Source of the DNA: Mycobacterium phage prophiT36-1 | Strand: one strand, 5' to 3' | Sequence record: OQ417966.1 | Length of the DNA: 64,000 nucleotides | Part shown: piece after piece, positions 1 to 64,000 of the stretch | Layout of the letters: each line of letters starts with the position of its first letter | Numbering within the stretch: position 1 is the stretch's first letter | Made by a program: the position numbers and the translations under genes | The notes under the pieces: model-generated | What the model was told of the DNA's origin: nothing | Database searches by the model: none | What the model saw: only the letters and a program-made list of their open reading frames with translations

Positions 1-1251
1 TTTACCGACGCGCTATTCGCGGTGACCGGTACTCCGACGTCGGATGGTCGGATGCTTGCAGCCGACATTGAGCTAGCCTTCCGCGACACCCCTATGCCGC
101 TGCAGTGGTGCGAGAAAATGGAAGGCGGCCACTACGGGTCCGTCACCGTGGGAGTCATCGAGGCGATTCGGTTCAAAGACGGCGAGGTTCGTGCGGACGG
201 CTACATGCTCAACAACGACAACGCCATCAAAGCGATCGACCTAGTGAGTCATGGTGTGTGCAATCCGTCCGTCGATCTGGGTGATGTCACGATGGTCGCC
301 ACATACCAAGACGGCACAGTAGTGACAGAGGAAAACTACGACCCCGACCGCGAGATGTTCGCCACTACAACGGCTGCCGAAGTACTCGCCACCACCATCG
401 TGGCCATCCCTGCATTCGGGCAGACAAGGATTGCCCTGAACGCCGAACGCGAGGCGCGCGACAAGGCACTGGTCGCGTCGATGGCCGCCAAATTCCAACC
501 ACGCGTGTACGCCCCTGTCTTGTTCTCCGACCCCGGGCTCGCTGGACCCACTCCGCTGTCCATCGACCCCGAAACGGGGCGGATCTTCGGTCACGTCGCC
601 ACCTTCAAAGAAAAGCATCGTTCCGTTGGCCTCGGACATATCTCGCCTCCGCGGTCGCACACCGGCTATGCGCACTTCCACTCCTCGCCACCGGTGCGCC
701 TTTCCGATGGCACTGAACTATCGGTGGGTCGGCTGACCGTGGGCATCGGACACGCACCGGTGTCTGGAGTGAGCAACGCAGAAGCTCAGGCGCACTACGA
801 CAACGCCGAGGCGTGCTTTGCGCTCGTACGAGCAGGCGAGGACGCGCACGGAATTTGGGTGTCGGGTGTCGCGGCTCCGTGGGCCACGCAGGAGAAGATC
901 GAGATGGGCTTGGCTGCACCACTGTCGGGTGACTGGCGGCCCTACGGTGGTTCGCTGGAGCTTGTTGCCGTGCTGGCAGTCAACACACCAGGATTCCTGT
1001 GCCGCAGAACAACCGACTCACAAGGCAACCCGTTGTCGTTGGTGGCTTCCATGTCGCCGCGCACGGGAGCATCCGGCACTACAGCGCTGTCTCGCGATGA
1101 CATCAAGGCTGCCGTCACCGAAGCCTTGGCCGAATCCGCCCATGCTGCCAAGCGGGCCGCGCTGCTCACGCGTGCGACATTGGCCGTTGGGGATCTGCCG
1201 CGGGAGCCATCGCCGGCCGAGCGGATGAGCCAACTGCTGGAGCGTGCCTGA
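1..1251 (+). CDS. Phage head morphogenesis protein, probably a capsid maturation protease/scaffold fusion. It is partial at the 5' end because the reading frame is open to position 1; the first in-window start is GTG at 22.
   Basis: Long + strand ORF directly upstream of the capsid gene. The C-terminus is Ala-rich and helical (scaffold-like). No stop codon between position 1 and 22 in frame. The role is called from position only; no catalytic motif was verified. Confidence 0.35.
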   Translation, partial: FTDALFAVTGTPTSDGRMLAADIELAFRDTPMPLQWCEKMEGGHYGSVTVGVIEAIRFKDGEVRADGYMLNNDNAIKAIDLVSHGVCNPSVDLGDVTMVATYQDGTVVTEENYDPDREMFATTTAAEVLATTIVAIPAFGQTRIALNAEREARDKALVASMAAKFQPRVYAPVLFSDPGLAGPTPLSIDPETGRIFGHVATFKEKHRSVGLGHISPPRSHTGYAHFHSSPPVRLSDGTELSVGRLTVGIGHAPVSGVSNAEAQAHYDNAEACFALVRAGEDAHGIWVSGVAAPWATQEKIEMGLAAPLSGDWRPYGGSLELVAVLAVNTPGFLCRRTTDSQGNPLSLVASMSPRTGASGTTALSRDDIKAAVTEALAESAHAAKRAALLTRATLAVGDLPREPSPAERMSQLLERA

Positions 1252-1462
1252 TGGGGTGCGGATGCCGCAGGGGCACACGCGCCGGTTCGGTCACGTCTTC
1301 CGGTGCGACGGTGCAGAGTTTCGAATACACCGCGCCAGATAAGACGGTCACTTCGTTCCTGACGCTCATCGAGGCCAAGAAGGAACAACGCCGAAATGGT
1401 GGCGGCACCATCAAGCTCATCACCAGCTGAGTTTCTTAAAGGCTGTTAACCGCAGAGGGATT

Positions 1463-1497
1463 CCCGCAGGTCTTTGACCTGCGGGTTTCTCTTTTGG
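1463..1497 (+). terminator. Intrinsic terminator-like hairpin: a perfect 10-bp stem cccgcaggtc/gacctgcggg with a 3-nt loop, followed by a T-rich tract tttctcttttgg.
   Basis: Inverted repeat and downstream T-run read directly from the sequence. It lies in the non-coding gap between the protease-like gene and the capsid gene. Confidence 0.45.
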
Positions 1498-1628
1498 TGG
1501 CTGCTACTCGAAAAGCGTGTGCACGCACCGTCTCTACGTTCTGCGGCCAAGAGAGTTCCTGTCATGCGCTATGTGCCGGGGAGCGATCGAACAGACCGAG
1601 AGTTTCACTCTGAGAACAGGAGCACGCA

Positions 1629-3413
1629 GTGAAGTTCGACAAGCTGCCCGATCCGCTGCCCGCCACCGTCGCCGAGCTCAACGAGCTGGCTGCCACTGTG
1701 ACAGCGGAGATCCGGGTATTCCAGGCCCGCGCCGCCGCCAACGACGAGTTCAGCGCTGAGGAGACTGAGCGTTTCGAGTACTTGCTCGACAGCCGCGACA
1801 AGGTTGTGACCGAGCGCGATTCGATCGCCGCCGCCGATCAGGCACAGACCGAGAACCTCAACGCCCTACTCGACCGCGCGAATGCCGCGACCGAGAAGCC
1901 CGCGGCCGAGCCAGAGGCCGACACCGTGACAGACAGCGAGGCAGCCCCCGCAGACGGTGACGGTGGTGCTGAAGCGGAAGTGGTGGCAGAGGCCGAAGCC
2001 GCCACCGCGGCAGCTGCCGCGGAATCGGAAACCGTCACCGCTGCCGCAGGTTCGGGCCGTCAGGTCGAGTTCGCAGGCGCGGTCCGCAACAGTGAGATCC
2101 CTTCCGGTACCCCCGGCGGTGAGACGCCCAAGGGCTGGGACATGCTGCAGTCGGCGCCGAAGTACGCCGAGTTCGGCACCGAGAAGGTCGGTTTCGCCGA
2201 GATTGCTCAGTCGATTGCCTCTGTAAGTGCAGGGTCCGTCTCGGGCCGTCAGCGCACCGGCACGAGCCCTGACGGCAACTACGCGACCCAGGCGATCGCC
2301 CGCCTGACGCGGCCGGCTCCGGAGATTCCGGCGCCTGCCAATGAGCATGAGGCGCTCGCGGTTCTGGATGCCATCGGCCGCGACATCCCGGGTCACGGCC
2401 CGGCGAACGCGAAGGGCTTGGTCGCTGCTGGTGGTTGGTGCGCCCCGTCGCAGCAGGTCTACACGTTCTGCGGTGTGCCCGAGGCGTCGAATCTGCTGTC
2501 GCTGCCGGACTTCCCGTTCGACTTCTCTCGCGGCGGTGTTCGCGTCCCGATCAGCCCCGATGTGTCGGCGCTGCTGGACAATCTGTGGCACTTCACCGAA
2601 GCCGAGCTCGAGGCTGTCAATGCCCAGGGCGATCCGACCGCGGTCAAGAAGCTCATCGAGTTGCCGTGCCCGGACGAGTTTCTCGAGTGGCGCCTGGAGG
2701 CGATCGGTTGGGCGGCCAAGGCCGGCATCTTGATGCGCCAAGCCTGGCCCGAGGCGATCGAGAACGCATTGCAGCAGATCCAGGTTGCCCACCAGCACCG
2801 TGTCTCGCAGATCTCTATCGGCAAGATGGTCGCTGGGTCGGGCACTCCGATAGCGGTTCCTGCCGGGGCGGTGCTGGGAGCAACTAGTGGCGTTCTCAAC
2901 GGTCTGGCGCTGCAGGCGTCGAACCTTCGGTACAACAAGGGGCTCGCGGACAACGCCACTATCGAAGGCGTTGCGCCGGTGTGGTTCCGTGAGGTGCTGC
3001 GAGCCGACCTTGCGCTGCGTGAGGGCAAGGAATTCCTGGCCGTCACCAACGCGGAGATCGACAACTGGCTGGCGGTCCGCGACATCTACCTGCAGTACGT
3101 GGTGGATTGGCAGACCCGCGGCGCGGGCCAGCCCGGCAACATGGCCACGGTGGTGTACCCGGCCACGGTTGACGTGATGCTGTATCCGGCCGGCACCTGG
3201 TTCCGAACCATGAACAACGTCATCACCTTGGGTGTGCAGTACCCGCTGCAGCAGTTGCAGCTCAACCAGTACACCCACGTGTTCACCGAGGACTCGCTGC
3301 AGGTGGGCAAGCGTTGCGACCAGTCGATCATCGTGCGGCTGCCGATCTGCGTGTCCGGTGCTATCGGCGCTCGTCAGACCGTGGCGTGCAACACGCCGCC
3401 TGCGACCCCGTAG
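1629..3413 (+). CDS. Major capsid protein (HK97-fold candidate) with an N-terminal scaffold/delta-like coiled-coil extension, 594 aa.
   Basis: Strong SD (aggag) 6 nt upstream of the GTG start. The N-terminal ~150 aa are Ala/Glu-rich and coiled-coil-like, followed by a large globular domain. The gene is followed by a strong hairpin and sits between the protease-like gene and the head-tail genes. No database search was done. Confidence 0.5.
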   Translation: MKFDKLPDPLPATVAELNELAATVTAEIRVFQARAAANDEFSAEETERFEYLLDSRDKVVTERDSIAAADQAQTENLNALLDRANAATEKPAAEPEADTVTDSEAAPADGDGGAEAEVVAEAEAATAAAAAESETVTAAAGSGRQVEFAGAVRNSEIPSGTPGGETPKGWDMLQSAPKYAEFGTEKVGFAEIAQSIASVSAGSVSGRQRTGTSPDGNYATQAIARLTRPAPEIPAPANEHEALAVLDAIGRDIPGHGPANAKGLVAAGGWCAPSQQVYTFCGVPEASNLLSLPDFPFDFSRGGVRVPISPDVSALLDNLWHFTEAELEAVNAQGDPTAVKKLIELPCPDEFLEWRLEAIGWAAKAGILMRQAWPEAIENALQQIQVAHQHRVSQISIGKMVAGSGTPIAVPAGAVLGATSGVLNGLALQASNLRYNKGLADNATIEGVAPVWFREVLRADLALREGKEFLAVTNAEIDNWLAVRDIYLQYVVDWQTRGAGQPGNMATVVYPATVDVMLYPAGTWFRTMNNVITLGVQYPLQQLQLNQYTHVFTEDSLQVGKRCDQSIIVRLPICVSGAIGARQTVACNTPPATP

Positions 3414-3440
3414 CGGACCCCGGCGAATCGCATTGGACGA

Positions 3441-3483
3441 GGCGGGCGGACGTGAACAACCGAGGCATTCACGTCCGCCCGCC
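3441..3483 (+). terminator. GC-rich hairpin with a 16-bp perfect stem (ggcgggcggacgtgaa ... ttcacgtccgcccgcc) immediately after the capsid gene; a mycobacterial-type terminator without a U-tract.
   Basis: Perfect inverted repeat read from the sequence, 28 nt after the capsid stop codon. Confidence 0.5.
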
Positions 3484-3509
3484 TTCCCGGCAGAGAGGAA
3501 TCGCGCCAC

Positions 3510-4283
3510 ATGACCGCAGCACTATCCCCGGTGCAGTTTGACGCACCGTTGGTCAACCCAGCACCCAACGGGCTCGTCGCTGCCACCCAATGGGTCGACG
3601 AGAGCGGACCGCTGCGCTGGCTGCCGTCTGGTGTCGAGTTCCGGGTCTTCAACTACGGCGGCGGCACCCAGTTCGGCGTCTGGAGCGCACCATGGAACGC
3701 CACCGAGTCTGAGCTCAAACCCGCCGACGTCAAAAAGGGTGAGCGTCCTGCCTTCCCAGATGCCTTCATTGCGCAGACCACGTACTCATCTGACGACTGC
3801 AGTCTGCTCAAGCGGAGCCGCGATGAGATCCGGGTCCGGGCACAGCAAGTACACCGCGTGCTGGAGCCTATCCAGACGGAGAAGACGCTCGCGGCCCGCA
3901 TGCTGCTCGATGCCGGGACGCCTGCGGCTAAGACGGGAATCGTGGCAGCTATCGGCGCCATCGAGGGGCTGATCGCGGACACCGGCACAGTCGGGGTCAT
4001 TCACGCGTCGGCGGAGTTGGCCGCCCCTGCCGCACAGGCGAATCTGATCCGCTACAACAACGGCCGGCTGGTTTCACCGCTGGGTAACACCTGGGTGTTC
4101 GGCGGCGGCTACGTCTCGGCGCTGGGCTCCAAGCTGATCGCCACCAGCCCCACCTACGGATGGCGCGGACCAGTGGAGCTGCGCGATGCGCCGAGCCTGC
4201 AGCACAACGAATTCAAGGCCATCGCCGAGCGGTCGCTGGTCGTCGGATATGAGGCGCTGATCGGCGCCGTGAACATCACGTAG
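3510..4283 (+). CDS. Phage head/neck structural protein (hypothetical), 257 aa.
   Basis: SD gagagg upstream of ATG. Same-strand tight packing within the structural operon. No recognisable motif. Confidence 0.4.
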   Translation: MTAALSPVQFDAPLVNPAPNGLVAATQWVDESGPLRWLPSGVEFRVFNYGGGTQFGVWSAPWNATESELKPADVKKGERPAFPDAFIAQTTYSSDDCSLLKRSRDEIRVRAQQVHRVLEPIQTEKTLAARMLLDAGTPAAKTGIVAAIGAIEGLIADTGTVGVIHASAELAAPAAQANLIRYNNGRLVSPLGNTWVFGGGYVSALGSKLIATSPTYGWRGPVELRDAPSLQHNEFKAIAERSLVVGYEALIGAVNIT

Positions 4284-4288
4284 AAGGG

Positions 4289-4834
4289 TTGGACGTTATG
4301 CCTGCTGGTGTGGAGGTTGTGGTCAAGGAGGGCTTCGCCACCATCGATTTCGTCGACGGGACGCTGCGCGGCCCCGGATTGGCCAAGCTGCTGGAAGTCG
4401 GCACACCGCCCGAGGCCATCGAGAAACTGACCCGCGAGGGTCCGCGCGCTGTCTACGTAGTGCCAGAAGGCAATGCCCGCGAGGCCGGACTGCTCGACGA
4501 AGTGGACGCCGATGACTCCAACGATGGACCACCGCCAGCAGCAATGACCGACGCGACCACGGGCGACGACGGCTCGGGCGCGGCGTTGCCGCTCGCTGAA
4601 CCGGTTTCGACCGACGCCGAAGGTACAGCCATCGGCGACCCCACCCAGGAGCCGCTTCCTACAGGTGATTTCGCGCCGAAGGCTTGGCCAGAGGGCGATC
4701 CTGAGTTGGACTGGAAGCGGCCGCAGCTCGATGCCTATGCCGCGTCCAAGGGGCTGGACACCAAGGAGCTGCCCAACAAGGAAGCAGTGTTCGCGGCCAT
4801 CGCTAAGCACGCTTCAGAGGCGATGAACTCGTGA
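4289..4834 (+). CDS. Hypothetical acidic phage protein, 181 aa.
   Basis: ORF packed 5 nt after the previous gene. Asp/Glu-rich, Pro-rich C-terminal half. Confidence 0.4.
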   Translation: MDVMPAGVEVVVKEGFATIDFVDGTLRGPGLAKLLEVGTPPEAIEKLTREGPRAVYVVPEGNAREAGLLDEVDADDSNDGPPPAAMTDATTGDDGSGAALPLAEPVSTDAEGTAIGDPTQEPLPTGDFAPKAWPEGDPELDWKRPQLDAYAASKGLDTKELPNKEAVFAAIAKHASEAMNS

Positions 4835-5094
4835 GCGATCTGTTTACCCGGGAGTTCTGGAAGGACGCGGTGGAGCGCACCGTGAGTTCTGCGGCACAAG
4901 GGTTCCTTGTAGGTGGCGGTCTCGGTGTTGGTGCCGAAGCTACGCAATCTGTTGACGCCCGGTACTTTCCGTGGCTTGCCGCGGCCAGCGTCGCGGGCGG
5001 TATGGCAGCGGCGAGCTTCGCCAAGTGCCTGGCCGCAGTGCATGTCGGCGAGCGTGGGACTGCCTCACTACATCGGCGAAGGTCACTCGAGTGA
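4831..5094 (+). CDS. Small hydrophobic protein, 87 aa, with Gly/Ala-rich membrane-like segments.
   Basis: ATGA start/stop overlap with the upstream gene. Hydrophobic stretches LVGGGLGVGAEA and AAASVAGGMAAASFAKCLAAV. Confidence 0.3.
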   Translation: MSDLFTREFWKDAVERTVSSAAQGFLVGGGLGVGAEATQSVDARYFPWLAAASVAGGMAAASFAKCLAAVHVGERGTASLHRRRSLE

Positions 5095-5342
5095 GCCCAG
5101 ACCAGATCCAGGCCATTGGCGGAGTCATCGTCGCCATCCTGACCGCCTGGCAGGGGCTGACCACGCGACGCGTCCGGAATCTCGAAACCCATGTGAAGGC
5201 CGTCGAAACCGAACGAGACAAGCTCAGCTCCAAACTGCGCGTTGCTGTCCGTTATATCCGTGAGTGGATGGAGTGGGCGCGCCAACACGCGCCCGGCAAG
5301 CCAACTCCGGCGGTCCCGGCCGAATTACGCGAAGAGATCTGA
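5091..5342 (+). CDS. Small protein with one predicted TM helix (IGGVIVAILTAWQGL) and a charged coiled-coil tail; probable GTG start at 5091 overlapping the upstream stop.
   Basis: GTGA overlap with the preceding gene. The longer ORF from 4971 runs off-frame through the previous gene. TM-like segment followed by a charged tail. Confidence 0.3.
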   Translation: MSPDQIQAIGGVIVAILTAWQGLTTRRVRNLETHVKAVETERDKLSSKLRVAVRYIREWMEWARQHAPGKPTPAVPAELREEI

Positions 5343-5429
5343 TGCACCCCGCCCTTTTACTGTTCGCCGCAGCCTCGGAAAACGTAATGGACCGGCGCGA
5401 AGCGCCTGATAGCAGGAGGAAGCCAGCAC

Positions 5430-6488
5430 ATGGCATTCGCAGTCGTTAAGGGCTATGCGCTCCGCGTGACCAAGGTGGATTCGTGCGGTCTGCCCATCCA
5501 GGGCAACGCCAACCGCATCGTCACCGAGGGATTCATTCGGGTCAACCTGGATCCGAATATGAAGGAAGCCAACGAGATCACCCAAGAGACCGCCGCGGGC
5601 AAGGAGTGTATCAGTGATCGCACCCCGGCCGAACGCCGTTGGTGGAACACCGAACTGCAGCTGTGCGGCGTTGACCCCGACCTGTGGTCGCTGATCCTCG
5701 GCTGGGCGCGGGTGCTCGACCATGAGGGCAACCCGATCGGCGTGATCGACAGCAAGTCCGTCGATGACAAGTCGGGCGTCATGTTCGAGATCTGGACTGG
5801 CGGCCAGGGCGACGACGACTGCCCCGAGCCGCTGGATGACTCGATCTTCTCCGCGGCGGCATCCGGACGCCAATACGGCTATCTCGCTTTTGCGGGCAAT
5901 GAGTTCGTCTCGGGCGCAATCCCTGTTGGCGCCGAAGCGTCGAACTTCACCTTGACGGGTCGCACGATCGCGCCCAAGCGCTGGGGACGGGGCCCGTATA
6001 ACGTGGCCGCGATCGACCCCGCCGGCACACCGGGGCGTCTGCTGGTTCCCATGTACAGCAAGGACTCGGACAACCACCTGATCCTGTTCCGGACCCCGGT
6101 GCCGCCGCCGGCGCCCACCGAGGGTGCGTGCGAGCTGGCGGTGCAGTCGATCTTTACCGGTCCGGGTAAGGCGTACTTCGGTGTGGACGCCGCTGATGTG
6201 GCTCCGCCGCAGCCGATCTGCAAGGCCAAGACGTACACCGTCGCGGTTACCGGCACCGGGAACTGGAAGGCCAAGGTCGGCACTGAGCCGACCGCCGACA
6301 TCGCGGCCACCGCGCTGCCCGCGGCGGTGCAGTCGGCGATCGAGGCGCTGCCCAACGTCGAGGTGGGCCAGGTCCAGGTGTCCGGTACGGCAGGCAGCTA
6401 CACCGTGAAGCTCGACCCGGCTCTGGGGGCGCTTAGCGCCGACAGCACGGGCCTGACTGGCGGTGCCGCCACCGTCACACCGGCGTAG
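5430..6488 (+). CDS. Probable major tail subunit, 352 aa, with an Ala/Thr/Gly-rich C-terminal extension.
   Basis: Very strong SD (aggagga) and a perfect 13-bp hairpin terminator right after the stop, the signature of an abundantly expressed structural protein. It lies between the head genes and the tape measure. Identity as the tail tube protein is positional inference. Confidence 0.4.
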   Translation: MAFAVVKGYALRVTKVDSCGLPIQGNANRIVTEGFIRVNLDPNMKEANEITQETAAGKECISDRTPAERRWWNTELQLCGVDPDLWSLILGWARVLDHEGNPIGVIDSKSVDDKSGVMFEIWTGGQGDDDCPEPLDDSIFSAAASGRQYGYLAFAGNEFVSGAIPVGAEASNFTLTGRTIAPKRWGRGPYNVAAIDPAGTPGRLLVPMYSKDSDNHLILFRTPVPPPAPTEGACELAVQSIFTGPGKAYFGVDAADVAPPQPICKAKTYTVAVTGTGNWKAKVGTEPTADIAATALPAAVQSAIEALPNVEVGQVQVSGTAGSYTVKLDPALGALSADSTGLTGGAATVTPA

Positions 6489-6502
6489 GGGAGCAGGCGA
6501 GC

Positions 6503-6537
6503 GAAACGCCCGGGGTGTCACGGCCCCCGGGCGTTTC
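6503..6537 (+). terminator. Hairpin terminator: 13-bp perfect stem gaaacgcccgggg ... ccccgggcgtttc.
   Basis: Inverted repeat read from the sequence, 15 nt after the stop at 6488. Confidence 0.5.
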
Positions 6538-6566
6538 GTCATGTGTAAGCACCCCCGACTCCTACC

Positions 6567-7319
6567 GTGTGCCCCATGTCCTGCGATTGGCCGATCGATC
6601 GGAGCTGTCTGCCGCCGCTGCCCGAACTCGGCACCAGCCCGACCGCGGAGGAACAAGCGGCCCACAACCTGGAACTGATGCGGCGCAGCAACGCCGAAGA
6701 CATTGCCGTGCACGTGCTGTGGGCGCTGTCCGGCCGCCAGTTCGGCGCCTGCCCGACCACAGCGCGGCCCTGTCGCTCCTACGCGCAGGGATTCGGATAC
6801 AGCTCGACCGTTCTGACACTCGATGCCGGCCAATGGGTGAACTGGCCGTGTGGCTGTATCGGGGGCTGCTCGGTCACGGGCCCGCGGGTAGTGCATCTGC
6901 CGGGCCCGGTCGCGTCGATCACCGACGTGCGGATCGACGGCGCGGTGCTCGATGACTCCGGTTACCAGCTGGAGGGAAACGCCCTGTACCGCAAGGACGG
7001 TGCATGGCCTAGCCAAGATCTCGGCAGGCCGCTCGGGGAGCCCGGAACCTGGTCGGTAACCTACGCACGCGGCAACCCCGTACCAGCTGGCGTCGACAAA
7101 CTGGTAGGCCAACTGGCCCGCGAATTTGTTGCCGCCTGCGATGACGAAGACACATGCCGCCTGCCGCGCACCGTGGTGGCCACCACCCGCCGCGGTGTGA
7201 GCCACGAATTCGATCCGACAAAGATCCTCGCCGCAGGCAAGACGGGGCTAAGCGAGGTGGACCTGTGGCTGTCCGCGGTCAATCCGCATCGACTCCAGCA
7301 GGCACCGGAGGTGCTGTGA
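6567..7319 (+). CDS. Phage structural protein (hypothetical, Cys-containing), 250 aa.
   Basis: Same-strand operon context. Ends in a GTGA overlap with the next gene. Confidence 0.4.
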   Translation: MCPMSCDWPIDRSCLPPLPELGTSPTAEEQAAHNLELMRRSNAEDIAVHVLWALSGRQFGACPTTARPCRSYAQGFGYSSTVLTLDAGQWVNWPCGCIGGCSVTGPRVVHLPGPVASITDVRIDGAVLDDSGYQLEGNALYRKDGAWPSQDLGRPLGEPGTWSVTYARGNPVPAGVDKLVGQLAREFVAACDDEDTCRLPRTVVATTRRGVSHEFDPTKILAAGKTGLSEVDLWLSAVNPHRLQQAPEVL

Positions 7320-7858
7320 ATCCCCACGATCCAGCCTCCGACATCGTCAACGAGTTCATCAACGCGATGAAAAAGGCCTTCAACCCGGCAGATTCGGTCC
7401 AACCGCCGCTCGGTGGCGGCTCCAAGGATGTGCGGTTCTTCGCCGGCGACGGGCCGCTGCCGCTGTCCGTTTGGGATCCCGAGCACGGACCGGCAACGGG
7501 CTGCAAAGAGCCGCTGCTCTGGGTGCGGGTGGATCGCCGATACCGCAGCCGGCGCAGTGATTTTCCCGCTGCCTACGTTGCCGCCCGGGATTGCAAGACC
7601 GCAGATGTGGTGCGGGCACTGGCGGTCGAGATCGGTATCGCACGGTGCGCGGACATGTCAGCCAAACCGAAGTGGCCGGTGCTCGAATCGGAGGCCGAGA
7701 TCAGCCTGGATGACTCGTTCCGGATCGAAACGGCGTTGTGTCTGGCGGCCACCGCGCTGACGAAGCCCGATCGTGCAGTAGCCACCGATACCATCGCGCC
7801 GCAAGGGCCCGAGGGCGGGCTGATCGCGTGGACCGGTATGGCCTACGTGTCGCTATGA
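7316..7858 (+). CDS. Hypothetical phage protein; GTG start at 7316 overlapping the upstream stop (GTGA).
   Basis: The in-frame GTG coincides with the stop of the 6567-7319 gene. The longer ORF from 7154 overlaps the upstream gene by 165 nt and was rejected. Confidence 0.4.
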   Translation: MNPHDPASDIVNEFINAMKKAFNPADSVQPPLGGGSKDVRFFAGDGPLPLSVWDPEHGPATGCKEPLLWVRVDRRYRSRRSDFPAAYVAARDCKTADVVRALAVEIGIARCADMSAKPKWPVLESEAEISLDDSFRIETALCLAATALTKPDRAVATDTIAPQGPEGGLIAWTGMAYVSL

Positions 7859-7871
7859 GAGAGGGTGCGCT

Positions 7872-8219
7872 GTGGGGCATTACGTCACGATCGAGGGAAG
7901 CCTGACACCGACCACGGTTCTGGCGCGGGGTGTGCGCAAGACAGTGGCCGTCACCGACGAGGTCCGCAAGCTGGTGCAGATCGGTGGCGCCGTCGTGGTG
8001 GACGGCAGCCTCGACGAACCTGAAGCCCCCAGCGGCGAGGCCAGCAGCGAAAGCACCGCGCAAGCCGAAACAGCGGAGGAGACCGAGCCGGATTCCGCTG
8101 CCGACAGCCCGCACACCGAGGCCGACACGGAGACCTCGGCCAAGCGTGTCCGCGGCGCACGCCGGTCGCCGACCGCCGACTCGGACGCACCGCAGACGCA
8201 GCCCGATGGCGCGAGTTAG
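7872..8219 (+). CDS. Hypothetical phage protein with an acidic C-terminus, 115 aa.
   Basis: ORF in operon. The C-terminus is Glu/Asp/Ser/Ala-rich. Confidence 0.35.
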   Translation: MGHYVTIEGSLTPTTVLARGVRKTVAVTDEVRKLVQIGGAVVVDGSLDEPEAPSGEASSESTAQAETAEETEPDSAADSPHTEADTETSAKRVRGARRSPTADSDAPQTQPDGAS

Positions 8220-8610
8220 AGGGCGCTTCGAGCTTCACGAACGAGAGCTCAACGACCAGACCCGGTCTTTCGGCCGGCGCCGGATGGCGTCCCTGCAGCG
8301 CCGTATCGCCAACCAGGCACGCGTCGACGCCCCCGTTCGCACCGGCAACCTCGGCCGCCAGGTCAACGAGGGACACATCGGTTTCACCGGCCCCCGAACG
8401 ATTTCCGGCAGCGTCGGCAACAACGCCCGCTACGCGCTATACGTCCACGAGGGCTCGCGGCCTCACCTCATCCGGCCACGCAACGCCAAAGCGCTGCGGT
8501 TCCAGATAGGCGGGCGCACGGTGTTCGCAAAGCTGGTGCACCACCCGGGAACGAAGGCGCGACCATTTCTGCGCAACGCCGGAATGCGAGTGGCATCGCG
8601 GGAACGCTGA
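8206..8610 (+). CDS. HK97 gp10-like tail completion/head-tail joining family protein, 134 aa.
   Basis: Contains the hallmark motifs YALYVHEGS (the EFGT-like box) and KARPFLRNA (the PFL box) of the HK97 gp10 family. Small size and a position just upstream of the tail chaperone and tape measure genes also fit. Confidence 0.5.
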   Translation: MARVRGRFELHERELNDQTRSFGRRRMASLQRRIANQARVDAPVRTGNLGRQVNEGHIGFTGPRTISGSVGNNARYALYVHEGSRPHLIRPRNAKALRFQIGGRTVFAKLVHHPGTKARPFLRNAGMRVASRER

Positions 8611-8627
8611 CCAACTATTCACTGCGA

Positions 8628-9176
8628 GTGAATCGTTCGGCTGCACCCCTGCTCGGCACGCTACGCGCCATGACCACACCCGCCTCGGAACCTCTCCAGC
8701 CGTCCGCCCCTGCACCGGCCGAACCGGCAGCAGCCGGCGCCGTCGAACAAGATGTCATCGCGCCTAATACGCAGGTAGTCACTGAACCAGCTGCCCACGG
8801 TGATGCGCTGCCAGCGGTCCGGGCCAGTACCGAGATAGCGACGCCCAGCGGGTGGCCGCACGAGTTCCTGGAGTTTGGTGGCGACAAGCTCGAAATCCGG
8901 GTTCCCACACCACAGGCCATGTCGGCGCTATCGCTGGGAATGGGCAAGTACGTTCCGGCGAAGATGAAGAACGAGATCAGCGGCCTGTTCATCGCCCGGC
9001 ATCTGTCGGAAGGCACCTACGAGCACGTCTACTCGCGGTTGATGAACCCGGACGACACCGGATACAACGCCAACACCATCGGGGAGCTGATCGGCGCGCT
9101 GCTCAACGAAGGTGTCGAGCAATTCGAAAAGGTATCGAAGGCACCGGAAGCGGTGAACAGCGAGGCCGAGAAGTAG
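8628..9176 (+). CDS. Tail assembly chaperone-like protein with an acidic C-terminus, 182 aa.
   Basis: Immediately upstream of the tape measure gene. Acidic C-terminus typical of gpG-like chaperones. No frameshift site was identified, so the call is weak. Confidence 0.35.
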   Translation: MNRSAAPLLGTLRAMTTPASEPLQPSAPAPAEPAAAGAVEQDVIAPNTQVVTEPAAHGDALPAVRASTEIATPSGWPHEFLEFGGDKLEIRVPTPQAMSALSLGMGKYVPAKMKNEISGLFIARHLSEGTYEHVYSRLMNPDDTGYNANTIGELIGALLNEGVEQFEKVSKAPEAVNSEAEK

Positions 9177-9201
9177 CACCCCACCTCGCTAGCTTGAGCC
9201 G

Positions 9202-12200
9202 GTGACCACGCCCGTCGGCTCGATTCGCCTTGATCTGTCGATCGACGGTTCGAACCTTGACGACGAGATCACTGCTGCTGTGCAAAAGCACATGGGGCCC
9301 GCCATGGCGAGGCTTCAAGCGCAGCTTGATCGAATCGAGCGTGAGTATGTCGAGGCCGCGCGTGCGGCTGAAAAGTCCTCCGCTAAGCAGACAGCGGCAG
9401 CCAGGGCCGTTGCCGAAGCGGTCGAGGACATCGGTGACGAGCACACCAAGTCGGCAGCCAAAGCGCGTGCTGGCGAGAGCGTTTCGACACGGTCGATCAA
9501 CGCGACCACCCGGGCCATCCAAAAGCAGACAGCAGCCTGGGAAGCGAACGCGGCGGCGCGGATCGCTGCGGCAGCTGCACCGACCCCGGCCGGACCACCG
9601 CCAGGCGGCGGTAGCCGAGGTGGGGGAGGCGGCGGCTCTGGCGGCGGTGTCAGATGGCATGGCGGCAGGGGAGGTTTCCTTTCCAGCCCCATGGGATTGA
9701 ATGCGATTTCACTCGGTGTCGGCAGCCTTCCGGCCGCGACCACGGCCGTTGTCAACCTCACCGGGGCACTGCAGCAGCTCGTCCAGGTCGGATTCGTTGT
9801 ACCTGGCGTCATCGGCGGCATGGTCTCGTCGATCGGCACCGCGGTGTTGGGGTTCCACGGCCTGTCCGACGCGGTGAAGGCATCGTGGGAGGCCGCGAAG
9901 TCGGGCGACCCGAAGGACATCAAGAAAGCTGCCGAGGCAATGCAGGGCCTTGCCCCGGCGGTCCAGGGCGTCGTCAAGGCCATAGTTTCCGCGCGCCCTC
10001 AGCTGGAGCATCTGCAGCGCGACATCGTGGCGCAGAACATGTTCGAAGGCGTCGATCAGAGCATCACCGAACTGACCGACAAATCGATACCCACCTTGGA
10101 GAAGGGCCTCGGCGGCATATCGAAGGCATGGAACGCCACGTTCAAGGAGCTGGGCCGCGTCGGCGGCCTGGACTCCTCGCAGTCAATCTTGGACAAGCTG
10201 TTCGGCAACACCGCCGACGCGCAGAACCGCGCCAACGCGGCGATCGAACCGCTGATCCACGGTTTCGGCACACTGACTGCCGAGGGCAGCGACTTCCTGC
10301 CGCGTATCGCCGACGGGTTGACCGCTGTCACAAAGCGATTCGACAACTGGATCACCCGGTCGGTGGAGAACGGCAACCTCGACAAATGGATCACCGAAGG
10401 CATCGAGGGTGCCGACCATCTGGGCAACACACTGCTGAACATCGGCAAGATCATCGCCTCGATCACCAAAGCCGCTGGCGGCGACGGCGGTCTGTTGTCC
10501 GCGCTCGACGGCGGGTCCGGCGCGCTGGCCGACTTCCTGGCATCGGACAAGGGCCAAGAGAAGCTGATCAAGTTCTTCACAGAGGGACGCGAGCAGATCA
10601 AGCAGTGGATGCCGATCCTGGGCAACGTCGCCTCGCTCCTTGGCGATGTTTACGACGGCATGAAGCAGTGGACCGCGGTGCTGCTGCCGATCCTCAAAAT
10701 GGTTACCGACCTTCTCAACTCGATGCCAGGCGGCATCTCCGGTGTCGTCACAGCATTCCTGGCGTGGAGAACGATCTCCGGCATTACCTCGGTTCTGTCC
10801 GGGGTAAACAGCATCGGGTCGGCCCTGGACGGTTTACCTGGGAAGGCAGGGACAGCGGCAGGGGGAATCAACAAGGCGCTGGCAGGTCTGGGCATCGGCG
10901 CGGCGGCATTCCAGATCGGCGGCGGCTTGATCAACTCGGATTCGGGGTTGGCGCAGGCCGGAGGGTTCGCCGCCAACATCGGTGGCGGTGCCCTGGCCGG
11001 TGGCCTGATGGGCGGTCCGTGGGGTGCTGCGCTCGGCGCCATGATTGGTGCCGGTGTGTCGTTGTTCGAGCTGTCTCGCAAGCGCCTGGAAGAAGGCAAA
11101 GCCGAGTGGGACAAGTCGTGGCAGGAGCACCATGACAACCCACCGCCGCCGGTTATCTCCCCCAGTGGCATCGACCTCAAGACGATGCTTCCGGTCGACC
11201 GTGGACCGTCGCTGTCGCAAGGCATGCTCGCGCAGATTCAGGCCGGGAAACTTCCGGGGTACAGCATCGGCCCGAACGGCGCGGTGATTGGTCCCGAGGG
11301 TCAACCACTGCCCGGCGTGAACCTGGGCGGCGTGACGCCGTACACCCCCTCGTTCCCGCTACCAACGCTACCGCCCCCTGCTCTGCCTCCACAGAAGCAA
11401 CCGACCACGTTCCTGCCGATACCCGGCGCGACGGGGCAAAACGTGCCCGCCCCGCAAGGAACTAACCTCGGTCAGTTGATCGGCGCCGGTGCGTTGCCCG
11501 AGGTACAGGCCAACGTCCAGAAGTTGGCATCGGACATCCAGGCACTGCCCGAGGGTGAGGTCAAGATCAAAGACCCGTCGCCCGAGGTGATGAAAAACCT
11601 TGAGTCCCTGGATGTCCAGATCACCAAGGTCTCGGAGAACGAGATCCAGGTCAAGGCCAACACCAGTGCGGCACAAGCCCAGGTCGAAGCGTTCATCCTC
11701 AAGTACAAGCAGCAGACGATCACCATGATGATCCAGGCGCAGGGAATGACTCCCGCGGTGCCGCCTGGCCGCGCCGACGGCGGCGTGCTGCCCGGTTGGT
11801 CTCCCGGTGTCGACAACATGCTGGTACCGATGTCCGGCGGCGAGGGCGTGCTCATCCCCGAGGCTGTGCGCGGCCTGGGTGGGGCTGCAGCCATTTACGC
11901 CATCAACAGCCGGTTCCGTAGCGGTCTGTCCCGCAGGGGATACGCCGACGGCGGCGTGGTCGGTGCGGTGGCAGGTATTCCTGGCGTGGATGACAACACC
12001 GAACTCGGAGTGCTGCGACAAATCCGGGACCTGTTGGCCGGCAAGGGCGGAGGTCCGCTGCCCGCGACCTCGGATGCCATCAAGTCCATCGCCTCCGACG
12101 GCGTCGCATCGGCCACTGGCAATTCGCCGGCACGGATGGGGCCATTCGGCACACCGATCAAGGCACGCAATCCCGGCTACGAGGCCGCCGCGGCGGCGAT

Positions 12201-14793
12201 CCAAGCGCTGGGAGGAGATCCGGCGAAGTGGATTGGCGAGGACCCGAGCACCTACCTGCCCCGCGGTATCGGCGGAATCGGTGGTGTGGGTGCCGGCGGA
12301 TACGCGCAGTACGCGGCGCTGCTGTCAAAGTTCGCCAAGAGCGGCAAACTGACAGCCGAACTCGTCGGTGCTGGTCTGGACGCCAATGACCCGGTCATCC
12401 GGGCGATCACCACCGCACGGAACAAGAAACGGGGTGCCCTCGGAGACGACGCTATCGCCGCGCTGGTTGAGCAGATCATCGGCGGCGGCGGATACACCGG
12501 CTCCCTGAACTCGAGTAACAGCGCGCTGATCAGCTCGTTGCAGACGTTCCGTGACAAGCTCGGCAGGACAGCGGTTCCCAACGGCACCGCAATCGCGGCG
12601 CTCCCGGCAGGCGGCGGCCCGAAGGGCTCCAAGTCAGGGCTGCAACCCAACGCGAACCAGCTGTGGGACTTCATTGCCACCAACTTCCCCGAGGTCCGCG
12701 AGATAGGGGGAGTGCGCCAGGACGCTATCTCCGATCACCCGAGCGGCCGCGCATTGGACATCATGGTCGGCCAAAACAAGGAACTCGGCGACCGTATCAA
12801 CGCGGCGTTGCGCGCCAACTACATTGCGCTGGGCCTGGACTCAACAATTTGGCGCGACAAGTGGGAAGACTTCAACGGCAACAGCTCCACCGTCGCCGGA
12901 CACCAGGACCACATCCACGCCAAGGTCGCCGCCGGCGCGGCCACGGGCATGCCCGGATTGCCGATGCCAGGCGGTGCCCCCGGTCTGGCCGGCATGGGCA
13001 GCGGCGTGGTCCCGGTCTACGTGACCAACTTCGACGGCCAAATGCGCGGCATGGGCGACCAAATGCTTGGTGCGCTGTCGCAGTCGGGTGGACTAGCCGC
13101 GTCAAACGTCGCAGGCGACATGATGAGCGCGGTCGCCGGGCTCGGCCAGGAGCCCTGGAACAAGAAGAACGCCAACTACACCGAGCTCAATCAGCTCGTC
13201 AAGGAACGCAACCCGCTGGCACTTGCCAAGGCCATGGGCCTGAATGTCGAAGACTTCACCCGCGCCGGCGGCGACGCAGGAGAACTCACCACCAACGACG
13301 GCAAGGCCTTCGACGCCAGCGGACGCATGTTCTCCGACACAGGCGCCTTACTTGACCGGACATTCACCAGCGTCAACGCCCAACTCAACGCCATGCGTGA
13401 ACAACTCGTCGATGTCATCGAGCAGACCAACGCCAAACTCAACGAGGAAGCGCTGGAGCCGGTCGTCAAGGCGGGTGTGCAATCGGCCCTGGAGAGCTTG
13501 AAGGACAGCGTGAGCGGCCAGATCGGTACCGCCCTGGGGCAGGCGGCTGCACCACCGATCGCCGATGCGGTCCGCAGCGCGATCCCAGCCGACGGCGGCG
13601 GTGGCGGAGCTGCAGCCGGCATCGGCGGCAACATCGCCGGCGCACTCTTCGCCACCGGCGGCCCAGTGTATGGCGGCATCCCGGGCAAGGATTCCGTTCC
13701 GGCGCTGTTAATGCCGAACGAACACGTGCTCACCACCGACGACGTAGCCCGCATGGGTGGGCATGCTGGTGTCTACGCGTTCCGGGCCGCCCTTGCCCGC
13801 CACGGTGGTGTGCGCGGGTTCGCCACCGGCGGCGGAGTCAACGTCAACGACACGGTGGGCGCGGAATTCTTTGGCGTATCGCAGATCCCGATCCTGGGCG
13901 CCATCGTCAACCTGCTGGTTCGTGTGCTGCTACGGGTGCTGGGTGTCGAGATCGAAGCCCGAGACACCCTCAATGAGATGACCGACGAGTTCCGCCAGTT
14001 CCGCGGCGACTTCGAAGCATTCGATGCCAGCGGACGCCTGATGAACGACACCTCCGCGCTCGTCGACCGCTCATCCACCAGCGAGGAAGAAGCAGCACAG
14101 GAACGCATCCGGATCCTCAAGATAGTGATCGAGGCGCTGATCAAATACATCATCGAGAAGGTCATCGTGCCGATCGCGAAAGCCGTTGCCAACGCCGCGA
14201 TCCAAGCGGGAGCATCGGCGGCCGGCGCCGCGGTCAACACCCAAGCACCGGGCGCTGGCGGCATTGTGTCCGCTCTCATCAGCTCAGGTGGGCAGGCGGG
14301 CGTGGACATCATCGCCGAGATCGGCAGCCAGCTCGCCGTCGAGGCGGCAGGGGTGATCATCGACATGCTGGGCGAAGGGCTGCAAAGCTACTTCCCGGAC
14401 ATCGTCAACGCCATCTTCGGTGGCGGGCTGCTGGAGAACCTGATCGCCGCACCGATCACCGCGGCGCTCGAAATTCCGCTGGCCATCATCGGTGCACTCA
14501 GCGGCGGCTTGACAGGCCTGTTCGCGCCGTTGCTGGCCATCCTGGGTGGCGGATCATTCGATCGGGGCGGCCTCGCGCGCGGTGTCGGCATGATGCCCAA
14601 GGCAACGATCCGGCCAGAGCGCGTCCTATCGCCGCAACAGACCATCCTCTTCGAGCGCATGATCGCCGCCCTGGAACGCAACCCTGGCGGCGCCAGCGGC
14701 AACCCCACGTACGTGACCGCGCAGATCAACGTCGAGGGCGGCCCACGAGCGGGCGAGAACGTCCGCGCCGGACTGTTGGAGCTGATGAGCTGA
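9202..14793 (+). CDS. Tail tape measure protein, 1863 aa, containing an internal LAS/M15-type peptidoglycan hydrolase motif (the mycobacteriophage TMP 'motif 3').
   Basis: Single giant ORF, Ala/Gly-rich with coiled-coil and low-complexity stretches, located between the chaperone-like gene and the minor tail genes. Internal signature SDHPSGRALDIMV ... HQDHIH (12720-12920) matches S-x-H-x-x-G-x-A-x-D plus a His cluster. Confidence 0.85.
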   Translation: MTTPVGSIRLDLSIDGSNLDDEITAAVQKHMGPAMARLQAQLDRIEREYVEAARAAEKSSAKQTAAARAVAEAVEDIGDEHTKSAAKARAGESVSTRSINATTRAIQKQTAAWEANAAARIAAAAAPTPAGPPPGGGSRGGGGGGSGGGVRWHGGRGGFLSSPMGLNAISLGVGSLPAATTAVVNLTGALQQLVQVGFVVPGVIGGMVSSIGTAVLGFHGLSDAVKASWEAAKSGDPKDIKKAAEAMQGLAPAVQGVVKAIVSARPQLEHLQRDIVAQNMFEGVDQSITELTDKSIPTLEKGLGGISKAWNATFKELGRVGGLDSSQSILDKLFGNTADAQNRANAAIEPLIHGFGTLTAEGSDFLPRIADGLTAVTKRFDNWITRSVENGNLDKWITEGIEGADHLGNTLLNIGKIIASITKAAGGDGGLLSALDGGSGALADFLASDKGQEKLIKFFTEGREQIKQWMPILGNVASLLGDVYDGMKQWTAVLLPILKMVTDLLNSMPGGISGVVTAFLAWRTISGITSVLSGVNSIGSALDGLPGKAGTAAGGINKALAGLGIGAAAFQIGGGLINSDSGLAQAGGFAANIGGGALAGGLMGGPWGAALGAMIGAGVSLFELSRKRLEEGKAEWDKSWQEHHDNPPPPVISPSGIDLKTMLPVDRGPSLSQGMLAQIQAGKLPGYSIGPNGAVIGPEGQPLPGVNLGGVTPYTPSFPLPTLPPPALPPQKQPTTFLPIPGATGQNVPAPQGTNLGQLIGAGALPEVQANVQKLASDIQALPEGEVKIKDPSPEVMKNLESLDVQITKVSENEIQVKANTSAAQAQVEAFILKYKQQTITMMIQAQGMTPAVPPGRADGGVLPGWSPGVDNMLVPMSGGEGVLIPEAVRGLGGAAAIYAINSRFRSGLSRRGYADGGVVGAVAGIPGVDDNTELGVLRQIRDLLAGKGGGPLPATSDAIKSIASDGVASATGNSPARMGPFGTPIKARNPGYEAAAAAIQALGGDPAKWIGEDPSTYLPRGIGGIGGVGAGGYAQYAALLSKFAKSGKLTAELVGAGLDANDPVIRAITTARNKKRGALGDDAIAALVEQIIGGGGYTGSLNSSNSALISSLQTFRDKLGRTAVPNGTAIAALPAGGGPKGSKSGLQPNANQLWDFIATNFPEVREIGGVRQDAISDHPSGRALDIMVGQNKELGDRINAALRANYIALGLDSTIWRDKWEDFNGNSSTVAGHQDHIHAKVAAGAATGMPGLPMPGGAPGLAGMGSGVVPVYVTNFDGQMRGMGDQMLGALSQSGGLAASNVAGDMMSAVAGLGQEPWNKKNANYTELNQLVKERNPLALAKAMGLNVEDFTRAGGDAGELTTNDGKAFDASGRMFSDTGALLDRTFTSVNAQLNAMREQLVDVIEQTNAKLNEEALEPVVKAGVQSALESLKDSVSGQIGTALGQAAAPPIADAVRSAIPADGGGGGAAAGIGGNIAGALFATGGPVYGGIPGKDSVPALLMPNEHVLTTDDVARMGGHAGVYAFRAALARHGGVRGFATGGGVNVNDTVGAEFFGVSQIPILGAIVNLLVRVLLRVLGVEIEARDTLNEMTDEFRQFRGDFEAFDASGRLMNDTSALVDRSSTSEEEAAQERIRILKIVIEALIKYIIEKVIVPIAKAVANAAIQAGASAAGAAVNTQAPGAGGIVSALISSGGQAGVDIIAEIGSQLAVEAAGVIIDMLGEGLQSYFPDIVNAIFGGGLLENLIAAPITAALEIPLAIIGALSGGLTGLFAPLLAILGGGSFDRGGLARGVGMMPKATIRPERVLSPQQTILFERMIAALERNPGGASGNPTYVTAQINVEGGPRAGENVRAGLLELMS

Positions 14794-16229
14794 TGGCCTA
14801 CCGCGGATACTTCGCCCTCAACGGCGTGGAGATCGCCAACAGCTCCCGGGTGATCGCGCACCTGGGCCAGGATGTGCCAACCAGCGACATCGGTGTCTTT
14901 GGCGACGATCCGAGCACCGACTGCGCGCTCATCGAATCCACCGAATTTCCGGGGTTCTACGAAATCCCCGACAGCTCCACCGAAGTGAGCCCCGGCCTGC
15001 TCACGCCGCCCAACGGTGCCCGCCGGCTGGGGCCCGGCCTGTTTGAGATCAACGGCACGTGCTGGGGTCCGATCGCGTTCTGCGGCTCGTGCTCCACAAT
15101 CGTCACCTACGATGATTCGTGGCCAGGTCTTCGGGAATTCCTGGGCGACAACATCTATCGACCCGAGCTGGCACCGTGGTACAGCACCGAACTGCCCGAA
15201 TCCACAGAGTTCGGTGGCGTATGGGTGATGAAAATCGACGGCCTGGGAGCAACACCGGTAGAACGGCCCATCACCCAGATGACCGGATCAGGGGCCGCGG
15301 CCGGCCCGCATAGAGACCTGTCACGCACCCTCACGTTCGAGGCGCTGATGATCGCCTGCACTCACGCTGGCGTCGAGTTTGGCATGGACTGGTTGTCCTG
15401 CATCCTGCGGGACACCATCGACGACAACACCAGCGTTCTGCGTTATCTTGCTGCCAGCCCAGCGCATTCGGGCGTCGATCCGGCATCGTTGGTGCGTGAG
15501 GTGCATGGCGTTGTCTTGACCAAAGAGCCGCGGATCATCTCGGAATACAACACCCAGGCCGGCCAGCATCACCAAGCCAACCTGTATCGCATCAGCTGGG
15601 AAATGACGGTGCTCTCGCCCTATGCCTACCTGCCGCAGGTAAGGGTGCCGGTCGACTGGGACGAGATCACCAGGCAGCCGGTCAACTGGGTTCACGCTGC
15701 CGACTGCGAAAAGCCCTCCACCTGTTCGGACATGCCGGTGCTGTTCTCCGCTGACTGCGTGCCCGAGGAGATCGCGATCCTGGACACTCCGCCGCCGGTG
15801 TGCGGCGGGTGCCTGCCGGTCGGCGAGATCGACAAGTACAGCTTCCGTATCCCCACCATGGATTACGCGTTCCGTTGCCGGGACACCGCGGTCAGTATCG
15901 CGATCCGTAACCTCGGCGGGACGCCGTTGACACTGCAAGCGTTTCTGCGGGTGTGCGGCACCGATGTGCGCTGCGAAGACAACCGATTCCCGCTGCAGGT
16001 ATCGGGTCTGCCACCACTGACAGAGCTGGTCCTCGACGGCATCTCGGGGCGCTACTGGGCCATCTATGACGACCGCAAGCACCGCGCCGTCGGGATCGTC
16101 GGCACCCCCAACGGCGCGCCCTGGCGACCACCACGTATCGACCGCGAAACATGCTGGGATTTCATCGTTCAAACAGCTAGCACCTCGCAATTCGAGGTCA
16201 CCATGACACTCACCGATCGGGAGCCGTGA
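14793..16229 (+). CDS. Minor tail protein in the distal-tail (Dit) position, 478 aa.
   Basis: ATGA overlap with the tape measure stop. First gene after the tape measure, in the conserved siphovirus order. Confidence 0.5.
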   Translation: MAYRGYFALNGVEIANSSRVIAHLGQDVPTSDIGVFGDDPSTDCALIESTEFPGFYEIPDSSTEVSPGLLTPPNGARRLGPGLFEINGTCWGPIAFCGSCSTIVTYDDSWPGLREFLGDNIYRPELAPWYSTELPESTEFGGVWVMKIDGLGATPVERPITQMTGSGAAAGPHRDLSRTLTFEALMIACTHAGVEFGMDWLSCILRDTIDDNTSVLRYLAASPAHSGVDPASLVREVHGVVLTKEPRIISEYNTQAGQHHQANLYRISWEMTVLSPYAYLPQVRVPVDWDEITRQPVNWVHAADCEKPSTCSDMPVLFSADCVPEEIAILDTPPPVCGGCLPVGEIDKYSFRIPTMDYAFRCRDTAVSIAIRNLGGTPLTLQAFLRVCGTDVRCEDNRFPLQVSGLPPLTELVLDGISGRYWAIYDDRKHRAVGIVGTPNGAPWRPPRIDRETCWDFIVQTASTSQFEVTMTLTDREP

Positions 16230-16232
16230 GCC

Positions 16233-17270
16233 GTGCCGGTCATCAGCACTGAACAGATCGTGTCGCTGCGCACCGCCAGCGGCAAGCAACTCGACCAATT
16301 CCTGGCCACGCATCAGGAGTCGTTGAAATGGACCCGCGAGCAGCGGCAAGTATCGGTGCTGGAAATGACCGTGCCGAGCGTGATCGACGCCGGCCGCATG
16401 GACATCACACCGTGGCTGCATTGGATCGACGTGTTCGATGATCAGGGCCGCGAGCTGTACTGGTCAGGACCGATCCAGCGGGTCTCAGCTAGCCGCTCAC
16501 GAACCTCCATTTCCGCGCGGGATATGTCGGCGTTGATGACCCGCACCCGCTGCCCGTTGACGAAAAACTGGGATGCAGCCGACCCCTCGAAGATCGCGGG
16601 CGAGCTGTGGGCCGCGATGATCGCCCACCACGGACTGAACACTCGAGCCATCGAACGCGTGGACCCGCGCGGCGACCACTTCGATTTCGAGGCTATCGCC
16701 GACGAGCAGATGATGAGTGCGACGTTCGATCGGCTCGTCGGGCTGGGGCTGCACTGGACAGTCGTGGGCGGTGTGCCCATCCTGGGCCCGGCCCAGCTCA
16801 AATCGATTGTGGCGCTCGGCGAAGACGACTTCACGGGCGGGGAGTTCTCGATCGTGCGTGATGGCAGCCAGACCTACAACGATGTCCTACTGCGCGGCGG
16901 CGACAACCTGGCTCGCGCCAGCGTGCCGATGGGCGGTCTGCGGTTGCAGACGATCAACAACATCGACGACATGTTCGGTGTTTCCAACGTCGACCGCGCA
17001 GCCAAGCAATACGTGCGCTACACCGGGGCCATCAAAGACACCTTGGTGCTCTCTGACGGTGCCGTGCTGCATCCTGATGCTCCGCTAGACATTTCGCAGC
17101 TGATCCCGTCAGTACGGTTCAACGTCGAAGCACTGGGGGTGCTGCAACTGATGGAACTGCAGAACGTCACAGTCACCGGTGACGGAGCCGTGGCGCTCAC
17201 GCTGGCTTCGGTCAACGACGACCTACCGGAACTGGTGGAGATCGCCCAGAAAGGGGCGGTGACACAGTGA
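16233..17270 (+). CDS. Minor tail protein, 345 aa.
   Basis: GTG start 3 nt after the upstream stop. Located in the tail-tip region. Confidence 0.45.
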   Translation: MPVISTEQIVSLRTASGKQLDQFLATHQESLKWTREQRQVSVLEMTVPSVIDAGRMDITPWLHWIDVFDDQGRELYWSGPIQRVSASRSRTSISARDMSALMTRTRCPLTKNWDAADPSKIAGELWAAMIAHHGLNTRAIERVDPRGDHFDFEAIADEQMMSATFDRLVGLGLHWTVVGGVPILGPAQLKSIVALGEDDFTGGEFSIVRDGSQTYNDVLLRGGDNLARASVPMGGLRLQTINNIDDMFGVSNVDRAAKQYVRYTGAIKDTLVLSDGAVLHPDAPLDISQLIPSVRFNVEALGVLQLMELQNVTVTGDGAVALTLASVNDDLPELVEIAQKGAVTQ

Positions 17271-19633
17271 GCCGAGTTCCAGGCCAGGCGCCGCGCACCG
17301 ACCAGGAGTGGACACGCGAGGTGGCGCAGCGGCTCTCAGCACTCGAAAATCCGCGAACAATCCGGGTGGGGAAGTGGGTTCTGTCCGCGGTCGCCGGCCG
17401 ACTCATGGCGACCAGCCCAGGTGAAGTGCTTGAAGTCGGGCAGGAACCGACGCCCGTTGCGGTTGATTTGAGCCAGCGCGGCAGCCAGGTTTCTGAGCAG
17501 GAGATCGCCGAGGCCGTCACGGGCGGCAACGGTAAGACGTTCACCTCGATCACCGACTGGTTGACGGCGAAGTGGTCGGAGCTCTCGAGTACGACGACGA
17601 ATGCGAATACCGGCCTCGGGAACTGGACGTCATGGCTCACCGGGGGTTCGTGGGCCAACGTCGGTGCCGCGGTGTCCGACTTCCTGAGCACCAAGAGCAC
17701 CGCGGCGACTGCCGGAACCAATGCGGCTACGGGGCTGGGCAATTGGACATCGTGGCTCAGTGGTGGATCGTGGGCGAGCATTGCGGCATCTGTTGCTGAT
17801 TTCCTGGGGACGAAATCAACTGCGAACACCGCGGGCACGAATGCCGCAACCGCGATGGCCGACGCGAGCGCCGCGTCGTCGGCGGCCAGTGCCGCGCAGA
17901 CCAGCGTTCAGAGCACGATCGATGCCGGTATTAACGCGATCCGCAACACCCCTGGTGTGGCCGGTCAGGCGGTCGAAGGATTGGCCGAGGCGCTGGCGTC
18001 GATCCCGACCCAGCTGTTCAATCAGTTCGGCGGCAACAATGTGCCCCGGGCATCCCAGGAGCAGGCTAACGCGGCGATGGCTTCGCTGGTCAACACGGTC
18101 AATTCCCAAGGCGCGGCGATCAATGCGCTGCAAAACATCCTCTCCGATGTCGGCGGATTCAGTGCCTCGATCACGTTCCGCCCGGCGGAAACCACCGTAT
18201 TCACCGGTCCGGGCACTGCGCCGTGGACACCTCCGGCATGGGCGGCAGGTGGGTACGGCGAGTATGTGATCGCGCCGGCCGCCGGTGGTGGCGGTGCCGG
18301 TGAAGGCGGCTCGGGAGCATTCGGTGTCGGCGGCTATCCCGGAGCGTGGGCCACCGGCACCTTCCCCATCGAGGCTGGGGCGTATTCGATCTTCGCCGGC
18401 GGCGGCGGTCTGGGCGGGCAAGACGAGGGTTTGGGCTTCGGCGATAACGGCAGCGCTGGTGATACCTCGACGATCACCAGCCCCACCGGCACACCGGTGG
18501 CCACCGTGGCGGGCGGCGCAGGCGGTGAGGGGGCGCGGCGCGGCGGCAGCGGGCAGAACGGGAAAACCATCAGCCCCCAAACCTTGTCGGCGTTCGGGGA
18601 GGCCTTCACCGCCGGATCCGGGGGTACCGGCAACGCGGGCACCGGTGGCGTGGCCGGTGGCGGTGCGGGCGGTAACGGTGGCCTGTTCGGCAACTACACC
18701 AAGGGTGGCACCGGCGGCCCGGCCAAGATCTGGATGCGCGCCCGCGCACCAATCCCGCCGCAGTTCACCGCCATGGGCACCCTGATCTTGCCCACACTCA
18801 AACTCAACACCGGGGTCGCCCAAACCGATTCGATGACCGCGGCCGGGCAGTGGCGCACCATCGCGCCCGGCGGGGCGGCCGGCGGCTACATGCTGATCAT
18901 CCGCGCCAATTCGGGGTTTACCGATTACGTCTATCTGTGGATCTGGGATGTCTCTGGTGTCACGCACTACGAGCTGGGCCGGGTGGCTTCCGGGGTCAAG
19001 TCCGCGTGGAAGACCGGCACGGTCGGGGCGGCGATCCCGTTCAACGCTTTCACCCTGACCTCCGATGCCGCCCGCACCTTCACCGTCGGGGTCAACGGGA
19101 CCGCGTTCGACTCCTACAACGACTCCGGTGCCACTTCCCTGATGGGCGCGGCCTACCGCTCCGGCGGCTGGGCATCCTCGGACCCGGCGCTGCCCGGCTC
19201 GATGTCACAGTTCGCGTTCCTGGACACCGGCACCCCCGCCCGCATCGTTTCAGGCACCATCGCGACCGCCCAAGGCACCAACAGCACCGCCGCCTACGTG
19301 GACCTGACCACTCCCGGGCCTTCGGTCACTCTGAACGTGCCCGCCAGCGGTGAGGTCACTATCGATGTGTCGGCCGCGTACTCCTCCGGCGGGGCTGCCG
19401 CGCAAACCGGATACATGGGCTGTGCGCTCTCGGGCGCCAACACCCGCGCCGCAACCGATGCCACTGCCGCCTACGGGCGCACCGTCACCGCCGGACTGTT
19501 CGGCACCCTGGCGCGCCGCATCCACCTGACCGGCCTGACCCCGGGCACCACCACGTTCAAAGCCGTCTACAAAACCAGCACCAGCACCGCGACCTTCTCC
19601 GACCGCCACATCATCGTCGAACCCAAACCCTAA
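17267..19633 (+). CDS. Minor tail protein, 788 aa, glycine-rich with internal tandem repeats.
   Basis: GTGA overlap start. Contains a ~40-aa tandem duplication (NxxTGLGNWTSWLxGGSWAxxxAxVxDFLxTKSTAxTAGT, twice) and a long Gly-rich segment (GGYGEYVIAPAAGGGGAGEGGSGAFGVGGYPG...), typical of mycobacteriophage minor tail proteins. Confidence 0.55.
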   Translation: MSRVPGQAPRTDQEWTREVAQRLSALENPRTIRVGKWVLSAVAGRLMATSPGEVLEVGQEPTPVAVDLSQRGSQVSEQEIAEAVTGGNGKTFTSITDWLTAKWSELSSTTTNANTGLGNWTSWLTGGSWANVGAAVSDFLSTKSTAATAGTNAATGLGNWTSWLSGGSWASIAASVADFLGTKSTANTAGTNAATAMADASAASSAASAAQTSVQSTIDAGINAIRNTPGVAGQAVEGLAEALASIPTQLFNQFGGNNVPRASQEQANAAMASLVNTVNSQGAAINALQNILSDVGGFSASITFRPAETTVFTGPGTAPWTPPAWAAGGYGEYVIAPAAGGGGAGEGGSGAFGVGGYPGAWATGTFPIEAGAYSIFAGGGGLGGQDEGLGFGDNGSAGDTSTITSPTGTPVATVAGGAGGEGARRGGSGQNGKTISPQTLSAFGEAFTAGSGGTGNAGTGGVAGGGAGGNGGLFGNYTKGGTGGPAKIWMRARAPIPPQFTAMGTLILPTLKLNTGVAQTDSMTAAGQWRTIAPGGAAGGYMLIIRANSGFTDYVYLWIWDVSGVTHYELGRVASGVKSAWKTGTVGAAIPFNAFTLTSDAARTFTVGVNGTAFDSYNDSGATSLMGAAYRSGGWASSDPALPGSMSQFAFLDTGTPARIVSGTIATAQGTNSTAAYVDLTTPGPSVTLNVPASGEVTIDVSAAYSSGGAAAQTGYMGCALSGANTRAATDATAAYGRTVTAGLFGTLARRIHLTGLTPGTTTFKAVYKTSTSTATFSDRHIIVEPKP
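17601..17860 (+). repeat. In-frame tandem repeat of two ~120-bp units plus a partial third, inside the 788-aa minor tail gene.
   Basis: The protein segments NANTGLGNWTSWLTGGSWANVGAAVSDFLSTKSTAATAGT and NAATGLGNWTSWLSGGSWASIAASVADFLGTKSTANTAGT are adjacent and about 85% identical. Confidence 0.5.
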
Positions 19634-19662
19634 GACCGCACCGCGAAAGGCATAGAGAAATC

Positions 19663-19974
19663 ATGGGATTCACCAACGCGACACCGCTGAAACAGACCAC
19701 CTACCAGGCCATGTACTTCGACGGCACACCGCAGAGCGCCGCGCAGACCTTGATGATGATCGACTCGCTGCTGACCGCCCGCAAGCTGCACTACGGCATC
19801 ATCCACGGTTCCCAAGAAGTAGAAAACCCCACCGCCTGGCGTATCCAACTCGCGCGCCGCGACGGCTCAGCCGAACTCATCGCCCTCGCCGACCGCTGGA
19901 TCGTCGTTTCCTCGACCGGCCAAATCCGCGTACTCACGCCCGCCGACTACCGCGCCGAATTCGCCGTTGAGTGA
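19663..19974 (+). CDS. Hypothetical small phage protein, 103 aa.
   Basis: ORF with SD-like gaaagg upstream. Tail-region operon context. Confidence 0.35.
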   Translation: MGFTNATPLKQTTYQAMYFDGTPQSAAQTLMMIDSLLTARKLHYGIIHGSQEVENPTAWRIQLARRDGSAELIALADRWIVVSSTGQIRVLTPADYRAEFAVE

Positions 19975-20234
19975 CCGGCGCCGGCACCGCTGCTCGCTAC
20001 CCTGCCGCCATGGACGGATACCTGCGCGGTTCGGTGAAGACCCACCCGGACTATCCCGAGAACCCGACCATCGCGCTGCGCAGCGTGTTTGACGACGACG
20101 ACGCCACCGGCTGCAACTCGTGGCTGGTCGTCTCGGCGAGTTCTGGGGCGCTCTATCGCACGGAGTCGTTCGTCGCCGACTGGCCCGACGCAGACGGGCT
20201 GACGTTGACGACCACGCTCACCCCGGCTCCGTAA
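19971..20234 (+). CDS. Hypothetical small phage protein, 87 aa.
   Basis: GTGA overlap with the upstream gene. Confidence 0.3.
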   Translation: MTGAGTAARYPAAMDGYLRGSVKTHPDYPENPTIALRSVFDDDDATGCNSWLVVSASSGALYRTESFVADWPDADGLTLTTTLTPAP

Positions 20235-20244
20235 CCTCACGGTC

Positions 20245-20886
20245 GTGGCGATCACGGAGTACACCGAGCCGAACGTCTGCATCGGGGAGAACCTCACCAC
20301 CGATGCGGCCGGTCAGCTGCGGCTCCAACCGTGGGCGCTGGTACGCCCTGTGGTCGATATCCGGGCACTCTCGGGCGGTGACGGTTCGATCATCGCGCCG
20401 CTGATCGCGCTGCCCGGCAAGCTGCTGATCGACCAGAAAGCGTCCTGGCGCAACGATTCCCCGCTGCCGCAGATGGTGCTGATCCGCGTTACGCGCGGGC
20501 CGCGGTCATGGCTCACCTCGAACCCGAACGCTATCCAATTCCGCGACCGGTGGACTACTGCGATCGACACGGATGCCGCGATGCCGGTGACCACCGGCAT
20601 CTACAACTCCCAGTGCGGATCGGCCTGGGACTTGGGAACGAACAGCGTCGCGGAGCCCAACCCTGGACGACAGTGGCGATGGGCCGACGCCAACAGCATG
20701 GACGAATGGGTGGGCCCGATCGATCCAGGAGCCACGCTCAACCTCTGGTACCGCTGCTATGTGTGGACCCCGCCGCCGTGGTCGAACAACGCGAACAAGA
20801 ATCAGCCGCAGCACGAGGCCCGCGCGAACTGGACGCGCATTGAAATGCGGGCCTTCCCGCAGCAGGGAAATGTGGTGACCGGATGA
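20245..20886 (+). CDS. Tail-associated hypothetical protein, 213 aa; paralogue of the next gene.
   Basis: The C-terminal ARANWTRIEMRAF resembles AQARWTRLLAFAM of the following ORF. Tail-region context. Confidence 0.4.
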   Translation: MAITEYTEPNVCIGENLTTDAAGQLRLQPWALVRPVVDIRALSGGDGSIIAPLIALPGKLLIDQKASWRNDSPLPQMVLIRVTRGPRSWLTSNPNAIQFRDRWTTAIDTDAAMPVTTGIYNSQCGSAWDLGTNSVAEPNPGRQWRWADANSMDEWVGPIDPGATLNLWYRCYVWTPPPWSNNANKNQPQHEARANWTRIEMRAFPQQGNVVTG

Positions 20887-21482
20887 GCATCAAGGTGTGC
20901 ACCTCGGAGTACATGCTCTCCACCGTCAACGGGCTCGACATGAGGCGAAACTGGTTCCCCAGCATCGTCGCTGAGCGATTCCTGCAGTCCAAGAAGGACG
21001 GGCAGATCAGCCGATCACCCGACCCGGTGACGATGATCGACGGTGATCTCACCTACTTCAACAACACCCCAGACCCGGTGTACATCACCGTGCAAGTCAT
21101 CCGGGCTCCCCGCAGCATCGTTGCCCAAAACCCGGGCACCGTAGTGATTCACGACGCCTGGTCCTGGGCTGTCGGCAAGTCGCCCACAGCTGACTTTCCC
21201 TCGGTAATCCAGGACTCATTCGGCGGCAGGGGACAGGTGGACCGACCCGAAAACGCCGCGGACAAGCTGCTGTTCGGACGGTTCTTCGCTGACGGAGACA
21301 GCTCCCAAGCCTGGGTCAACGTCGGCCAACTCGACGCGCAGGATTCCCTGCACTTCCGATACCTGGCCGCTGTCCAAACCCCAGGCGTATGGACCACCCC
21401 TTCAGAGTTCGAGCCGCGCTGGGAAGCACAAGCCCGCTGGACTCGACTGCTGGCGTTCGCGATGCCGATTGGTTCGGCATGA
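20883..21482 (+). CDS. Tail-associated hypothetical protein, 199 aa; paralogue of 20245-20886.
   Basis: ATGA overlap start. Shared C-terminal motif with the upstream gene. Confidence 0.4.
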   Translation: MSIKVCTSEYMLSTVNGLDMRRNWFPSIVAERFLQSKKDGQISRSPDPVTMIDGDLTYFNNTPDPVYITVQVIRAPRSIVAQNPGTVVIHDAWSWAVGKSPTADFPSVIQDSFGGRGQVDRPENAADKLLFGRFFADGDSSQAWVNVGQLDAQDSLHFRYLAAVQTPGVWTTPSEFEPRWEAQARWTRLLAFAMPIGSA

Positions 21483-22759
21483 GCGAGCACTTCGGGATCG
21501 TCGGCGACGCCATAGCTCCGCTGCCCTGGATGCAGATGCGCCACCTCAAAGGCGCCGAAGTGCCTTCGGTGTCAAAGTCTTACGACACATCAGGTGGCGG
21601 CAACAAGAACGACGCAGTCCACGCTGTCGTGGTGTCCTGGACGAACAACACACCGATTCCGCAATCGGTCTACGGCATGGTGACCCGGGAGGGCGCCCAG
21701 GTGACGCTGCAGGCACGGTCCCGCGGCTACCTGCTCACCCTCCACGGCCGCGATATCACCGCAACCGCGGCGGTGCCGACATCGTGGGACATGGCCGAGG
21801 TCAGCAAGTTCGGTATCGGCGGCGACATCGGTAAGGGCGGAATCCTGGCTCTCGGCACCGGATTCGGGGTCAGCGAGATCCGGCAGAACTCCGCCAGCAT
21901 CCCGTTGATGCCGCACTGGACCGGCTGGAGCATCGTGGCACCCGGGCAGACGTTCCACGGCCGGGTGGAGGTGCGGTTCCGGACGGACTTCTGGGAGAAC
22001 ACCTCGATCGATGGCGGTGACCAAAACACCGAGTCGGGCTTCATCTCCGGCGGCACCCGACTGGATCTCTACGCCACCCCGGTCATCGGTGAGCCACCTG
22101 TCTTGTCGACCCCCACGGTTGTCGGGATAGAGCACTCGGTGAACAACACCTTCCACACCGACGTCGATGTGCCCGCGGGCACTGCCTTAGGCGACATGCT
22201 TATTGCGGTGGTATCCAACCAGTTCGGGCTCATCAGCGACATCAAGCCCGAGCAGACCGGCTGGACACAGGTCCACGCCCGCGACGGCGGCTGGGAAGAC
22301 GCCCACATGAAGGTGTACGTACGGGCCGCCAAAGCCACCGAACCGGCCTCCTACACGTTCGGCAACGGCCTACTGGCTGAGTCCATCGCACACCTGATCA
22401 CCGTGCGCGGCGCCAACCAGCTGCTCGATGAGGGCTGGCAGTTCGCATCATCGCTACGCAAGAGATGGTGGGAACGCTACGACGGCCATATCTGCCCATC
22501 GATCGACCGCGCCGGACAACTGCTGCTGTTGGTGTCCTACATTCCGCACAACGCGCTCCAAACCACATTCACGCAGACCGTGCCGGCCGGGACGACGGAA
22601 CTGGAGAATGTGGACGGGAACCTGGCATGCAGCGCCGTGGCCGCGCTGCCGAACCCGCCGCGGCCGACAGGGGAGCGCACGTTCGTCGCATCAGAGGAAC
22701 CGTCCTGGGCCGGCCGCTCCATCACGGCATCGATCCTGGTGCCCGGCAAGTTCCAGTAG
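21479..22759 (+). CDS. Minor tail/fibre-like protein, about 426 aa; start taken at the ATG overlapping the upstream stop.
   Basis: ATGA overlap at 21479-21482. The longer ORF from 21389 overlaps the previous gene by 94 nt. Confidence 0.4.
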   Translation: MSEHFGIVGDAIAPLPWMQMRHLKGAEVPSVSKSYDTSGGGNKNDAVHAVVVSWTNNTPIPQSVYGMVTREGAQVTLQARSRGYLLTLHGRDITATAAVPTSWDMAEVSKFGIGGDIGKGGILALGTGFGVSEIRQNSASIPLMPHWTGWSIVAPGQTFHGRVEVRFRTDFWENTSIDGGDQNTESGFISGGTRLDLYATPVIGEPPVLSTPTVVGIEHSVNNTFHTDVDVPAGTALGDMLIAVVSNQFGLISDIKPEQTGWTQVHARDGGWEDAHMKVYVRAAKATEPASYTFGNGLLAESIAHLITVRGANQLLDEGWQFASSLRKRWWERYDGHICPSIDRAGQLLLLVSYIPHNALQTTFTQTVPAGTTELENVDGNLACSAVAALPNPPRPTGERTFVASEEPSWAGRSITASILVPGKFQ

Positions 22760-22778
22760 TTGCGCCTCGGAGGTTCAC

Positions 22779-23129
22779 ATGTACGACCCGCCAGACAGTT
22801 TCGACGACATGCTCGGTGACGCGGACCTCGTCCCGCAGACGGGCCCGTTCGTCCCGCTCGAAGTCCCCGGTGTCGGGGTCGTCAGGGCGCGCCGGCCGAT
22901 GCCCAACGCCGTGCCGGTGCTGGCCATGTCGGTGAACGCCAAGATCGATGTTGTCGACAAGCAGGGCTACCTGACCTTGTTCCTGCAGAATCACCTGGAA
23001 TCCGGTGAGCACGAACGCATCTTGGTCACCATGATGGGCGGCGAACTGCCGGCCGACAGCATGGGCAGGGTTGCCCGCGCGATAGCGACATGGGGCACGG
23101 CCCGCCCTACCTTGCCGTCATCACGCTAA
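22779..23129 (+). CDS. Hypothetical phage protein, 116 aa.
   Basis: Good SD ggagg 6 nt upstream of ATG 22779. The longer ORF from 22428 is a wrong-frame extension (Arg-rich). Confidence 0.35.
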   Translation: MYDPPDSFDDMLGDADLVPQTGPFVPLEVPGVGVVRARRPMPNAVPVLAMSVNAKIDVVDKQGYLTLFLQNHLESGEHERILVTMMGGELPADSMGRVARAIATWGTARPTLPSSR

Positions 23130-23134
23130 GTGTG

Positions 23135-23461
23135 ATGGCGGCTACTCACTGGCGGGCGATTCGGACCCGGATGCGGGGCGACGGTATCGCTGATCCGATG
23201 CGGCAGTTGCCGCACATGCACGCACTGATCGACGAAGCCGAGAAGGTGTGGCTGGAGGCCCTGCACACCGGCAACGAGGAAAAGGACAAGCAAGAGCGCG
23301 AGCAGCTGTTGGACCGGCTGTATGCGCCGACCACAGACGACGCCGAGACGCTGAACGGCGACGGATACCAAGCCAAACGCACGCCGCCGCCCGGGTTTGA
23401 AGATCCGGCCGAGGTCGAGGCCAACTTCGATGCGGTCGCGCGGGCTTTCGGCGGCCGGTAG
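23135..23461 (+). CDS. Hypothetical phage protein, about 108 aa.
   Basis: In-frame ATG just after the upstream stop. Charged helical protein. Confidence 0.3.
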   Translation: MAATHWRAIRTRMRGDGIADPMRQLPHMHALIDEAEKVWLEALHTGNEEKDKQEREQLLDRLYAPTTDDAETLNGDGYQAKRTPPPGFEDPAEVEANFDAVARAFGGR

Positions 23462-23490
23462 TTGCACGCCGCCGCCTTAGCCTGCCCGGC

Positions 23491-23904
23491 ATGGCGAAGG
23501 TGGTCCCGTATCTCGACACGTCGGCCCCGCGCGGCCAGCGCCTCGCACCGGAGATGCGTGAGGAGATAGCCGAAGCCGCGCCGTCGACCCTGAACGATGG
23601 CGCGGTCAAGACAGCGAAGCTGGCCGAAGGAGCAGTCACCGAACTGAAACTGGCTGCCGGAGCGGTTACTTCTCCCAAGATCGCGTCGAAGGGCGTCAAG
23701 GCCGTCAACATCGACGACGCTGCCGTTGGCACACCCCAGCTGGCCGCTGGTGCTGTCACCGCAGCCAAGGCCGGCGTCGGTGTTGTCACCGCCCACGACA
23801 GCGCAGGCAACGCCATCAAGCTCGACGCAGTGCCCATGACCTCGACCGACTACACAGCGCTGACGACCAAAGAACCCAACGTCCTCTACCTGCTGAGCGA
23901 CTGA
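23491..23904 (+). CDS. Ala-rich repeat protein, 137 aa, tail-fibre-like.
   Basis: Periodic motifs AEGAVTELKLAAGAVTSPK / AAGAVTAAKAGVGVVTA. Directly precedes and overlaps (TGATG) the next gene. Confidence 0.35.
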   Translation: MAKVVPYLDTSAPRGQRLAPEMREEIAEAAPSTLNDGAVKTAKLAEGAVTELKLAAGAVTSPKIASKGVKAVNIDDAAVGTPQLAAGAVTAAKAGVGVVTAHDSAGNAIKLDAVPMTSTDYTALTTKEPNVLYLLSD

Positions 23905-24602
23905 TGCCCGGTATCTACCTCGGCGGCACCGCTATCAAGGCAATGATGCTCGGCGAGAAGGCCATCACCCGGGCGTATCTCGGCGAAACCCTGGTGTGGT
24001 CAGCGAACCGAATCCGCGACGACTTCAACCGCGCTGACGGCGATCTCGGCGTCAACTGGGTGATCAGCCCCAGCATCGACGGCTATAAGCCCAGTGTGGT
24101 CGGCAATGTGTGCCGCCTCGGAGTGCCGGACGGGCTGCTCTCGCTGCAGCTGAACGGCGCTCACGCCCGCTACGTCGCCACGCTGGACCGCGACGACGGC
24201 TATGTGGAGTTCCGCATCGGCAGCCAGGGTTCAGGGCCGAGCCTAACCGGTGACCTGTGTAGAACCACGATCCTGGGGCGCGGGTCCAACAATGCTGTCA
24301 CCGGTGGCGTTGGGGTGCAAATGGATTCATCGACGCTGCGGATCGTGCGGAGGGCCGGGGTGGACACTGTGGTCAAGACGATCGGCACATTCGGCGCTGG
24401 CGATGTCATCCGGCACAACTTCGTCGGGAACGTGCACACGTTCCGCCGCAACGGCAGCCTGCTCGAAGAGTGGAACGACGAGAACGCCACCGCCCCCAAG
24501 GGAACAGGGAACCGGTCGCTGATCATCTCCGTGCAGGGTTCCAAGGATCTTCTGGGGCCACGCAGGTTTGGCCCCGCGATCGACTACGTGGAGATGGGCT
24601 GA
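23904..24602 (+). CDS. Tail fibre/receptor-binding candidate, 232 aa; last gene of the structural module.
   Basis: ATGA overlap with the upstream gene. Position at the distal end of the tail cluster. No motif recognised. Confidence 0.35.
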   Translation: MPGIYLGGTAIKAMMLGEKAITRAYLGETLVWSANRIRDDFNRADGDLGVNWVISPSIDGYKPSVVGNVCRLGVPDGLLSLQLNGAHARYVATLDRDDGYVEFRIGSQGSGPSLTGDLCRTTILGRGSNNAVTGGVGVQMDSSTLRIVRRAGVDTVVKTIGTFGAGDVIRHNFVGNVHTFRRNGSLLEEWNDENATAPKGTGNRSLIISVQGSKDLLGPRRFGPAIDYVEMG

Positions 24603-24832
24603 TGTCGGCCAAGTCCTTCGCGCAGCTCGTCAAGTATCCGCTGTTCTACATCGCGCTGGCCGGGGTCTCGTTCCGGATTGGTTGGTGTGCAGCCCATTAC
24701 GTCAGTGACCGCATGGACAACTTTGATCCAGATATCGGTAGGGGTTATGTTCTGTTGAGACGTTTGTCTTGGAGGTATGTCGATGAGCGATCGAGCGTAT
24801 CGGGTTGTTTACGGAGCTTACGCTGGGCTTGA
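24602..24832 (+). CDS. Small membrane protein ORF, 76 aa, that crosses the left boundary of the duplicated block. The first 46 codons are phage-side and the last 30 codons are inside the repeat.
   Basis: ATGA overlap with the stop of the 23904-24602 gene. One TM-like segment LFYIALAGVSFRIGW. The ORF continues across the 24740/24741 junction and into the first recombinase gene in another frame, so its C-terminus is probably an insertion artefact. Confidence 0.25.
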   Translation: MSAKSFAQLVKYPLFYIALAGVSFRIGWCAAHYVSDRMDNFDPDIGRGYVLLRRLSWRYVDERSSVSGCLRSLRWA

Positions 24833-26171
24833 CGCAGCCGAGGTGCAGTTTCCCGGTGTGACCCGATGCCTTCCATCTGTGGAGCAGCAGTTCGGGGATG
24901 GGTTTCCTGTGCTTGTTGATGCCGATGGTTTGCCGGTGGAGGAATCGTTGGCGTTTCTAGTATCGCGGGTAGGGGCATCGACCTCAACATTGGCGCAGTA
25001 CGCACGCGCTTTGATGGGGTTTGTCGAATTCCTGGGCTACCGGGGGGACGCCCGGCTTTTAGATGCGGCGCCCCGTGACTTGACGGCGTACCGGTTGTAC
25101 CGAACGAGGACGGGGGAATCTCCTGTCTCGGAATACTCGTTCCGGGTGGAAGCCTCGGCACTGCGACAGTTCTATGCGTGGGCAGTTGAGACTGGCCTCC
25201 TGGAGCGCTCTCCTGTCAAGCAGTTGTCACGCAATGGCTGGGACAACCTTTCTACCAACAGAATGCGTCATTCTAAGATTCGTCATGTAGATAAGTTTCT
25301 GTACGAAGCACTGCTGCGAGCGGCTGCTCAGGGCAGCGTGGATGCGGGCGTTCGGAGTGCTTCGCTACGGAATGTGGCTGCAATCAAGACATTTGCAACG
25401 ACTGGGCTTCGCCTTGGTGAGCTTGCGAGCCTTCTGACCTTCGATATTGATCATGCTGTCAGATTGCGCCGGGCGCTATCTGTGGAGATGGAGTCGATCA
25501 CAAAGTACCGAGTCAACCGCAATGCGTTGATTCCGTTCTATGCCACAGACGCGATCCGGCGGTATCGAAAACTTGAGCGCCCTAACGTGGTGGTTCGGCA
25601 TCAGCGCGCGTTGGGCAAACGTCTGGACAGTCTTTTTGTGATCAGCGATTTCAATGAATCCACTCGCCGTGTCTCCGGCCGGTGGCGAGGTCGACGGCAC
25701 CAGTATCTGCTGCATTTGGTGCCTGTTGAGCTGCGGTTGAAGGCTGTTTCAGTTAATTCAAATGGCAGCGTGGAGCCGCTGTGTTTGTTCTTGAGCGATA
25801 GCCGAGGGCAAGGGATGACGAGGTCTGGGTGGGAAGGAGTGTTCTCCGAGGTCAGTGATCAGATGATGCGCCAGGATCCGACGGATGGGCGGATCCGGAA
25901 GGTCACCCCGCATGATCTGCGGCATACGTTCGCTATCAATTATTTGAGGGCGGCCCATGGGGAACGGGCCAAAGTGCTCCAGGAGACACCGTTCAAGGAT
26001 GGGCCGCCGCTGCGTGATCCGTTGATCGATCTTCAAGAGCTGTTGGGACATGCGACCGCAGCACAAACGATGCGTTACTTGAGGTATGTCGAGGACATCG
26101 ACCGACTCATTGCGTCGGCTGTTCCCGGCCAGGGTGATGCGGGAGGGGGCGAGCATGCCCCGCAGAAATGA
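24777..26171 (+). CDS. Tyrosine recombinase, first member of the trio, 464 aa.
   Basis: SD ggagg 6 nt upstream. C-terminal catalytic boxes: LRLGELASLLTFDID (Arg I), PHDLRHTFAINYL (H-x-x-R), LLGHATAAQTMRYLRY (His and Tyr nucleophile). Confidence 0.75.
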   Translation: MSMSDRAYRVVYGAYAGLDAAEVQFPGVTRCLPSVEQQFGDGFPVLVDADGLPVEESLAFLVSRVGASTSTLAQYARALMGFVEFLGYRGDARLLDAAPRDLTAYRLYRTRTGESPVSEYSFRVEASALRQFYAWAVETGLLERSPVKQLSRNGWDNLSTNRMRHSKIRHVDKFLYEALLRAAAQGSVDAGVRSASLRNVAAIKTFATTGLRLGELASLLTFDIDHAVRLRRALSVEMESITKYRVNRNALIPFYATDAIRRYRKLERPNVVVRHQRALGKRLDSLFVISDFNESTRRVSGRWRGRRHQYLLHLVPVELRLKAVSVNSNGSVEPLCLFLSDSRGQGMTRSGWEGVFSEVSDQMMRQDPTDGRIRKVTPHDLRHTFAINYLRAAHGERAKVLQETPFKDGPPLRDPLIDLQELLGHATAAQTMRYLRYVEDIDRLIASAVPGQGDAGGGEHAPQK

Positions 26172-28059
26172 ACGCAAGGACCTCGACCGTGAGGGTGTTG
26201 ACGTTGCGCGAGGCGCCGCCGAATCTCGGCCAGCTGCGGTGGGAGTTCGCAGGCTCGCTCAACCGGGCAGGCCCGGCATGCAGGGGACCGCACAGATAGA
26301 TCCCAGCTCATACCAATGCCGCCGTCTGGCGGCCCAGCTGGCCGACCAGTGGGTTGAGATGGCGGCTGGGCGTTCGCGCTCGGTGATCGCCGTTCACCGT
26401 CAGGCGCTTGATAATTTCCTGAAATATGTTGATAAGTTGCATGATTCAGATGTGAGCCTGGATCATGATCCCGCGGTAGTAATGGCGGTGTTTGATGCAT
26501 GGGCCAAGGATCTGATTGCACTGTATGACGAAAATTCGATCATGCCGTACCGGATGTCGAACATCGTCCAGACACAGATGGCTGGTGCTGTTGTCGATGG
26601 GGTGATCACCGACGAGGTGTTGGCAGCATATGCGCGTGGGCCCGCGGTAGTCCCGAAACCGCGAGCACAACCGCTCGACGAGTTCAGTAAAGACGAACTC
26701 AAGCGCATGGTGCTGGCTGCGCGCGCACATATACGAGCAGCTCGAAAGATCAGGGAATGGGCCACGAAAACTATCCGTGCGTACGAATCTGGGAAATTGA
26801 CCCACGCGGATCAACGCTGTCTGGGCCACATGCTGCAGATGGCTACCCGAGGCGAGCGCATCGCCATACAACAGCCGTGGGATGCACATCCGGAGTCGCT
26901 GCGCGATCTCTTCCCCGACGAGGCCTGGTCGCTTTATCAGGCAACAGGCCTGAACGAGACGAAGAATTCAGTTGCCTTGTCCTGCTACCGCGCGACCCTC
27001 GCCCGGCCAATCGACCTGGTTCCTTATCGGGTATTGCTTATGGCAGGCACAGGCGTTGCAGTGGAAGAGATCTCGGCATTGACTGTGTCAGATATCGAAT
27101 GGCTCGAAGATGGCGTCAGAGTGCAGATGACCAAATCGCGAGCCCGGCGGTCAAAAGGACGGTACTTCCCAGGATCCGCTGAGCGCGGTGGCTGGGATGT
27201 TCCCGCGCTTTTGCAGTCGCTGCTGGATTTCACTGAACCGGTCCGCGCGATCGCAGGTGCACAGTTCCAGGACTGCCTGTGGCTATCGTTCAAGACAAAA
27301 AGACAGTCCCACAGTGAATCTGGTTGCGCCCCGGCTCCCGCAGACTTCGGAACCGCCAACTTGGCATCCTGGATCGATTCGGTCAAGACAGTCCACGACA
27401 TGGGCGATATTTCCACCCCACATGACATGCGGCGGATACGTAAGACAAAGGTCGCCCAGCGTGCAATTGATCTGCGTGGCGCAATGGCCGACATCGCTGG
27501 CGATGACCACACCAGCAGAGTCTTCTTCCAGCATTACGGACAGACAACATCGCTGAAAGTGTATTCAGGATCGGTAATTTCGGGCTTCCAAACCTCACTC
27601 GCTGAGGCAGTAAAGACAGGCTTCACTGCCTTCCTGGACAGACGTGCTGCGGTACCGGCGTCGATCTTGACCGAGGCGCTGCCCATCGAGCCCGCTCAGG
27701 CACACAGTCTGCGCTCCGGTGCTCACGACATGGGAGTTGTCGACTGCCAGAACCCGTTTAACTCGCCCTTTACCAAACAAGGCAAGTTATGTGGGTCCGC
27801 GCCCTTATCATGTCTGATGTGCGAGAACGCGGTTGTCTTCACCGACCATCTCCCCAACATCGTGGCGCTTATACAAGCAATGGACAACGCGAAGCGGTCA
27901 CTGGCACCCGATGACTGGATTGCCACCTGGGGGCGGCAATACGCTGCGGCGCAGGCATTGATGTCATCGGTGCCCGAACGAGCTCGCGCCGCCGCGGCGC
28001 GCAAGGCCGCTGCCGCGGTAACAGATCTGCCGGCCTGGTTGGGGCCGGGTAACCAGTGA
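26155..28059 (+). CDS. Tyrosine recombinase, second member of the trio, about 634 aa from the ATG at 26155; the ORF is open from 26086.
   Basis: Strong SD gggaggggg 5 nt upstream of ATG 26155, overlapping the end of gene A by 17 nt. Boxes LTVSDIEWL (Arg I), MTKSRARRSKGRYF (Lys), TPHDMRRIRKT (H-x-x-R), VFFQHYGQT (Tyr). Confidence 0.7.
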   Translation: MPRRNERKDLDREGVDVARGAAESRPAAVGVRRLAQPGRPGMQGTAQIDPSSYQCRRLAAQLADQWVEMAAGRSRSVIAVHRQALDNFLKYVDKLHDSDVSLDHDPAVVMAVFDAWAKDLIALYDENSIMPYRMSNIVQTQMAGAVVDGVITDEVLAAYARGPAVVPKPRAQPLDEFSKDELKRMVLAARAHIRAARKIREWATKTIRAYESGKLTHADQRCLGHMLQMATRGERIAIQQPWDAHPESLRDLFPDEAWSLYQATGLNETKNSVALSCYRATLARPIDLVPYRVLLMAGTGVAVEEISALTVSDIEWLEDGVRVQMTKSRARRSKGRYFPGSAERGGWDVPALLQSLLDFTEPVRAIAGAQFQDCLWLSFKTKRQSHSESGCAPAPADFGTANLASWIDSVKTVHDMGDISTPHDMRRIRKTKVAQRAIDLRGAMADIAGDDHTSRVFFQHYGQTTSLKVYSGSVISGFQTSLAEAVKTGFTAFLDRRAAVPASILTEALPIEPAQAHSLRSGAHDMGVVDCQNPFNSPFTKQGKLCGSAPLSCLMCENAVVFTDHLPNIVALIQAMDNAKRSLAPDDWIATWGRQYAAAQALMSSVPERARAAAARKAAAAVTDLPAWLGPGNQ

Positions 28060-30542
28060 AGACAGCACAGCTCGGTTCCCCAGGGCCAGTCGCGGCACCG
28101 GTTTCGTCCGACATCTTCGCCGACACCGAAGATGTATTCCTGTCCCGCCCGGACAGGATCGCTGGCGCCCCCGCATGCCTGTTTAGCGAGCAGGTATGGG
28201 ATGCGACGGGTGTGCTGCCTCGGCGCGCTAACATCGGCCGCCATCAATTGCGCATAATCTTTCCGCAGCATCCGGCGTGGTCGCTGCGGTCTCGTGAGAT
28301 TGCGATGACCTTGCTTAACAGCACCGACCCACGGTTGCTCGCACGATCGGTCTCCTTCGGCAGCCGTACGTTCTCCCTGGCGCATGTGCGATCGCGCTGC
28401 GAGACATACAAAACCGTGGCGGCGTGGCAGACAGCTCAAGGCTTACCTGACGACATTTCGGCCTGGGGCGCCCGCGACTGGGTAGCGATGGTCGAAGCCG
28501 AAATCGCCAGGGGCGTCAAAAACGGGACCGTGCGCAATCTCATCTGCGCTATCCGCGACCTTGTCTTCCTTGGGCCCATCTTGACTGGCGGCGGCATCGC
28601 ATCAGACCCATGGAACGGCAAGGCAACGAAACTCATCGCCAAAGGCGCCGTGGCAGGACGAACTGAAGTAATCGCCCCGGCACGTTGGATACCGCTGATA
28701 GGTGCGTGCTGGACATACATCGACACCTTCGCCGAAGACATCCTGAGTCTGCGTGTGAGCCATCAGTGTGACCTGCGCCCCGGCATGCCGGAATGGAGGC
28801 GCCGCTCGGAAGTAAGCGATGACGAGCTGCTCACCGCATACCTGGAGTCCTCCGGTGCCGTTATTCCCGCTAAGACTCGTGACGGTGGCCCGGACCCGAG
28901 CTGGTGGCGCCTATCCAAATTGGTAACCGCCGACCGGTCTTCGGCAATCTTCAAAGAAGACAGGGCAGCGGGGCGCCGCCGCAGAGAGATGGTGTATCAG
29001 GCGCTCGCCAACAACGTGGCCCGTTATGTAGCCCTCACTGCCAGTGAATTCGAAAATCTTTTGGCACAAGGGATTTCCAAGAAACTCGCGGGCAGCGATG
29101 CCGAGACCATAGTACGGATCCAGGGCGCCGACGAGATGCTCGATGCGTGGATTGACGCTGCCAGCAACCGAGTCGCAGTCACGTCCACAGAACTATGCAG
29201 CTCGCCGGGAAAGATCGCTGAAGACGACATCAATTGGGCATTGATGGAACGGATCGTGTTCCGTTCAGAAGGCGTGACTGGCCTGCTCGGGAAGGGCTGG
29301 GCAACCTCTGTCCGCCGCAGGCGCAAACTACTTAAACTCGCCCGCTCAGGCCGAGTTTTCGCATCCGCCAGTGGTGTCGGTGTGATGGGCGTACCGCGCG
29401 ACTGCACTGGCTTCACCCTAGTCGGCGCACCAGGCAGGCAGATCCCTTGGCGGGAATCAATGTCGGACTATGAGGCGCGGTGCGAACTGCGCGCCTTGCG
29501 GGCATCCTGCTATGTCTTCATCGCCGCGATAACAATGATGCGCGACAGTGAGATTCAAGATATGAAGCGAGGCTGTATACGTACCGATTACGGCGTCGCT
29601 TCTGTGAAATCACACCTTTACAAGGGGCGTTCGGGCAAGACGGTCGCACACTGGTGGATCATCGATGAAGTAGCCACAGCAATCAGAGTGCTGGAACGAC
29701 TCAGCTGTCATCCAGAGTATCTGTTCGCACGATTCGTCGACGGAGAACTCGAGAATCCTGAACCCGGTATCAGGTCAGGACTCGAGATTGCGTTTCTGCT
29801 CGATCATTTGGCGGCCACCGGCGCCCGAAGCGGGATCGCACCGGTGCCCGAGGGGCCCGTGATTTCCGCGCGAGCTCTGCGCCGTACCACTGCATCCATC
29901 AGCCGCGAACTGGGAGGCAACGAGCTTGCGGTAAGTCATCAACTCAAACACGCCATCAACTACGGCTACTCGAACGTTACCAGCGCCTATATGGCACCAG
30001 ACCCGGCATGGGCAGACCTGCTCAACACCAACAGGTCCGAGGACAACCTTGAGCACATGGTGACCGTCGTGCAGCAGTCCGCGCGCACCAGCGCCTCCTT
30101 GGCCGGTCGCGGCGGTGAGCGGCTGACCCAACAGATTGCCCAAGCGGTCGAACAGAGCGCAGGCCCTGGATACCCCGGTTCGGTGCTCTCCGATGAGGAG
30201 CTAGCCATCCTGCTGAGAAAAATCGCGCCGCAGATCCGTTTCGGACCTGCCAACGCGTGTCTGTACGACGAAGAGAACGCGCTATGTCGGCGCGATGCCA
30301 CCACCGAAATCCAGGGGCCGCTTCTGGGACTGTGTCAACCGTCGCGCTGCGCAAACTCGGTGATCGGTACCGAACACATGCCTGTGTGGGTCACCGAGTT
30401 GCAGACATTGCAGAAGACCATCGCCAGCCCCCGCGTGAGTCCGCCTCGACGACAGGCACTTTCAGAACGAATCACCGACGTACAGCACGTACTGAGCCAG
30501 CTCCAAACACGACCGCAAGCGGGCGACCATGGGCAGCCGTGA
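28056..30542 (+). CDS. Tyrosine recombinase-like protein, third member of the trio, 828 aa.
   Basis: GTGA start/stop overlap with gene B. C-terminal segment TMMRDSE (Arg I), KSHLYKGRSGKTV (Lys), ARALRRTTAS (box II Arg), VSHQLKHAINYGYS (His and Tyr). The large N-terminal extension is of unknown function. Confidence 0.6.
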   Translation: MKTAQLGSPGPVAAPVSSDIFADTEDVFLSRPDRIAGAPACLFSEQVWDATGVLPRRANIGRHQLRIIFPQHPAWSLRSREIAMTLLNSTDPRLLARSVSFGSRTFSLAHVRSRCETYKTVAAWQTAQGLPDDISAWGARDWVAMVEAEIARGVKNGTVRNLICAIRDLVFLGPILTGGGIASDPWNGKATKLIAKGAVAGRTEVIAPARWIPLIGACWTYIDTFAEDILSLRVSHQCDLRPGMPEWRRRSEVSDDELLTAYLESSGAVIPAKTRDGGPDPSWWRLSKLVTADRSSAIFKEDRAAGRRRREMVYQALANNVARYVALTASEFENLLAQGISKKLAGSDAETIVRIQGADEMLDAWIDAASNRVAVTSTELCSSPGKIAEDDINWALMERIVFRSEGVTGLLGKGWATSVRRRRKLLKLARSGRVFASASGVGVMGVPRDCTGFTLVGAPGRQIPWRESMSDYEARCELRALRASCYVFIAAITMMRDSEIQDMKRGCIRTDYGVASVKSHLYKGRSGKTVAHWWIIDEVATAIRVLERLSCHPEYLFARFVDGELENPEPGIRSGLEIAFLLDHLAATGARSGIAPVPEGPVISARALRRTTASISRELGGNELAVSHQLKHAINYGYSNVTSAYMAPDPAWADLLNTNRSEDNLEHMVTVVQQSARTSASLAGRGGERLTQQIAQAVEQSAGPGYPGSVLSDEELAILLRKIAPQIRFGPANACLYDEENALCRRDATTEIQGPLLGLCQPSRCANSVIGTEHMPVWVTELQTLQKTIASPRVSPPRRQALSERITDVQHVLSQLQTRPQAGDHGQP

Positions 30543-30927
30543 GGAAATCCGTGCCGCGATGGAACGCCTCCTAAACGGCGACGCCCAGCACACCGACGGA
30601 CGCCTAACCAAAACCAACCTTGCGGTAGAAGCCGGCGTGGGTCGGGCGACCCTCTACCGCCAGCACGACCTGATGGCCGAATGGGCGCGCCGCGTCACCG
30701 AATCAGACATCGCCCCACCCGCCGCGTCTGCCGCGGCCACGATCGCACACCTGACCCGACAGCTGGCCGACGAACGCTCCCGCCGCCGCGAATCCGACCG
30801 CATCGCCAACGGCCTGGCCTTCGTGGTAGCCGAGCTCTACCGCGCGCTAGAGGCTCGGACTCCCCCAAATTCTTCACGCGGCACGATCATCCCGATAAAC
30901 GCCAAAACGCGAAGGCGCGCAGACTAG
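30529..30927 (+). CDS. Small HTH protein, 132 aa, TetR-like, translationally coupled to the recombinase trio.
   Basis: 14-nt overlap with the end of gene C. N-terminal KTNLAVEAGVGRATLYRQH matches the TetR-type HTH signature (AG-V-x-x-x-T-L-Y). Confidence 0.5.
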   Translation: MGSREEIRAAMERLLNGDAQHTDGRLTKTNLAVEAGVGRATLYRQHDLMAEWARRVTESDIAPPAASAAATIAHLTRQLADERSRRRESDRIANGLAFVVAELYRALEARTPPNSSRGTIIPINAKTRRRAD

Positions 30928-30988
30928 CCTGAGCCCATTTCACATACGAGCGAATGAGTTCATTGCTGATCGAAGCAGTACGGGATTC

Positions 30989-33900
30989 GTGCGTGGGAGC
31001 GGTGCCCGCCATGAATGGACAGCGCCGGCATCTGATCGGGACCGTTCGAGCGCGACTTACGTGGGGAGAGGTTACGTGGCCGACAGCCAGGCACTTCGGA
31101 AAGTTCGGTATGCAGACAAGTTCCGGGGCTATCAGGGCCAGGCTATTGCTATGGCCCGGAAGTATCGGCGCAGCTTCCACGACGAGGACGGCGCGCAGGG
31201 GCTTGATGCCGCATTGGTTTACCACCCCACGGGTACGGGCAAGACAGCCGTCATTGCCGGTCTAACGCACGCGGCACACGAAATCGGCAATGTCCTGGTG
31301 CTGACCACACGCGAAGTCATACGTGATCAACTGGTGCGCGAGCTCAGCGGTGGCCTCTTCATTGACGAGAACAAGTTCGCGCTGCCCATGCGCCACAAAC
31401 TTTCTAAGGTCTGCTTCGCGGTGGCCGAGTCCCGCCAATTACTCGGCACAGCATTAGCGTTGCATGCGGCGACGCGAAAACGCATCCCCGACCAGGTGGT
31501 CCGGGAGTTCAGTCAGCGGCAGTTCGAGCGGCTTGCACCCGAGCCCGACATCGACATCGTGAGCCACTTGCATGAACAGAACTCTGTTCTCATTCTCACC
31601 GTCCAAATGCTGGCCCGCTTGCACCGAGGCCGCACCGGGCAGTCACCGATATACGACGTCTTGCGTCAACACGTAGACCTGGTCGTCTTCGACGAAGGAC
31701 ACTACGAACCTGCACCGCGCTACAGCGAGGCAGTGCGGGATCTAGGGCGCCCTACTGTGCTGTTGACCGCTACCCCTTTCCGTAACGACCTGAAAGCTTT
31801 TCGCATCACACCCGAGCATGTCGACATTTATCGATTCACCCAGGCGGTGCAGCAGCAGCACATCAGAGAAGTCCAGATCGTGCAGCGCACACCGACACGT
31901 GACCCGGACAAGTTCTGCGCCGATGTTCTCGATTTCTGCACATCGGTGTGGGGACCCGATCCAGGGCAGTGGACCCGCCGGATCATTATTCGCTGCGACG
32001 ATGTCGAGTGCGTAACACGCCTTGGCGAAGCATTCATAGCCCATGGCTTCAAGGACCGAGTCATCGGCATCCATGACCGCTACACCAACCCTGGGCAAGG
32101 CGACGGGCAGCCATGGCAATACCGCACAGTCCCAGCGCCGTCGGAAACCCAAGCACTAGTATGGATTCACCAGCATAAACTGCTAGAGGGCGTCGATGAT
32201 CATCGCTTCCAGATTCTGGCTTTCTTCAACCCACCGACCAATGTGCGCGCCATTGTCCAACAAATCGGCCGAGTCGTAAGGACCAAGCCTGGTGGCCAAG
32301 ACGCAGGCAACGCATACGTTTTGGACTATTTCGCCGGGCGCATCGCTAGATACTGGAGTCTATATCGCGGGTATGACGCTGCAGCCACGCCCGAGGCAGT
32401 CACTATGACCGCATCACGGTTCTACCTCACGAGATTCACCGCTGCACTGCCGCAGTTCGATTACATCGACCAAAAGTTTCGCCAGCGGCTCGATCTGTTC
32501 GACCACGACCAGCAAGCCCAGCTCACTGACACCATCGCCGACGAGATCTTCTTCAAGCGCACTGTGGCACTTAGACAGATACCAAACACCCTGACGATCC
32601 AGGACGTTGTCCCGCTTCTCGAGATCGCCCTTAAGGAAGGCGATTACGAGTACCAGCGATTCGATGTGTCGAAGATATGCCCCAATACCGCTCTATTCCT
32701 GTGTTCCCGGGTGAACAATGTCGACTTTCTCAACACTTACTTCTTCCCCGAGCCGCACCTAGAAGCCCGGCTCGTGATGCTCTTCCCAGAACACGCACTG
32801 CTGGCCTCGACAAGTACAGCAGGCGCATCGGTCAAAGATGGACTAGGGATTCTTGCGCGGTACGATCCGACCCGACTTGAGCGACTCCTATTGCCGGGCA
32901 ACGATAACCGGGGACGCATCACCAGCGTTTCCTCTAAGAACATGAACCTCAGTAGCCGGGCAGTGCGCGGTCGGGTCGTCTACGCAGCATCCATGGCTGA
33001 CATCCCGGCAGCCCTCGATGAGCACGGCCATGTCGTCTCCACGGTCACCGGCTACAACGGCTCGGCTCCACAGGTCATAGACCACCTCGAATACCAAGTA
33101 AGTGTGTTGGCCGATGAACTTGCCAGATCAGGGGCGACCACCGAAGGGCCTGGCACTGGTGCAACCCTTGTGCGCCGTTACGTGGGCATCGCAAGCGGTC
33201 ACGTGACTGAGTACCTTCCACCACTGCGCATCAAGGCATTCCGTACTTGGGTGCAATCACTGGCGAACCAGATGGATGACCCCGCACGCTATGACCGAGT
33301 CTTTAGTCGCTACGCCGAGCTCGCGGTAGGCGAGACGGTCTCGGGCGCAGCCCAGAACCTGCTATTGGACTTCACCGAGCTCACCGAGCTCTACCGGCAC
33401 CGCCTCACCGGCCAATGCGTTATCAGCGATGATGTGTGCGCCGACAGATTAGGCGATCCATACGGTACACCCGAACAGCCTGCGGCACAGTTCATCATGA
33501 CGATAAATGACACCCCATACACAATAGCCGCCACCTTCAACACCTCGTCCAAGCGGTACCGCATCGAGTGCCCGGCGCTCGACTATGACTTCATCCCGAT
33601 CGATGACCGCGACGGCTCGTTGATACGTGCGATAAACCAGATGCAGGCTTTCACGGTGGTCCCAGAGGACCGAGATCGCATCTACGCGCACGGGAGCTTC
33701 TATGCGCCGTCCCTGAAGTTCGGGCCAGACCGATTTAACCCCAACGGTTTCCCTATCGGACACCTGCTTTACCCCTCGCAACAGTTCAAGTCTAAAGAGA
33801 CAGAAAAAGGGGATAAAGTCATTGGCGGCAACCGTTACCAGACACACAGCCTGTTCGGCCTGATCGACAGCTGGAAGTCAGGTTTCGATACCGCAGAACT

Positions 33901-34474
33901 CGATCTCGACCCTCACTGGGTGCGGCGCAGTGGCTATGTCCCTGAATCGCTCTCGTTTTCACCCACTGCGCTCATCGTGGACGACATGGGTTGCGAATGC
34001 GCCGATTTTATTATTGCCGACACGCTCGGGCGGCGGGTTGTGCTGATTCATGGCAAGGCATCCGAGACGTGGCGCCCGTATTCGGCCTCAGCTCTGCAGG
34101 AGATCTGTGCGCAGGCTCAAAAGAACACAGCGCTGTTCTCCTCGCGTGAGCCCCGCATGCCGCCAAACATCACCTTGTGGGACAAGGCACACAACTTCAA
34201 CAACCTGTCGGTAGCTAAACGAATCCGGAAGCCGAACAGAGATACGGCGGAGAGGATTTGGCACGACCAACTGGCGCCGCTGTTAGCCAACCCACTCACT
34301 TCGCGCGAGATCTGGCTGGTGCTTGGCAACATGCTGTCGGCCTCAGAGATCATCGCGCAACTAAAGACTGACCGGCCTGCCGCCGAAGTCCTACAGCTAA
34401 CGCAACTACTGCACACCACAATGGAAGCCGCACGCGGCGTAGCAGCAAATCTGCGAATCTTCTGTTCGCCATAG
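30989..34474 (+). CDS. SF2 (ResIII/DEAD-like) helicase fused to a large C-terminal region with a putative PD-(D/E)xK-like nuclease motif, 1161 aa. Candidate single-protein defence helicase-nuclease.
   Basis: Helicase motifs in order: FRGYQGQAI (Q-like), HPTGTGKTAV (Walker A/I), LVVFDEGHY (II, DEGH), LLTATPF (III), QQIGRVVRT (VI). C-terminal segment IVDDMGCECADFIIADTLGRRVVLIHGKAS resembles D ... E-x-D ... K of restriction-endonuclease folds. GC is lower than in the phage module. The start codon is uncertain (GTG 30989 or the in-frame ATG at residue 55). Confidence 0.65.
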   Translation: MRGSGARHEWTAPASDRDRSSATYVGRGYVADSQALRKVRYADKFRGYQGQAIAMARKYRRSFHDEDGAQGLDAALVYHPTGTGKTAVIAGLTHAAHEIGNVLVLTTREVIRDQLVRELSGGLFIDENKFALPMRHKLSKVCFAVAESRQLLGTALALHAATRKRIPDQVVREFSQRQFERLAPEPDIDIVSHLHEQNSVLILTVQMLARLHRGRTGQSPIYDVLRQHVDLVVFDEGHYEPAPRYSEAVRDLGRPTVLLTATPFRNDLKAFRITPEHVDIYRFTQAVQQQHIREVQIVQRTPTRDPDKFCADVLDFCTSVWGPDPGQWTRRIIIRCDDVECVTRLGEAFIAHGFKDRVIGIHDRYTNPGQGDGQPWQYRTVPAPSETQALVWIHQHKLLEGVDDHRFQILAFFNPPTNVRAIVQQIGRVVRTKPGGQDAGNAYVLDYFAGRIARYWSLYRGYDAAATPEAVTMTASRFYLTRFTAALPQFDYIDQKFRQRLDLFDHDQQAQLTDTIADEIFFKRTVALRQIPNTLTIQDVVPLLEIALKEGDYEYQRFDVSKICPNTALFLCSRVNNVDFLNTYFFPEPHLEARLVMLFPEHALLASTSTAGASVKDGLGILARYDPTRLERLLLPGNDNRGRITSVSSKNMNLSSRAVRGRVVYAASMADIPAALDEHGHVVSTVTGYNGSAPQVIDHLEYQVSVLADELARSGATTEGPGTGATLVRRYVGIASGHVTEYLPPLRIKAFRTWVQSLANQMDDPARYDRVFSRYAELAVGETVSGAAQNLLLDFTELTELYRHRLTGQCVISDDVCADRLGDPYGTPEQPAAQFIMTINDTPYTIAATFNTSSKRYRIECPALDYDFIPIDDRDGSLIRAINQMQAFTVVPEDRDRIYAHGSFYAPSLKFGPDRFNPNGFPIGHLLYPSQQFKSKETEKGDKVIGGNRYQTHSLFGLIDSWKSGFDTAELDLDPHWVRRSGYVPESLSFSPTALIVDDMGCECADFIIADTLGRRVVLIHGKASETWRPYSASALQEICAQAQKNTALFSSREPRMPPNITLWDKAHNFNNLSVAKRIRKPNRDTAERIWHDQLAPLLANPLTSREIWLVLGNMLSASEIIAQLKTDRPAAEVLQLTQLLHTTMEAARGVAANLRIFCSP

Positions 34475-34510
34475 TTGTTGCTACAGAGTATAAATCAAGA
34501 TCTGCCGGAC

Positions 34511-34768
34511 TCAGTGGTCGGCGAAGAAGTCGCCCGCTGAAGCATCCAACGCCTCCGCAATGTCGACGAGGCGTTCATACAGAAGTCCCCGGCGGCCGTG
34601 CTCGACGTCAATGAGTACGTTGCGAGTCACACCCGACGCCAACGCGAGCGCCTCTTGAGTCAGGCCCCGCGCAAGACGCAACGCGCGGATGCGGGCGCCG
34701 ACCGCCTGCCGAGTATGTTCCCAGGCAATCACACGCTCGGGATCGTTCTGCTGAGGGCGGGTAGGCAT
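34511..34768 (-). CDS. XRE-family HTH transcriptional regulator, 85 aa.
   Basis: Classic HTH_3 signature LRLARGLTQEALALASGVTRNVLIDVEHGRR. Convergent with the helicase gene and divergent from the 246-aa gene. Confidence 0.75.
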   Translation of the reverse strand: MPTRPQQNDPERVIAWEHTRQAVGARIRALRLARGLTQEALALASGVTRNVLIDVEHGRRGLLYERLVDIAEALDASAGDFFADH

Positions 34769-34778
34769 TAACCCAGTT

Positions 34779-35519
34779 ATGGAGCGCCCGTACCAAAAGT
34801 CTGCCCTACTAGTAGTACATTGCTGTGTTGTGTTTGAATTCGATCCCGAAGATGCGTCTGTAGAGACTGTTTCGGCACTGGCCCTGGATGCGATGGACGA
34901 GCTGCGCAGGAAGTTGATCGAATGCCTTCTGGTGTTGCAAACGTTGTCTGATGAAGCTGATCTGAATTTCGTCGATCTAATTAGCGATCTGCAGGCCGTT
35001 CACCGAGGTACTCAAGAGGCGTATCGAGCAGCTAGTCTGGTGCATCAGGGTGCTCAGCTAGACGGCCGATGGGGTAACAGTTTGTCCAAGCCCAAAGCCG
35101 TTTTCGCTCGCCATAATTCAGCAGTGCGTCGCGGCGCCAAAAAGGTAATCCCGATGTCGGCACCATCTGACCTGGTGGAGCAGAGTTTGTATCACTTGCC
35201 CAAGCCCGACCGCGTTCAAGCAACCGTGGGTGACCGGCCCCAATGCGCGGGCACCGTTCGTTCCACAGGTGAAAGCTGTGCCAGCTCCGCCATGTATCTG
35301 GGTTCGGGAGCATTTGCAGCGCACTGTTATTCGCACGCTACTCCCGCTGAACGTGAGCGGTACAGGGTCTATCACAAGGAGATTGATGCGCGACGTGCGC
35401 GCACATATGACGATTTGCGCGAGCGTCAGTGGGCGGTCGGTCGCGAGATTCTCGCTCACTGGATCTCTAGTCGCGAACATGGCATCGAGTGGCTTGAGAA
35501 AGCTATCGCTGAAGTTTAG
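34779..35519 (+). CDS. Hypothetical protein, up to 246 aa, with a Cys/His cluster suggesting a zinc ribbon (C-x10-C ... H-C-x2-H).
   Basis: The ORF is divergent from the XRE gene; the true start is probably an internal ATG near 34893. Segment PQCAGTVRSTGESCASSAMYLGSGAFAAHCYSH. No known family recognised. Confidence 0.4.
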   Translation: MERPYQKSALLVVHCCVVFEFDPEDASVETVSALALDAMDELRRKLIECLLVLQTLSDEADLNFVDLISDLQAVHRGTQEAYRAASLVHQGAQLDGRWGNSLSKPKAVFARHNSAVRRGAKKVIPMSAPSDLVEQSLYHLPKPDRVQATVGDRPQCAGTVRSTGESCASSAMYLGSGAFAAHCYSHATPAERERYRVYHKEIDARRARTYDDLRERQWAVGREILAHWISSREHGIEWLEKAIAEV

Positions 35520-35876
35520 AAGCGCAGGGCGTTTTACTGCTCCTTCACGAGCGCACGGGCAGGAGTCACAACGATTCCGTCAGCCAATCGGACCGCGAGT
35601 GGGCTACGCCACGTAGAGCGAAGATCATTTACACAGATTGGGCATCTAAGTCTTTGCCCTGCGATGAAATGCTCGTTGTTTCGGACGACGCGCACCCATG
35701 ACGGAAGCTGCCGACAGGATGCCTACCCTTGGCCGAACGAAACATTGAGGCAGTCCTGCAAGCGCAGCGAGGACGGTCGGCGGGCCTCCAGTGTGCGGGC
35801 AGGACATCACGGTGATCTTGCGGGCTGTTGGGCTGGCCCGCTCTGCCTCGACGGCCCGTAAGGGCACGTAATTCGT

Positions 35877-37649
35877 TTGCTCTTTACGGGCGGTCGCGTA
35901 GCTTTGTTTTGTGTTCCTTTCCATCCGGGGCCATTGGCTTGCCGCTTTACGTATCTTGGACCGTTGGTGAAGCTGCGGCGCCTGACGCGGCGCGAAACAA
36001 ACGAGAGCCTGCGCCGGCGATGGGCATTTTTTCAGGCGCATCTTCGCGACGAATTTGTCCACTCCGCACAAGGCGAGCAGGTACTCAAGTACGCCTTTGA
36101 GTTGCGCCGGGTTAATCGGCCAGATACTGATGTCGAACATTTCAAGGCGGTGGTCGCTGCCGAGCGTGACGTGTGCGAGGCGCGGGCACGAGCAGCTCTA
36201 GACCGGGTGAACCCGGCCAGTGTTCTGGTGCTGGGGGTGATTCTTGAGCGCGCCGGTCAATCGCGTTACCGGCAGTTCCTGGGCGCGTTTGGGATGTCGC
36301 GGCTCGTATGGTTGATCGGAGCGGCCGGCGGGGGCACTGGACCTCTCGGTGAAGGTATTCGAGAGTTCTTCGATTGTGCAGTGCCCTGGTTAGCTGTTAC
36401 CGCATTGGAAAGTGAGCTGTGGTGGCAGCCCACGGGACGTGACCCTGATGATGCGACCGTGACAGCGGTTGGTTCGCGCATGGTCAATGCGCATACCCGC
36501 CTGTGGTGGGGCTCGTTGATGGTCGCGCGCTCACTGCTGCGGCAGGCACGCCGACCCGAGTTACCCGAAACGATCGTCCCGGAGCTGGTGCAGTATCTCG
36601 TCGCAGCCAACGGGGCCAACCTGCGCGAGCGCGCAGAATTCATTCTGCCGCCGCTGAGCACTCAGGCCCGCACATTTGCGACCGCATGTTCAGTGCGGGC
36701 CGGTCAGTACGCGGGCCGTCGGCTCGATGACCTGGTCAATACCCGCATTGACGGTGAGAGCTCGGGTGGGCAACCGTGCGAGACTTACCCGTTCATTCTC
36801 GTAGGTGAGCAGCTCGTGCCGGCCACGATCTATGTCTTGCGCGGCAGCCTGCACGTTATGTTCGTGGACTACCTGCGTAGAACGCTCAAAGACGAAGGCT
36901 CCCAAATCTTTGAGCGCACGTGCGGGGACCTGATCCGTGAGCTGCTGGGCACGGACGGTGAAATGCTCACCGACGTCAATATTCGGATATCCCATGCGGA
37001 ACGAAAACATAAGGGCCAAACTGATTTCGCGGCACTTTGGCAATCAGTCCTGCTTATCGGGGAGGTTAAGGCTGCGTTGGAGCCGGTCTTGCCACGTAAA
37101 TCTGGGGCGTCCTATGACCGTGACGTGGGTAAAGCATTCACGCAGCTCAATGAGCGATTGGCCGCCGCAGCTGCCGGAAGCTCGGTGTCGGCGGCCGGTC
37201 GGATGGTTAAGGCCGAAGAATATTCACAAGTGCGAGGACTTGGGGTGGTGATGCACGATTTCGGCGGCGAGATCTGGCGGCATAGAGCACATGGCGGGAA
37301 GTTCAAAGACTCTGCAAGACTGCCGATTATTACGGTCCAGGACCTCGCAGTGATCGCTCACACATTGAGCGGGATGGATGAGTTTCTCCGGTACCTGGAC
37401 TTCCGTCAGCAGCTCCTGGGGGCAGGTGTGCGGGCTATGGAGGAGTTCGACATTCTCGCCGGTTTCCTGGCGCGAGGCCCGGGCCCGGGTCAGCAGCTTA
37501 CTCGTGCGCAGAGGCGTGCGACACGAAATGGCAAAGGGCACATCAGGCTTGCGGCCCGCGCTGTTCCCTTGTCTTTGCAGCATGTCTTCGAGCCGCCGGT
37601 GGATAAAGCTGGCTGGCGTCAGATCGTCGCCGGAATGCCCAGGGTCTGA
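35877..37649 (+). CDS. Hypothetical protein, up to 590 aa, with a PD-(D/E)xK-type nuclease motif; candidate effector or partner of the downstream OLD-family gene.
   Basis: Segment ERTCGDLIRELLG ... GQTDFAALWQSVLLIGEVKAALEP fits E ... D-x12-E-V-K of the restriction-endonuclease fold. Same strand and adjacent to the 601-aa gene. The start is uncertain (the N-terminal ~60 aa look non-protein-like). Confidence 0.45.
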   Translation: MLFTGGRVALFCVPFHPGPLACRFTYLGPLVKLRRLTRRETNESLRRRWAFFQAHLRDEFVHSAQGEQVLKYAFELRRVNRPDTDVEHFKAVVAAERDVCEARARAALDRVNPASVLVLGVILERAGQSRYRQFLGAFGMSRLVWLIGAAGGGTGPLGEGIREFFDCAVPWLAVTALESELWWQPTGRDPDDATVTAVGSRMVNAHTRLWWGSLMVARSLLRQARRPELPETIVPELVQYLVAANGANLRERAEFILPPLSTQARTFATACSVRAGQYAGRRLDDLVNTRIDGESSGGQPCETYPFILVGEQLVPATIYVLRGSLHVMFVDYLRRTLKDEGSQIFERTCGDLIRELLGTDGEMLTDVNIRISHAERKHKGQTDFAALWQSVLLIGEVKAALEPVLPRKSGASYDRDVGKAFTQLNERLAAAAAGSSVSAAGRMVKAEEYSQVRGLGVVMHDFGGEIWRHRAHGGKFKDSARLPIITVQDLAVIAHTLSGMDEFLRYLDFRQQLLGAGVRAMEEFDILAGFLARGPGPGQQLTRAQRRATRNGKGHIRLAARAVPLSLQHVFEPPVDKAGWRQIVAGMPRV

Positions 37650-38019
37650 ACTCGCCGCAGGACCCGGGAACGGCCGACCTCCGCTAAGCCTGCCTGCCCA
37701 GTGCATCGGTGGGTCGGTAGTGGTTTGGGACTGTGTCTGATTGCCAGCCATTCGGATTGGGCGAGCTATGCCTGACAGTTCGCACCTGACTCTCGCTGTC
37801 AGTTGTCGCCCACATACCGCTCCAACGCTATCCAGACTGGTCCTGGCACTTCCGAAGTAGCGACGTACTGTGATCTTTCAGTTCAGAACAGTGTTTACGC
37901 GGGGGTCCTTCGCGGCAGCTCCTCGCAAAGTCGGCGGCCGGTAGATATTGTGTCGCACTGCGACAACAATCAGATTCAGATCCCACCGTCTACCTGTCGC
38001 GTCTAACTGAGGGGGTTCC

Positions 38020-39825
38020 ATGACGGCTGAGCCAGCACCGCTCGGCGAAGGCATCGCCGAGCACTTCGGGTTTGCTATTGCGGGGGTCAGAGTCGGTGAT
38101 GGTGAGATGCTCGACTTGCCTGGAGCGGGGAGCGTCATAGCTGTTGTGGGGGCGAACAATGCCGGAAAGTCCACGTTCCTACGTCAATTGCAGGAGATCT
38201 TGGCGTGGCACGGACTCACCAAGGAAATGACGCCCCGCGTTGTTACGGAAATCGCGGAGCCATGGGTTGGTTCGGTCGAAGATTTCACCGCGTGGCTGAT
38301 CGCTAACGCCCAGATTGACGAGCACACGGGTCTAAGGAATGTGACCCGCAACGGCACTCACCCGCAAATACCGTTGCAGAACACTGCCTCGATCCGGAAC
38401 CAACCCACACCTGGCGCTGTCCTGCACTGGTTTGTCGGCAATCATCAGCCAGGCGACCGGCAACACGCCTGTTCGATGTCAGGTAGAGCTGACCCGGCAG
38501 GATTACCCCCACAGACACCCATGCAGGCCCTGTTCGCAGACATACCGAAACGCAAAAAGGTGATTGACCTCGCTGCCCGCTTGTTCGGCGTTCAACTGCA
38601 CTTCGATACCGTCAGTGCGTCTATCGGCTTCCGTATCGGCAAACCCGACTTGCCGGCGCCAAACGTTAACGAGATAGACGCTCAGTATGCTCGCGCGGTT
38701 GGAAAACTGCCACCTCTGATCGAACAAGGTGACGGCATCAAGTCAGCGCTCGGCCTCTTGATCCCTCTGATTACCAACGCGAACCCGCTGTCGATCGTGG
38801 ACGAACCCGAGGCCTTCCTCCACCCACCGCAGGCAGAGCTTCTCGGCTTCGAGATAGGGAAAATTGCTCGGGACAACAGATCCCAGGTTGTCCTCGCGAC
38901 TCACGACAAGAATCTTCTGCAGGGGATCGCGAGGAGTGGAGCCCCCGTATCGATTATTCACTTACAGCGAGCTGGAGACACCACGACGGCTATTCGTCTC
39001 GGGGCCGAAGATATCGAAGACCTCTGGAAAGATGTGACCCTTCGGTATGGCAATGCGCTCGACAGCCTATTTCATCGCGCGGTCGTCATCACCGAAGGTG
39101 ATCGGGATTCGCACTTTTTTCGTGCGGCGATTGATGCGGTTCATGAGGGCATACACCCGCAGCCTCCCGCACACAACCTGATGTTTCTAAGCAGCTATGG
39201 CAAGCAGAACATGGCGCACATCGTCGAACGTCTTCGAAAGCTGGGCGTACGGGTCGTCACATCTCCCGACCTCGACATTCTCAACAACGAAACGCTGCTG
39301 CGCCGGCTCGTTGTTGCCCACGGCGGCGACTGGAACTCGATCATGCAGCTTTACAAGCAGGCAACGAACGAATTCCTCGGTCCTGCAAAGCCTCCCACGA
39401 TCGACGACGTACGCACAAAGATTGATGACGCCCTGAGTAAATCGACCGATGGCGTCTTGGACAGGCCTTTAGCTCAGGCGCTAGCTGTGGCCGTTGCGCT
39501 CCCAACAACAAACTGGGGCAAGCTAAAAGAGGCCGGCACCCGGGCATTTAATGCAGACAAGAAATCGGCGACTGAACTTCTGGATGCTCTGGACGCGATC
39601 GGCATCGTTGCCGTCAAGGTCGGGGAGCTGGAAAAGTTTGTAACAAACGCTAACCCGCCAAAAGGCCCCGAGTTCCTCCCTGTCGCCTTCGCTGCGGGAG
39701 CGCACATCGCGCCGGAGGCAGGGGAACATGCAAATCGGCTATTGATAGCAGCCGGAATCACGGTTCCAGAGACGCGCCCTGTTCACGATCAATGCTTGCC
39801 CGCATGCGCCCAGACCTCAGGCTGA
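38020..39825 (+). CDS. OLD-family nuclease (overcoming lysogenization defect; P2 Old-like, class 1 architecture): N-terminal ABC ATPase plus C-terminal Toprim domain, 601 aa.
   Basis: Strong SD gaggggg. Walker A VVGANNAGKSTFL. OLD/ABC Walker B signature LSIVDEPEAFLHPPQ. H-loop VVLATHD. Toprim glutamate AVVITEGDRDSHFF. Toprim DxD VVTSPDLDILN. This order and spacing are diagnostic of OLD-family ATPase-Toprim proteins. Confidence 0.8.
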   Translation: MTAEPAPLGEGIAEHFGFAIAGVRVGDGEMLDLPGAGSVIAVVGANNAGKSTFLRQLQEILAWHGLTKEMTPRVVTEIAEPWVGSVEDFTAWLIANAQIDEHTGLRNVTRNGTHPQIPLQNTASIRNQPTPGAVLHWFVGNHQPGDRQHACSMSGRADPAGLPPQTPMQALFADIPKRKKVIDLAARLFGVQLHFDTVSASIGFRIGKPDLPAPNVNEIDAQYARAVGKLPPLIEQGDGIKSALGLLIPLITNANPLSIVDEPEAFLHPPQAELLGFEIGKIARDNRSQVVLATHDKNLLQGIARSGAPVSIIHLQRAGDTTTAIRLGAEDIEDLWKDVTLRYGNALDSLFHRAVVITEGDRDSHFFRAAIDAVHEGIHPQPPAHNLMFLSSYGKQNMAHIVERLRKLGVRVVTSPDLDILNNETLLRRLVVAHGGDWNSIMQLYKQATNEFLGPAKPPTIDDVRTKIDDALSKSTDGVLDRPLAQALAVAVALPTTNWGKLKEAGTRAFNADKKSATELLDALDAIGIVAVKVGELEKFVTNANPPKGPEFLPVAFAAGAHIAPEAGEHANRLLIAAGITVPETRPVHDQCLPACAQTSG

Positions 39826-40244
39826 TACGACCGCGACGCCGGCTACTGACCTTGCGGACGTGCTCAATACAAGTGCTCAGTTGCGCGCGGAGCTAATCTG
39901 CAGTTGGGTCAGGTATGTACTCGATTGTCGCTTATGGTGGTTGGCGAGTGGTATTGAATCGTGGGGGACAGGGTTATCTTTAGGCATGTACTTGTCGGTG
40001 TATATGGCTGGTGCTAACGGATTTCAGCGCTGTGAATGTTTTATTCGGCCGAGCATCTCAGCCTTCGGGGCAAGCGATCAGTTTCTCCACGGCTGCTGGT
40101 CGAACCTCGACATGGATTCGTCTGAGGCCTGCAACAGGTGGCACTAACCCGACCTCTATCCATGCGGATACTTAATCGACATCCGCGAGAGCGGCACCCT
40201 GTTCGCGCGACCCCAACTGGCGTTCCTACCCAGCTACGGGCATA

Positions 40245-41039
40245 TTGCTGCCAAATCTGTTGGTAAACACCAGTTTACGGCTTTCGCCGTATACACCAAT
40301 TCTCGTGCGAAGAGACGCATCTGAAGCGCTCCCAGCCTCTCCGGTCGCAGGAAAGAAAATACTCTGGCCGATACGTGGTTCGATTATGCCCATGCATGGT
40401 TTCCCTTTGGCCCCAGGCTCTTTGGGCTACAAGCGCTGCCACCTCACCGTCGGGGGAGAGTTTCGACTGTCACAGACTGATTGTTGCGATGCCGGCCAAG
40501 ACGAGTTGTTCGGCGTCCTCGACGACCGATCAGCTGTGGTGTTCATCCACCCAAACGCGCTTCCCGCTGCGCCACCTGACGGCGTACCGCCGTTCGCGGT
40601 CGACTTCCTGCTGGACACCACTCGCGCGGCCTACCTGTTAGTGCATAACGGCATTCGTGCGCGGTTTCCGAATACCCATTTCATACTCAGCCACGGCGGG
40701 GGCTTCGTGCCTTACGCCTCCCACCGGATGGCATTCTCGCTCGAATTGGAAACCGGTAACCCCGCTGAGGAGATGCTGGCATTGTTGTCGAGCTTCTATT
40801 TCGACACGGCCGTGACGTCCAGCCCTGCATCCTTGCCGAGCCTGCTGGCCTTCGCCGACTCCGGCCATGTCGTCTACGGATCGGATTGGCCCTTCCTACC
40901 TGCCGACGCCGCTAGGAGGTTCACCGGTAATCTGGGTCGTTACCTTGGATTAGATGATCGGGCCCGCGCCGCAATCGATCGCGGCAACGCCGAAAAGATC
41001 TGGGGAACACCGCCGCCAACCCGTGACGAGGTCGGCTAG
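40245..41039 (+). pseudogene. Amidohydrolase-2 (PF04909-like metal-dependent hydrolase) gene fragment, 5'-truncated; it lacks the N-terminal HxH metal-binding motif.
   Basis: Contains family signatures VVFIHPN, FILSHGGG and VVYGSDWPF only in the last ~165 aa of the ORF. The first ~100 aa of the ORF have no HxH and look non-homologous. Preceded by a 420-bp lower-GC non-coding stretch. Confidence 0.5.
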
Positions 41040-41612
41040 TCGGCGGGCAGGCGCTGTGGCCGACAAGGATCGGGCCAACAAGCAACCGCCAACATCAGGG
41101 CGCTCTCAGAGTATCGCGATCGCGCCATCCACCTGTACAACGCCCAGGGTCTTGGCGCGCGTTCGTGCTGGTCGTAGCTTCCGTCGGGATGGATGAGAGG
41201 TCAGGCGCACCCCAAGCCGATCAGCACTCGATTGCCGTTGTTCGCCGGTATTCTGGGGTAGGTTGCGGCGTCCGTATTCCGTCTGGCTGATTCATGAAAA
41301 CCCGCTTGCTTGCATCAGGTTTTGAAGATTGAGACGAACCGCCGAGGGACCGAGCAGAGGCTGCTGAACTACTAGGTGCTGCCCCCCGGTGAATTCGCCC
41401 GTCGACCGGTTGACTGTCAGCGCCCGGTGCGCCTTCCCCGAGCAATAGACATCCAGAGCAGCGGAGCCGAGTTAGCGCTTGTAGTGGCAAGCAATTACCC
41501 CTTCAGAATCGAACTCTGAGCGAGCTATGTTTGCGAGCCAGCACCGAACGCCGCTCGACCGCGATCGGCACATAGTGCCCGGCCATCGGCCGGGCTGCGA
41601 GATGATTGATCT

Positions 41613-41963
41613 ATGCGGTACATCAAGCGAACCAACACTGTGGAACTGACGGCTCGAAACGTCACCGCGCTGCTCGCCAAGCTCGACGACAGACTTTCCG
41701 CTCGTACACTGATTTCACCTGACGACGACTTCGTCGTGCGAGCCATAGAGAACAACGTCAGCCTCGACAGTGCCGAGCCGCCAAAGGCGGTCCCTGTCCA
41801 TACAACGGTGACGCTTACCCGCGACGACCTGTGGTACCTGACCACGCCGGGCGCGACGCTTACCCACGGCGCATTTACGTTGCGGTCTGTTACGGACGAA
41901 GCGCACTACAGCGATCGCGCCCCTGGAGCTGTCTACATGCCCGAGTCCGGGGTTCAGTGGTAG
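41613..41963 (+). CDS. Hypothetical protein, 116 aa.
   Basis: ORF in a lower-GC accessory region; no motif. Confidence 0.3.
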   Translation: MRYIKRTNTVELTARNVTALLAKLDDRLSARTLISPDDDFVVRAIENNVSLDSAEPPKAVPVHTTVTLTRDDLWYLTTPGATLTHGAFTLRSVTDEAHYSDRAPGAVYMPESGVQW

Positions 41964-42116
41964 CAAATACCGTATGACGACGACCGTCCCACGAGCTCCG
42001 GAAGGGCACTCCCCTCCCGCCGCGAGGCTGCGAGCAGCCGCACCATACATCGCGGGTGTTGACCAAACCAGTTGGTGAACTCGAGCTAGTAGCAACCCAG
42101 GTCCCGACAGACGATC

Positions 42117-43721
42117 GTGCTGTCGGCGCCAGCAGGCACACTGAGTGTCGTGGGCACAGATCTGGAGGTCTATAGGCGCGGGGCCCCATGGACACCGCAA
42201 GAGATCACTGAGCTCATCGAGCGCATCCGCGCAGGGTCAGGCCGCACCGACATCGCGCGCACCCATGGCCGCACACCCGGGGCCCTCGACGCGGTAGCCT
42301 GGCGCCTCCTGTCAGCAGACCACAGACCTGAAAAGAAGACCCGCCAGGCAGTGGAGTTGCTACGTGCCGAGATCAACGACATCTCCGCAGGGGCAGAGAC
42401 GGATTGGTGGGCGCGCTATCTCCAAGGCCGCAAGATAGCCAACGCCGCGAAACCCGCAAGAACCAGGTCTCCCCAGGCGCCCAAAACGACTGCGACACCG
42501 AAAACCCCCAAACCGCTTCTGCCACTACCGGAGTGTGTGCAAACGTTCGCCGAGCAGCCAGCAATTGACTGGACGCAGCCAGGGACGGAAAGCGAACTTG
42601 GCCTACTGATCGTTCAAGTCGTCAACGAGATCGTGGACCCACGGAACCGATACATCATGGCCCGGCGACTCGGATTGATCGACGGATCAAATACTTTGGA
42701 ATCCATCGGCGAAACACTGAACCTAACCCGCGAACGGGTCCGCCAACTACAAAACACCGCGATCACACAGGTCCAGCACGACGCACACCGCCTCGGATCG
42801 GCCGCCGCAACGCTCGCAGTGGTCTTCAACTTCCTCGATAAGGACCCCACCGCAATCGAGGCACTGGCCCAATCCTTGTTGACCGCCGCACAAGAGCTAT
42901 TCAGCTGCCAACCGACCTGGCTTATCAAATCCGTCAGCCGCATGGGCGGGCGCACACCACGACAGGCTGACGAGATCGCCGCGGCAGCTGCGGCGATCCG
43001 TGACGCCGAACGTCGGCGCGGACGCGAACTTGCCCATGAACAACGGCAGATCCTCACCTGCGATCGCATCGTCGACAAATGGATTCACGCAGCCACCTGG
43101 CCCCCGCACCTGAAACACGCCGATTCCGAGCGCAGCACACAACGGCGCCGAATGCCAACGCCCTCAGGAATTGCCTCCGTCGGCTCTTTCGATTCCGAAA
43201 AGAACGGCACCGTTGTCCATTTCGAATCCCTACTTGAAGAATCCGTGTTCATCACCGCCGAAGGCAGCGACAAGATCCTCACCTATCAAGAGCAGCCCTG
43301 CCAGATCGCATACATCGGGGAGGACGGGCAATCACACACGTACTACCCTGACCTACTCCTGACGCTCAACGATGGCCGCATGCTGCTAGCCGAGGTCAAG
43401 CCACTTTGGCAGATGGCATTGACCACTAATCGCATCAAATGCGAAGCAGCGCAACGCTATGCGGCACAAACTGGATGGGGATGGGTATCGGTTGGCTCCA
43501 GCGGCCAAGCCTACCGAGACCTTGAACAACGAGATATCAGTGACTTGACGCGCGCATCGCTTACCGCGGCGCTCAACGAAGGCCCGGTGTCCTGGGCGCA
43601 CTTGCAGGAGCTACGAACTCAGGCGCCAATCACAGCGATGGACGTCGCGGCATTCGCCGTGCAAGAAAACATAGGGCTTGAACTGTTTCCATATCGCCTG
43701 TACCACGTCAACGACGTGTGA
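42117..43721 (+). CDS. DNA-binding protein with a sigma-70 region-4-like HTH and a C-terminal TnsA/PD-(D/E)xK endonuclease-like domain, 534 aa.
   Basis: RNRYIMARRLGLIDGSNTLESIGETLNLTRERVRQLQNTAI resembles the sigma-70 region 4 HTH. C-terminal YYPDLLLTLNDGRMLLAEVKPLWQ fits PD ... E-V-K. The Pro/Lys/Thr-rich linker is low-complexity. Confidence 0.45.
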   Translation: MLSAPAGTLSVVGTDLEVYRRGAPWTPQEITELIERIRAGSGRTDIARTHGRTPGALDAVAWRLLSADHRPEKKTRQAVELLRAEINDISAGAETDWWARYLQGRKIANAAKPARTRSPQAPKTTATPKTPKPLLPLPECVQTFAEQPAIDWTQPGTESELGLLIVQVVNEIVDPRNRYIMARRLGLIDGSNTLESIGETLNLTRERVRQLQNTAITQVQHDAHRLGSAAATLAVVFNFLDKDPTAIEALAQSLLTAAQELFSCQPTWLIKSVSRMGGRTPRQADEIAAAAAAIRDAERRRGRELAHEQRQILTCDRIVDKWIHAATWPPHLKHADSERSTQRRRMPTPSGIASVGSFDSEKNGTVVHFESLLEESVFITAEGSDKILTYQEQPCQIAYIGEDGQSHTYYPDLLLTLNDGRMLLAEVKPLWQMALTTNRIKCEAAQRYAAQTGWGWVSVGSSGQAYRDLEQRDISDLTRASLTAALNEGPVSWAHLQELRTQAPITAMDVAAFAVQENIGLELFPYRLYHVNDV

Positions 43722-44117
43722 CCGACGTTCGCCGTCAACCGTTGCGGGAATGCGCCCCGTGAGATGAGTATTCGCCCATCGGCGGCCGCCCATGGGCACT
43801 CGTATGGATACATACACGATGGGTACTCACCCAAACAGGTACCCAGCTGCGCGGGCGACGCGAGCCGGCGTGCCATCTCGGATTCCTAGCTAATCCAATG
43901 CTTGGGCTGTTTCTGCGCACATGTCACACATATACTGATCGCCACGTAGCTGCAGGTTACGCATCGGTTCGGTACTAAGCCCGCCTGTGACGCTCGATAT
44001 AGCAAACATAGAGATCTCGCAGACGCCTGGACATAACCCAGTTTATTCTGTCATGATTCTCGCATCAGCTGCACCCACACGCGGTGTACAGCAAGTATCG
44101 GGAGGGGCAAGCTGCGC

Positions 44118-45305
44118 ATGATTATGAGTGATCTTTGGCGCATGTCGACGGGTTTGCGTAGAGCTTCGGCGGTGGTCGCCGGTGTGGCGCTAGCCTTCGG
44201 TGGAGCGAAGGTGACCAGCGACCACACCGTGCCTGGCAGCGGGTTTTCGACACTCCAGACAGCCGCTGCGGATCCGACCGGTCCCACGGGTGGCCCTGGC
44301 GGGGGGCCGGGTGGGATGAATGGATCCCAGTTCCAGCCCCCAGGCTTGCCGCCGCAGATGCCTGACTATCAGGGCGGTATCAACCAGCCGCCGTTAGATC
44401 AGAATTCTGGTATCAGCATCTACAACACGGGATCGCCAGGAGCACAGCAAGTTCCATCGCAGCAAGGTGCACAACAGTCTCAACAGGGGCAGCAGCCTGC
44501 GCACGGAACCCAAATCCCTGATTATCAAACAGCAACCCCATACACTCAGGGTCCCGGTACGGAGAATCCGGATTACCAAGCACCACAACAGAATTCTCCC
44601 CAGCAGGACCATCAGCAAAATAATGCTCCCACGCAGACTCAGCAGCCCAGTCAAAAAGACCAGCAGGACCGCGAACTGCAACAGCAATGTCAGCAACAGG
44701 CTCAGTATTACGGTCTTGCTGAACAGATGGCCAGCTTTATCGCGTCGGCAATGGGTGGTGCCGGGAGCCTCTTCGGGCAACCCAGTCGCCAGTGGGGGCC
44801 TGCCTTTGAATGCAGTTGCGCACCTGAGCAGGGTGGCCCCCATAAGCAATCACCTGGCGACGATGAAACAAGTCAGCCGTGCGTACCAACCGATGGCATT
44901 CCAAAAAGGATCGTGGGCGCGGATTACACCTACAATTTGGCCACACAACAACTATCCTGGTTAGGCACTTTCCCAGGTTTGATGCCGTTCTCGGGAACCG
45001 TAAGTGTGGCTCCCGGCGCCTCAGTTTTCATACCGGGCAACGCCCAATGGACAAGCGCGACTTTGACAATCTGCCAAGCGCCCTCCGAAGGCCCTAGCGG
45101 TCGCAATCCAGCGCAAGATAAGCTCCTAACCAAGGGAGACATCAAGAAGTTGGAGGACGCCGGATTTGACGTTCACGAGCTTAAAGGCGGTAAGAACGCC
45201 TCGAAGTTCGATCTGTACAAGGACCGAGAGGGAAATATCTACGTGAAGCCAAAAGGCGGGCGTGGCGAGGGCGATCCGCTAGGGATAAATATCAATGACA
45301 TCTGA
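44118..45305 (+). CDS. Secreted Pro/Gln-rich protein with an N-terminal twin-arginine-like signal peptide and a compact C-terminal toxin-like domain, 395 aa.
   Basis: N-terminus MSTGLRRASAVVAGVALAFGGAKV (RR followed by a hydrophobic core and A-x-A). Long P/Q/G low-complexity middle. Distinct C-terminal domain ending GGKNASKFDLYKDREGNIYVKPKGGRGEGDPLGININDI. Followed by a small overlapping gene. Confidence 0.4.
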   Translation: MIMSDLWRMSTGLRRASAVVAGVALAFGGAKVTSDHTVPGSGFSTLQTAAADPTGPTGGPGGGPGGMNGSQFQPPGLPPQMPDYQGGINQPPLDQNSGISIYNTGSPGAQQVPSQQGAQQSQQGQQPAHGTQIPDYQTATPYTQGPGTENPDYQAPQQNSPQQDHQQNNAPTQTQQPSQKDQQDRELQQQCQQQAQYYGLAEQMASFIASAMGGAGSLFGQPSRQWGPAFECSCAPEQGGPHKQSPGDDETSQPCVPTDGIPKRIVGADYTYNLATQQLSWLGTFPGLMPFSGTVSVAPGASVFIPGNAQWTSATLTICQAPSEGPSGRNPAQDKLLTKGDIKKLEDAGFDVHELKGGKNASKFDLYKDREGNIYVKPKGGRGEGDPLGININDI

Positions 45306-45705
45306 GCTCGATCCTTCCAGTATTCCCGTTATCAGAACGCTGCTGAACATTACGGGCTTGTTTGACCCCGACACATTTACAGCTGCAGTTTTACTGACGC
45401 CAACACGGACTGTGCGTGCAGGAGAAGCGCGCTCTCCACAACTCGCCTTCACTGAAGACGCCTGGAAAATTGACCTCGGCAAGCACGAGGCCGTCCACTT
45501 AGAGAGCGAAATGGATCGGCTACTCGCCCTGCTTTTACCAGTGGGTGAGAGATTCCGCGAAACTGTGGCAGCGATGGGCCTCAGCGCCGAAGTAGCATTT
45601 CAGTGCAGTGCGGACGCGGGATACTATCCTTCAATATCTTTGCGCCATGACCAGATAAAGCAGCTAGCTGCCCTTGGGCTTTCGCTCGATATTGACATTA
45701 TCTAG
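45295..45705 (+). CDS. Small cytoplasmic protein, 136 aa, overlapping the end of the toxin-like gene; immunity-protein candidate.
   Basis: 11-nt overlap with the upstream gene (translational coupling). No signal peptide. Confidence 0.3.
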   Translation: MTSELDPSSIPVIRTLLNITGLFDPDTFTAAVLLTPTRTVRAGEARSPQLAFTEDAWKIDLGKHEAVHLESEMDRLLALLLPVGERFRETVAAMGLSAEVAFQCSADAGYYPSISLRHDQIKQLAALGLSLDIDII

Positions 45706-45755
45706 ATAGCAGACCGGAATTACGGCTGCTACCGATTATATTCATTCGAGGGGAT

Positions 45756-46322
45756 ATGAAGATTCGAATTCTCGTAATTGCGGCGTGTGCCGTAGCCTTA
45801 ACGGCGTGTGGGCAATTAGAAAAACCAACACCTGCCGATCCTGCATCGCCGTCAACTCGTGAGTCGACGGACTTCAATAACATCCCCGGACAGTTCCCTT
45901 CGCCGGCGACACTGACCACGAACGGGCAGGCTGAAGCGCCAGTCGGAGGCTGCGTGAATCTGAGCGGACCCGCAGTCAACGCCTTACTCACACTCGTTGA
46001 TTGTGGCTCGCCACAACATACGTACCGGATCGTGCAGCGCGTCAACGTTCCCCAGGAATGCGGTGATATTGACCGTTCGTACTACCACAATTCCCAGGCC
46101 ACTGGCCAGTACACCGCGTGCCTCGACTTAGCCTGGGATGCCAGCGCCTGCATCAGCCTGGCCCAGCCTGTAGCGAAAGTCTCCTGCACCGATCCGAACG
46201 CGCCCCGCAAGATCAAACCAACAAAGATTGTCCTCGATTCAACGACCCTCGATAGCTGCCCTGACGGAGGATATCCGCACCCGGTACGCAAATTCACCGT
46301 CTGTACCGAAACCCAGGACTAA
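45756..46322 (+). CDS. Lipoprotein, 188 aa, Cys-rich mature domain.
   Basis: Signal peptide plus lipobox LVIAACAVALTACGQ (L-T-A-C). Multiple conserved Cys in the mature part. Confidence 0.55.
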   Translation: MKIRILVIAACAVALTACGQLEKPTPADPASPSTRESTDFNNIPGQFPSPATLTTNGQAEAPVGGCVNLSGPAVNALLTLVDCGSPQHTYRIVQRVNVPQECGDIDRSYYHNSQATGQYTACLDLAWDASACISLAQPVAKVSCTDPNAPRKIKPTKIVLDSTTLDSCPDGGYPHPVRKFTVCTETQD

Positions 46323-46652
46323 GCGGTGGTGTCCTGGGGCGTCCAGGCGCAGGTGGATGCGGTAGTTCGCTTTCGTTGAGGCGCTGTGCGCCTGGTTGTC
46401 GTAGAGGTTGTGGCCGATGCTGCGGACGGCGTGTGTTCTGGTGATCAAGCCCAGAGCACGTAGTAACCGGAGGTAGTGCGGCGCCGATGATTGCTCCGTG
46501 CCTACAGCTTCTGCGAGGTCACTGACCGGGTGCGGCAAGCCGTATGGGGCGAGTCGGGGAGCGGCACATTCAGCGGTACGGACAAATCTCTCGGCGGCGT
46601 GATCGGCATATTCGAGTGGTAACTCCGGTGACGGCTGGTTGCTGCGATTGGC

Positions 46653-47177
46653 TTGATGGGTTTGCCCTGGGCGGCTAGTTTGTTGGGAATGTCAGGTTGG
46701 TGGGGCCGGTGGAGGTCCGCAGGTCGGGCCTCGGTAAGTAGTCAGCACACGGTGGTTGTTGATGCGGTCGAACACGTATTGGCTGGAGTTTCCGTATCAG
46801 ATTGCTCGGTACCTGCGTTGGCGCAGCAGTGGGTGCAGGGCGAGGGGCGGGAGTTGGTGATCGAGGATGTGGTGTTGCCTGCGGGGGTGTTCGGACGTTG
46901 GCTCTCGGTGCCGGGGCAAGACATTGTCCAGGTGGGTGCCGGCGTTGTCGGCCGTGACCGCACGATCGCTCATGAGTTGGGGCACATGGTGTTGGGGCAT
47001 CGGGGCCGCCCAGTTACTGAGTATGTCGAGGGATTGGTGCAGGCCGCTTCTGCGGATCTGATTACGCACATGTTGCAGCGGGCGTGCACAGAGGAGCCGG
47101 GGCAGCAAGAGGCGGCCGGATGGCGGCAGGACGAGTTGGCGGAGCATGCGACGACGCTAGCGCGCCTAATCGATTGA
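46653..47177 (+). CDS. ImmA/IrrE-family HEXXH metallopeptidase domain ORF; the N-terminal part of the ORF looks non-coding, so it may be a fragment or pseudogene.
   Basis: GRDRTIAHELGHMVLGH matches the ImmA/IrrE R-x-R-x-T-x-A-H-E-L-G-H zinc-binding box. The first ~40 residues of the ORF are Trp/Gly/Arg-rich junk-like. Confidence 0.4.
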   Translation: MMGLPWAASLLGMSGWWGRWRSAGRASVSSQHTVVVDAVEHVLAGVSVSDCSVPALAQQWVQGEGRELVIEDVVLPAGVFGRWLSVPGQDIVQVGAGVVGRDRTIAHELGHMVLGHRGRPVTEYVEGLVQAASADLITHMLQRACTEEPGQQEAAGWRQDELAEHATTLARLID

Positions 47178-47284
47178 AACCGACGAAGGTCATCCTGAAC
47201 TCCGTTAGCGTCGAAGGTTGTCCGACAGGTGGTTTCGCGCATCCGCTACGCCGGTTCACCATTTGTACGGAGATGCAGAAGTAG
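47160..47284 (+). pseudogene. Diverged 3' remnant (last ~40 codons) of a paralogue of the lipoprotein gene at 45756-46322.
   Basis: The translation PNRLKPTKVILNSVSVEGCPTGGFAHPLRRFTICTEMQK aligns with PRKIKPTKIVLDSTTLDSCPDGGYPHPVRKFTVCTETQD, including both Cys and the stop position. No upstream remainder of the gene is present. Confidence 0.45.
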
Positions 47285-47544
47285 ACGCATGCGGCCGACA
47301 GCCGGGAGGTTTGGCCGGGATCGAGTACCGCACCTCGAGTGCATGTCTGACGGACGTGGGATCCAGGTGACAATGGCATTCGAGGCCACAGTGGAGCGGT
47401 AGACGGTCACGAGCTTTTTCGGGGTTGGCCGAGGGGGCTCCATGATCGCTGCACGGATTCCGTCTCAACATGTCTGTAGAGACAGCTTGACGTCCGTACA
47501 TAACGCGGGGGGTTATGTTCTGTTGAGACGTTTGTCTTGGAGGT

Positions 47545-48939
47545 ATGTCGATGAGCGATCGAGCGTATCGGGTTGTTTACGGAGCTTACGCTGGGCTTGA
47601 CGCAGCCGAGGTGCAGTTTCCCGGTGTGACCCGATGCCTTCCATCTGTGGAGCAGCAGTTCGGGGATGGGTTTCCTGTGCTTGTTGATGCCGATGGTTTG
47701 CCGGTGGAGGAATCGTTGGCGTTTCTAGTATCGCGGGTAGGGGCATCGACCTCAACATTGGCGCAGTACGCACGCGCTTTGATGGGGTTTGTCGAATTCC
47801 TGGGCTACCGGGGGGACGCCCGGCTTTTAGATGCGGCGCCCCGTGACTTGACGGCGTACCGGTTGTACCGAACGAGGACGGGGGAATCTCCTGTCTCGGA
47901 ATACTCGTTCCGGGTGGAAGCCTCGGCACTGCGACAGTTCTATGCGTGGGCAGTTGAGACTGGCCTCCTGGAGCGCTCTCCTGTCAAGCAGTTGTCACGC
48001 AATGGCTGGGACAACCTTTCTACCAACAGAATGCGTCATTCTAAGATTCGTCATGTAGATAAGTTTCTGTACGAAGCACTGCTGCGAGCGGCTGCTCAGG
48101 GCAGCGTGGATGCGGGCGTTCGGAGTGCTTCGCTACGGAATGTGGCTGCAATCAAGACATTTGCAACGACTGGGCTTCGCCTTGGTGAGCTTGCGAGCCT
48201 TCTGACCTTCGATATTGATCATGCTGTCAGATTGCGCCGGGCGCTATCTGTGGAGATGGAGTCGATCACAAAGTACCGAGTCAACCGCAATGCGTTGATT
48301 CCGTTCTATGCCACAGACGCGATCCGGCGGTATCGAAAACTTGAGCGCCCTAACGTGGTGGTTCGGCATCAGCGCGCGTTGGGCAAACGTCTGGACAGTC
48401 TTTTTGTGATCAGCGATTTCAATGAATCCACTCGCCGTGTCTCCGGCCGGTGGCGAGGTCGACGGCACCAGTATCTGCTGCATTTGGTGCCTGTTGAGCT
48501 GCGGTTGAAGGCTGTTTCAGTTAATTCAAATGGCAGCGTGGAGCCGCTGTGTTTGTTCTTGAGCGATAGCCGAGGGCAAGGGATGACGAGGTCTGGGTGG
48601 GAAGGAGTGTTCTCCGAGGTCAGTGATCAGATGATGCGCCAGGATCCGACGGATGGGCGGATCCGGAAGGTCACCCCGCATGATCTGCGGCATACGTTCG
48701 CTATCAATTATTTGAGGGCGGCCCATGGGGAACGGGCCAAAGTGCTCCAGGAGACACCGTTCAAGGATGGGCCGCCGCTGCGTGATCCGTTGATCGATCT
48801 TCAAGAGCTGTTGGGACATGCGACCGCAGCACAAACGATGCGTTACTTGAGGTATGTCGAGGACATCGACCGACTCATTGCGTCGGCTGTTCCCGGCCAG
48901 GGTGATGCGGGAGGGGGCGAGCATGCCCCGCAGAAATGA
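47545..48939 (+). CDS. Tyrosine recombinase, trio member 1 (copy 2).
   Basis: Translation identical to 24777-26171. Confidence 0.75.
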   Translation: MSMSDRAYRVVYGAYAGLDAAEVQFPGVTRCLPSVEQQFGDGFPVLVDADGLPVEESLAFLVSRVGASTSTLAQYARALMGFVEFLGYRGDARLLDAAPRDLTAYRLYRTRTGESPVSEYSFRVEASALRQFYAWAVETGLLERSPVKQLSRNGWDNLSTNRMRHSKIRHVDKFLYEALLRAAAQGSVDAGVRSASLRNVAAIKTFATTGLRLGELASLLTFDIDHAVRLRRALSVEMESITKYRVNRNALIPFYATDAIRRYRKLERPNVVVRHQRALGKRLDSLFVISDFNESTRRVSGRWRGRRHQYLLHLVPVELRLKAVSVNSNGSVEPLCLFLSDSRGQGMTRSGWEGVFSEVSDQMMRQDPTDGRIRKVTPHDLRHTFAINYLRAAHGERAKVLQETPFKDGPPLRDPLIDLQELLGHATAAQTMRYLRYVEDIDRLIASAVPGQGDAGGGEHAPQK

Positions 48940-50827
48940 ACGCAAGGACCTCGACCGTGAGGGTGTTGACGTTGCGCGAGGCGCCGCCGAATCTCGGCCA
49001 GCTGCGGTGGGAGTTCGCAGGCTCGCTCAACCGGGCAGGCCCGGCATGCAGGGGACCGCACAGATAGATCCCAGCTCATACCAATGCCGCCGTCTGGCGG
49101 CCCAGCTGGCCGACCAGTGGGTTGAGATGGCGGCTGGGCGTTCGCGCTCGGTGATCGCCGTTCACCGTCAGGCGCTTGATAATTTCCTGAAATATGTTGA
49201 TAAGTTGCATGATTCAGATGTGAGCCTGGATCATGATCCCGCGGTAGTAATGGCGGTGTTTGATGCATGGGCCAAGGATCTGATTGCACTGTATGACGAA
49301 AATTCGATCATGCCGTACCGGATGTCGAACATCGTCCAGACACAGATGGCTGGTGCTGTTGTCGATGGGGTGATCACCGACGAGGTGTTGGCAGCATATG
49401 CGCGTGGGCCCGCGGTAGTCCCGAAACCGCGAGCACAACCGCTCGACGAGTTCAGTAAAGACGAACTCAAGCGCATGGTGCTGGCTGCGCGCGCACATAT
49501 ACGAGCAGCTCGAAAGATCAGGGAATGGGCCACGAAAACTATCCGTGCGTACGAATCTGGGAAATTGACCCACGCGGATCAACGCTGTCTGGGCCACATG
49601 CTGCAGATGGCTACCCGAGGCGAGCGCATCGCCATACAACAGCCGTGGGATGCACATCCGGAGTCGCTGCGCGATCTCTTCCCCGACGAGGCCTGGTCGC
49701 TTTATCAGGCAACAGGCCTGAACGAGACGAAGAATTCAGTTGCCTTGTCCTGCTACCGCGCGACCCTCGCCCGGCCAATCGACCTGGTTCCTTATCGGGT
49801 ATTGCTTATGGCAGGCACAGGCGTTGCAGTGGAAGAGATCTCGGCATTGACTGTGTCAGATATCGAATGGCTCGAAGATGGCGTCAGAGTGCAGATGACC
49901 AAATCGCGAGCCCGGCGGTCAAAAGGACGGTACTTCCCAGGATCCGCTGAGCGCGGTGGCTGGGATGTTCCCGCGCTTTTGCAGTCGCTGCTGGATTTCA
50001 CTGAACCGGTCCGCGCGATCGCAGGTGCACAGTTCCAGGACTGCCTGTGGCTATCGTTCAAGACAAAAAGACAGTCCCACAGTGAATCTGGTTGCGCCCC
50101 GGCTCCCGCAGACTTCGGAACCGCCAACTTGGCATCCTGGATCGATTCGGTCAAGACAGTCCACGACATGGGCGATATTTCCACCCCACATGACATGCGG
50201 CGGATACGTAAGACAAAGGTCGCCCAGCGTGCAATTGATCTGCGTGGCGCAATGGCCGACATCGCTGGCGATGACCACACCAGCAGAGTCTTCTTCCAGC
50301 ATTACGGACAGACAACATCGCTGAAAGTGTATTCAGGATCGGTAATTTCGGGCTTCCAAACCTCACTCGCTGAGGCAGTAAAGACAGGCTTCACTGCCTT
50401 CCTGGACAGACGTGCTGCGGTACCGGCGTCGATCTTGACCGAGGCGCTGCCCATCGAGCCCGCTCAGGCACACAGTCTGCGCTCCGGTGCTCACGACATG
50501 GGAGTTGTCGACTGCCAGAACCCGTTTAACTCGCCCTTTACCAAACAAGGCAAGTTATGTGGGTCCGCGCCCTTATCATGTCTGATGTGCGAGAACGCGG
50601 TTGTCTTCACCGACCATCTCCCCAACATCGTGGCGCTTATACAAGCAATGGACAACGCGAAGCGGTCACTGGCACCCGATGACTGGATTGCCACCTGGGG
50701 GCGGCAATACGCTGCGGCGCAGGCATTGATGTCATCGGTGCCCGAACGAGCTCGCGCCGCCGCGGCGCGCAAGGCCGCTGCCGCGGTAACAGATCTGCCG
50801 GCCTGGTTGGGGCCGGGTAACCAGTGA
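48923..50827 (+). CDS. Tyrosine recombinase, trio member 2 (copy 2).
   Basis: Translation identical to 26155-28059. Confidence 0.7.
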   Translation: MPRRNERKDLDREGVDVARGAAESRPAAVGVRRLAQPGRPGMQGTAQIDPSSYQCRRLAAQLADQWVEMAAGRSRSVIAVHRQALDNFLKYVDKLHDSDVSLDHDPAVVMAVFDAWAKDLIALYDENSIMPYRMSNIVQTQMAGAVVDGVITDEVLAAYARGPAVVPKPRAQPLDEFSKDELKRMVLAARAHIRAARKIREWATKTIRAYESGKLTHADQRCLGHMLQMATRGERIAIQQPWDAHPESLRDLFPDEAWSLYQATGLNETKNSVALSCYRATLARPIDLVPYRVLLMAGTGVAVEEISALTVSDIEWLEDGVRVQMTKSRARRSKGRYFPGSAERGGWDVPALLQSLLDFTEPVRAIAGAQFQDCLWLSFKTKRQSHSESGCAPAPADFGTANLASWIDSVKTVHDMGDISTPHDMRRIRKTKVAQRAIDLRGAMADIAGDDHTSRVFFQHYGQTTSLKVYSGSVISGFQTSLAEAVKTGFTAFLDRRAAVPASILTEALPIEPAQAHSLRSGAHDMGVVDCQNPFNSPFTKQGKLCGSAPLSCLMCENAVVFTDHLPNIVALIQAMDNAKRSLAPDDWIATWGRQYAAAQALMSSVPERARAAAARKAAAAVTDLPAWLGPGNQ

Positions 50828-53310
50828 AGACAGCACAGCTCGGTTCCCCAGGGCCAGTCGCGGCACCGGTTTCGTCCGACATCTTCGCCGACACCGAAGA
50901 TGTATTCCTGTCCCGCCCGGACAGGATCGCTGGCGCCCCCGCATGCCTGTTTAGCGAGCAGGTATGGGATGCGACGGGTGTGCTGCCTCGGCGCGCTAAC
51001 ATCGGCCGCCATCAATTGCGCATAATCTTTCCGCAGCATCCGGCGTGGTCGCTGCGGTCTCGTGAGATTGCGATGACCTTGCTTAACAGCACCGACCCAC
51101 GGTTGCTCGCACGATCGGTCTCCTTCGGCAGCCGTACGTTCTCCCTGGCGCATGTGCGATCGCGCTGCGAGACATACAAAACCGTGGCGGCGTGGCAGAC
51201 AGCTCAAGGCTTACCTGACGACATTTCGGCCTGGGGCGCCCGCGACTGGGTAGCGATGGTCGAAGCCGAAATCGCCAGGGGCGTCAAAAACGGGACCGTG
51301 CGCAATCTCATCTGCGCTATCCGCGACCTTGTCTTCCTTGGGCCCATCTTGACTGGCGGCGGCATCGCATCAGACCCATGGAACGGCAAGGCAACGAAAC
51401 TCATCGCCAAAGGCGCCGTGGCAGGACGAACTGAAGTAATCGCCCCGGCACGTTGGATACCGCTGATAGGTGCGTGCTGGACATACATCGACACCTTCGC
51501 CGAAGACATCCTGAGTCTGCGTGTGAGCCATCAGTGTGACCTGCGCCCCGGCATGCCGGAATGGAGGCGCCGCTCGGAAGTAAGCGATGACGAGCTGCTC
51601 ACCGCATACCTGGAGTCCTCCGGTGCCGTTATTCCCGCTAAGACTCGTGACGGTGGCCCGGACCCGAGCTGGTGGCGCCTATCCAAATTGGTAACCGCCG
51701 ACCGGTCTTCGGCAATCTTCAAAGAAGACAGGGCAGCGGGGCGCCGCCGCAGAGAGATGGTGTATCAGGCGCTCGCCAACAACGTGGCCCGTTATGTAGC
51801 CCTCACTGCCAGTGAATTCGAAAATCTTTTGGCACAAGGGATTTCCAAGAAACTCGCGGGCAGCGATGCCGAGACCATAGTACGGATCCAGGGCGCCGAC
51901 GAGATGCTCGATGCGTGGATTGACGCTGCCAGCAACCGAGTCGCAGTCACGTCCACAGAACTATGCAGCTCGCCGGGAAAGATCGCTGAAGACGACATCA
52001 ATTGGGCATTGATGGAACGGATCGTGTTCCGTTCAGAAGGCGTGACTGGCCTGCTCGGGAAGGGCTGGGCAACCTCTGTCCGCCGCAGGCGCAAACTACT
52101 TAAACTCGCCCGCTCAGGCCGAGTTTTCGCATCCGCCAGTGGTGTCGGTGTGATGGGCGTACCGCGCGACTGCACTGGCTTCACCCTAGTCGGCGCACCA
52201 GGCAGGCAGATCCCTTGGCGGGAATCAATGTCGGACTATGAGGCGCGGTGCGAACTGCGCGCCTTGCGGGCATCCTGCTATGTCTTCATCGCCGCGATAA
52301 CAATGATGCGCGACAGTGAGATTCAAGATATGAAGCGAGGCTGTATACGTACCGATTACGGCGTCGCTTCTGTGAAATCACACCTTTACAAGGGGCGTTC
52401 GGGCAAGACGGTCGCACACTGGTGGATCATCGATGAAGTAGCCACAGCAATCAGAGTGCTGGAACGACTCAGCTGTCATCCAGAGTATCTGTTCGCACGA
52501 TTCGTCGACGGAGAACTCGAGAATCCTGAACCCGGTATCAGGTCAGGACTCGAGATTGCGTTTCTGCTCGATCATTTGGCGGCCACCGGCGCCCGAAGCG
52601 GGATCGCACCGGTGCCCGAGGGGCCCGTGATTTCCGCGCGAGCTCTGCGCCGTACCACTGCATCCATCAGCCGCGAACTGGGAGGCAACGAGCTTGCGGT
52701 AAGTCATCAACTCAAACACGCCATCAACTACGGCTACTCGAACGTTACCAGCGCCTATATGGCACCAGACCCGGCATGGGCAGACCTGCTCAACACCAAC
52801 AGGTCCGAGGACAACCTTGAGCACATGGTGACCGTCGTGCAGCAGTCCGCGCGCACCAGCGCCTCCTTGGCCGGTCGCGGCGGTGAGCGGCTGACCCAAC
52901 AGATTGCCCAAGCGGTCGAACAGAGCGCAGGCCCTGGATACCCCGGTTCGGTGCTCTCCGATGAGGAGCTAGCCATCCTGCTGAGAAAAATCGCGCCGCA
53001 GATCCGTTTCGGACCTGCCAACGCGTGTCTGTACGACGAAGAGAACGCGCTATGTCGGCGCGATGCCACCACCGAAATCCAGGGGCCGCTTCTGGGACTG
53101 TGTCAACCGTCGCGCTGCGCAAACTCGGTGATCGGTACCGAACACATGCCTGTGTGGGTCACCGAGTTGCAGACATTGCAGAAGACCATCGCCAGCCCCC
53201 GCGTGAGTCCGCCTCGACGACAGGCACTTTCAGAACGAATCACCGACGTACAGCACGTACTGAGCCAGCTCCAAACACGACCGCAAGCGGGCGACCATGG
53301 GCAGCCGTGA
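50824..53310 (+). CDS. Tyrosine recombinase-like protein, trio member 3 (copy 2).
   Basis: Translation identical to 28056-30542. Confidence 0.6.
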   Translation: MKTAQLGSPGPVAAPVSSDIFADTEDVFLSRPDRIAGAPACLFSEQVWDATGVLPRRANIGRHQLRIIFPQHPAWSLRSREIAMTLLNSTDPRLLARSVSFGSRTFSLAHVRSRCETYKTVAAWQTAQGLPDDISAWGARDWVAMVEAEIARGVKNGTVRNLICAIRDLVFLGPILTGGGIASDPWNGKATKLIAKGAVAGRTEVIAPARWIPLIGACWTYIDTFAEDILSLRVSHQCDLRPGMPEWRRRSEVSDDELLTAYLESSGAVIPAKTRDGGPDPSWWRLSKLVTADRSSAIFKEDRAAGRRRREMVYQALANNVARYVALTASEFENLLAQGISKKLAGSDAETIVRIQGADEMLDAWIDAASNRVAVTSTELCSSPGKIAEDDINWALMERIVFRSEGVTGLLGKGWATSVRRRRKLLKLARSGRVFASASGVGVMGVPRDCTGFTLVGAPGRQIPWRESMSDYEARCELRALRASCYVFIAAITMMRDSEIQDMKRGCIRTDYGVASVKSHLYKGRSGKTVAHWWIIDEVATAIRVLERLSCHPEYLFARFVDGELENPEPGIRSGLEIAFLLDHLAATGARSGIAPVPEGPVISARALRRTTASISRELGGNELAVSHQLKHAINYGYSNVTSAYMAPDPAWADLLNTNRSEDNLEHMVTVVQQSARTSASLAGRGGERLTQQIAQAVEQSAGPGYPGSVLSDEELAILLRKIAPQIRFGPANACLYDEENALCRRDATTEIQGPLLGLCQPSRCANSVIGTEHMPVWVTELQTLQKTIASPRVSPPRRQALSERITDVQHVLSQLQTRPQAGDHGQP

Positions 53311-53695
53311 GGAAATCCGTGCCGCGATGGAACGCCTCCTAAACGGCGACGCCCAGCACACCGACGGACGCCTAACCAAAACCAACCTTGCGGTAGAAGC
53401 CGGCGTGGGTCGGGCGACCCTCTACCGCCAGCACGACCTGATGGCCGAATGGGCGCGCCGCGTCACCGAATCAGACATCGCCCCACCCGCCGCGTCTGCC
53501 GCGGCCACGATCGCACACCTGACCCGACAGCTGGCCGACGAACGCTCCCGCCGCCGCGAATCCGACCGCATCGCCAACGGCCTGGCCTTCGTGGTAGCCG
53601 AGCTCTACCGCGCGCTAGAGGCTCGGACTCCCCCAAATTCTTCACGCGGCACGATCATCCCGATAAACGCCAAAACGCGAAGGCGCGCAGACTAG
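53297..53695 (+). CDS. TetR-like small HTH protein (copy 2).
   Basis: Translation identical to 30529-30927. Confidence 0.5.
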   Translation: MGSREEIRAAMERLLNGDAQHTDGRLTKTNLAVEAGVGRATLYRQHDLMAEWARRVTESDIAPPAASAAATIAHLTRQLADERSRRRESDRIANGLAFVVAELYRALEARTPPNSSRGTIIPINAKTRRRAD

Positions 53696-53756
53696 CCTGA
53701 GCCCATTTCACATACGAGCGAATGAGTTCATTGCTGATCGAAGCAGTACGGGATTC

Positions 53757-56700
53757 GTGCGTGGGAGCGGTGCCCGCCATGAATGGACAGCGCCGGCATC
53801 TGATCGGGACCGTTCGAGCGCGACTTACGTGGGGAGAGGTTACGTGGCCGACAGCCAGGCACTTCGGAAAGTTCGGTATGCAGACAAGTTCCGGGGCTAT
53901 CAGGGCCAGGCTATTGCTATGGCCCGGAAGTATCGGCGCAGCTTCCACGACGAGGACGGCGCGCAGGGGCTTGATGCCGCATTGGTTTACCACCCCACGG
54001 GTACGGGCAAGACAGCCGTCATTGCCGGTCTAACGCACGCGGCACACGAAATCGGCAATGTCCTGGTGCTGACCACACGCGAAGTCATACGTGATCAACT
54101 GGTGCGCGAGCTCAGCGGTGGCCTCTTCATTGACGAGAACAAGTTCGCGCTGCCCATGCGCCACAAACTTTCTAAGGTCTGCTTCGCGGTGGCCGAGTCC
54201 CGCCAATTACTCGGCACAGCATTAGCGTTGCATGCGGCGACGCGAAAACGCATCCCCGACCAGGTGGTCCGGGAGTTCAGTCAGCGGCAGTTCGAGCGGC
54301 TTGCACCCGAGCCCGACATCGACATCGTGAGCCACTTGCATGAACAGAACTCTGTTCTCATTCTCACCGTCCAAATGCTGGCCCGCTTGCACCGAGGCCG
54401 CACCGGGCAGTCACCGATATACGACGTCTTGCGTCAACACGTAGACCTGGTCGTCTTCGACGAAGGACACTACGAACCTGCACCGCGCTACAGCGAGGCA
54501 GTGCGGGATCTAGGGCGCCCTACTGTGCTGTTGACCGCTACCCCTTTCCGTAACGACCTGAAAGCTTTTCGCATCACACCCGAGCATGTCGACATTTATC
54601 GATTCACCCAGGCGGTGCAGCAGCAGCACATCAGAGAAGTCCAGATCGTGCAGCGCACACCGACACGTGACCCGGACAAGTTCTGCGCCGATGTTCTCGA
54701 TTTCTGCACATCGGTGTGGGGACCCGATCCAGGGCAGTGGACCCGCCGGATCATTATTCGCTGCGACGATGTCGAGTGCGTAACACGCCTTGGCGAAGCA
54801 TTCATAGCCCATGGCTTCAAGGACCGAGTCATCGGCATCCATGACCGCTACACCAACCCTGGGCAAGGCGACGGGCAGCCATGGCAATACCGCACAGTCC
54901 CAGCGCCGTCGGAAACCCAAGCACTAGTATGGATTCACCAGCATAAACTGCTAGAGGGCGTCGATGATCATCGCTTCCAGATTCTGGCTTTCTTCAACCC
55001 ACCGACCAATGTGCGCGCCATTGTCCAACAAATCGGCCGAGTCGTAAGGACCAAGCCTGGTGGCCAAGACGCAGGCAACGCATACGTTTTGGACTATTTC
55101 GCCGGGCGCATCGCTAGATACTGGAGTCTATATCGCGGGTATGACGCTGCAGCCACGCCCGAGGCAGTCACTATGACCGCATCACGGTTCTACCTCACGA
55201 GATTCACCGCTGCACTGCCGCAGTTCGATTACATCGACCAAAAGTTTCGCCAGCGGCTCGATCTGTTCGACCACGACCAGCAAGCCCAGCTCACTGACAC
55301 CATCGCCGACGAGATCTTCTTCAAGCGCACTGTGGCACTTAGACAGATACCAAACACCCTGACGATCCAGGACGTTGTCCCGCTTCTCGAGATCGCCCTT
55401 AAGGAAGGCGATTACGAGTACCAGCGATTCGATGTGTCGAAGATATGCCCCAATACCGCTCTATTCCTGTGTTCCCGGGTGAACAATGTCGACTTTCTCA
55501 ACACTTACTTCTTCCCCGAGCCGCACCTAGAAGCCCGGCTCGTGATGCTCTTCCCAGAACACGCACTGCTGGCCTCGACAAGTACAGCAGGCGCATCGGT
55601 CAAAGATGGACTAGGGATTCTTGCGCGGTACGATCCGACCCGACTTGAGCGACTCCTATTGCCGGGCAACGATAACCGGGGACGCATCACCAGCGTTTCC
55701 TCTAAGAACATGAACCTCAGTAGCCGGGCAGTGCGCGGTCGGGTCGTCTACGCAGCATCCATGGCTGACATCCCGGCAGCCCTCGATGAGCACGGCCATG
55801 TCGTCTCCACGGTCACCGGCTACAACGGCTCGGCTCCACAGGTCATAGACCACCTCGAATACCAAGTAAGTGTGTTGGCCGATGAACTTGCCAGATCAGG
55901 GGCGACCACCGAAGGGCCTGGCACTGGTGCAACCCTTGTGCGCCGTTACGTGGGCATCGCAAGCGGTCACGTGACTGAGTACCTTCCACCACTGCGCATC
56001 AAGGCATTCCGTACTTGGGTGCAATCACTGGCGAACCAGATGGATGACCCCGCACGCTATGACCGAGTCTTTAGTCGCTACGCCGAGCTCGCGGTAGGCG
56101 AGACGGTCTCGGGCGCAGCCCAGAACCTGCTATTGGACTTCACCGAGCTCACCGAGCTCTACCGGCACCGCCTCACCGGCCAATGCGTTATCAGCGATGA
56201 TGTGTGCGCCGACAGATTAGGCGATCCATACGGTACACCCGAACAGCCTGCGGCACAGTTCATCATGACGATAAATGACACCCCATACACAATAGCCGCC
56301 ACCTTCAACACCTCGTCCAAGCGGTACCGCATCGAGTGCCCGGCGCTCGACTATGACTTCATCCCGATCGATGACCGCGACGGCTCGTTGATACGTGCGA
56401 TAAACCAGATGCAGGCTTTCACGGTGGTCCCAGAGGACCGAGATCGCATCTACGCGCACGGGAGCTTCTATGCGCCGTCCCTGAAGTTCGGGCCAGACCG
56501 ATTTAACCCCAACGGTTTCCCTATCGGACACCTGCTTTACCCCTCGCAACAGTTCAAGTCTAAAGAGACAGAAAAAGGGGATAAAGTCATTGGCGGCAAC
56601 CGTTACCAGACACACAGCCTGTTCGGCCTGATCGACAGCTGGAAGTCAGGTTTCGATACCGCAGAACTCGATCTCGACCCTCACTGGGTGCGGCGCAGTG

Positions 56701-57242
56701 GCTATGTCCCTGAATCGCTCTCGTTTTCACCCACTGCGCTCATCGTGGACGACATGGGTTGCGAATGCGCCGATTTTATTATTGCCGACACGCTCGGGCG
56801 GCGGGTTGTGCTGATTCATGGCAAGGCATCCGAGACGTGGCGCCCGTATTCGGCCTCAGCTCTGCAGGAGATCTGTGCGCAGGCTCAAAAGAACACAGCG
56901 CTGTTCTCCTCGCGTGAGCCCCGCATGCCGCCAAACATCACCTTGTGGGACAAGGCACACAACTTCAACAACCTGTCGGTAGCTAAACGAATCCGGAAGC
57001 CGAACAGAGATACGGCGGAGAGGATTTGGCACGACCAACTGGCGCCGCTGTTAGCCAACCCACTCACTTCGCGCGAGATCTGGCTGGTGCTTGGCAACAT
57101 GCTGTCGGCCTCAGAGATCATCGCGCAACTAAAGACTGACCGGCCTGCCGCCGAAGTCCTACAGCTAACGCAACTACTGCACACCACAATGGAAGCCGCA
57201 CGCGGCGTAGCAGCAAATCTGCGAATCTTCTGTTCGCCATAG
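53757..57242 (+). CDS. SF2 helicase with putative C-terminal nuclease region (copy 2).
   Basis: Translation identical to 30989-34474. Confidence 0.65.
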   Translation: MRGSGARHEWTAPASDRDRSSATYVGRGYVADSQALRKVRYADKFRGYQGQAIAMARKYRRSFHDEDGAQGLDAALVYHPTGTGKTAVIAGLTHAAHEIGNVLVLTTREVIRDQLVRELSGGLFIDENKFALPMRHKLSKVCFAVAESRQLLGTALALHAATRKRIPDQVVREFSQRQFERLAPEPDIDIVSHLHEQNSVLILTVQMLARLHRGRTGQSPIYDVLRQHVDLVVFDEGHYEPAPRYSEAVRDLGRPTVLLTATPFRNDLKAFRITPEHVDIYRFTQAVQQQHIREVQIVQRTPTRDPDKFCADVLDFCTSVWGPDPGQWTRRIIIRCDDVECVTRLGEAFIAHGFKDRVIGIHDRYTNPGQGDGQPWQYRTVPAPSETQALVWIHQHKLLEGVDDHRFQILAFFNPPTNVRAIVQQIGRVVRTKPGGQDAGNAYVLDYFAGRIARYWSLYRGYDAAATPEAVTMTASRFYLTRFTAALPQFDYIDQKFRQRLDLFDHDQQAQLTDTIADEIFFKRTVALRQIPNTLTIQDVVPLLEIALKEGDYEYQRFDVSKICPNTALFLCSRVNNVDFLNTYFFPEPHLEARLVMLFPEHALLASTSTAGASVKDGLGILARYDPTRLERLLLPGNDNRGRITSVSSKNMNLSSRAVRGRVVYAASMADIPAALDEHGHVVSTVTGYNGSAPQVIDHLEYQVSVLADELARSGATTEGPGTGATLVRRYVGIASGHVTEYLPPLRIKAFRTWVQSLANQMDDPARYDRVFSRYAELAVGETVSGAAQNLLLDFTELTELYRHRLTGQCVISDDVCADRLGDPYGTPEQPAAQFIMTINDTPYTIAATFNTSSKRYRIECPALDYDFIPIDDRDGSLIRAINQMQAFTVVPEDRDRIYAHGSFYAPSLKFGPDRFNPNGFPIGHLLYPSQQFKSKETEKGDKVIGGNRYQTHSLFGLIDSWKSGFDTAELDLDPHWVRRSGYVPESLSFSPTALIVDDMGCECADFIIADTLGRRVVLIHGKASETWRPYSASALQEICAQAQKNTALFSSREPRMPPNITLWDKAHNFNNLSVAKRIRKPNRDTAERIWHDQLAPLLANPLTSREIWLVLGNMLSASEIIAQLKTDRPAAEVLQLTQLLHTTMEAARGVAANLRIFCSP

Positions 57243-57278
57243 TTGTTGCTACAGAGTATAAATCAAGATCTGCCGGAC

Positions 57279-57536
57279 TCAGTGGTCGGCGAAGAAGTCG
57301 CCCGCTGAAGCATCCAACGCCTCCGCAATGTCGACGAGGCGTTCATACAGAAGTCCCCGGCGGCCGTGCTCGACGTCAATGAGTACGTTGCGAGTCACAC
57401 CCGACGCCAACGCGAGCGCCTCTTGAGTCAGGCCCCGCGCAAGACGCAACGCGCGGATGCGGGCGCCGACCGCCTGCCGAGTATGTTCCCAGGCAATCAC
57501 ACGCTCGGGATCGTTCTGCTGAGGGCGGGTAGGCAT
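57279..57536 (-). CDS. XRE-family HTH regulator (copy 2).
   Basis: Translation identical to 34511-34768. Confidence 0.75.
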   Translation of the reverse strand: MPTRPQQNDPERVIAWEHTRQAVGARIRALRLARGLTQEALALASGVTRNVLIDVEHGRRGLLYERLVDIAEALDASAGDFFADH

Positions 57537-57546
57537 TAACCCAGTT

Positions 57547-58287
57547 ATGGAGCGCCCGTACCAAAAGTCTGCCCTACTAGTAGTACATTGCTGTGTTGTG
57601 TTTGAATTCGATCCCGAAGATGCGTCTGTAGAGACTGTTTCGGCACTGGCCCTGGATGCGATGGACGAGCTGCGCAGGAAGTTGATCGAATGCCTTCTGG
57701 TGTTGCAAACGTTGTCTGATGAAGCTGATCTGAATTTCGTCGATCTAATTAGCGATCTGCAGGCCGTTCACCGAGGTACTCAAGAGGCGTATCGAGCAGC
57801 TAGTCTGGTGCATCAGGGTGCTCAGCTAGACGGCCGATGGGGTAACAGTTTGTCCAAGCCCAAAGCCGTTTTCGCTCGCCATAATTCAGCAGTGCGTCGC
57901 GGCGCCAAAAAGGTAATCCCGATGTCGGCACCATCTGACCTGGTGGAGCAGAGTTTGTATCACTTGCCCAAGCCCGACCGCGTTCAAGCAACCGTGGGTG
58001 ACCGGCCCCAATGCGCGGGCACCGTTCGTTCCACAGGTGAAAGCTGTGCCAGCTCCGCCATGTATCTGGGTTCGGGAGCATTTGCAGCGCACTGTTATTC
58101 GCACGCTACTCCCGCTGAACGTGAGCGGTACAGGGTCTATCACAAGGAGATTGATGCGCGACGTGCGCGCACATATGACGATTTGCGCGAGCGTCAGTGG
58201 GCGGTCGGTCGCGAGATTCTCGCTCACTGGATCTCTAGTCGCGAACATGGCATCGAGTGGCTTGAGAAAGCTATCGCTGAAGTTTAG
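57547..58287 (+). CDS. Cys/His-cluster hypothetical protein (copy 2).
   Basis: Translation identical to 34779-35519. Confidence 0.4.
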   Translation: MERPYQKSALLVVHCCVVFEFDPEDASVETVSALALDAMDELRRKLIECLLVLQTLSDEADLNFVDLISDLQAVHRGTQEAYRAASLVHQGAQLDGRWGNSLSKPKAVFARHNSAVRRGAKKVIPMSAPSDLVEQSLYHLPKPDRVQATVGDRPQCAGTVRSTGESCASSAMYLGSGAFAAHCYSHATPAERERYRVYHKEIDARRARTYDDLRERQWAVGREILAHWISSREHGIEWLEKAIAEV

Positions 58288-58644
58288 AAGCGCAGGGCGT
58301 TTTACTGCTCCTTCACGAGCGCACGGGCAGGAGTCACAACGATTCCGTCAGCCAATCGGACCGCGAGTGGGCTACGCCACGTAGAGCGAAGATCATTTAC
58401 ACAGATTGGGCATCTAAGTCTTTGCCCTGCGATGAAATGCTCGTTGTTTCGGACGACGCGCACCCATGACGGAAGCTGCCGACAGGATGCCTACCCTTGG
58501 CCGAACGAAACATTGAGGCAGTCCTGCAAGCGCAGCGAGGACGGTCGGCGGGCCTCCAGTGTGCGGGCAGGACATCACGGTGATCTTGCGGGCTGTTGGG
58601 CTGGCCCGCTCTGCCTCGACGGCCCGTAAGGGCACGTAATTCGT

Positions 58645-60417
58645 TTGCTCTTTACGGGCGGTCGCGTAGCTTTGTTTTGTGTTCCTTTCCATCCGGGGCC
58701 ATTGGCTTGCCGCTTTACGTATCTTGGACCGTTGGTGAAGCTGCGGCGCCTGACGCGGCGCGAAACAAACGAGAGCCTGCGCCGGCGATGGGCATTTTTT
58801 CAGGCGCATCTTCGCGACGAATTTGTCCACTCCGCACAAGGCGAGCAGGTACTCAAGTACGCCTTTGAGTTGCGCCGGGTTAATCGGCCAGATACTGATG
58901 TCGAACATTTCAAGGCGGTGGTCGCTGCCGAGCGTGACGTGTGCGAGGCGCGGGCACGAGCAGCTCTAGACCGGGTGAACCCGGCCAGTGTTCTGGTGCT
59001 GGGGGTGATTCTTGAGCGCGCCGGTCAATCGCGTTACCGGCAGTTCCTGGGCGCGTTTGGGATGTCGCGGCTCGTATGGTTGATCGGAGCGGCCGGCGGG
59101 GGCACTGGACCTCTCGGTGAAGGTATTCGAGAGTTCTTCGATTGTGCAGTGCCCTGGTTAGCTGTTACCGCATTGGAAAGTGAGCTGTGGTGGCAGCCCA
59201 CGGGACGTGACCCTGATGATGCGACCGTGACAGCGGTTGGTTCGCGCATGGTCAATGCGCATACCCGCCTGTGGTGGGGCTCGTTGATGGTCGCGCGCTC
59301 ACTGCTGCGGCAGGCACGCCGACCCGAGTTACCCGAAACGATCGTCCCGGAGCTGGTGCAGTATCTCGTCGCAGCCAACGGGGCCAACCTGCGCGAGCGC
59401 GCAGAATTCATTCTGCCGCCGCTGAGCACTCAGGCCCGCACATTTGCGACCGCATGTTCAGTGCGGGCCGGTCAGTACGCGGGCCGTCGGCTCGATGACC
59501 TGGTCAATACCCGCATTGACGGTGAGAGCTCGGGTGGGCAACCGTGCGAGACTTACCCGTTCATTCTCGTAGGTGAGCAGCTCGTGCCGGCCACGATCTA
59601 TGTCTTGCGCGGCAGCCTGCACGTTATGTTCGTGGACTACCTGCGTAGAACGCTCAAAGACGAAGGCTCCCAAATCTTTGAGCGCACGTGCGGGGACCTG
59701 ATCCGTGAGCTGCTGGGCACGGACGGTGAAATGCTCACCGACGTCAATATTCGGATATCCCATGCGGAACGAAAACATAAGGGCCAAACTGATTTCGCGG
59801 CACTTTGGCAATCAGTCCTGCTTATCGGGGAGGTTAAGGCTGCGTTGGAGCCGGTCTTGCCACGTAAATCTGGGGCGTCCTATGACCGTGACGTGGGTAA
59901 AGCATTCACGCAGCTCAATGAGCGATTGGCCGCCGCAGCTGCCGGAAGCTCGGTGTCGGCGGCCGGTCGGATGGTTAAGGCCGAAGAATATTCACAAGTG
60001 CGAGGACTTGGGGTGGTGATGCACGATTTCGGCGGCGAGATCTGGCGGCATAGAGCACATGGCGGGAAGTTCAAAGACTCTGCAAGACTGCCGATTATTA
60101 CGGTCCAGGACCTCGCAGTGATCGCTCACACATTGAGCGGGATGGATGAGTTTCTCCGGTACCTGGACTTCCGTCAGCAGCTCCTGGGGGCAGGTGTGCG
60201 GGCTATGGAGGAGTTCGACATTCTCGCCGGTTTCCTGGCGCGAGGCCCGGGCCCGGGTCAGCAGCTTACTCGTGCGCAGAGGCGTGCGACACGAAATGGC
60301 AAAGGGCACATCAGGCTTGCGGCCCGCGCTGTTCCCTTGTCTTTGCAGCATGTCTTCGAGCCGCCGGTGGATAAAGCTGGCTGGCGTCAGATCGTCGCCG
60401 GAATGCCCAGGGTCTGA
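58645..60417 (+). CDS. PD-(D/E)xK motif protein (copy 2).
   Basis: Translation identical to 35877-37649. Confidence 0.45.
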   Translation: MLFTGGRVALFCVPFHPGPLACRFTYLGPLVKLRRLTRRETNESLRRRWAFFQAHLRDEFVHSAQGEQVLKYAFELRRVNRPDTDVEHFKAVVAAERDVCEARARAALDRVNPASVLVLGVILERAGQSRYRQFLGAFGMSRLVWLIGAAGGGTGPLGEGIREFFDCAVPWLAVTALESELWWQPTGRDPDDATVTAVGSRMVNAHTRLWWGSLMVARSLLRQARRPELPETIVPELVQYLVAANGANLRERAEFILPPLSTQARTFATACSVRAGQYAGRRLDDLVNTRIDGESSGGQPCETYPFILVGEQLVPATIYVLRGSLHVMFVDYLRRTLKDEGSQIFERTCGDLIRELLGTDGEMLTDVNIRISHAERKHKGQTDFAALWQSVLLIGEVKAALEPVLPRKSGASYDRDVGKAFTQLNERLAAAAAGSSVSAAGRMVKAEEYSQVRGLGVVMHDFGGEIWRHRAHGGKFKDSARLPIITVQDLAVIAHTLSGMDEFLRYLDFRQQLLGAGVRAMEEFDILAGFLARGPGPGQQLTRAQRRATRNGKGHIRLAARAVPLSLQHVFEPPVDKAGWRQIVAGMPRV

Positions 60418-60787
60418 ACTCGCCGCAGGACCCGGGAACGGCCGACCTCCGCTAAGCCTGCCTGCCCAGTGCATCGGTGGGTCGGTAGTGGTTTGGGACT
60501 GTGTCTGATTGCCAGCCATTCGGATTGGGCGAGCTATGCCTGACAGTTCGCACCTGACTCTCGCTGTCAGTTGTCGCCCACATACCGCTCCAACGCTATC
60601 CAGACTGGTCCTGGCACTTCCGAAGTAGCGACGTACTGTGATCTTTCAGTTCAGAACAGTGTTTACGCGGGGGTCCTTCGCGGCAGCTCCTCGCAAAGTC
60701 GGCGGCCGGTAGATATTGTGTCGCACTGCGACAACAATCAGATTCAGATCCCACCGTCTACCTGTCGCGTCTAACTGAGGGGGTTCC

Positions 60788-62593
60788 ATGACGGCTGAGC
60801 CAGCACCGCTCGGCGAAGGCATCGCCGAGCACTTCGGGTTTGCTATTGCGGGGGTCAGAGTCGGTGATGGTGAGATGCTCGACTTGCCTGGAGCGGGGAG
60901 CGTCATAGCTGTTGTGGGGGCGAACAATGCCGGAAAGTCCACGTTCCTACGTCAATTGCAGGAGATCTTGGCGTGGCACGGACTCACCAAGGAAATGACG
61001 CCCCGCGTTGTTACGGAAATCGCGGAGCCATGGGTTGGTTCGGTCGAAGATTTCACCGCGTGGCTGATCGCTAACGCCCAGATTGACGAGCACACGGGTC
61101 TAAGGAATGTGACCCGCAACGGCACTCACCCGCAAATACCGTTGCAGAACACTGCCTCGATCCGGAACCAACCCACACCTGGCGCTGTCCTGCACTGGTT
61201 TGTCGGCAATCATCAGCCAGGCGACCGGCAACACGCCTGTTCGATGTCAGGTAGAGCTGACCCGGCAGGATTACCCCCACAGACACCCATGCAGGCCCTG
61301 TTCGCAGACATACCGAAACGCAAAAAGGTGATTGACCTCGCTGCCCGCTTGTTCGGCGTTCAACTGCACTTCGATACCGTCAGTGCGTCTATCGGCTTCC
61401 GTATCGGCAAACCCGACTTGCCGGCGCCAAACGTTAACGAGATAGACGCTCAGTATGCTCGCGCGGTTGGAAAACTGCCACCTCTGATCGAACAAGGTGA
61501 CGGCATCAAGTCAGCGCTCGGCCTCTTGATCCCTCTGATTACCAACGCGAACCCGCTGTCGATCGTGGACGAACCCGAGGCCTTCCTCCACCCACCGCAG
61601 GCAGAGCTTCTCGGCTTCGAGATAGGGAAAATTGCTCGGGACAACAGATCCCAGGTTGTCCTCGCGACTCACGACAAGAATCTTCTGCAGGGGATCGCGA
61701 GGAGTGGAGCCCCCGTATCGATTATTCACTTACAGCGAGCTGGAGACACCACGACGGCTATTCGTCTCGGGGCCGAAGATATCGAAGACCTCTGGAAAGA
61801 TGTGACCCTTCGGTATGGCAATGCGCTCGACAGCCTATTTCATCGCGCGGTCGTCATCACCGAAGGTGATCGGGATTCGCACTTTTTTCGTGCGGCGATT
61901 GATGCGGTTCATGAGGGCATACACCCGCAGCCTCCCGCACACAACCTGATGTTTCTAAGCAGCTATGGCAAGCAGAACATGGCGCACATCGTCGAACGTC
62001 TTCGAAAGCTGGGCGTACGGGTCGTCACATCTCCCGACCTCGACATTCTCAACAACGAAACGCTGCTGCGCCGGCTCGTTGTTGCCCACGGCGGCGACTG
62101 GAACTCGATCATGCAGCTTTACAAGCAGGCAACGAACGAATTCCTCGGTCCTGCAAAGCCTCCCACGATCGACGACGTACGCACAAAGATTGATGACGCC
62201 CTGAGTAAATCGACCGATGGCGTCTTGGACAGGCCTTTAGCTCAGGCGCTAGCTGTGGCCGTTGCGCTCCCAACAACAAACTGGGGCAAGCTAAAAGAGG
62301 CCGGCACCCGGGCATTTAATGCAGACAAGAAATCGGCGACTGAACTTCTGGATGCTCTGGACGCGATCGGCATCGTTGCCGTCAAGGTCGGGGAGCTGGA
62401 AAAGTTTGTAACAAACGCTAACCCGCCAAAAGGCCCCGAGTTCCTCCCTGTCGCCTTCGCTGCGGGAGCGCACATCGCGCCGGAGGCAGGGGAACATGCA
62501 AATCGGCTATTGATAGCAGCCGGAATCACGGTTCCAGAGACGCGCCCTGTTCACGATCAATGCTTGCCCGCATGCGCCCAGACCTCAGGCTGA
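60788..62593 (+). CDS. OLD-family ABC-ATPase/Toprim nuclease (copy 2).
   Basis: Translation identical to 38020-39825. Confidence 0.8.
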   Translation: MTAEPAPLGEGIAEHFGFAIAGVRVGDGEMLDLPGAGSVIAVVGANNAGKSTFLRQLQEILAWHGLTKEMTPRVVTEIAEPWVGSVEDFTAWLIANAQIDEHTGLRNVTRNGTHPQIPLQNTASIRNQPTPGAVLHWFVGNHQPGDRQHACSMSGRADPAGLPPQTPMQALFADIPKRKKVIDLAARLFGVQLHFDTVSASIGFRIGKPDLPAPNVNEIDAQYARAVGKLPPLIEQGDGIKSALGLLIPLITNANPLSIVDEPEAFLHPPQAELLGFEIGKIARDNRSQVVLATHDKNLLQGIARSGAPVSIIHLQRAGDTTTAIRLGAEDIEDLWKDVTLRYGNALDSLFHRAVVITEGDRDSHFFRAAIDAVHEGIHPQPPAHNLMFLSSYGKQNMAHIVERLRKLGVRVVTSPDLDILNNETLLRRLVVAHGGDWNSIMQLYKQATNEFLGPAKPPTIDDVRTKIDDALSKSTDGVLDRPLAQALAVAVALPTTNWGKLKEAGTRAFNADKKSATELLDALDAIGIVAVKVGELEKFVTNANPPKGPEFLPVAFAAGAHIAPEAGEHANRLLIAAGITVPETRPVHDQCLPACAQTSG

Positions 62594-63012
62594 TACGACC
62601 GCGACGCCGGCTACTGACCTTGCGGACGTGCTCAATACAAGTGCTCAGTTGCGCGCGGAGCTAATCTGCAGTTGGGTCAGGTATGTACTCGATTGTCGCT
62701 TATGGTGGTTGGCGAGTGGTATTGAATCGTGGGGGACAGGGTTATCTTTAGGCATGTACTTGTCGGTGTATATGGCTGGTGCTAACGGATTTCAGCGCTG
62801 TGAATGTTTTATTCGGCCGAGCATCTCAGCCTTCGGGGCAAGCGATCAGTTTCTCCACGGCTGCTGGTCGAACCTCGACATGGATTCGTCTGAGGCCTGC
62901 AACAGGTGGCACTAACCCGACCTCTATCCATGCGGATACTTAATCGACATCCGCGAGAGCGGCACCCTGTTCGCGCGACCCCAACTGGCGTTCCTACCCA
63001 GCTACGGGCATA

Positions 63013-63807
63013 TTGCTGCCAAATCTGTTGGTAAACACCAGTTTACGGCTTTCGCCGTATACACCAATTCTCGTGCGAAGAGACGCATCTGAAGCGCTCC
63101 CAGCCTCTCCGGTCGCAGGAAAGAAAATACTCTGGCCGATACGTGGTTCGATTATGCCCATGCATGGTTTCCCTTTGGCCCCAGGCTCTTTGGGCTACAA
63201 GCGCTGCCACCTCACCGTCGGGGGAGAGTTTCGACTGTCACAGACTGATTGTTGCGATGCCGGCCAAGACGAGTTGTTCGGCGTCCTCGACGACCGATCA
63301 GCTGTGGTGTTCATCCACCCAAACGCGCTTCCCGCTGCGCCACCTGACGGCGTACCGCCGTTCGCGGTCGACTTCCTGCTGGACACCACTCGCGCGGCCT
63401 ACCTGTTAGTGCATAACGGCATTCGTGCGCGGTTTCCGAATACCCATTTCATACTCAGCCACGGCGGGGGCTTCGTGCCTTACGCCTCCCACCGGATGGC
63501 ATTCTCGCTCGAATTGGAAACCGGTAACCCCGCTGAGGAGATGCTGGCATTGTTGTCGAGCTTCTATTTCGACACGGCCGTGACGTCCAGCCCTGCATCC
63601 TTGCCGAGCCTGCTGGCCTTCGCCGACTCCGGCCATGTCGTCTACGGATCGGATTGGCCCTTCCTACCTGCCGACGCCGCTAGGAGGTTCACCGGTAATC
63701 TGGGTCGTTACCTTGGATTAGATGATCGGGCCCGCGCCGCAATCGATCGCGGCAACGCCGAAAAGATCTGGGGAACACCGCCGCCAACCCGTGACGAGGT
63801 CGGCTAG
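63013..63807 (+). pseudogene. 5'-truncated amidohydrolase-2 fragment (copy 2).
   Basis: Translation identical to 40245-41039. Confidence 0.5.
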
Positions 63808-64000
63808 TCGGCGGGCAGGCGCTGTGGCCGACAAGGATCGGGCCAACAAGCAACCGCCAACATCAGGGCGCTCTCAGAGTATCGCGATCGCGCCATCCAC
63901 CTGTACAACGCCCAGGGTCTTGGCGCGCGTTCGTGCTGGTCGTAGCTTCCGTCGGGATGGATGAGAGGTCAGGCGCACCCCAAGCCGATCAGCACTCGAT

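Follow-up and report, generated by a model that had tools for sequence, protein, structure and literature searches.

A 22.8-kb mobile element in two head-to-tail copies in the Mycobacterium abscessus prophage prophiT36-1

The window analysed here, a stretch of 64,000 nucleotides, is part of prophiT36-1, a prophage of M. abscessus subsp. massiliense T36. The explanation that best accounts for its structure, to which as a whole we assign a probability of about 0.8, is that the prophage carries two head-to-tail copies of a complete 22.8-kb element that was moved by its own recombinases. The tandem insertion itself is already known: Amarh et al. (2023, PLoS One 18:e0281769, PMC9934374) have published the same tandem insertion in the same prophage of the same strain lineage. 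In their description each of the two identical copies carries three integrase-like genes together with genes for a helicase, an AAA ATPase and a sigma/TnsA-like protein, and prophiT38-1 and prophiT48-1 differ in nothing but the tandem insertion. Their paper is also the only source for a second complete tandem copy, at another place in the T36 chromosome. What is added here are the ends of the element, its att sites, its usual chromosomal target, its family assignment and the junction between the two copies.

The repeat and the limits of the element

The features that define the insertion are the following:

1-24744, + strand: late part (capsid, tail) of a Cluster MabL prophage, into which the element has inserted, with 0 mismatches to prophiT48-1
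24602-24832, + strand: phage gene 81, coding for a 52-aa hypothetical protein and broken close to its 3' end, from a comparison of translations
24745-47503, + strand: element body in copy 1, 22,759 bp, with TTATGT at its start and ACATAA at its end
47498-47518, + strand: inter-copy junction ACATAA-CGCGGGGGG-TTATGT, made of the right-end and left-end inverted arms
47513-64000, + strand: copy 2 of the element body, exactly identical to copy 1 and cut by the window end

A preliminary description of this DNA had claimed two identical direct copies at +22,768, and the full comparison bore this out: positions 24741-41232 equal 47509-64000 in one unbroken run of 16,492 bp at an offset of 22,768, with 0 mismatches and no N. 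The identity stops at 64000 because the window ends there, and a chance origin of a 16.5-kb exact repeat is impossible. The sharp start proposed at 24741/47509 was also found, position 24740 being A and 47508 being G, with edge sequences that read GGTA/GGGGTTATG in copy 1 and CGCGG/GGGGTTATG in copy 2; the true left edge is nevertheless ambiguous by a few bases because a G run stands on both sides. As to the suggestion of a very recent event or an artefact, the absence of mismatches is consistent with the former, and nothing found indicates the latter.

Two readings of the repeat had been offered, either two copies of a mobile element separated by a gap of up to 6.3 kb, or a 22.8-kb tandem duplication. 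Positions 24742-47508 are collinear with, and 99.99-100% identical to, seven single-copy insertions in M. abscessus chromosomes, so that 41233-47508 (6,276 bp) is the rest of the element and not a spacer. The whole 22,768-bp period is thus a complete mobile element, and the two readings merge into a head-to-tail duplication with no spacer. From the first reading the mobile element with its own recombinases survives and the gap is lost, as the copies abut; from the second the geometry survives, with a 22,768-bp period that is the full unit and a copy 2 reaching about 70,276 (from the single-copy length and the record-length arithmetic), the nature of the unit being that of a mobile element.

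The ends of copy 1 were set by the chromosomal junctions and by the return of the target gene to an intact frame. All M. abscessus chromosomes examined have the element as a single copy in the same TadA/CpaF-type ATPase gene, the insertion point falling in its Walker-A codons. The same 6 bp, CGCGGG, stand on both sides of the chromosomal element, attL being CACGGG-CGCGGG-TTATGT and attR ACATAA-CGCGGG-CAAGACC, and joining the flanks with one CGCGGG gives an uninterrupted 383-aa ATPase with the Walker A motif GGTGAGKTT. The element ends are 6-bp inverted arms, TTATGT and ACATAA (between the arms GTACATAA and TTATGTTC, 7/8 positions are complementary), so that a classical tyrosine-recombinase core, ACATAA-CGCGGG-TTATGT, with a 6-bp spacer, would arise on joining them. 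No circular form and no other tandem junction was found in any collection searched.

On the phage side, positions 1-24744 are identical to 32001-56744 of OQ417964.1, the sister prophage prophiT48-1, which is without the insert and therefore represents the empty site. The search of related genomes that had been advised thus yielded both single copies, in M. abscessus chromosomes, and an empty site. This site reads GATATCGGTAGGGGGAAGTACGG; the central 6 bp of the phage target, TAGGGG (24739-24744), adjoin the element left end (attL'), and the target as a whole, ATCGG-TAGGGG-GAAGTAC, resembles the chromosomal one (GGG-N-AAG). The disrupted gene 81 reads into the element, giving a 76-aa chimeric ORF. 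Since the left phage-element junction lies exactly at the element terminus, in a target like the chromosomal one, at least one real insertion into the prophage is secure.

The copy number follows from the prophiT36-1 record, a single sequence of 110,792 bp in which the 464-aa form of the first integrase has two protein accessions. The record length corresponds to exactly two copies (110,792 = 65,259 + 2 x 22,765 + 3; likewise 56,740 + 2 x 22,768 + 8,516 = 110,792), and both the count and the right junction rest on this published length together with the identity of the phage backbones stated by the authors. The window stops short of the right junction, of which the record length yields the length only (ACATAA + 6 nt + GAAGTAC). 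The unit length and the record length put the expected end of copy 2 at about 70,271 and the right junction at about 70,277.

The recombinase module, its relatives and the cargo

The left end of the element is formed by four overlapping, co-oriented genes encoding proteins of 462, 640, 828 and 132 aa:

24783-26171, + strand: ordinary tyrosine recombinase, intA-like, 462 aa, or 464 aa when started at the ATG at 24777
26137-28059, + strand: tfp-like second gene with a recombinase fold, 640 aa, weak Pfam integrase match
28056-30542, + strand: large tyrosine recombinase, intB-like, 828 aa; a four-cysteine cluster is conserved at its C terminus
30529-30927, + strand: small protein, srap/TnpC-like, 132 aa; helix-turn-helix at the N terminus, and a helical tail

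Each of these proteins finds its BLASTP relatives at the corresponding position of other modules. The intA-like protein, which matches Pfam Phage_integrase (9e-12) and Phage_int_SAM_1 (4e-8), is related to first-position genes of Serratia (4e-21) and Mesorhizobium (1e-19). The tfp-like protein, related to second-position genes of P. aeruginosa (2e-10) and Mesorhizobium (1e-20), is without the box-I arginine, and its C-terminal four-cysteine cluster is conserved in the alignment of homologues. In the intB-like protein, R496, K523, R609, H632 and Y645 are invariant in 16/16 homologues, and third-position genes are matched in Serratia (2e-24), Mesorhizobium (3e-29) and P. aeruginosa (6e-5). The srap-like protein has 272 relatives at E <= 1e-3, with matches to P. 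aeruginosa (3e-6) and to the Srap of pAQU1 (6e-4), and its family profile recognizes the fourth gene of the P. aeruginosa plasmid pNDTH9845 (WP_009681707; hhalign 96.7%, E 4e-10). Pfam DUF6262, which we take to be TnpC, is matched by 10 of the 52 members of the srap-like family.

[quoted passage not shown] (2023, PMC10214605) have set out criteria for the termini and a 6-bp fingerprint/footprint rule, and whose host range they surveyed by Tfp and Srap homology, finding SEs only in Gammaproteobacteria. Under that rule the 6 bp at the centre of the target come to adjoin the left end of the element, and the 6 bp that stood to the left of the donor copy come to adjoin the right end. The element shares with them the order intA, tfp, intB, srap in co-oriented genes at the left end, a 6-bp joined spacer, a split attB and the lack of conjugation genes. 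Homology to Tfp and Srap is present, distant and partly through intermediates, the second, third and fourth proteins being related to the P. aeruginosa plasmid module; Additional file 3 of that survey cites WP_009681707 as the reference sequence for its srap entries. At the chromosome the split attB is retained in attL and attR, with imperfect inverted repeats and the 6-bp spacer, and in the prophage the left half of the fingerprint/footprint pattern, TAGGGG adjoining TTATGT, is as the SE/Tn554 rule predicts. The element differs from the SEs in its actinobacterial host, in its low identity (profile-level only for Srap) and in forming an abutting dimer, SEs being reported at 1-2 copies per replicon (PMC10214605). 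Homology to experimentally studied SEs is distant, Srap reaching E 6e-4 to pAQU1 and stronger values through intermediates only.

Other families were compared. With the GInts (Tn6571; Bardaji et al. 2017, PMC5385486), which have a circular form, a 6-nt staggered exchange and attachment sites of variable sequence, the element shares three integrase-like genes and a small DNA-binding protein in a ginABCD-like 5' operon, followed by cargo and a short, relatively A+T-rich 3' end, as well as site-specific insertion. Against one GInt representative, that of E. coli O157 Sakai (ECs_3512-3509, entered as ginC/ginD in Additional file 10 of PMC10214605), the four module proteins gave no BLASTP match at E < 0.01, and the small-protein profile scored 1.2% with its GinD; GInt membership was set aside for lack of GinA-D homology to this single E. 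coli GInt. The third protein, GinC, is moreover non-catalytic in GInts, whereas here the third keeps R-K-R-H-Y and it is the second that is without the first arginine. Tn554 and its actinobacterial relatives (Van Houdt et al. 2012, PMC3414803) likewise combine an ordinary and an unusually long tyrosine recombinase (611-828 aa as reported, 828 aa for the third protein here) with a small TnpC-like protein; they insert site-specifically with no target duplication and a 6-bp footprint, and they are reported from Mycobacterium, M. abscessus included. By description, a Tn554-type assignment was rejected, as these have two recombinase genes, tnpA and tnpB, besides tnpC and no tfp counterpart, against three recombinase-fold genes here. 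RIT elements carry three catalytic recombinases of about 315-410 aa and terminal inverted repeats, with no fourth gene or cargo (PMC10214605); with its 462, 640 and 828 aa, its fourth gene and its 16.6 kb of cargo, the present element is not of this kind, and no long terminal inverted repeat was found in it. Tandem integrative elements and prophages, such as those produced by ICESt1-type tandem accretion or T36 prophiT36-2a/2b, are also head-to-tail with a site of the joined-ends type; here, in contrast, one and the same element makes up both units, at 100% identity, and the internal site lies 3 bp out of register.

The following genes were recognized in the cargo:

30989-34474, + strand: large SF2 helicase (ResIII/SNF2); its last 170 aa match PDC-S71, a candidate defence model of PADLOC
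38020-39825, + strand: OLD-family ATPase-TOPRIM nuclease (Pfam AAA_21, OLD-like_TOPRIM; PADLOC Old 3e-19)
42117-43721, + strand: sigma-70 region-4 domain fused to a TnsA-like endonuclease domain, from domain matches
44118-45305, + strand: Ntox33 polymorphic toxin, from a domain match
45295-45705, + strand: DUF4279 putative immunity protein, from a domain match; the toxin-immunity pair spans 44118-45705

The anti-phage character that had been suggested for the cargo is only partly borne out, by one clear OLD-family nuclease, the helicase with its C-terminal candidate-defence match and the toxin-immunity pair.

The internal junction and the origin of the dimer

Between the two copies the arms are 9 bp apart (47504-47512), against 6 bp in the canonical joined-ends site, so that the dimer does not follow simply from recombinase action; the 9-bp spacing of this junction also departs from the 6-bp spacer of SEs. 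The junction region has a G+C content of 50%, compared with about 59% for the element. It is proposed that the recombinases of the element build a circular copy by which it moves, the donor site probably staying occupied; that the dimer would first have formed at the chromosomal site and then, as a dimeric circle with a single canonical joined-ends site, have used this site to enter the prophage as a whole; and that the 9-bp junction may have been left behind as a scar, probably recombination-inert. The retention in T36 of both chromosomal and prophage copies (PMC9934374) is consistent with SE copy-out, in which one strand only gives rise to the circular copy and the donor site is not left empty.

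An assembly artefact, in which each locus holds one copy, reads joining right to left ends come from excised circles, and the assembler made tandems from depth and a graph self-loop, is considered unlikely. The published methods describe single-end 150-base Illumina reads only, with Newbler and Consed, and give no account of the way in which four copies of a 22.8-kb repeat were told apart (PMC9934374); elements of such kind do produce circular copies, and a tandem or prophage insertion is absent from every other assembly examined. However, the 9-bp internal junction is not the canonical 6-bp circle junction and indicates a fixed structure rather than a normal intermediate, the left phage-element junction falls precisely on the element terminus in a familiar type of target, and the authors call the T36 genome completed and report the same tandem at two loci (PMC9934374).

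Very unlikely, in our view, is a host-mediated segmental duplication of a single insertion, be it through unequal sister-chromatid exchange, through end joining or through replication slippage at the flanking G runs, in which the element recombinases had no part. Ku/LigD end joining is present in mycobacteria and could serve such an event, the array is formally L-S-S-R, where S is GGGG + body + CGCGG, with a 2-nt GG microhomology at the breakpoints, and the spacer at the junction is 9 bp and not 6 bp. Against this, both breakpoints lie within 3-5 bp of the element termini, which would be very improbable for random breaks in a 110-kb region, and an equivalent tandem with different flanks is reported at a second locus (PMC9934374), so that either the same rare event happened twice or the dimer was moved as a unit by the element machinery. 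Two independent successive insertions side by side in the prophage target are hardly credible: although the G run of the target offers several overlapping registers and elements of such type re-use related targets, this course predicts either that the outer left junction has fewer G or that 6 or 8 nt make up the middle junction, it cannot reproduce both the left junction (4 G; GGTAGGGG/TTATGT) and the middle one (6 G; CGCGGGGGG) that are observed, and the record length demands exactly 2 x 22,765 + 3 inserted bp.

The fullest form of the preferred reading, duplication of a complete element moved by its own recombinases, is put forward only tentatively: a genuine SE-type copy-out element in an actinobacterium, its dimer locked by the 9-bp site and transposed as a unit from the ATPase-gene site into a temperate phage. 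If true, a non-conjugative, defence-carrying element might have a viral way of passing from one M. abscessus strain to another, or else would disable the prophage, and the SE-type family, reported as confined to Gammaproteobacteria, would be at work in an actinobacterium.

Structure of the repeat and its chromosomal home

Self-comparison of the window at an offset of 22,768 gave a single uninterrupted match of 16,492 bp between 24741-41232 and 47509-64000, with no mismatches and no N, which stops at 64,000 through the window end alone. The exact repeat at +22,768 and the sharp left edge claimed in the preliminary description were thus borne out, the first mismatched pair being 24740 A / 47508 G; the true edge is uncertain by several bases because both boundaries sit within G runs. 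In an exact-sequence look-up, the 464-aa first recombinase had two protein accessions on a single 110,792-bp contig named 'Mycobacterium phage prophiT36-1'. The tandem duplication itself has already been published by Amarh et al. 2023 (PMC9934374), who described the prophage with this insertion, found prophiT38-1 and prophiT48-1 identical except for the insertion, reported a second dimer in the T36 chromosome, between T36_00429 and T36_00464, and stated that the insertion is absent from all other prophages. [quoted passage not shown]

Inside the prophage, two copies of a complete site-specific mobile element lie head to tail as a dimer. The interval 24742-47508 aligns without gaps to chromosomal loci at 99.99-100% identity, and therefore the 6.3 kb between the 'copies' belongs to the element as its right-hand portion, leaving nothing between the copies. 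Of the two readings proposed earlier, the one invoking two copies of a mobile element was right about the nature of the unit and wrong about a spacer of at most 6.3 kb, and the one invoking a 22.8-kb tandem duplication had the geometry right, yet the duplicated unit is one complete mobile element.

Protein look-ups matched many M. abscessus chromosomes (the index gives 550-830 collection blocks), and in all contigs examined, the 24 longest for each look-up, the element occurs once and in the same setting. The host gene that it splits encodes a T2SSE-family ATPase and is neighboured by an Rv3660c-like gene and T2SSF genes. The chromosomal left junction reads GGCACGGG-CGCGGG-TTATGTTC and the right junction GTACATAA-CGCGGG-CAAGACCACG; when the flanks are joined through one CGCGGG, an uninterrupted 383-aa ATPase results, and the insertion point coincides exactly with the codons for its Walker A motif, GGTGAGKTT. 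The usual target is the Walker-A codons of a Tad-type ATPase gene.

Features of the element ends
24745-47503: element body, 22,759 bp, defined by the chromosomal junctions and the restored ATPase
Ends of the body: terminal arms TTATGT / ACATAA, perfect 6-bp inverted repeats; GTACATAA / TTATGTTC match at 7/8 positions
47461-47470 and 24753-24762 (= 47521-47530): perfect 10-bp inverted pair CGTCTCAACA / TGTTGAGACG, 33 bp in from the right end and 8 bp from the left

The joined-ends site ACATAA-CGCGGG-TTATGT has the layout usual for a tyrosine-recombinase core, the overlap being 6 bp. More GAGAC/GTCTC motifs lie near the 10-bp inverted pair, and together these are candidate accessory sites for the element's small helix-turn-helix protein or for the recombinase N-terminal domains. 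Tn3-like ends, prompted by the leading GGGG, were ruled out, as no inverted copy of the left terminus occurs within the window with up to 20% mismatch allowed. The end of the chromosomal contig L021, 461 bp past the element, was considered as a tandem junction, but is the ordinary ATPase-gene flank. In some M. abscessus strains (chromosomal contigs L015, L016, L018 and L019, at about 11147-20426) the same ATPase gene is broken again 390 bp downstream of the element, by an insert that begins TTATCTGTAACAG, similar to the element end TTATGTTCTGTTG, and that carries ApeA-HEPN, HTH and M78 peptidase genes followed by a further pair of tyrosine recombinases (401 aa and 743 aa). Several elements of this type thus seem to favour the ATPase gene as an insertion hotspot.

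Recombination module and family assignment

The left end of the element carries four overlapping genes, encoding 462, 640, 828 and 132 aa. The first product is a standard XerC/D-like recombinase; the second and third gave weak integrase matches only, and no meaningful match when compared with the sequences of solved structures. The close family of the third protein is narrow (Mycobacterium, Dietzia and Streptomyces), and tblastn retrieved plasmid relatives from Actinobacteria, Agrobacterium, Sphingobium, Mesorhizobium, Serratia and Pseudomonas.

Related modules on plasmids (protein lengths in gene order)
M. lentiflavum plasmid: 433 / 608 / 837 / 131 aa
Serratia pCC119: 397 / 599 / 645 / 149 aa
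Mesorhizobium plasmid: 474 / 595 / 721 aa (fourth gene not annotated)
P. aeruginosa pNDTH9845: 376 / 563 / 637 / 171 aa

Sequence comparison indicates that homology within the module is position-specific: first genes match first genes at about 1e-20, second match second at 1e-20 (Mesorhizobium) and 2e-10 (P. aeruginosa), third match third at 3e-29 (Mesorhizobium), 2e-24 (Serratia) and 6e-5 (P. aeruginosa), and fourth match fourth at 3e-6 (P. aeruginosa). An exhaustive search returned 272 relatives of the 132-aa protein, ten members of this family match Pfam DUF6262, and against the P. aeruginosa Srap orthologue a 52-sequence profile of the family scores 96.7% (E 4e-10, 109 columns); pAQU1, an element with experimentally demonstrated activity, has a Srap that the 132-aa protein matches as well (6e-4). 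Residues R496, K523, R609, H632 and Y645 of the third protein are kept in all 16 of 16 homologues, and the second protein lacks the first catalytic arginine. Both proteins end in conserved C-terminal four-cysteine clusters (C537/C552/C559/C562 of the second, 27745-27822; C735/C744/C760/C765 of the third, 30258-30350), invariant from Mycobacterium to the aligned proteobacterial homologues, which came from Serratia and Mesorhizobium for both proteins and additionally from Pseudomonas and pAQU1 for the second. These clusters suggest a putative zinc-binding domain, and we know of no previous description of them.

Several features point to the SE group, whose left-end core order is intA, tfp, intB, srap. 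The fourth P. aeruginosa protein, WP_009681707, is the srap reference in the tfp/srap table of Idola et al. 2023 (PMC10214605). In the same work, SE termini are characterized by a split attB that is retained, joined ends that form inverted repeats, and a spacer of 6 bp, all three of which the element displays at its chromosomal site. It is also a rule for SEs and Tn554 that six bases of the target lie beside the left end and six bases of the donor's left flank beside the right (PMC10214605), and the left end of the element in the phage agrees with the left half of it. The order of catalytic and non-catalytic proteins likewise fits that of SEs. No BLASTP resemblance was detected between the four proteins and the GInt (ginABCD operon) proteins of E. 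coli Sakai, and the 132-aa family profile scored 1.2% against GinD of the same GInt; GInt membership was discarded, as neither sequence homology nor the arrangement of catalytic and non-catalytic proteins agrees, and the element is neither a RIT (recombinase-in-trio) nor a GInt in the strict sense. Since the module homology, the order of catalytic residues and the termini fit, the element is placed in the SE-type group as a distant representative from an actinobacterium. Van Houdt et al. 2012 (PMC3414803) described 'Tn554-related' transposons of actinobacteria whose recombinases are abnormally long, and the element is related to these.

A 13-nt sequence, TTGTCTTGGAGGT, which lies upstream of the first recombinase gene at 24765-24777 and contains the ribosome-binding site, recurs immediately before intA in Vibrio SE-6283 (knock-out primer, Additional file 11, PMC10214605). 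This sharing may be due to chance, because no conserved terminal sequences were seen upstream of intA in distant family members.

The SE module was called restricted to Gammaproteobacteria in 2023 (PMC10214605). A scan of species-representative genomes with the profile of the third protein alone, with neighbouring genes checked at two loci, found 104 loci in Actinomycetota, Alphaproteobacteria and a few other groups, which is at odds with that narrow host range; clear relatives of the module, apparently in the same gene order, occur in Mycobacterium, Streptomyces, Amycolatopsis and many Alphaproteobacteria. In many Sphingomonadales and Rhodobacterales assemblies the third-recombinase relative lies on a short contig of 6.1-6.6 kb (L067, L074, L080, L086, L087, L094, L101, L110 and others); L074, the sole one with ORFs listed, is filled by recombinase-type ORFs and one further ORF. 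These contigs have the appearance of cargo-less forms of the element that are present in multiple copies and collapsed in assembly.

Insertion in the prophage and origin of the dimer

Positions 12000-24740 match Mycobacterium phage prophiT48-1 (OQ417964.1) at 100%, and base by base 1-24744 equals its positions 32001-56744 with no mismatches. prophiT48-1 continues into gene 81 (a 52-aa hypothetical), gene 82, lysin A and lysin B; it is unbroken across the site and therefore represents the empty site, GATATCGGTAGGGGGAAGTACGG. In prophiT36-1 the element sits between the tail and lysis genes, and gene 81 is truncated, running on into the element as a 76-aa chimera. The phage target is ATCGG-TAGGGG-GAAGTAC, with GGG-N-AAG common to the phage and chromosomal targets, and the phage's own TAGGGG (24739-24744) adjoins the left end of the element. 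None of 24 contigs carrying the prophage's minor tail gene has the insertion, in line with the authors' report that other prophages lack it (PMC9934374). From the record length (56,740 + 2 x 22,768 + 8,516 = 110,792) we infer that there are precisely two copies and that the right junction has the layout ACATAA, 6 nt, GAAGTAC; copy 2 would end at about 70,271, with 6 nt between its end and GAAGTACGGATGGTGATCAAGG.

The junction between the copies, 47498-47518, reads ACATAA-CGCGGGGGG-TTATGT, its arms lying 9 bp apart, which corresponds to the canonical site plus GGG. Entry of a canonical circle into a resident copy, whether at the att site or by homologous recombination, would be expected to leave a 6-bp spacer, in contrast to the 9 bp observed. 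Successive insertions at the phage site, considered both upstream and downstream of a first one, were also rejected, since none gives both the GGTA-GGGG-TTATGT left junction and the observed middle junction. Two chromosomal routes lead to the exact 9-bp junction, namely a second insertion 3 bases leftward with GGGCGC as target core, or an aberrant circle retaining both flanking GGG triplets. Because these routes fit the junction and a second, chromosomal dimer has been published, the simplest account is that the dimer was born at the chromosome and later moved to the phage. The dimer would form at the ATPase-gene site, and a dimeric circle would then integrate into the phage via its sole canonical joined-ends site; the outer left junction of the chromosomal dimer may have CACGGGCGCGGG or CACGGGCGC directly before TTATGT.

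It is unlikely that reads across a circle junction, together with surplus depth, were mis-assembled as tandems. For T36 only 150-base single-end Illumina reads are named, and the source is silent on how the completed genome resolved four copies of a 22.8-kb repeat (PMC9934374); however, the inter-copy junction differs from that of a canonical circle, and the precise join of terminus to target makes at least one insertion in the phage secure. The junction-specific ORFs had no exact-protein record, and look-ups of element and phage proteins returned just ordinary chromosomal or uninterrupted-prophage contexts. Neither the tandem junction, the left junction, the right end nor any joined-ends site with a 4-12 nt spacer was found in viral, genome-representative and metagenome collections, and the element had no matches in plasmid and phage collections, the latter apparently lacking the source record. 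A host-mediated duplication is likewise unlikely: the array is formally a tandem duplication of GGGG + body + CGCGG with 2-nt microhomology, but the breakpoints would have to fall at most 3-5 bp from both termini and the event would have to have occurred at two loci.

Within 47487-47519 the right end has TTGACG and the left end TATGTT. With the canonical 6-bp spacer the gap would be 18 nt, giving a sigma-70-like promoter that faces the first recombinase gene and resembles insertion-sequence circle junctions; with the observed 9-bp spacer it is 21 nt, and a promoter scan found no sigma-70-type promoter over the actual inter-copy junction.

Cargo and significance

Cargo of the element
Large ResIII/SNF2 helicase, C-terminal region matching PADLOC candidate PDC-S71
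OLD-family ATPase-TOPRIM nuclease (PADLOC Old, 3e-19)
Amidohydrolase
Sigma-70 region 4 fused to a TnsA-like nuclease
Ntox33 toxin and DUF4279 partner
Several unknown proteins

The description of the cargo as defence-like holds for part of it, though none of the named multi-gene defence systems was recognised in complete form. For the Ntox33 gene (44118-45305), gene calling gives 395 aa in the window and in a small number of strains; in most other strains (contigs L001-L006 and L014-L021 compared) a 107-aa C-terminal fragment is called, with an antisense 149-aa ORF upstream, despite 99.99% DNA identity. Whether the toxin is called intact seems to hinge on a single difference or on an effect of gene calling.

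These data widen the host range of the poorly understood SE transposition system and tie it to the actinobacterial 'Tn554-related' elements. With the attachment sites known, circles and empty sites can easily be looked for by PCR. Phage therapy has M. abscessus among its clinical targets, and the element is found in hundreds of assemblies; as it brings an OLD-family nuclease and other candidate defence genes and is able to enter a prophage, it bears on prophage viability and phage susceptibility.

Follow-up and report, generated by a model that had tools for sequence, protein, structure and literature searches.

Integrative elements that circularize in a strand-biased manner (SEs), such as SE-6283 and SE-6945, carry the recombination genes intA-tfp-intB-srap (Nonaka/Idola et al.; PMC9345347, PMC10214605). 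According to the literature, their hosts are "a subset of Gammaproteobacteria," and PSI-BLAST searches by the SE authors detected no homologs of Tfp or Srap outside that class, including in Alpha- and Betaproteobacteria. GInts (ginABCD, also named the Tn6571 family) carry three recombinase-like genes and a small protein gene at the 5' end, followed by cargo and a short 3' end; they integrate site specifically, are bordered by short imperfect direct repeats (10 to 17 nt), and excise as circles (Bardaji et al. 2017, PMC5385486). Both SEs and GInts have recently been recognized as vehicles of resistance, virulence, and defense genes. Two further groups share parts of this organization. Van Houdt et al. 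(2012) described an actinobacterial class of Tn554-type transposons that combines an ordinary recombinase, an abnormally long recombinase, and a TnpC-like protein; these site-specific elements reside in Mycobacterium, Streptomyces, and Rhodococcus (PMC3414803). RIT elements encode RitA, RitB, and RitC, which are catalytically complete recombinases of ordinary size, and are usually free of cargo.

A tandem 22.5-kb insertion with three integrase-like genes, including its complete second copy, has been published from prophage prophiT36-1 of Mycobacterium abscessus T36 but was left unclassified, and its authors proposed a recombination event via one integrase-like protein and nothing further (Amarh et al. 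2023, PMC9934374). Their description assigns it to no element family and does not cover its ends, its att sites, its target in the chromosome, or its broader distribution. Here, we analyze a 64,000-nucleotide stretch of this prophage (the window) and conclude, with considerable confidence, that a cluster of four genes in it forms the recombination module (intA-tfp-intB-srap) of an SE-type element, 22,761 bp long and integrating site specifically, that belongs to an actinobacterial lineage. This assignment draws on gene-for-gene homology, the pattern and order of catalytic residues, the element ends, and its mobility and site specificity.

Tandem copies, element ends, and insertion sites

Self-BLAST of the window aligned positions 24741-41232 with 47509-64000 at 100% identity across 16,492 bp. 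The repeat is direct and head to tail with a period of 22,768 bp, and its second copy continues past the window end. Copy 1 occupies 24744..47504 on the plus strand, or 22,761 bp from inverted repeat to inverted repeat, as delimited by an equally long single copy that lies within the tadA-like gene on M. abscessus contig FVTO01000001.1; identity with chromosomal copies begins at 24742 on the left and ends at 47509 on the right. Copy 2 (47512..64000, plus strand) is cut by the window end and is 100% identical to copy 1 throughout. Such perfect identity is what a collapsed or misjoined circular contig could give, and one might also take the genes for the prophage's own integration-excision system. 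Several observations make either explanation highly improbable. The T36 tandem comes from a completed genome, in which another tandem copy lies elsewhere in the same chromosome, between T36_00429 and T36_00464 (PMC9934374), and many assemblies hold the element as a single copy at the chromosomal site. The GC content also drops from ~65% to ~59% at the element boundary. Otherwise identical prophages lack the element. An earlier note on this DNA was right to separate the module from an ordinary prophage integration system.

The prophage sequence to the left of the repeat identifies the insertion point. Positions 1-24740/24744 of the window are 100% identical to prophiT48-1 (OQ417964.1), in which gene 81 encodes a 52-aa hypothetical protein. 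The 3' part of gene 81 (24602..24743, plus strand) runs to the insertion point and makes up attL on the host side, ending in ...GATATCGGTAGGG. The corresponding empty site in prophiT48-1 reads uninterrupted as GATATCGGTAGGGGGAAGTACGG; gene 82, lysin A, and lysin B come next. In all M. abscessus chromosomal contigs examined (24/24 long contigs), the element resides as a single copy, 22,761 bp long, within the Walker-A codons of the tadA-like gene. This is its home site in the species, and the insertion splits the Tad-pilus ATPase gene. The tadA-like gene and phage gene 81 share GG-NNNGGG-NAAG, suggesting that the element inserts at short G-rich targets of this form.

The phage attL retains the attB bases of the phage (TAGGG/G) beside the left end. 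At the junction between the two copies, chromosomal GCGG lies beside the right end with three extra G residues, and the outer attR of the phage lies beyond the window; at the chromosomal site, fingerprint and footprint are the same. The target bases at the phage attL and the GCGG beside the right end are compatible with the fingerprint/footprint rule of SEs. The direct repeat flanking the element is only 4 to 6 nt long. By extension from the Vibrio SEs, a one-strand exchange between attL and attR would give a circular copy and leave no empty site. Upon integration, the 6 bp of the target would stay beside the left end and 6 bp carried by the donor would come to lie beside the right end. This rule predicts that the outer right junction would read ...ACATAAC, then the donor-derived GCGG..., then (G)GAAGTACGG. 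Scans of viral contigs retrieved neither the tandem junction nor this predicted outer attR. From the analogy with SEs, we infer that the element transposes by strand-biased copy-out.

Both ends of the element carry an imperfect inverted repeat of ~25 to 28 bp composed of two short boxes, GTTAKG-N14/15-TGTCTC. The left terminal motif, which resembles motif C of SEs, spans 24744..24771 on the plus strand (GTTATG-N15-TGTCTTG), and the right motif, which resembles motif C', spans 47480..47504 on the minus strand and reads inward as GTTATG-N14-TGTCT(CT). The earlier note had advised a search for terminal inverted repeats of ~100 bp; the ends have none of that length. The pattern GTTAKG-N13-16-TGTCT occurs three times in the window against 0.07 expected, each time at an element end. 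The motif also lies 100 to 120 bp upstream of gene 1 in ~24 related actinobacterial loci, and wherever related elements in differing contexts can be compared, their similarity begins at the motif or within ~30 nt of it. In five Amycolatopsis/Prauserella loci, comparison of the flanks failed to fix the left end, since 6.5 kb of neighboring sequence is identical as well; a search for the terminal motif instead located two-box copies at both ends of a 9.85-kb element. A 10-nt inverted pair lies near the junction of the two copies, at 47461-47470 (CGTCTCAACA) and 47521-47530 (TGTTGAGACG). The right end comprises ~330 bp of noncoding DNA that is not AT rich, with 33 to 47% AT up to the terminal motif and 53% across it.

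The abutted right and left ends are separated by the spacer GCGGGGG (47505..47511, no strand assigned), giving ACATAAC-GCGGGGG-GTTATGT. The spacer measures 7 nt between 7-nt arms, or 9 nt between ACATAA and TTATGT. Since chromosomal copies are flanked on both sides by GCGG, it holds three more G residues than a simple attL × attR joint would. We rejected a plain attR × attL joint and a second insertion into a resident attL or attR as models of this spacer, as each was off by 2 to 3 nt or conflicted with the observed outer attL. Unequal exchange inside the flanking G runs or the use of a secondary nick site is a possible origin. A scan for a sigma-70 promoter at the dimer junction was negative.

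The four-gene recombination module

Four consecutive open reading frames at the left end (24777-26171, 26155-28059, 28056-30542, and 30529-30927) are coupled by overlaps of 17 nt between genes 1 and 2, 4 nt (GTGA) between genes 2 and 3, and 14 nt between genes 3 and 4. With the repeat boundary at 24741, the first gene starts 36 (or 42) bp inside it. The earlier note had described this layout, with the same overlaps, as a recombinase trio plus a small gene at the very end of a repeated block, and was right to see in it a mobility module with several recombinases; the coordinates, a 36- to 42-bp offset, and products of 462/464, 634, 828, and 132 aa bear that description out. Its further claim that all three large proteins carry the boxes R...K...HxxR...Y holds for gene 1 and very nearly for gene 3 but fails for gene 2.

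Gene 1 (24777..26171, plus strand; 464 aa from the first start) is an IntA-like canonical tyrosine recombinase, with Pfam matches to Phage_integrase (9e-12) and Phage_int_SAM_1 (3.5e-8) and NCBIfam similarity to XerC/XerD-like proteins that falls under the cutoffs. Alignment recovers the complete catalytic set R..K..HxxR..H..Y (RKHRHY). Translation probably starts at the ATG at 24783, which GGAGG at 24770-24774 precedes by 8 nt; the resulting length of 462 aa is also the one that gene callers predict. The callers' choice of this start also accounts for the absence of the exact 464-aa sequence from the records.

Gene 2 (26155..28059, plus strand; 634 aa) encodes a Tfp-like degenerate protein with a recombinase fold and a C-terminal Cys4 cluster. 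Its ATG start was chosen on the N-terminal MPRRxER that homologs conserve. Like all aligned actinobacterial and alphaproteobacterial members, it lacks Arg-I, where TGVAVEE stands instead, and His-I. Invariant positions in the alignment are K327, R427, R429, H452, Y461, and C531/C546/C553/C556. A search of 1.84 billion representatives found 585 relatives, and the best 150 of these representatives include none of the Pseudomonas Tfp clusters. The protein has a recombinase fold minus the first catalytic arginine and probably acts as an architectural or regulatory subunit.

Gene 3 (28056..30542, plus strand; 828 aa, GTG start) is an IntB-like large tyrosine recombinase with a long N-terminal region, a catalytic domain at ~480 to 650, and a Cys cluster at the C terminus. 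Its catalytic residues are R496, K523, R606xxR609, H632, and Y645, of which R496, K523, R609, H632, and Y645 are invariant in the alignment together with four Cys residues. At the His-I position, proteins of the mycobacterial clade have Arg; the homologs from Streptomyces and Pseudomonas have His. The AlphaFold model (pLDDT 74) retrieved tyrosine recombinases as all of its best 27 PDB fold matches, with weak E values, while a sequence search of PDB returned SecE matches alone, which we discarded as spurious. Genes 1 and 3 would be the catalytic tyrosine recombinase pair.

Gene 4 (30529..30927, plus strand) encodes a Srap-like accessory protein of 132 aa with an N-terminal TetR-type helix-turn-helix (HTH) and a long C-terminal helix; it has no Pfam or NCBIfam match. 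The conserved motif is LTKENLAREAGVSxATxxRA...W. The structural model (pLDDT 82) places helices at 4 to 58 and 65 to 110, forming a small HTH bundle and a single long helix, and its best PDB matches, the DNA-binding heads of TetR-family regulators and BusR, are nonsignificant (E value, 0.4 to 2). The label "TetR-like" given by the earlier note therefore applies to the HTH and does not extend to the rest of the protein. We predict that gene 4 provides an accessory factor combining an HTH with a coiled coil. Its family comprises at least 529 clusters, and the 120 clusters listed are all from Actinomycetota and annotated as hypothetical (120/120). The exact protein occurs in 867 collection blocks, with the same left context in 24/24 contigs read.

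We compared the module with SE-type modules using HMMs built from actinobacterial homologs alone and scored at Z = 1e6. All four consecutive genes of Pseudomonas aeruginosa pPA30_1 and p3796A match their positional counterparts; these modules and that of Klebsiella, rather than SE-6283 or SE-6945 directly, provide the link to SEs and are called SE type from the published ortholog list and gene sizes. The gene 1 HMM scores 36 to 49 bits against gene 1 of the Pseudomonas SE-type modules, and the gene 2 HMM scores 41 to 50 bits against the Pseudomonas module (E value, 6e-9 to 8e-12), with scores against the Pseudomonas Tfp ortholog spanning 41 to 79 bits overall. The gene 3 HMM scores 41 to 85 bits against Pseudomonas IntB over collinear segments, or 41 to 60 bits when built from actinobacteria only. 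Gene 4 matches its Pseudomonas and Klebsiella counterparts over the full length at a modest 21 to 26 bits. The Klebsiella pneumoniae plasmid module yields 136, 128, 138, and 24 bits for genes 1 to 4, and cross-matches between noncorresponding gene pairs do not exceed 10 bits. WP_009681707.1 (171 aa, from pPA30_1) is the PGAP similarity reference for a Srap ortholog in the tfp-srap list of the SE paper, where that ortholog has a Tfp of 563 aa as its partner, at equal spacing.

The same profiles bear on the GInts and RIT elements. Membership in the GInts was our first hypothesis, as suggested by the architecture: the tripartite layout of operon, cargo, and short 3' end is present here, and GinD of Pseudomonas syringae is likewise 132 aa. 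GInts often carry restriction-modification and addiction-type genes as cargo, those of Escherichia coli carry defense systems, and GinD of E. coli IAI1 matches the gene 4 HMM faintly, at 13 bits. However, none of the four HMMs significantly matches GinA-D from two E. coli families (Sakai and IAI1), while all match the SE modules, and we dropped the hypothesis. The protein lacking the first Arg is encoded by the third gene in GInts (GinC) but by the second gene here, as in SEs, and the SE authors place GInt and SE proteins in separate similarity clusters. GInts are also known from Proteobacteria, Bacteroidetes, Firmicutes, and Verrucomicrobia but not from Actinobacteria (PMC5385486). We consider a GInt improbable.

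The actinobacterial class of Tn554-type transposons is a less probable assignment still. Its long recombinases span 611 to 828 aa, are found mostly on actinobacterial plasmids, and have copies in M. abscessus (PMC3414803), and Tn554 and SEs both leave a 6-bp footprint, are specific in their targets, and encode a small accessory protein. The earlier note was correct in seeing gene 4 as a positional analog of the small third gene of Tn554, and the SE authors themselves liken Srap to TnpC (PMC10214605). Gene content nevertheless sets the two apart, as the Tn554 type has two recombinase genes and no counterpart of Tfp, whereas the Tfp-like gene is kept in all related loci whose module is intact. 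A Tn554-like organization, which the earlier note named beside RIT, is at odds with this conserved third recombinase-fold gene.

The earlier note had suggested a RIT element, with which the module shares three adjoining, overlapping recombinase-like genes. We give this classification next to no weight. The canonical RIT trio of Sphingobium pSHV1 (410/454/333 aa) scores 7 to 17 bits against our profiles, a level of generic recombinase similarity, and the protein sizes, degenerate second protein, fourth gene, and 16-kb cargo do not fit. The note had itself found the proteins too large for canonical RIT, as 462/634/828 aa against 410/454/333 aa confirms; its suggestion of a distinct larger-format trio stands as to size but not as to novelty, given that the GInt ginABCD and SE intA-tfp-intB-srap modules are published. 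On Sphingobium pSHV1, the canonical RIT trio adjoins a large-format trio.

Cargo, distribution, and implications

The cargo genes occupy 30989..47177, annotated on the plus strand as a block with Pfam and PADLOC. They begin with a ResIII/SNF2 helicase (30989-34474; Pfam), whose C terminus matches PADLOC PDC-S71 (2e-25), followed by an XRE-type HTH on the minus strand (~34511-34768) and an OLD-family ATPase-TOPRIM protein (38020-39825; PADLOC Old, 3e-19). Precomputed Pfam matches identify Amidohydro_2 (~40386-41039), a protein with TnsA_N and sigma-70 region 4 (42117-43721), an Ntox33 toxin (44118-45305), and a DUF4279 immunity protein (45295-45705). The same interval includes hypothetical proteins of 246 aa, 560/590 aa, 188 aa, and 141 aa. 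With its OLD-family nuclease, large helicase, and polymorphic toxin with an immunity protein, the cargo forms an island for defense and competition, and the antiphage and toxin functions bear on the phage therapy susceptibility of M. abscessus.

The SE-type assignment of this element places the four-gene machinery and its recognizable ends in Actinomycetota and extends the published host range across phyla. It explains the "peculiar insertion" that was left unclassified in a clinical M. abscessus prophage, shows which residues and terminal motifs persist between Gammaproteobacteria and Actinomycetota, and makes Streptomyces and mycobacteria tractable systems for studying the strand-biased mechanism. 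We propose only tentatively a broader scenario, which we regard as rather unlikely. SE-type elements beyond Gammaproteobacteria would form a large unrecognized actinobacterial clade with conserved termini of its own, especially common in Streptomyces, and a trio-only version would occur on alphaproteobacterial plasmids. The same scenario would include the T36 dimer as a copy-out product or intermediate, by analogy with the tandem dimers of (IS30)2 and IS21, perhaps moved as a unit between chromosome and prophage. If true, phages would be implicated as a vehicle for otherwise nonmobilizable elements.

Comparison with strand-biased circularizing elements

The M. abscessus element differs from described SEs in several respects. 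Its host belongs to Actinomycetota, whereas SEs have been reported from Gammaproteobacteria only, and the negative PSI-BLAST searches of the SE authors beyond that class indicate that the relationship is distant. The four proteins measure 462/634/828/132 aa here versus ~376/560/630/170 aa in SEs. In the mycobacterial clade, the IntB-like protein has Arg in place of His-I. Arg-II, His-II, and Tyr are present in the Tfp-like protein, while published Tfp lacks RHRY, and the functional equivalence of the two is therefore inexact. The terminal motif takes the form GTTAKG-N15-TGTCTCA here, and the head-to-tail dimer has a 7-nt spacer, where an SE attS should have 6 nt.

The similarities concern the whole organization of the element. 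As in SEs, the left end carries four co-oriented, overlapping core genes, arranged in identical order. An ordinary and a large complete tyrosine recombinase flank a recombinase-fold protein without the first catalytic Arg, and these are followed by a small protein with a TetR-like N terminus, a feature that is weak in Srap, and a coiled-coil C terminus. Short imperfect inverted repeats mark the termini in both cases (13 to 19 bp for SE motifs C and C'). Target sites are few and specific, the phage attL keeps the target bases beside the left end, and genes for conjugation or mobilization are absent. Finally, the length of 22,761 bp lies within the range of SEs with defined ends (6.4 to 58.5 kb; median, 15.7 kb).

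A directly repeated element in prophiT36-1

The insertion in prophiT36-1 is a 22.8-kb element, discrete and bounded by conserved inverted ends, that is found at two insertion sites and matched by an empty site. Self-comparison of the window showed that 47509-64000 is 100% identical to 24741-41232, so the unit is repeated directly, head to tail, every 22,768 bp, and its second copy runs past the window end. GC content changes from ~65% to ~59% at 24.7 kb. At the left end, the ORF listing gives four co-oriented plus-strand genes, at 24777-26171 (gene 1), 26155-28059 (gene 2), 28056-30542 (gene 3), and 30529-30927 (gene 4), with successive overlaps of 17, 4 (GTGA), and 14 nt. This listing confirms the gene coordinates and overlaps of the earlier note, and the presence of recombinase genes at the repeat end is real, beyond chance. 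Gene 1 probably starts at its second ATG (24783; 462 aa), because a GGAGG is well spaced there and gene callers choose this start.

Window positions 1-24740, spanning the capsid-to-minor-tail genes, are 100% identical to Mycobacterium phage prophiT48-1 of M. abscessus T48. The prophiT48-1 record lacks the insertion and runs uninterrupted through the 52-aa gene 81, gene 82, lysin A, and lysin B, and the empty site is therefore known: GATATCGGTAGGGGGAAGTACGG. The insertion sits 10 bp 5' of the gene 82 start and swaps the last residues of gp81 from ...PDIGRGKYGW* to ...PDIGRGYVLLRRL... plus 28 extra residues (window 24602-24832; 4603-5039 in the comparison locus L001). Amarh et al. (2023) described the same insertion in prophiT36-1, the sister prophage in strain T36, whose genome is completely sequenced, as a directly duplicated 22.5-kb segment of 18 genes encoding a typical tyrosine integrase, an integrase extended at its C-terminus, and a protein whose integrase-like domain is small (PMC9934374). 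They found the whole tandem again elsewhere in the T36 chromosome and related copies in other subsp. massiliense genomes, and attP of prophiT36-1 was still detected by them in culture supernatants (PMC9934374). The raw observation was thus already published, and the tandem is no artefact; the kind of element, its ends, and its target are absent from that account (PMC9934374).

In many M. abscessus assemblies, identity between chromosomal copies and the window begins at 24742 on the left and reaches 47509 on the right. The left end reads GTTATG-N15-TGTCTTG and the right end, inward, GTTATG-N14-TGTCTCT; the window contains this pattern three times, always at element ends, against 0.07 expected. 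From one inverted repeat to the other, the window copy spans 22,761 bp, as does the single copy in contig FVTO01000001.1. About 24 related loci carry GTTAKG-N15-TGTCTCA 100-120 bp 5' of gene 1, and where related elements in differing contexts could be compared, similarity begins at the motif or at most ~30 nt from it. A 9.85-kb element of Amycolatopsis and Prauserella likewise bears the motif, in inverted orientation, at its far end. Some Streptomyces members (L014 at 6492 and 6558; L015, L020, L025, and L041) have the left-end motif, as GTTAGG-N15/16-TGTCTCA, doubled 66 bp apart 5' of gene 1, a sequence arrangement that may represent two binding sites or a nested end.

The cargo (30989-47177) includes several hypothetical proteins and looks like an anti-phage/defence and competition island. 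Its products are a 1161-aa ResIII/SNF2 helicase, with a C-terminal match to the PADLOC defence candidate PDC-S71 (2e-25), an OLD-family ATPase-TOPRIM protein (PADLOC Old, 3e-19; 38020-39825), a TnsA_N and sigma-70 region-4 fusion (42117-43721), and an Ntox33 polymorphic toxin (44118-45305) overlapped by a DUF4279 immunity gene.

Target sites and the joint between copies

The chromosomal target, GGC GGC ACG GGC GCG GGC AAG ACC ACG, comprises the GGTGAGKTT Walker A codons of a T2SSE/TadA-like ATPase gene in a Tad-pilus locus, and the element splits this gene exactly between GGTGAG and KTT (comparison loci L008, 6091-6777; L002-L007, ~11687-12316; and L065-L067). The collection indexes the exact gene-4 protein in 867 blocks, and each of the 24 long contigs read shows the Tad-pilus context with the gene split; a whole lineage therefore probably lacks an intact copy of the ATPase.

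The chromosomal flanks read ...GGGC-GCGG to the left of the element and GCGG-GCAAG to its right. At the phage site, ...GGTAGGG is followed by GTTATG, and the phage's own bases are retained. The two targets have GG-NNNGGG-NAAG in common and differ at three of six central positions. For SEs (integrative elements that circularize with a strand bias) and Tn554, the rule given in the SE literature predicts tolerated heterology and target bases kept at the left end (PMC10214605). The phage left junction agrees with this rule, and a conventional exchange with subsequent repair could produce it as well; the outer right junction, which would be diagnostic, lies past the window end.

The joint between the copies (47498-47518) is ACATAAC-GCGGGGG-GTTATGT, with 7-nt arms and a 7-nt spacer, and in its perfect 7-7-7 palindrome-like form resembles a textbook core site. 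Its spacer is 3 G longer than the chromosomal copy, with GCGG on each side, would give by simple attR x attL joining, and none of the simple models tried reproduces GCGGGGG. Deriving it from a second insertion into resident ends contradicts the observed outer attL. The spacer can be read as the chromosomal GCGG beside the right end plus the GGG preceding the left end at the phage site, which would fit unequal exchange inside the G runs at the flanks, or use of a secondary nick site, a kind of site reported at low frequency for SEs (PMC9345347, PMC10214605). Since T36 has the whole tandem at two loci (PMC9934374), it is probable that the dimer as a whole was copied or moved.

The four proteins and their relatives

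Gene 1 exceeds the Pfam thresholds for Phage_integrase and a SAM-like N-domain, and its alignment contains the complete R, K, HxxR, H, Y set. The Pfam signal of gene 3 is subthreshold only; across 14 aligned homologues, R496 (MRDSE), K523, R609, H632, and Y645 are invariant, mycobacteria have Arg at the His-I position where Streptomyces has His, and four invariant C-terminal Cys follow the catalytic residues. The best 27 PDB fold matches to its AlphaFold model (pLDDT 74) are all tyrosine recombinases, including XerH, Cre, and Tn1549 Int, with weak E-values. Gene 2 lacks the first Arg and His-I in all aligned actinobacterial and alphaproteobacterial members, and it keeps K327, R427/R429, H452, and Y461 together with its own Cys4 cluster. 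The four-Cys clusters (gene 2 residues 531-556; gene 3 residues 735-765) are shared by the Pseudomonas and Klebsiella SE-type proteins and may be zinc-binding modules; the portions available of the SE and GInt accounts do not mention them (PMC9345347, PMC10214605, PMC5385486). Gene 4 has no match in Pfam or NCBIfam. Its N-terminal HTH is strongly conserved (LTKENLAREAGVSxATxxRA), its C-terminal helix is long, and its best fold matches, none significant, are TetR-family DNA-binding heads and the HTH/coiled-coil protein BusR.

The four genes recur in this order, overlapping by 1 or 4 nt, at ~40 loci of species-representative genomes, in genera including Streptomyces, Amycolatopsis, Kitasatospora, Mycobacterium, Tomitella, Prauserella, and Kutzneria. 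The gene-4 family comprises at least 529 clusters, and all 120 of 120 among the matches listed are Actinomycetota whose automatic names are generic or hypothetical; for gene 2, a search of 1.84 billion cluster representatives gave 585 relatives. Four-gene versions also occur on actinobacterial and gammaproteobacterial plasmids. Alphaproteobacterial plasmids carry trio-only versions, with no gene-4-like ORF found: Sphingobium pSHV1 (L057) and a Rhizobium plasmid (L058) encode a large-format trio of ~450/596/737 aa. In pSHV1 this trio lies 1.3 kb from a canonical recombinase in trio (RIT) module (410/454/333 aa), a side-by-side contrast of both types (L057, 1836-7182 and 8507-12098).

Around the 9.85-kb element, which is bounded by inverted GTTATG...TGTCTC at 6439 and 16288, five species-representative genomes of two genera (Amycolatopsis spp. 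and Prauserella muralis; L011, L012, L013, L019, and L049) are 99.6-100% identical over 13-19 kb. This near-identity suggests that a larger carrier, e.g., a plasmid or ICE, was transferred very recently. The near-identical Streptomyces loci L035 (~18450-18520) and L043 (~18450-18590) have unequal numbers of copies of an 18-nt tandem repeat, CACCGTCACCGCTACACC, 3' of the element module.

Comparison with known recombinase modules

Two published kinds of element combine three recombinase-like genes with a small gene: GInts (PMC5385486) and SEs (PMC9345347, PMC10214605). As described there, GInts carry ginABCD, and the third product, GinC, lacks the first Arg (PMC5385486). The SE core is intA-tfp-intB-srap; its second gene product, Tfp, has a recombinase fold without the full catalytic set, IntB is large, and Srap combines a coiled coil with a weak TetR-like N-terminus (PMC9345347, PMC10214605).

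HMMs built from actinobacterial sequences only and scored at Z = 1e6 each match their positional counterpart in two P. aeruginosa modules, which are plasmid-borne, and one K. pneumoniae four-gene module (36-136 bits for gene 1, 41-128 for gene 2, 41-138 for gene 3, and 21-26 for gene 4). Non-corresponding pairs score at most 10 bits, and scores rise when two alphaproteobacterial sequences join the HMMs. The Pseudomonas module is of a type in the SE paper's list: its 171-aa protein is the PGAP similarity reference for a listed Srap orthologue, and that orthologue has a 563-aa Tfp as its partner at equal spacing. Against GinA-D from two different E. coli GInt families the HMMs gave generic recombinase noise only, and nothing in a canonical RIT trio rose above that level.

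By sequence homology, then, the module corresponds to SE cores with a defined catalytic-residue pattern. By analogy with studied SEs and GInts, the four products would act jointly, with IntA and IntB performing the cutting and joining, the Tfp-like and Srap-like proteins binding or organising the ends, and the two conserved boxes serving as candidate binding sites. One-strand recombination of the ends and subsequent replication would yield a circular copy while the donor is retained, and the circle would integrate at G-rich sites. Gene 1 begins only 36-42 bp from the left end, and module transcription must therefore enter from the flank or, in a circle or dimer, from the 330-bp noncoding right end; no promoter was detected at that end or the junction in a simple sigma-70 scan.

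Because the HMMs match gene for gene, the member order is SE-like, and GInt and RIT proteins stay at noise level, the element probably belongs with the SEs, a sequence-based placement reached via the Pseudomonas and Klebsiella modules rather than the type elements SE-6283 and SE-6945, and, for the rivals, via two E. coli GInt families and a canonical RIT trio rather than Pseudomonas GInts or Tn554. The RIT reading of the earlier note is wrong, and its "distinct, larger-format trio family" is a kind already named. In the literature searched, 14 papers mention SEs, none of them in Actinobacteria. New relative to that literature are the classification of the published prophiT36-1 insertion as SE type, the widening of the SE machinery's range to Actinomycetota, along with trio-only alphaproteobacterial relatives, and the conserved terminal motif, chromosomal tadA-like target, and defined phage attB. 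GInt identity is unlikely, given the lack of HMM matches to the two E. coli families and an order of catalytic and noncatalytic members that is as in SEs, unlike GInts.

Follow-up and report, generated by a model that had tools for sequence, protein, structure and literature searches.

A tandem 22.5-kb insertion has been described in the Mycobacterium abscessus prophage prophiT36-1, together with a second genomic copy of the inserted element, and one of its genes was labelled only "DNA helicase" (PMC9934374). What does this gene encode, and does its product serve the host, the element or general DNA metabolism? We examined it in a 64,000-nucleotide stretch of sequence record OQ417966.1 (the window). 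The host is M. abscessus subsp. massiliense; in this species, unexplained strain-to-strain differences in phage susceptibility limit personalised phage therapy. The coordinates of all features are collected in Table 1.

Gene limits and helicase motor

The maximal open reading frame (30989..34474, + strand) starts with a GTG, comprises 1161 codons and is open throughout on translation, as the original prediction had described. Its likely start is instead the GTG at 31076, yielding a protein of 1132 aa, because a strong Shine-Dalgarno sequence, GGGGAGAGG, is located 4 nt before this codon, the database gene call P0001 is an identical 1132-aa protein beginning at the same position, and the N termini of homologues fit this start. 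Residue numbers refer throughout to the 1132-aa protein.

TABLE 1 Coordinates of the helicase-nuclease gene, its parts and its surroundings in the window
Feature	Position	Strand	Remarks
GInt-like element, copy 1 (22,768 bp)	24741..47508	+	Repeat mapping; copy 2 begins at 47509 and extends beyond the window end
ginABCD-like module	24777..30927	+	Three tyrosine-recombinase-like genes (464, 657 and 828 aa) and a 132-aa ORF; directly upstream of the helicase-nuclease gene
29-codon 5' extension of the maximal ORF	30989..31075	+	Probably untranslated; no homologue aligns there; database call starts at 31076
Probable helicase-nuclease gene	31076..34474	+	1132 aa, stop codon included; maximal ORF from 30989
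SF2 motor, RecA1 and RecA2 (residues 1 to ~470)	31076..32485	+	Motifs Q, I, II, III, V and VI; Pfam, PDB profile search
Q-like motif FRGYQGQA	31121-31144	+
Motif I PTGTGKT	31226-31246	+
Motif II DEGH	31691-31702	+
Motif III TATP	31766-31777	+
Motif V HQHKLLEGVDD	32168-32200	+	Not listed in the original prediction
Motif VI QQIGRVVR	32258-32281	+
PDC-S71-homologous module (residues 547-1132)	32714..34471	+	Central alpha/beta module, then nuclease domain
C-terminal PD-(D/E)xK-fold nuclease domain, predicted (residues 879-1132)	33710..34471	+
Putative catalytic segment DDMGCECADFIIADTLGRRVVLIHGK	33980..34057	+	D969-D970 ... E974-x-A-D977 ... H992-G-K994
Convergent XRE-family HTH gene	34511..34768	-	HTH_3 E 6.8e-12; local neighbour, no conserved partner
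Second gene copy, 100% identical	53844..57242	+	Tandem repeat; maximal ORF from 53757

As judged from sequence, the N-terminal ~470 aa make up an SF2 NTPase motor that is intact and belongs to the ResIII / XPB-RadD / restriction-enzyme R-subunit type. It had been predicted to be an SF2 helicase of the ResIII/DEAD-like group with motifs Q, I, II, III and VI, and all five are present. Motifs I, II, III, V and VI are distributed over two RecA-like domains, in agreement with SF2 (ResIII / DEAD-like), and their core residues are invariant in a family alignment of 94 sequences. Pfam scanning yielded ResIII (E 6.5e-13) and SWI2_SNF2 (PF18766; E 6e-08). A search of the PDB with the family profile returned XPB/Rad25 (E 5.7e-10), RadD, UvrB, the R subunit of type I restriction enzymes (HsdR) and the type ISP enzymes LlaGI/LlaBIII, with all matches confined to profile positions up to ~410. 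Motif invariance and the Pfam and PDB searches thus agree on the nature of the motor.

A C-terminal module shared with PDC-S71 and its putative nuclease

In that PDB search, the C-terminal 650 aa had no match. The original prediction, that the protein matches no system that can be named, holds for Hna, HmaA, Hachiman, Nhi and type III Res, as detailed below. It does not hold for the C-terminal 585 aa, which correspond to PDC-S71, a system graded by PADLOC as a 'phage defence candidate'. When compared by hhalign with PDC-S71-type proteins, residues 547-1132 covered their whole length with 100% probability (E 5e-147), and the motif series SEKG, CDDMGxExADF, IHAKA and QAxKN is common to both. The PADLOC model itself (PDLC05077) was matched in a direct hmmscan with an E of 2e-25, the alignment being limited to the last 169 of its 589 positions (421-589), so that an annotation run with a coverage filter may miss the protein. 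No other model of the PADLOC scan matched at E<=0.01, and a literature search for PDC-S71 found no mention of it.

By these sequence comparisons, residues 547-1132 are a complete PDC-S71 module, which also occurs alone in defence islands. The stand-alone form has ~510-590 aa and no helicase, whereas our protein is a helicase fusion, with an N-terminal SF2 helicase of ~470 aa and a linker of ~75 aa that are absent from the 589-position model. The PDC-S71 domain is always C-terminal in family members. Five PDC-S71-type examples were considered: three have a helicase immediately upstream (split or frameshifted), one is a fragment at a contig edge, and one (L090) is truly solo, located in an island beside BREX, GmrSD-HNH and an AAA_15/21 gene. 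Frameshifted copies of the family exist as well.

In the model, the last ~250 aa fold as a PD-(D/E)xK nuclease, and secondary-structure register puts an invariant E-D-HxK-Q set at the canonical catalytic positions. The D ... ECADF ... HGK segment that had been predicted in the C-terminal half is present, and the residues proposed for the site, DD...E.D...K, proved to be conserved. E974, D977, H992 and K994 are invariant in the 94-sequence alignment; the same holds for 62 independent relatives taken from genomes, in which D970 is likewise invariant. Neither the SF2 helicase motifs nor the C-terminal D..E.AD..H.K motif vary among >150 homologues at 22-57% identity; further invariant residues are E910-K911 (33800-33814), Q1013 (34112-34114) and R1049. 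In the model, placed by secondary-structure register, D977 directly precedes beta-2, and H992 and K994 lie inside beta-3. In PD-(D/E)xK enzymes, beta-2 is expected to open with the catalytic D and beta-3 to contain (D/E)xK; here the latter reads HxK, with His in place of the acidic residue.

Because of this His, the domain could have kept the nuclease fold and lost catalysis, serving in DNA binding or regulation only. We regard this as quite improbable, since nine polar or charged residues around the putative active site are 100% conserved among the 62 relatives in spite of their very deep divergence, a pattern typical of active sites, and since E974 and D970 can provide its acidic ligands. 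PD-(D/E)xK enzymes with Ser, Gln or other residues at the acidic position are active, CdiA-CT EC869 and Mrr-type enzymes being examples.

The best structural matches of the nuclease domain are the cleavage domains of the type IIS enzymes FokI and BspD6I. A PDB sequence search with this domain alone found no relative, and Foldseek with a 693-aa model gave zero matches in the PDB at E<0.001. The C-terminal half did not turn out to be a known non-nuclease accessory domain. Between the motor and the nuclease, the central alpha/beta module of 330 aa bears a weak TBP-like or RdgC-like resemblance. This module and the non-canonical HxK site are the structurally new parts of the protein.

A tandem GInt-like element as carrier, and the spread of the family

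The gene lies in a perfect direct repeat with a period of 22768, positions 24741-41232 being identical to 47509-64000; hence a second helicase-nuclease copy is present at 53757/53844-57242. The original prediction had overlooked the tandem element, the second gene copy and the prophage setting. The repeated unit resembles the GInts, in which an operon of three consecutive tyrosine-recombinase genes and a small ginD occupies the 5' end and the cargo begins right behind it; GInts have been described in Proteobacteria (Pseudomonas) (PMC5385486). The likeness, assessed from gene organisation, extends to the 464-, 657-, 828- and 132-aa ORFs. Phage_integrase matched strongly in the first ORF (E 9.4e-12) and weakly in the second and third (E 0.0099 and 0.0045), as reported for GinC (PMC5385486). 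A further likeness is mobility, the same element being found at different sites. This element differs from the described GInts by its presence in Mycobacterium, inside a prophage and as a tandem dimer.

The element has been mobile recently. It occurs in another sample at a different chromosomal site (L087), with 1 mismatch in 10,069 bases; its three left junctions have a G-run followed by TTATGTTCTGTTGAGAC in common, and the uninterrupted insertion site is visible in the prophage prophiT48-1. An OLD-family nuclease gene is also part of its cargo.

The position of the helicase-nuclease gene raises the question of whether it serves the element itself, for example in replicating, resolving or transferring the GInt circle after excision or in excluding competing elements, without protecting the host. 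Behind ginABCD, the cargo begins with this gene, and the 148 nt between ginD and the gene contain no predicted terminator; transcription of gin operons is reported to run on into the cargo (PMC5385486). Together with the recent mobility of the element, this arrangement would suit such a role. Yet tyrosine-recombinase neighbours do not recur across 85 other loci of the family, most members are found outside recombinase-trio elements, and the GInt description does not mention a helicase (PMC5385486). A gene dedicated to its element is therefore very improbable.

The family is rare and very patchy, with relatives in ~127 of 185,579 species genomes (~0.07%) from at least 12 phyla, Asgard archaea included. 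The search of 1.84 billion proteins gave 517 representatives, the figure of ~500 referring to cluster representatives at 50% identity. Plasmids carry the family in 17 of 72,556 records. No match was found in IMG/VR or in INPHARED (50,697 phage genomes), and a phage origin of the gene was rejected on these grounds.

Type I R-M, DrmD, ZacC, MADS and BrxH are recurrent neighbours of the homologues. One homologue has Wadjet/GmrSD on one side and a type I R-M system on the other, and some are inside DISARM-like operons. Such defence genes are recurrent, not universal: locus L004 adjoins the housekeeping genes glnA and tatABC. No conserved partner gene emerged when the +/-4 neighbours at 85 loci were clustered by BLAST, or when 106 adjacent ORFs were scanned against Pfam and PADLOC; the commonest neighbour family accounted for at most 5 of these 106 ORFs, and N6_Mtase for only 2. 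The convergent XRE regulator had been taken for a frequent hallmark of defence islands. The gene is real, but XRE-type neighbours were found at only 1 of 78 other loci, which excludes this regulator as a feature of the family.

These distributions bear on a further reading, in which the protein is a housekeeping or stress-induced DNA-repair helicase-nuclease like Hef/FANCM, AdnAB or RadD. The resemblance of its core to XPB, RadD, UvrB and Hef, and the few loci that adjoin core genes, are in keeping with repair. The distribution largely refutes it: the family has a patchy phylogeny and variable neighbourhoods, includes frameshifted copies and resides on plasmids and mobile elements, the GC content being 0.58-0.59 here versus 0.65 in the flanking prophage. 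Homologues might have been housekeeping helicases in a core-genome context; they are instead rare, patchy and often located in defence islands or mobile elements, and we find a repair function hardly credible.

Proposed function and relation to known systems

A role in defence is suggested by genomic context and by analogy. Given these, the gene product is probably a candidate anti-phage or anti-plasmid weapon and not a housekeeping enzyme, and it makes a plausible single-gene helicase-nuclease defence candidate. On balance, we favour the view that it is a self-contained, single-polypeptide enzyme of nucleic-acid-targeting defence, carried as cargo by a mobile GInt-like element. The motor would use ATP for loading onto DNA and movement along it; the central module may bind DNA or sense a trigger, and restrain the nuclease, which would then nick or cut invading phage or plasmid DNA. 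Double-strand breaks may need dimerisation, by analogy with FokI and BspD6I-type domains. As no methyltransferase is attached to the protein, the cue that tells self from non-self would need to be a feature of DNA structure (free ends, replication intermediates), a DNA modification or a phage factor, as in Hna, Hachiman, Shedu and DruE. The 22.8-kb element contains no methyltransferase either.

The original prediction had found no obvious match for the domain order, which is in fact that of Hna (PDB 9yhn, Sinorhizobium meliloti). Hna is a 3'-5' ssDNA exonuclease; ATP inhibits it, and phage SSB activates it. By analogy, our protein could act through abortive infection, kept in an auto-inhibited state that a phage factor or an aberrant DNA structure would lift; the nuclease would then degrade host and phage DNA indiscriminately, and the infected cell would be killed or arrested. 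Sequence does not separate abortive from direct immunity. Hna has 845 aa, a DinG/XPD-like core, a reduced Arch domain and no central module (PMC13381803), whereas the 1132-aa protein has an XPB/RadD/HsdR-like core and an insertion of ~450 aa between motor and nuclease. Hna was not among the best 60 of the 103 PDB sequence matches of the family profile, nor among the nuclease-domain matches. Membership in Hna is ruled out, as the protein lacks a DinG/XPD-like core joined directly to a PD-(D/E)xK domain, and abortive action of this type seems unlikely.

ATP-dependent restriction, either modification-dependent (type IV-like) or of a Mod-less type III-like kind, is another option, in which the central module would recognise either a modified base or a sequence, translocation on dsDNA would fall to the motor, and cutting to the FokI-like domain. 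Type III Res subunits are similar: they too are proteins of ~1000 aa that have a ResIII motor and, at the C terminus, a PD-(D/E)xK endonuclease domain. The differences are that the Mod methyltransferase partner, the source of recognition and self-protection in type III systems, is missing here and in most loci, and that our protein has a large central module and an HxK active site. We hold this option to be rather more doubtful than abortive infection.

The remaining systems were set aside on the basis of their components. HmaA of Halomonas meridiana also joins a helicase to a C-terminal PD-(D/E)xK nuclease and provides phage defence alone; it contains SNF2_N (PF00176), Helicase_C (PF00271) and NOV_C (PF13020) (PMC11232893). 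None of these three Pfam models matched at E<=0.01, and no Hma model was hit in the PADLOC scan. Hachiman differs by having two genes, HamA (a DUF1837 nuclease) and HamB (a helicase of a different SF2 subfamily), and no Pfam or PADLOC Hachiman model matched. In Nhi, an N-terminal nuclease is followed by an SF1 helicase; here the nuclease comes last and the motor belongs to SF2. DruE/Druantia was ruled out on domain content.

The self-contained defence enzyme that we favour can be specified further, as a possibility that we put forward tentatively: the helicase-fused PDC-S71 would be a new stand-alone immune enzyme, composed of a restriction-type SF2 translocase, a new central sensor module and a nuclease with an E-D-His-Lys site, and present in four copies in M. 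abscessus through the tandem GInt-like element, one pair being in the prophage. Delivery in four copies by a tandem element could influence how susceptible clinical strains are to therapeutic phages. The insertion in prophiT36-1 has already been published (PMC9934374), and PDC-S71 was already listed as a PADLOC candidate. If active, the protein would bring a validated family, with ~500 representatives in bacteria and Asgard archaea, to the single-gene immune systems of the helicase-nuclease class; it would also provide a function and a mechanism for the orphan candidate PDC-S71 and show that PDC-S71 is in most cases the C-terminal portion of a helicase fusion. The carrier element brings GInt-like recombinase-trio islands to the Actinomycetota and represents one case of insertion into a prophage.

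Reading frame and helicase part

The open reading frame of the original prediction, with its GTG start and 1161 codons, was recovered unchanged by ORF listing and translation. The gene most likely starts downstream of this position, at GTG 31076, which is preceded by a GGGGAGAGG Shine-Dalgarno sequence ending 4 nt before it. The identical 1132-aa database protein (P0001) starts there, and the N-termini of homologues coincide with this start. Residues are numbered here on the 1132-aa protein; add 29 for the original numbering.

Features of the prophage window, the element and other loci (L handles)
Feature	Coordinates	Strand	Remarks
Maximal ORF	30989-34474	+	GTG, 1161 codons
Putative helicase-nuclease gene	31076-34474	+	1132 aa, first cargo gene
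Second copy of this gene	53844-57242
C-terminal motif DDMGCECADFIIADTLGRRVVLIHGK	33980-34057
Element, first copy	24741-47508
Element, second copy	47509-64000		runs off window end
Tyrosine-recombinase-like genes (464, 657, 828 aa) and 132-aa ORF	24777-30927		three consecutive genes opening each unit
XRE gene	34511-34768	-	HTH_3 (Pfam)
Two unknown ORFs			element cargo
590-aa ORF	35877-37649	+	no detectable family; precedes OLD-family gene
OLD-family ATPase-Toprim nuclease	38020-39825	+	PADLOC 'Old' E 3.3e-19; Pfam AAA_21, AAA_15, OLD-like_TOPRIM
Amidohydrolase			element cargo
534-aa protein	42117-43721	+	sigma-70 region 4 HTH; TnsA-like endonuclease N-terminal domain
395-aa protein	44118-45305	+	C-terminal Ntox33 toxin domain, E 3.1e-28
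Element ends, window	24700-24760; 47460-47520
Element ends, L087	3600-3710
Element ends, L086	13730-13750
Split or frameshifted full-length gene, L089	4604-7629		short PDC-S71-type protein is its C-terminal piece
Same, L091	4366-7587
Same, L092	4775-7650
XRE-type gene, L064	9898-10137	-	Sphingomonadales MAG

The SF2 helicase motifs claimed for the protein were all located. In an alignment of 94 homologues (27-57% identity), core residues are invariant in the Q-like motif (FRGYQGQA) and in motifs I (PTGTGKT), II (DEGH), III (TATP), V (HQHKLLEGVDD) and VI (QQIGRVVR). Pfam reported ResIII (E 6.5e-13) and SWI2_SNF2 (PF18766, E 6e-08). PDB sequences matched the family profile through helicase cores only, all at profile positions up to about 410; they include XPB/Rad25 (E 5.7e-10), XPBII, RadD, UvrB, a type I R subunit and the type ISP enzymes LlaGI and LlaBIII. 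The SF2 motor of the protein is intact and of a type shared with repair helicases and ATP-dependent restriction enzymes.

The C-terminal half and the PDC-S71 candidate

Pfam and NCBIfam scans revealed no domain beyond the helicase. The single significant PADLOC match was to PDC-S71 (E 2e-25), a computational phage-defence candidate on which we found no literature, and only the last 169 of the 589 profile positions were aligned, to residues 960-1132. An exhaustive phmmer search of 1.84 billion cluster representatives returned 517 proteins matching the last 254 aa. The domain is C-terminal in all of them, and they fall into two size groups, one of about 1000-1150 aa and one below this. Nine of these proteins, 513-591 aa long, were scanned with PADLOC and Pfam: the PDC-S71 profile was matched over most of its length in eight and in its C-terminal part only in the ninth, with no Pfam domain in any. 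Profile-profile comparison of our family with PDC-S71-type proteins gave a probability of 100% (E 5e-147, 526 aligned columns), residues 547-1132 corresponding to the entire length of a PDC-S71-type protein. The uncharacterized half thus appears to be a complete PDC-S71 module joined to a helicase, and the protein, as judged from this comparison, a version of that candidate with a helicase fused to it. The 585-aa module is conserved and also exists alone.

We inspected five PDC-S71-type loci. The helicase part lies directly upstream in three, as an overlapping separate ORF in one and broken across frames (frameshifts or pseudogenes) in two, so that pairing of helicase and module seems to be the dominant form. 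Another locus is a contig-edge fragment. In the fifth the gene is genuinely alone: no remnant of a helicase lies within 6 kb, and its neighbors are an AAA_15/21 gene, a KAP NTPase, a GmrSD-HNH gene and BrxE/A/B/C. As short PDC-S71-type proteins can be pieces of full-length genes (see the table), some database PDC-S71 calls may be fragments of the helicase fusion.

A nuclease-like C-terminal motif had been proposed, and its residues E974, D977, H992 and K994 proved invariant in the 94 sequences. The proposed catalytic residues (the same four and D970) were also 100% conserved in 62 independent relatives whose sequences were obtained by translating genome contigs (identity 22-54% over the nuclease-motif region), as were E910, K911, Q1013 and R1049. 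Structural matches of the predicted model include TBP-like/RdgC-like alpha/beta domains (DUF4468, RdgC, AdoMetDC, CENP-N/Chl4 and RnlA NRD) and PD-(D/E)xK nucleases. Matches to the nuclease domain are headed by FokI (7.4), CdiA-CT EC869 (7.3), N.BspD6I (7.2) and HamA (6.4), followed by R.BspD6I, SduA and SfsA (6.1 each), Upx (5.9), CdiA-CT from Yersinia (5.8), BstEII (5.6) and AF1548 (5.5), then by LlaBIII, Hna (5.3), NucS, Can2, McrC and NucC. A Foldseek search of the PDB yielded no match at E<0.001, the best being the DNase toxin CdiA-CT EC869 (E 0.049). In the model, beta-2 directly follows D977, H992-x-K994 lies inside beta-3 and Q1013 in the following helix. D977 and H992-x-K994 are thus predicted to occupy the canonical 'PD' and '(D/E)xK' positions, and the modeled C-terminal domain shows a PD-(D/E)xK fold in which the catalytic positions carry a set of invariant polar residues.

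The view that the protein matches no named system holds for Hna, HmaA, Hachiman, Nhi and type III Res but not for PDC-S71, its only family-level match. Hna has the same domain order but is an 845-aa, DinG/XPD-like protein devoid of the central module, and PDB searches with the family profile (best 60 of 103 matches) and with the nuclease domain revealed no sequence-level relationship. HmaA consists of SNF2_N, Helicase_C and NOV_C, none of which matches our protein in Pfam, and Hachiman is a two-gene system. In Nhi the domain order is reversed and the motor belongs to SF1. The architecture is also that of type III Res, which however depends on a Mod partner; none is present here. Upx has no helicase.

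The motor would load or translocate on DNA at the expense of ATP, the central module might bind DNA or act as a sensing and regulatory element, and the C-terminal domain would perform metal-dependent cleavage of invading DNA. The outcome may be direct immunity or abortive infection. As no methyltransferase is attached, the logic would resemble that of Hna, Hachiman, Shedu and DruE more than classical restriction-modification (R-M); a type IV-like, modification-dependent mode is possible. The overall reading as a helicase-nuclease defence candidate was essentially right. As a helicase-fused PDC-S71 candidate, the protein would be a new form within the well-populated class of helicase-nuclease defence proteins; the design principle of this class is already known, and the core module of the protein is flagged by PADLOC. 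Experiments on it would be reasonable in view of its HxK nuclease branch, central module, GInt-in-prophage carrier and clinical host.

Distribution and neighborhoods of relatives

A pattern-plus-tblastn scan of 185,579 species, with one genome each, identified 127 relatives, found in Actinomycetota, Alpha-, Beta-, Gamma- and Deltaproteobacteria, Bacteroidota, Planctomycetota, Chloroflexota, Bacillota, Acidobacteriota, Saccharibacteria and Atribacterota, and in two Asgard archaea. None was present among 2.9 million IMG/VR contigs or 50,697 deposited phage genomes. Relatives were found in 17 of 72,556 plasmid records, mostly megaplasmids; their sole annotation there is 'DEAD/DEAH box helicase family protein'.

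Clustering of the four neighbors on either side at 85 loci revealed no universal partner; the largest clusters were HsdR (8 loci), HsdM (7), HsdS (6), a DISARM-type SNF2 protein (6) and PLD (4). Among the 106 immediately adjacent ORFs, no Pfam family had more than 5 members. PADLOC matches to type I R-M, DrmD, ZacC, MADS mad2/mad3, BrxH and PbeA recurred in this set, alongside mobile-element genes (IstB, DUF3987, HTH_17) and some housekeeping genes. The Jatrophihabitans relative has Wadjet JetC/JetD and GmrSD on one side and type I R-M on the other, and one from Planctomycetales lies within a DISARM-like operon (DrmA/B-like protein, SNF2 protein, MmeI-type methylase, PLD protein). Some relatives adjoin Tle1-like or patatin genes, and one is at the edge of an unknown-gene block next to glnA and tatABC. 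Such a pattern would be expected of an accessory gene that is self-contained, spreads horizontally and tends to reside in defence islands.

At about five distinct loci (L002/L020, L035, L039, L056 and L077), the relative forms part of a DISARM-like operon and runs in the same direction as its genes for a fused DrmA/B-like protein, an SNF2 protein, an MmeI-type methylase and a PLD protein; at two others (L027 and L047) it directly follows hsdM-hsdS. Relatives may be accessory to such systems.

The convergent XRE gene of the original prediction is real, but it is no hallmark, with an XRE-type neighbor at only 1 of 78 other loci. That sole case, L064, is also convergent and strikingly similar to the XRE gene of the window (jackhmmer E 7e-35); the XRE gene may have been co-transferred with the helicase gene.

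The carrier element and its prophage host

The window agrees with what has been published on prophiT36-1 of M. abscessus subsp. massiliense T36 (PMC9934374). Positions 1-24740 encode a siphovirus portal, major head, 1863-aa tape measure and minor tail proteins, a complete-looking structural module of a Cluster MabL M. abscessus prophage; their GC content is 0.65 versus 0.59 in the element. Positions 20000-24744 are 100.0% identical to prophage prophiT48-1, which runs on into gp81, gp82 and lysin A/B. The insertion splits gp81, a small gene that separates the tail module from the lysis module. This 'peculiar large insertion', not classified as to element type, was described as having three integrase-like genes, 'a DNA helicase (86 and 106)', an AAA ATPase and an RpoD/TnsA-like gene, with a second copy of the tandem elsewhere in the T36 genome (PMC9934374). 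The putative defence gene is thus located in a published, functionally uninterpreted mobile insertion.

Positions 24741-41232 and 47509-64000 are 100% identical (0 mismatches in 16,492 compared bases, period 22,768 bp), and this perfect tandem repeat duplicates the helicase-nuclease gene. The recombinase-like genes and the 132-aa ORF match the layout that defines GInt islands, with ginABCD at the 5' end and cargo directly after ginD; these islands were originally described in Proteobacteria (PMC5385486). If homology to GinA-D is true, GInt-like elements extend to Mycobacterium. The left end is TTATGTTCTGTTGAGAC, and a G-run abutting TTATGTTCTGTTGAGAC is common to three left junctions (prophage, chromosome and tandem junction). 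The right end terminates in GTCTCAACATGTCTGTAGAGACAGCTTGACGTCCGTACATAACGCG, with imperfect inverted-repeat matches to the left end. The left ~10 kb of the element also occurs on a 20,720-bp Logan contig (DRR317582, L087), where it differs at 1 of 10,069 bases and has another chromosomal location, beside Rv3660c-like and T2SSE/CpaF-like genes; a 228-aa T2SSE gene call directly abuts it. This near-identical copy at another site indicates that the element has been recently mobile.

The Ntox33 protein represents polymorphic-toxin-type cargo; no immunity gene was identified. The OLD-family gene, with the preceding 590-aa ORF, may constitute a second defence module. The combination of sigma-70 region 4 and TnsA-like domains in the 534-aa protein, remarked on in the prophage paper as well (PMC9934374), is an unusual fusion.
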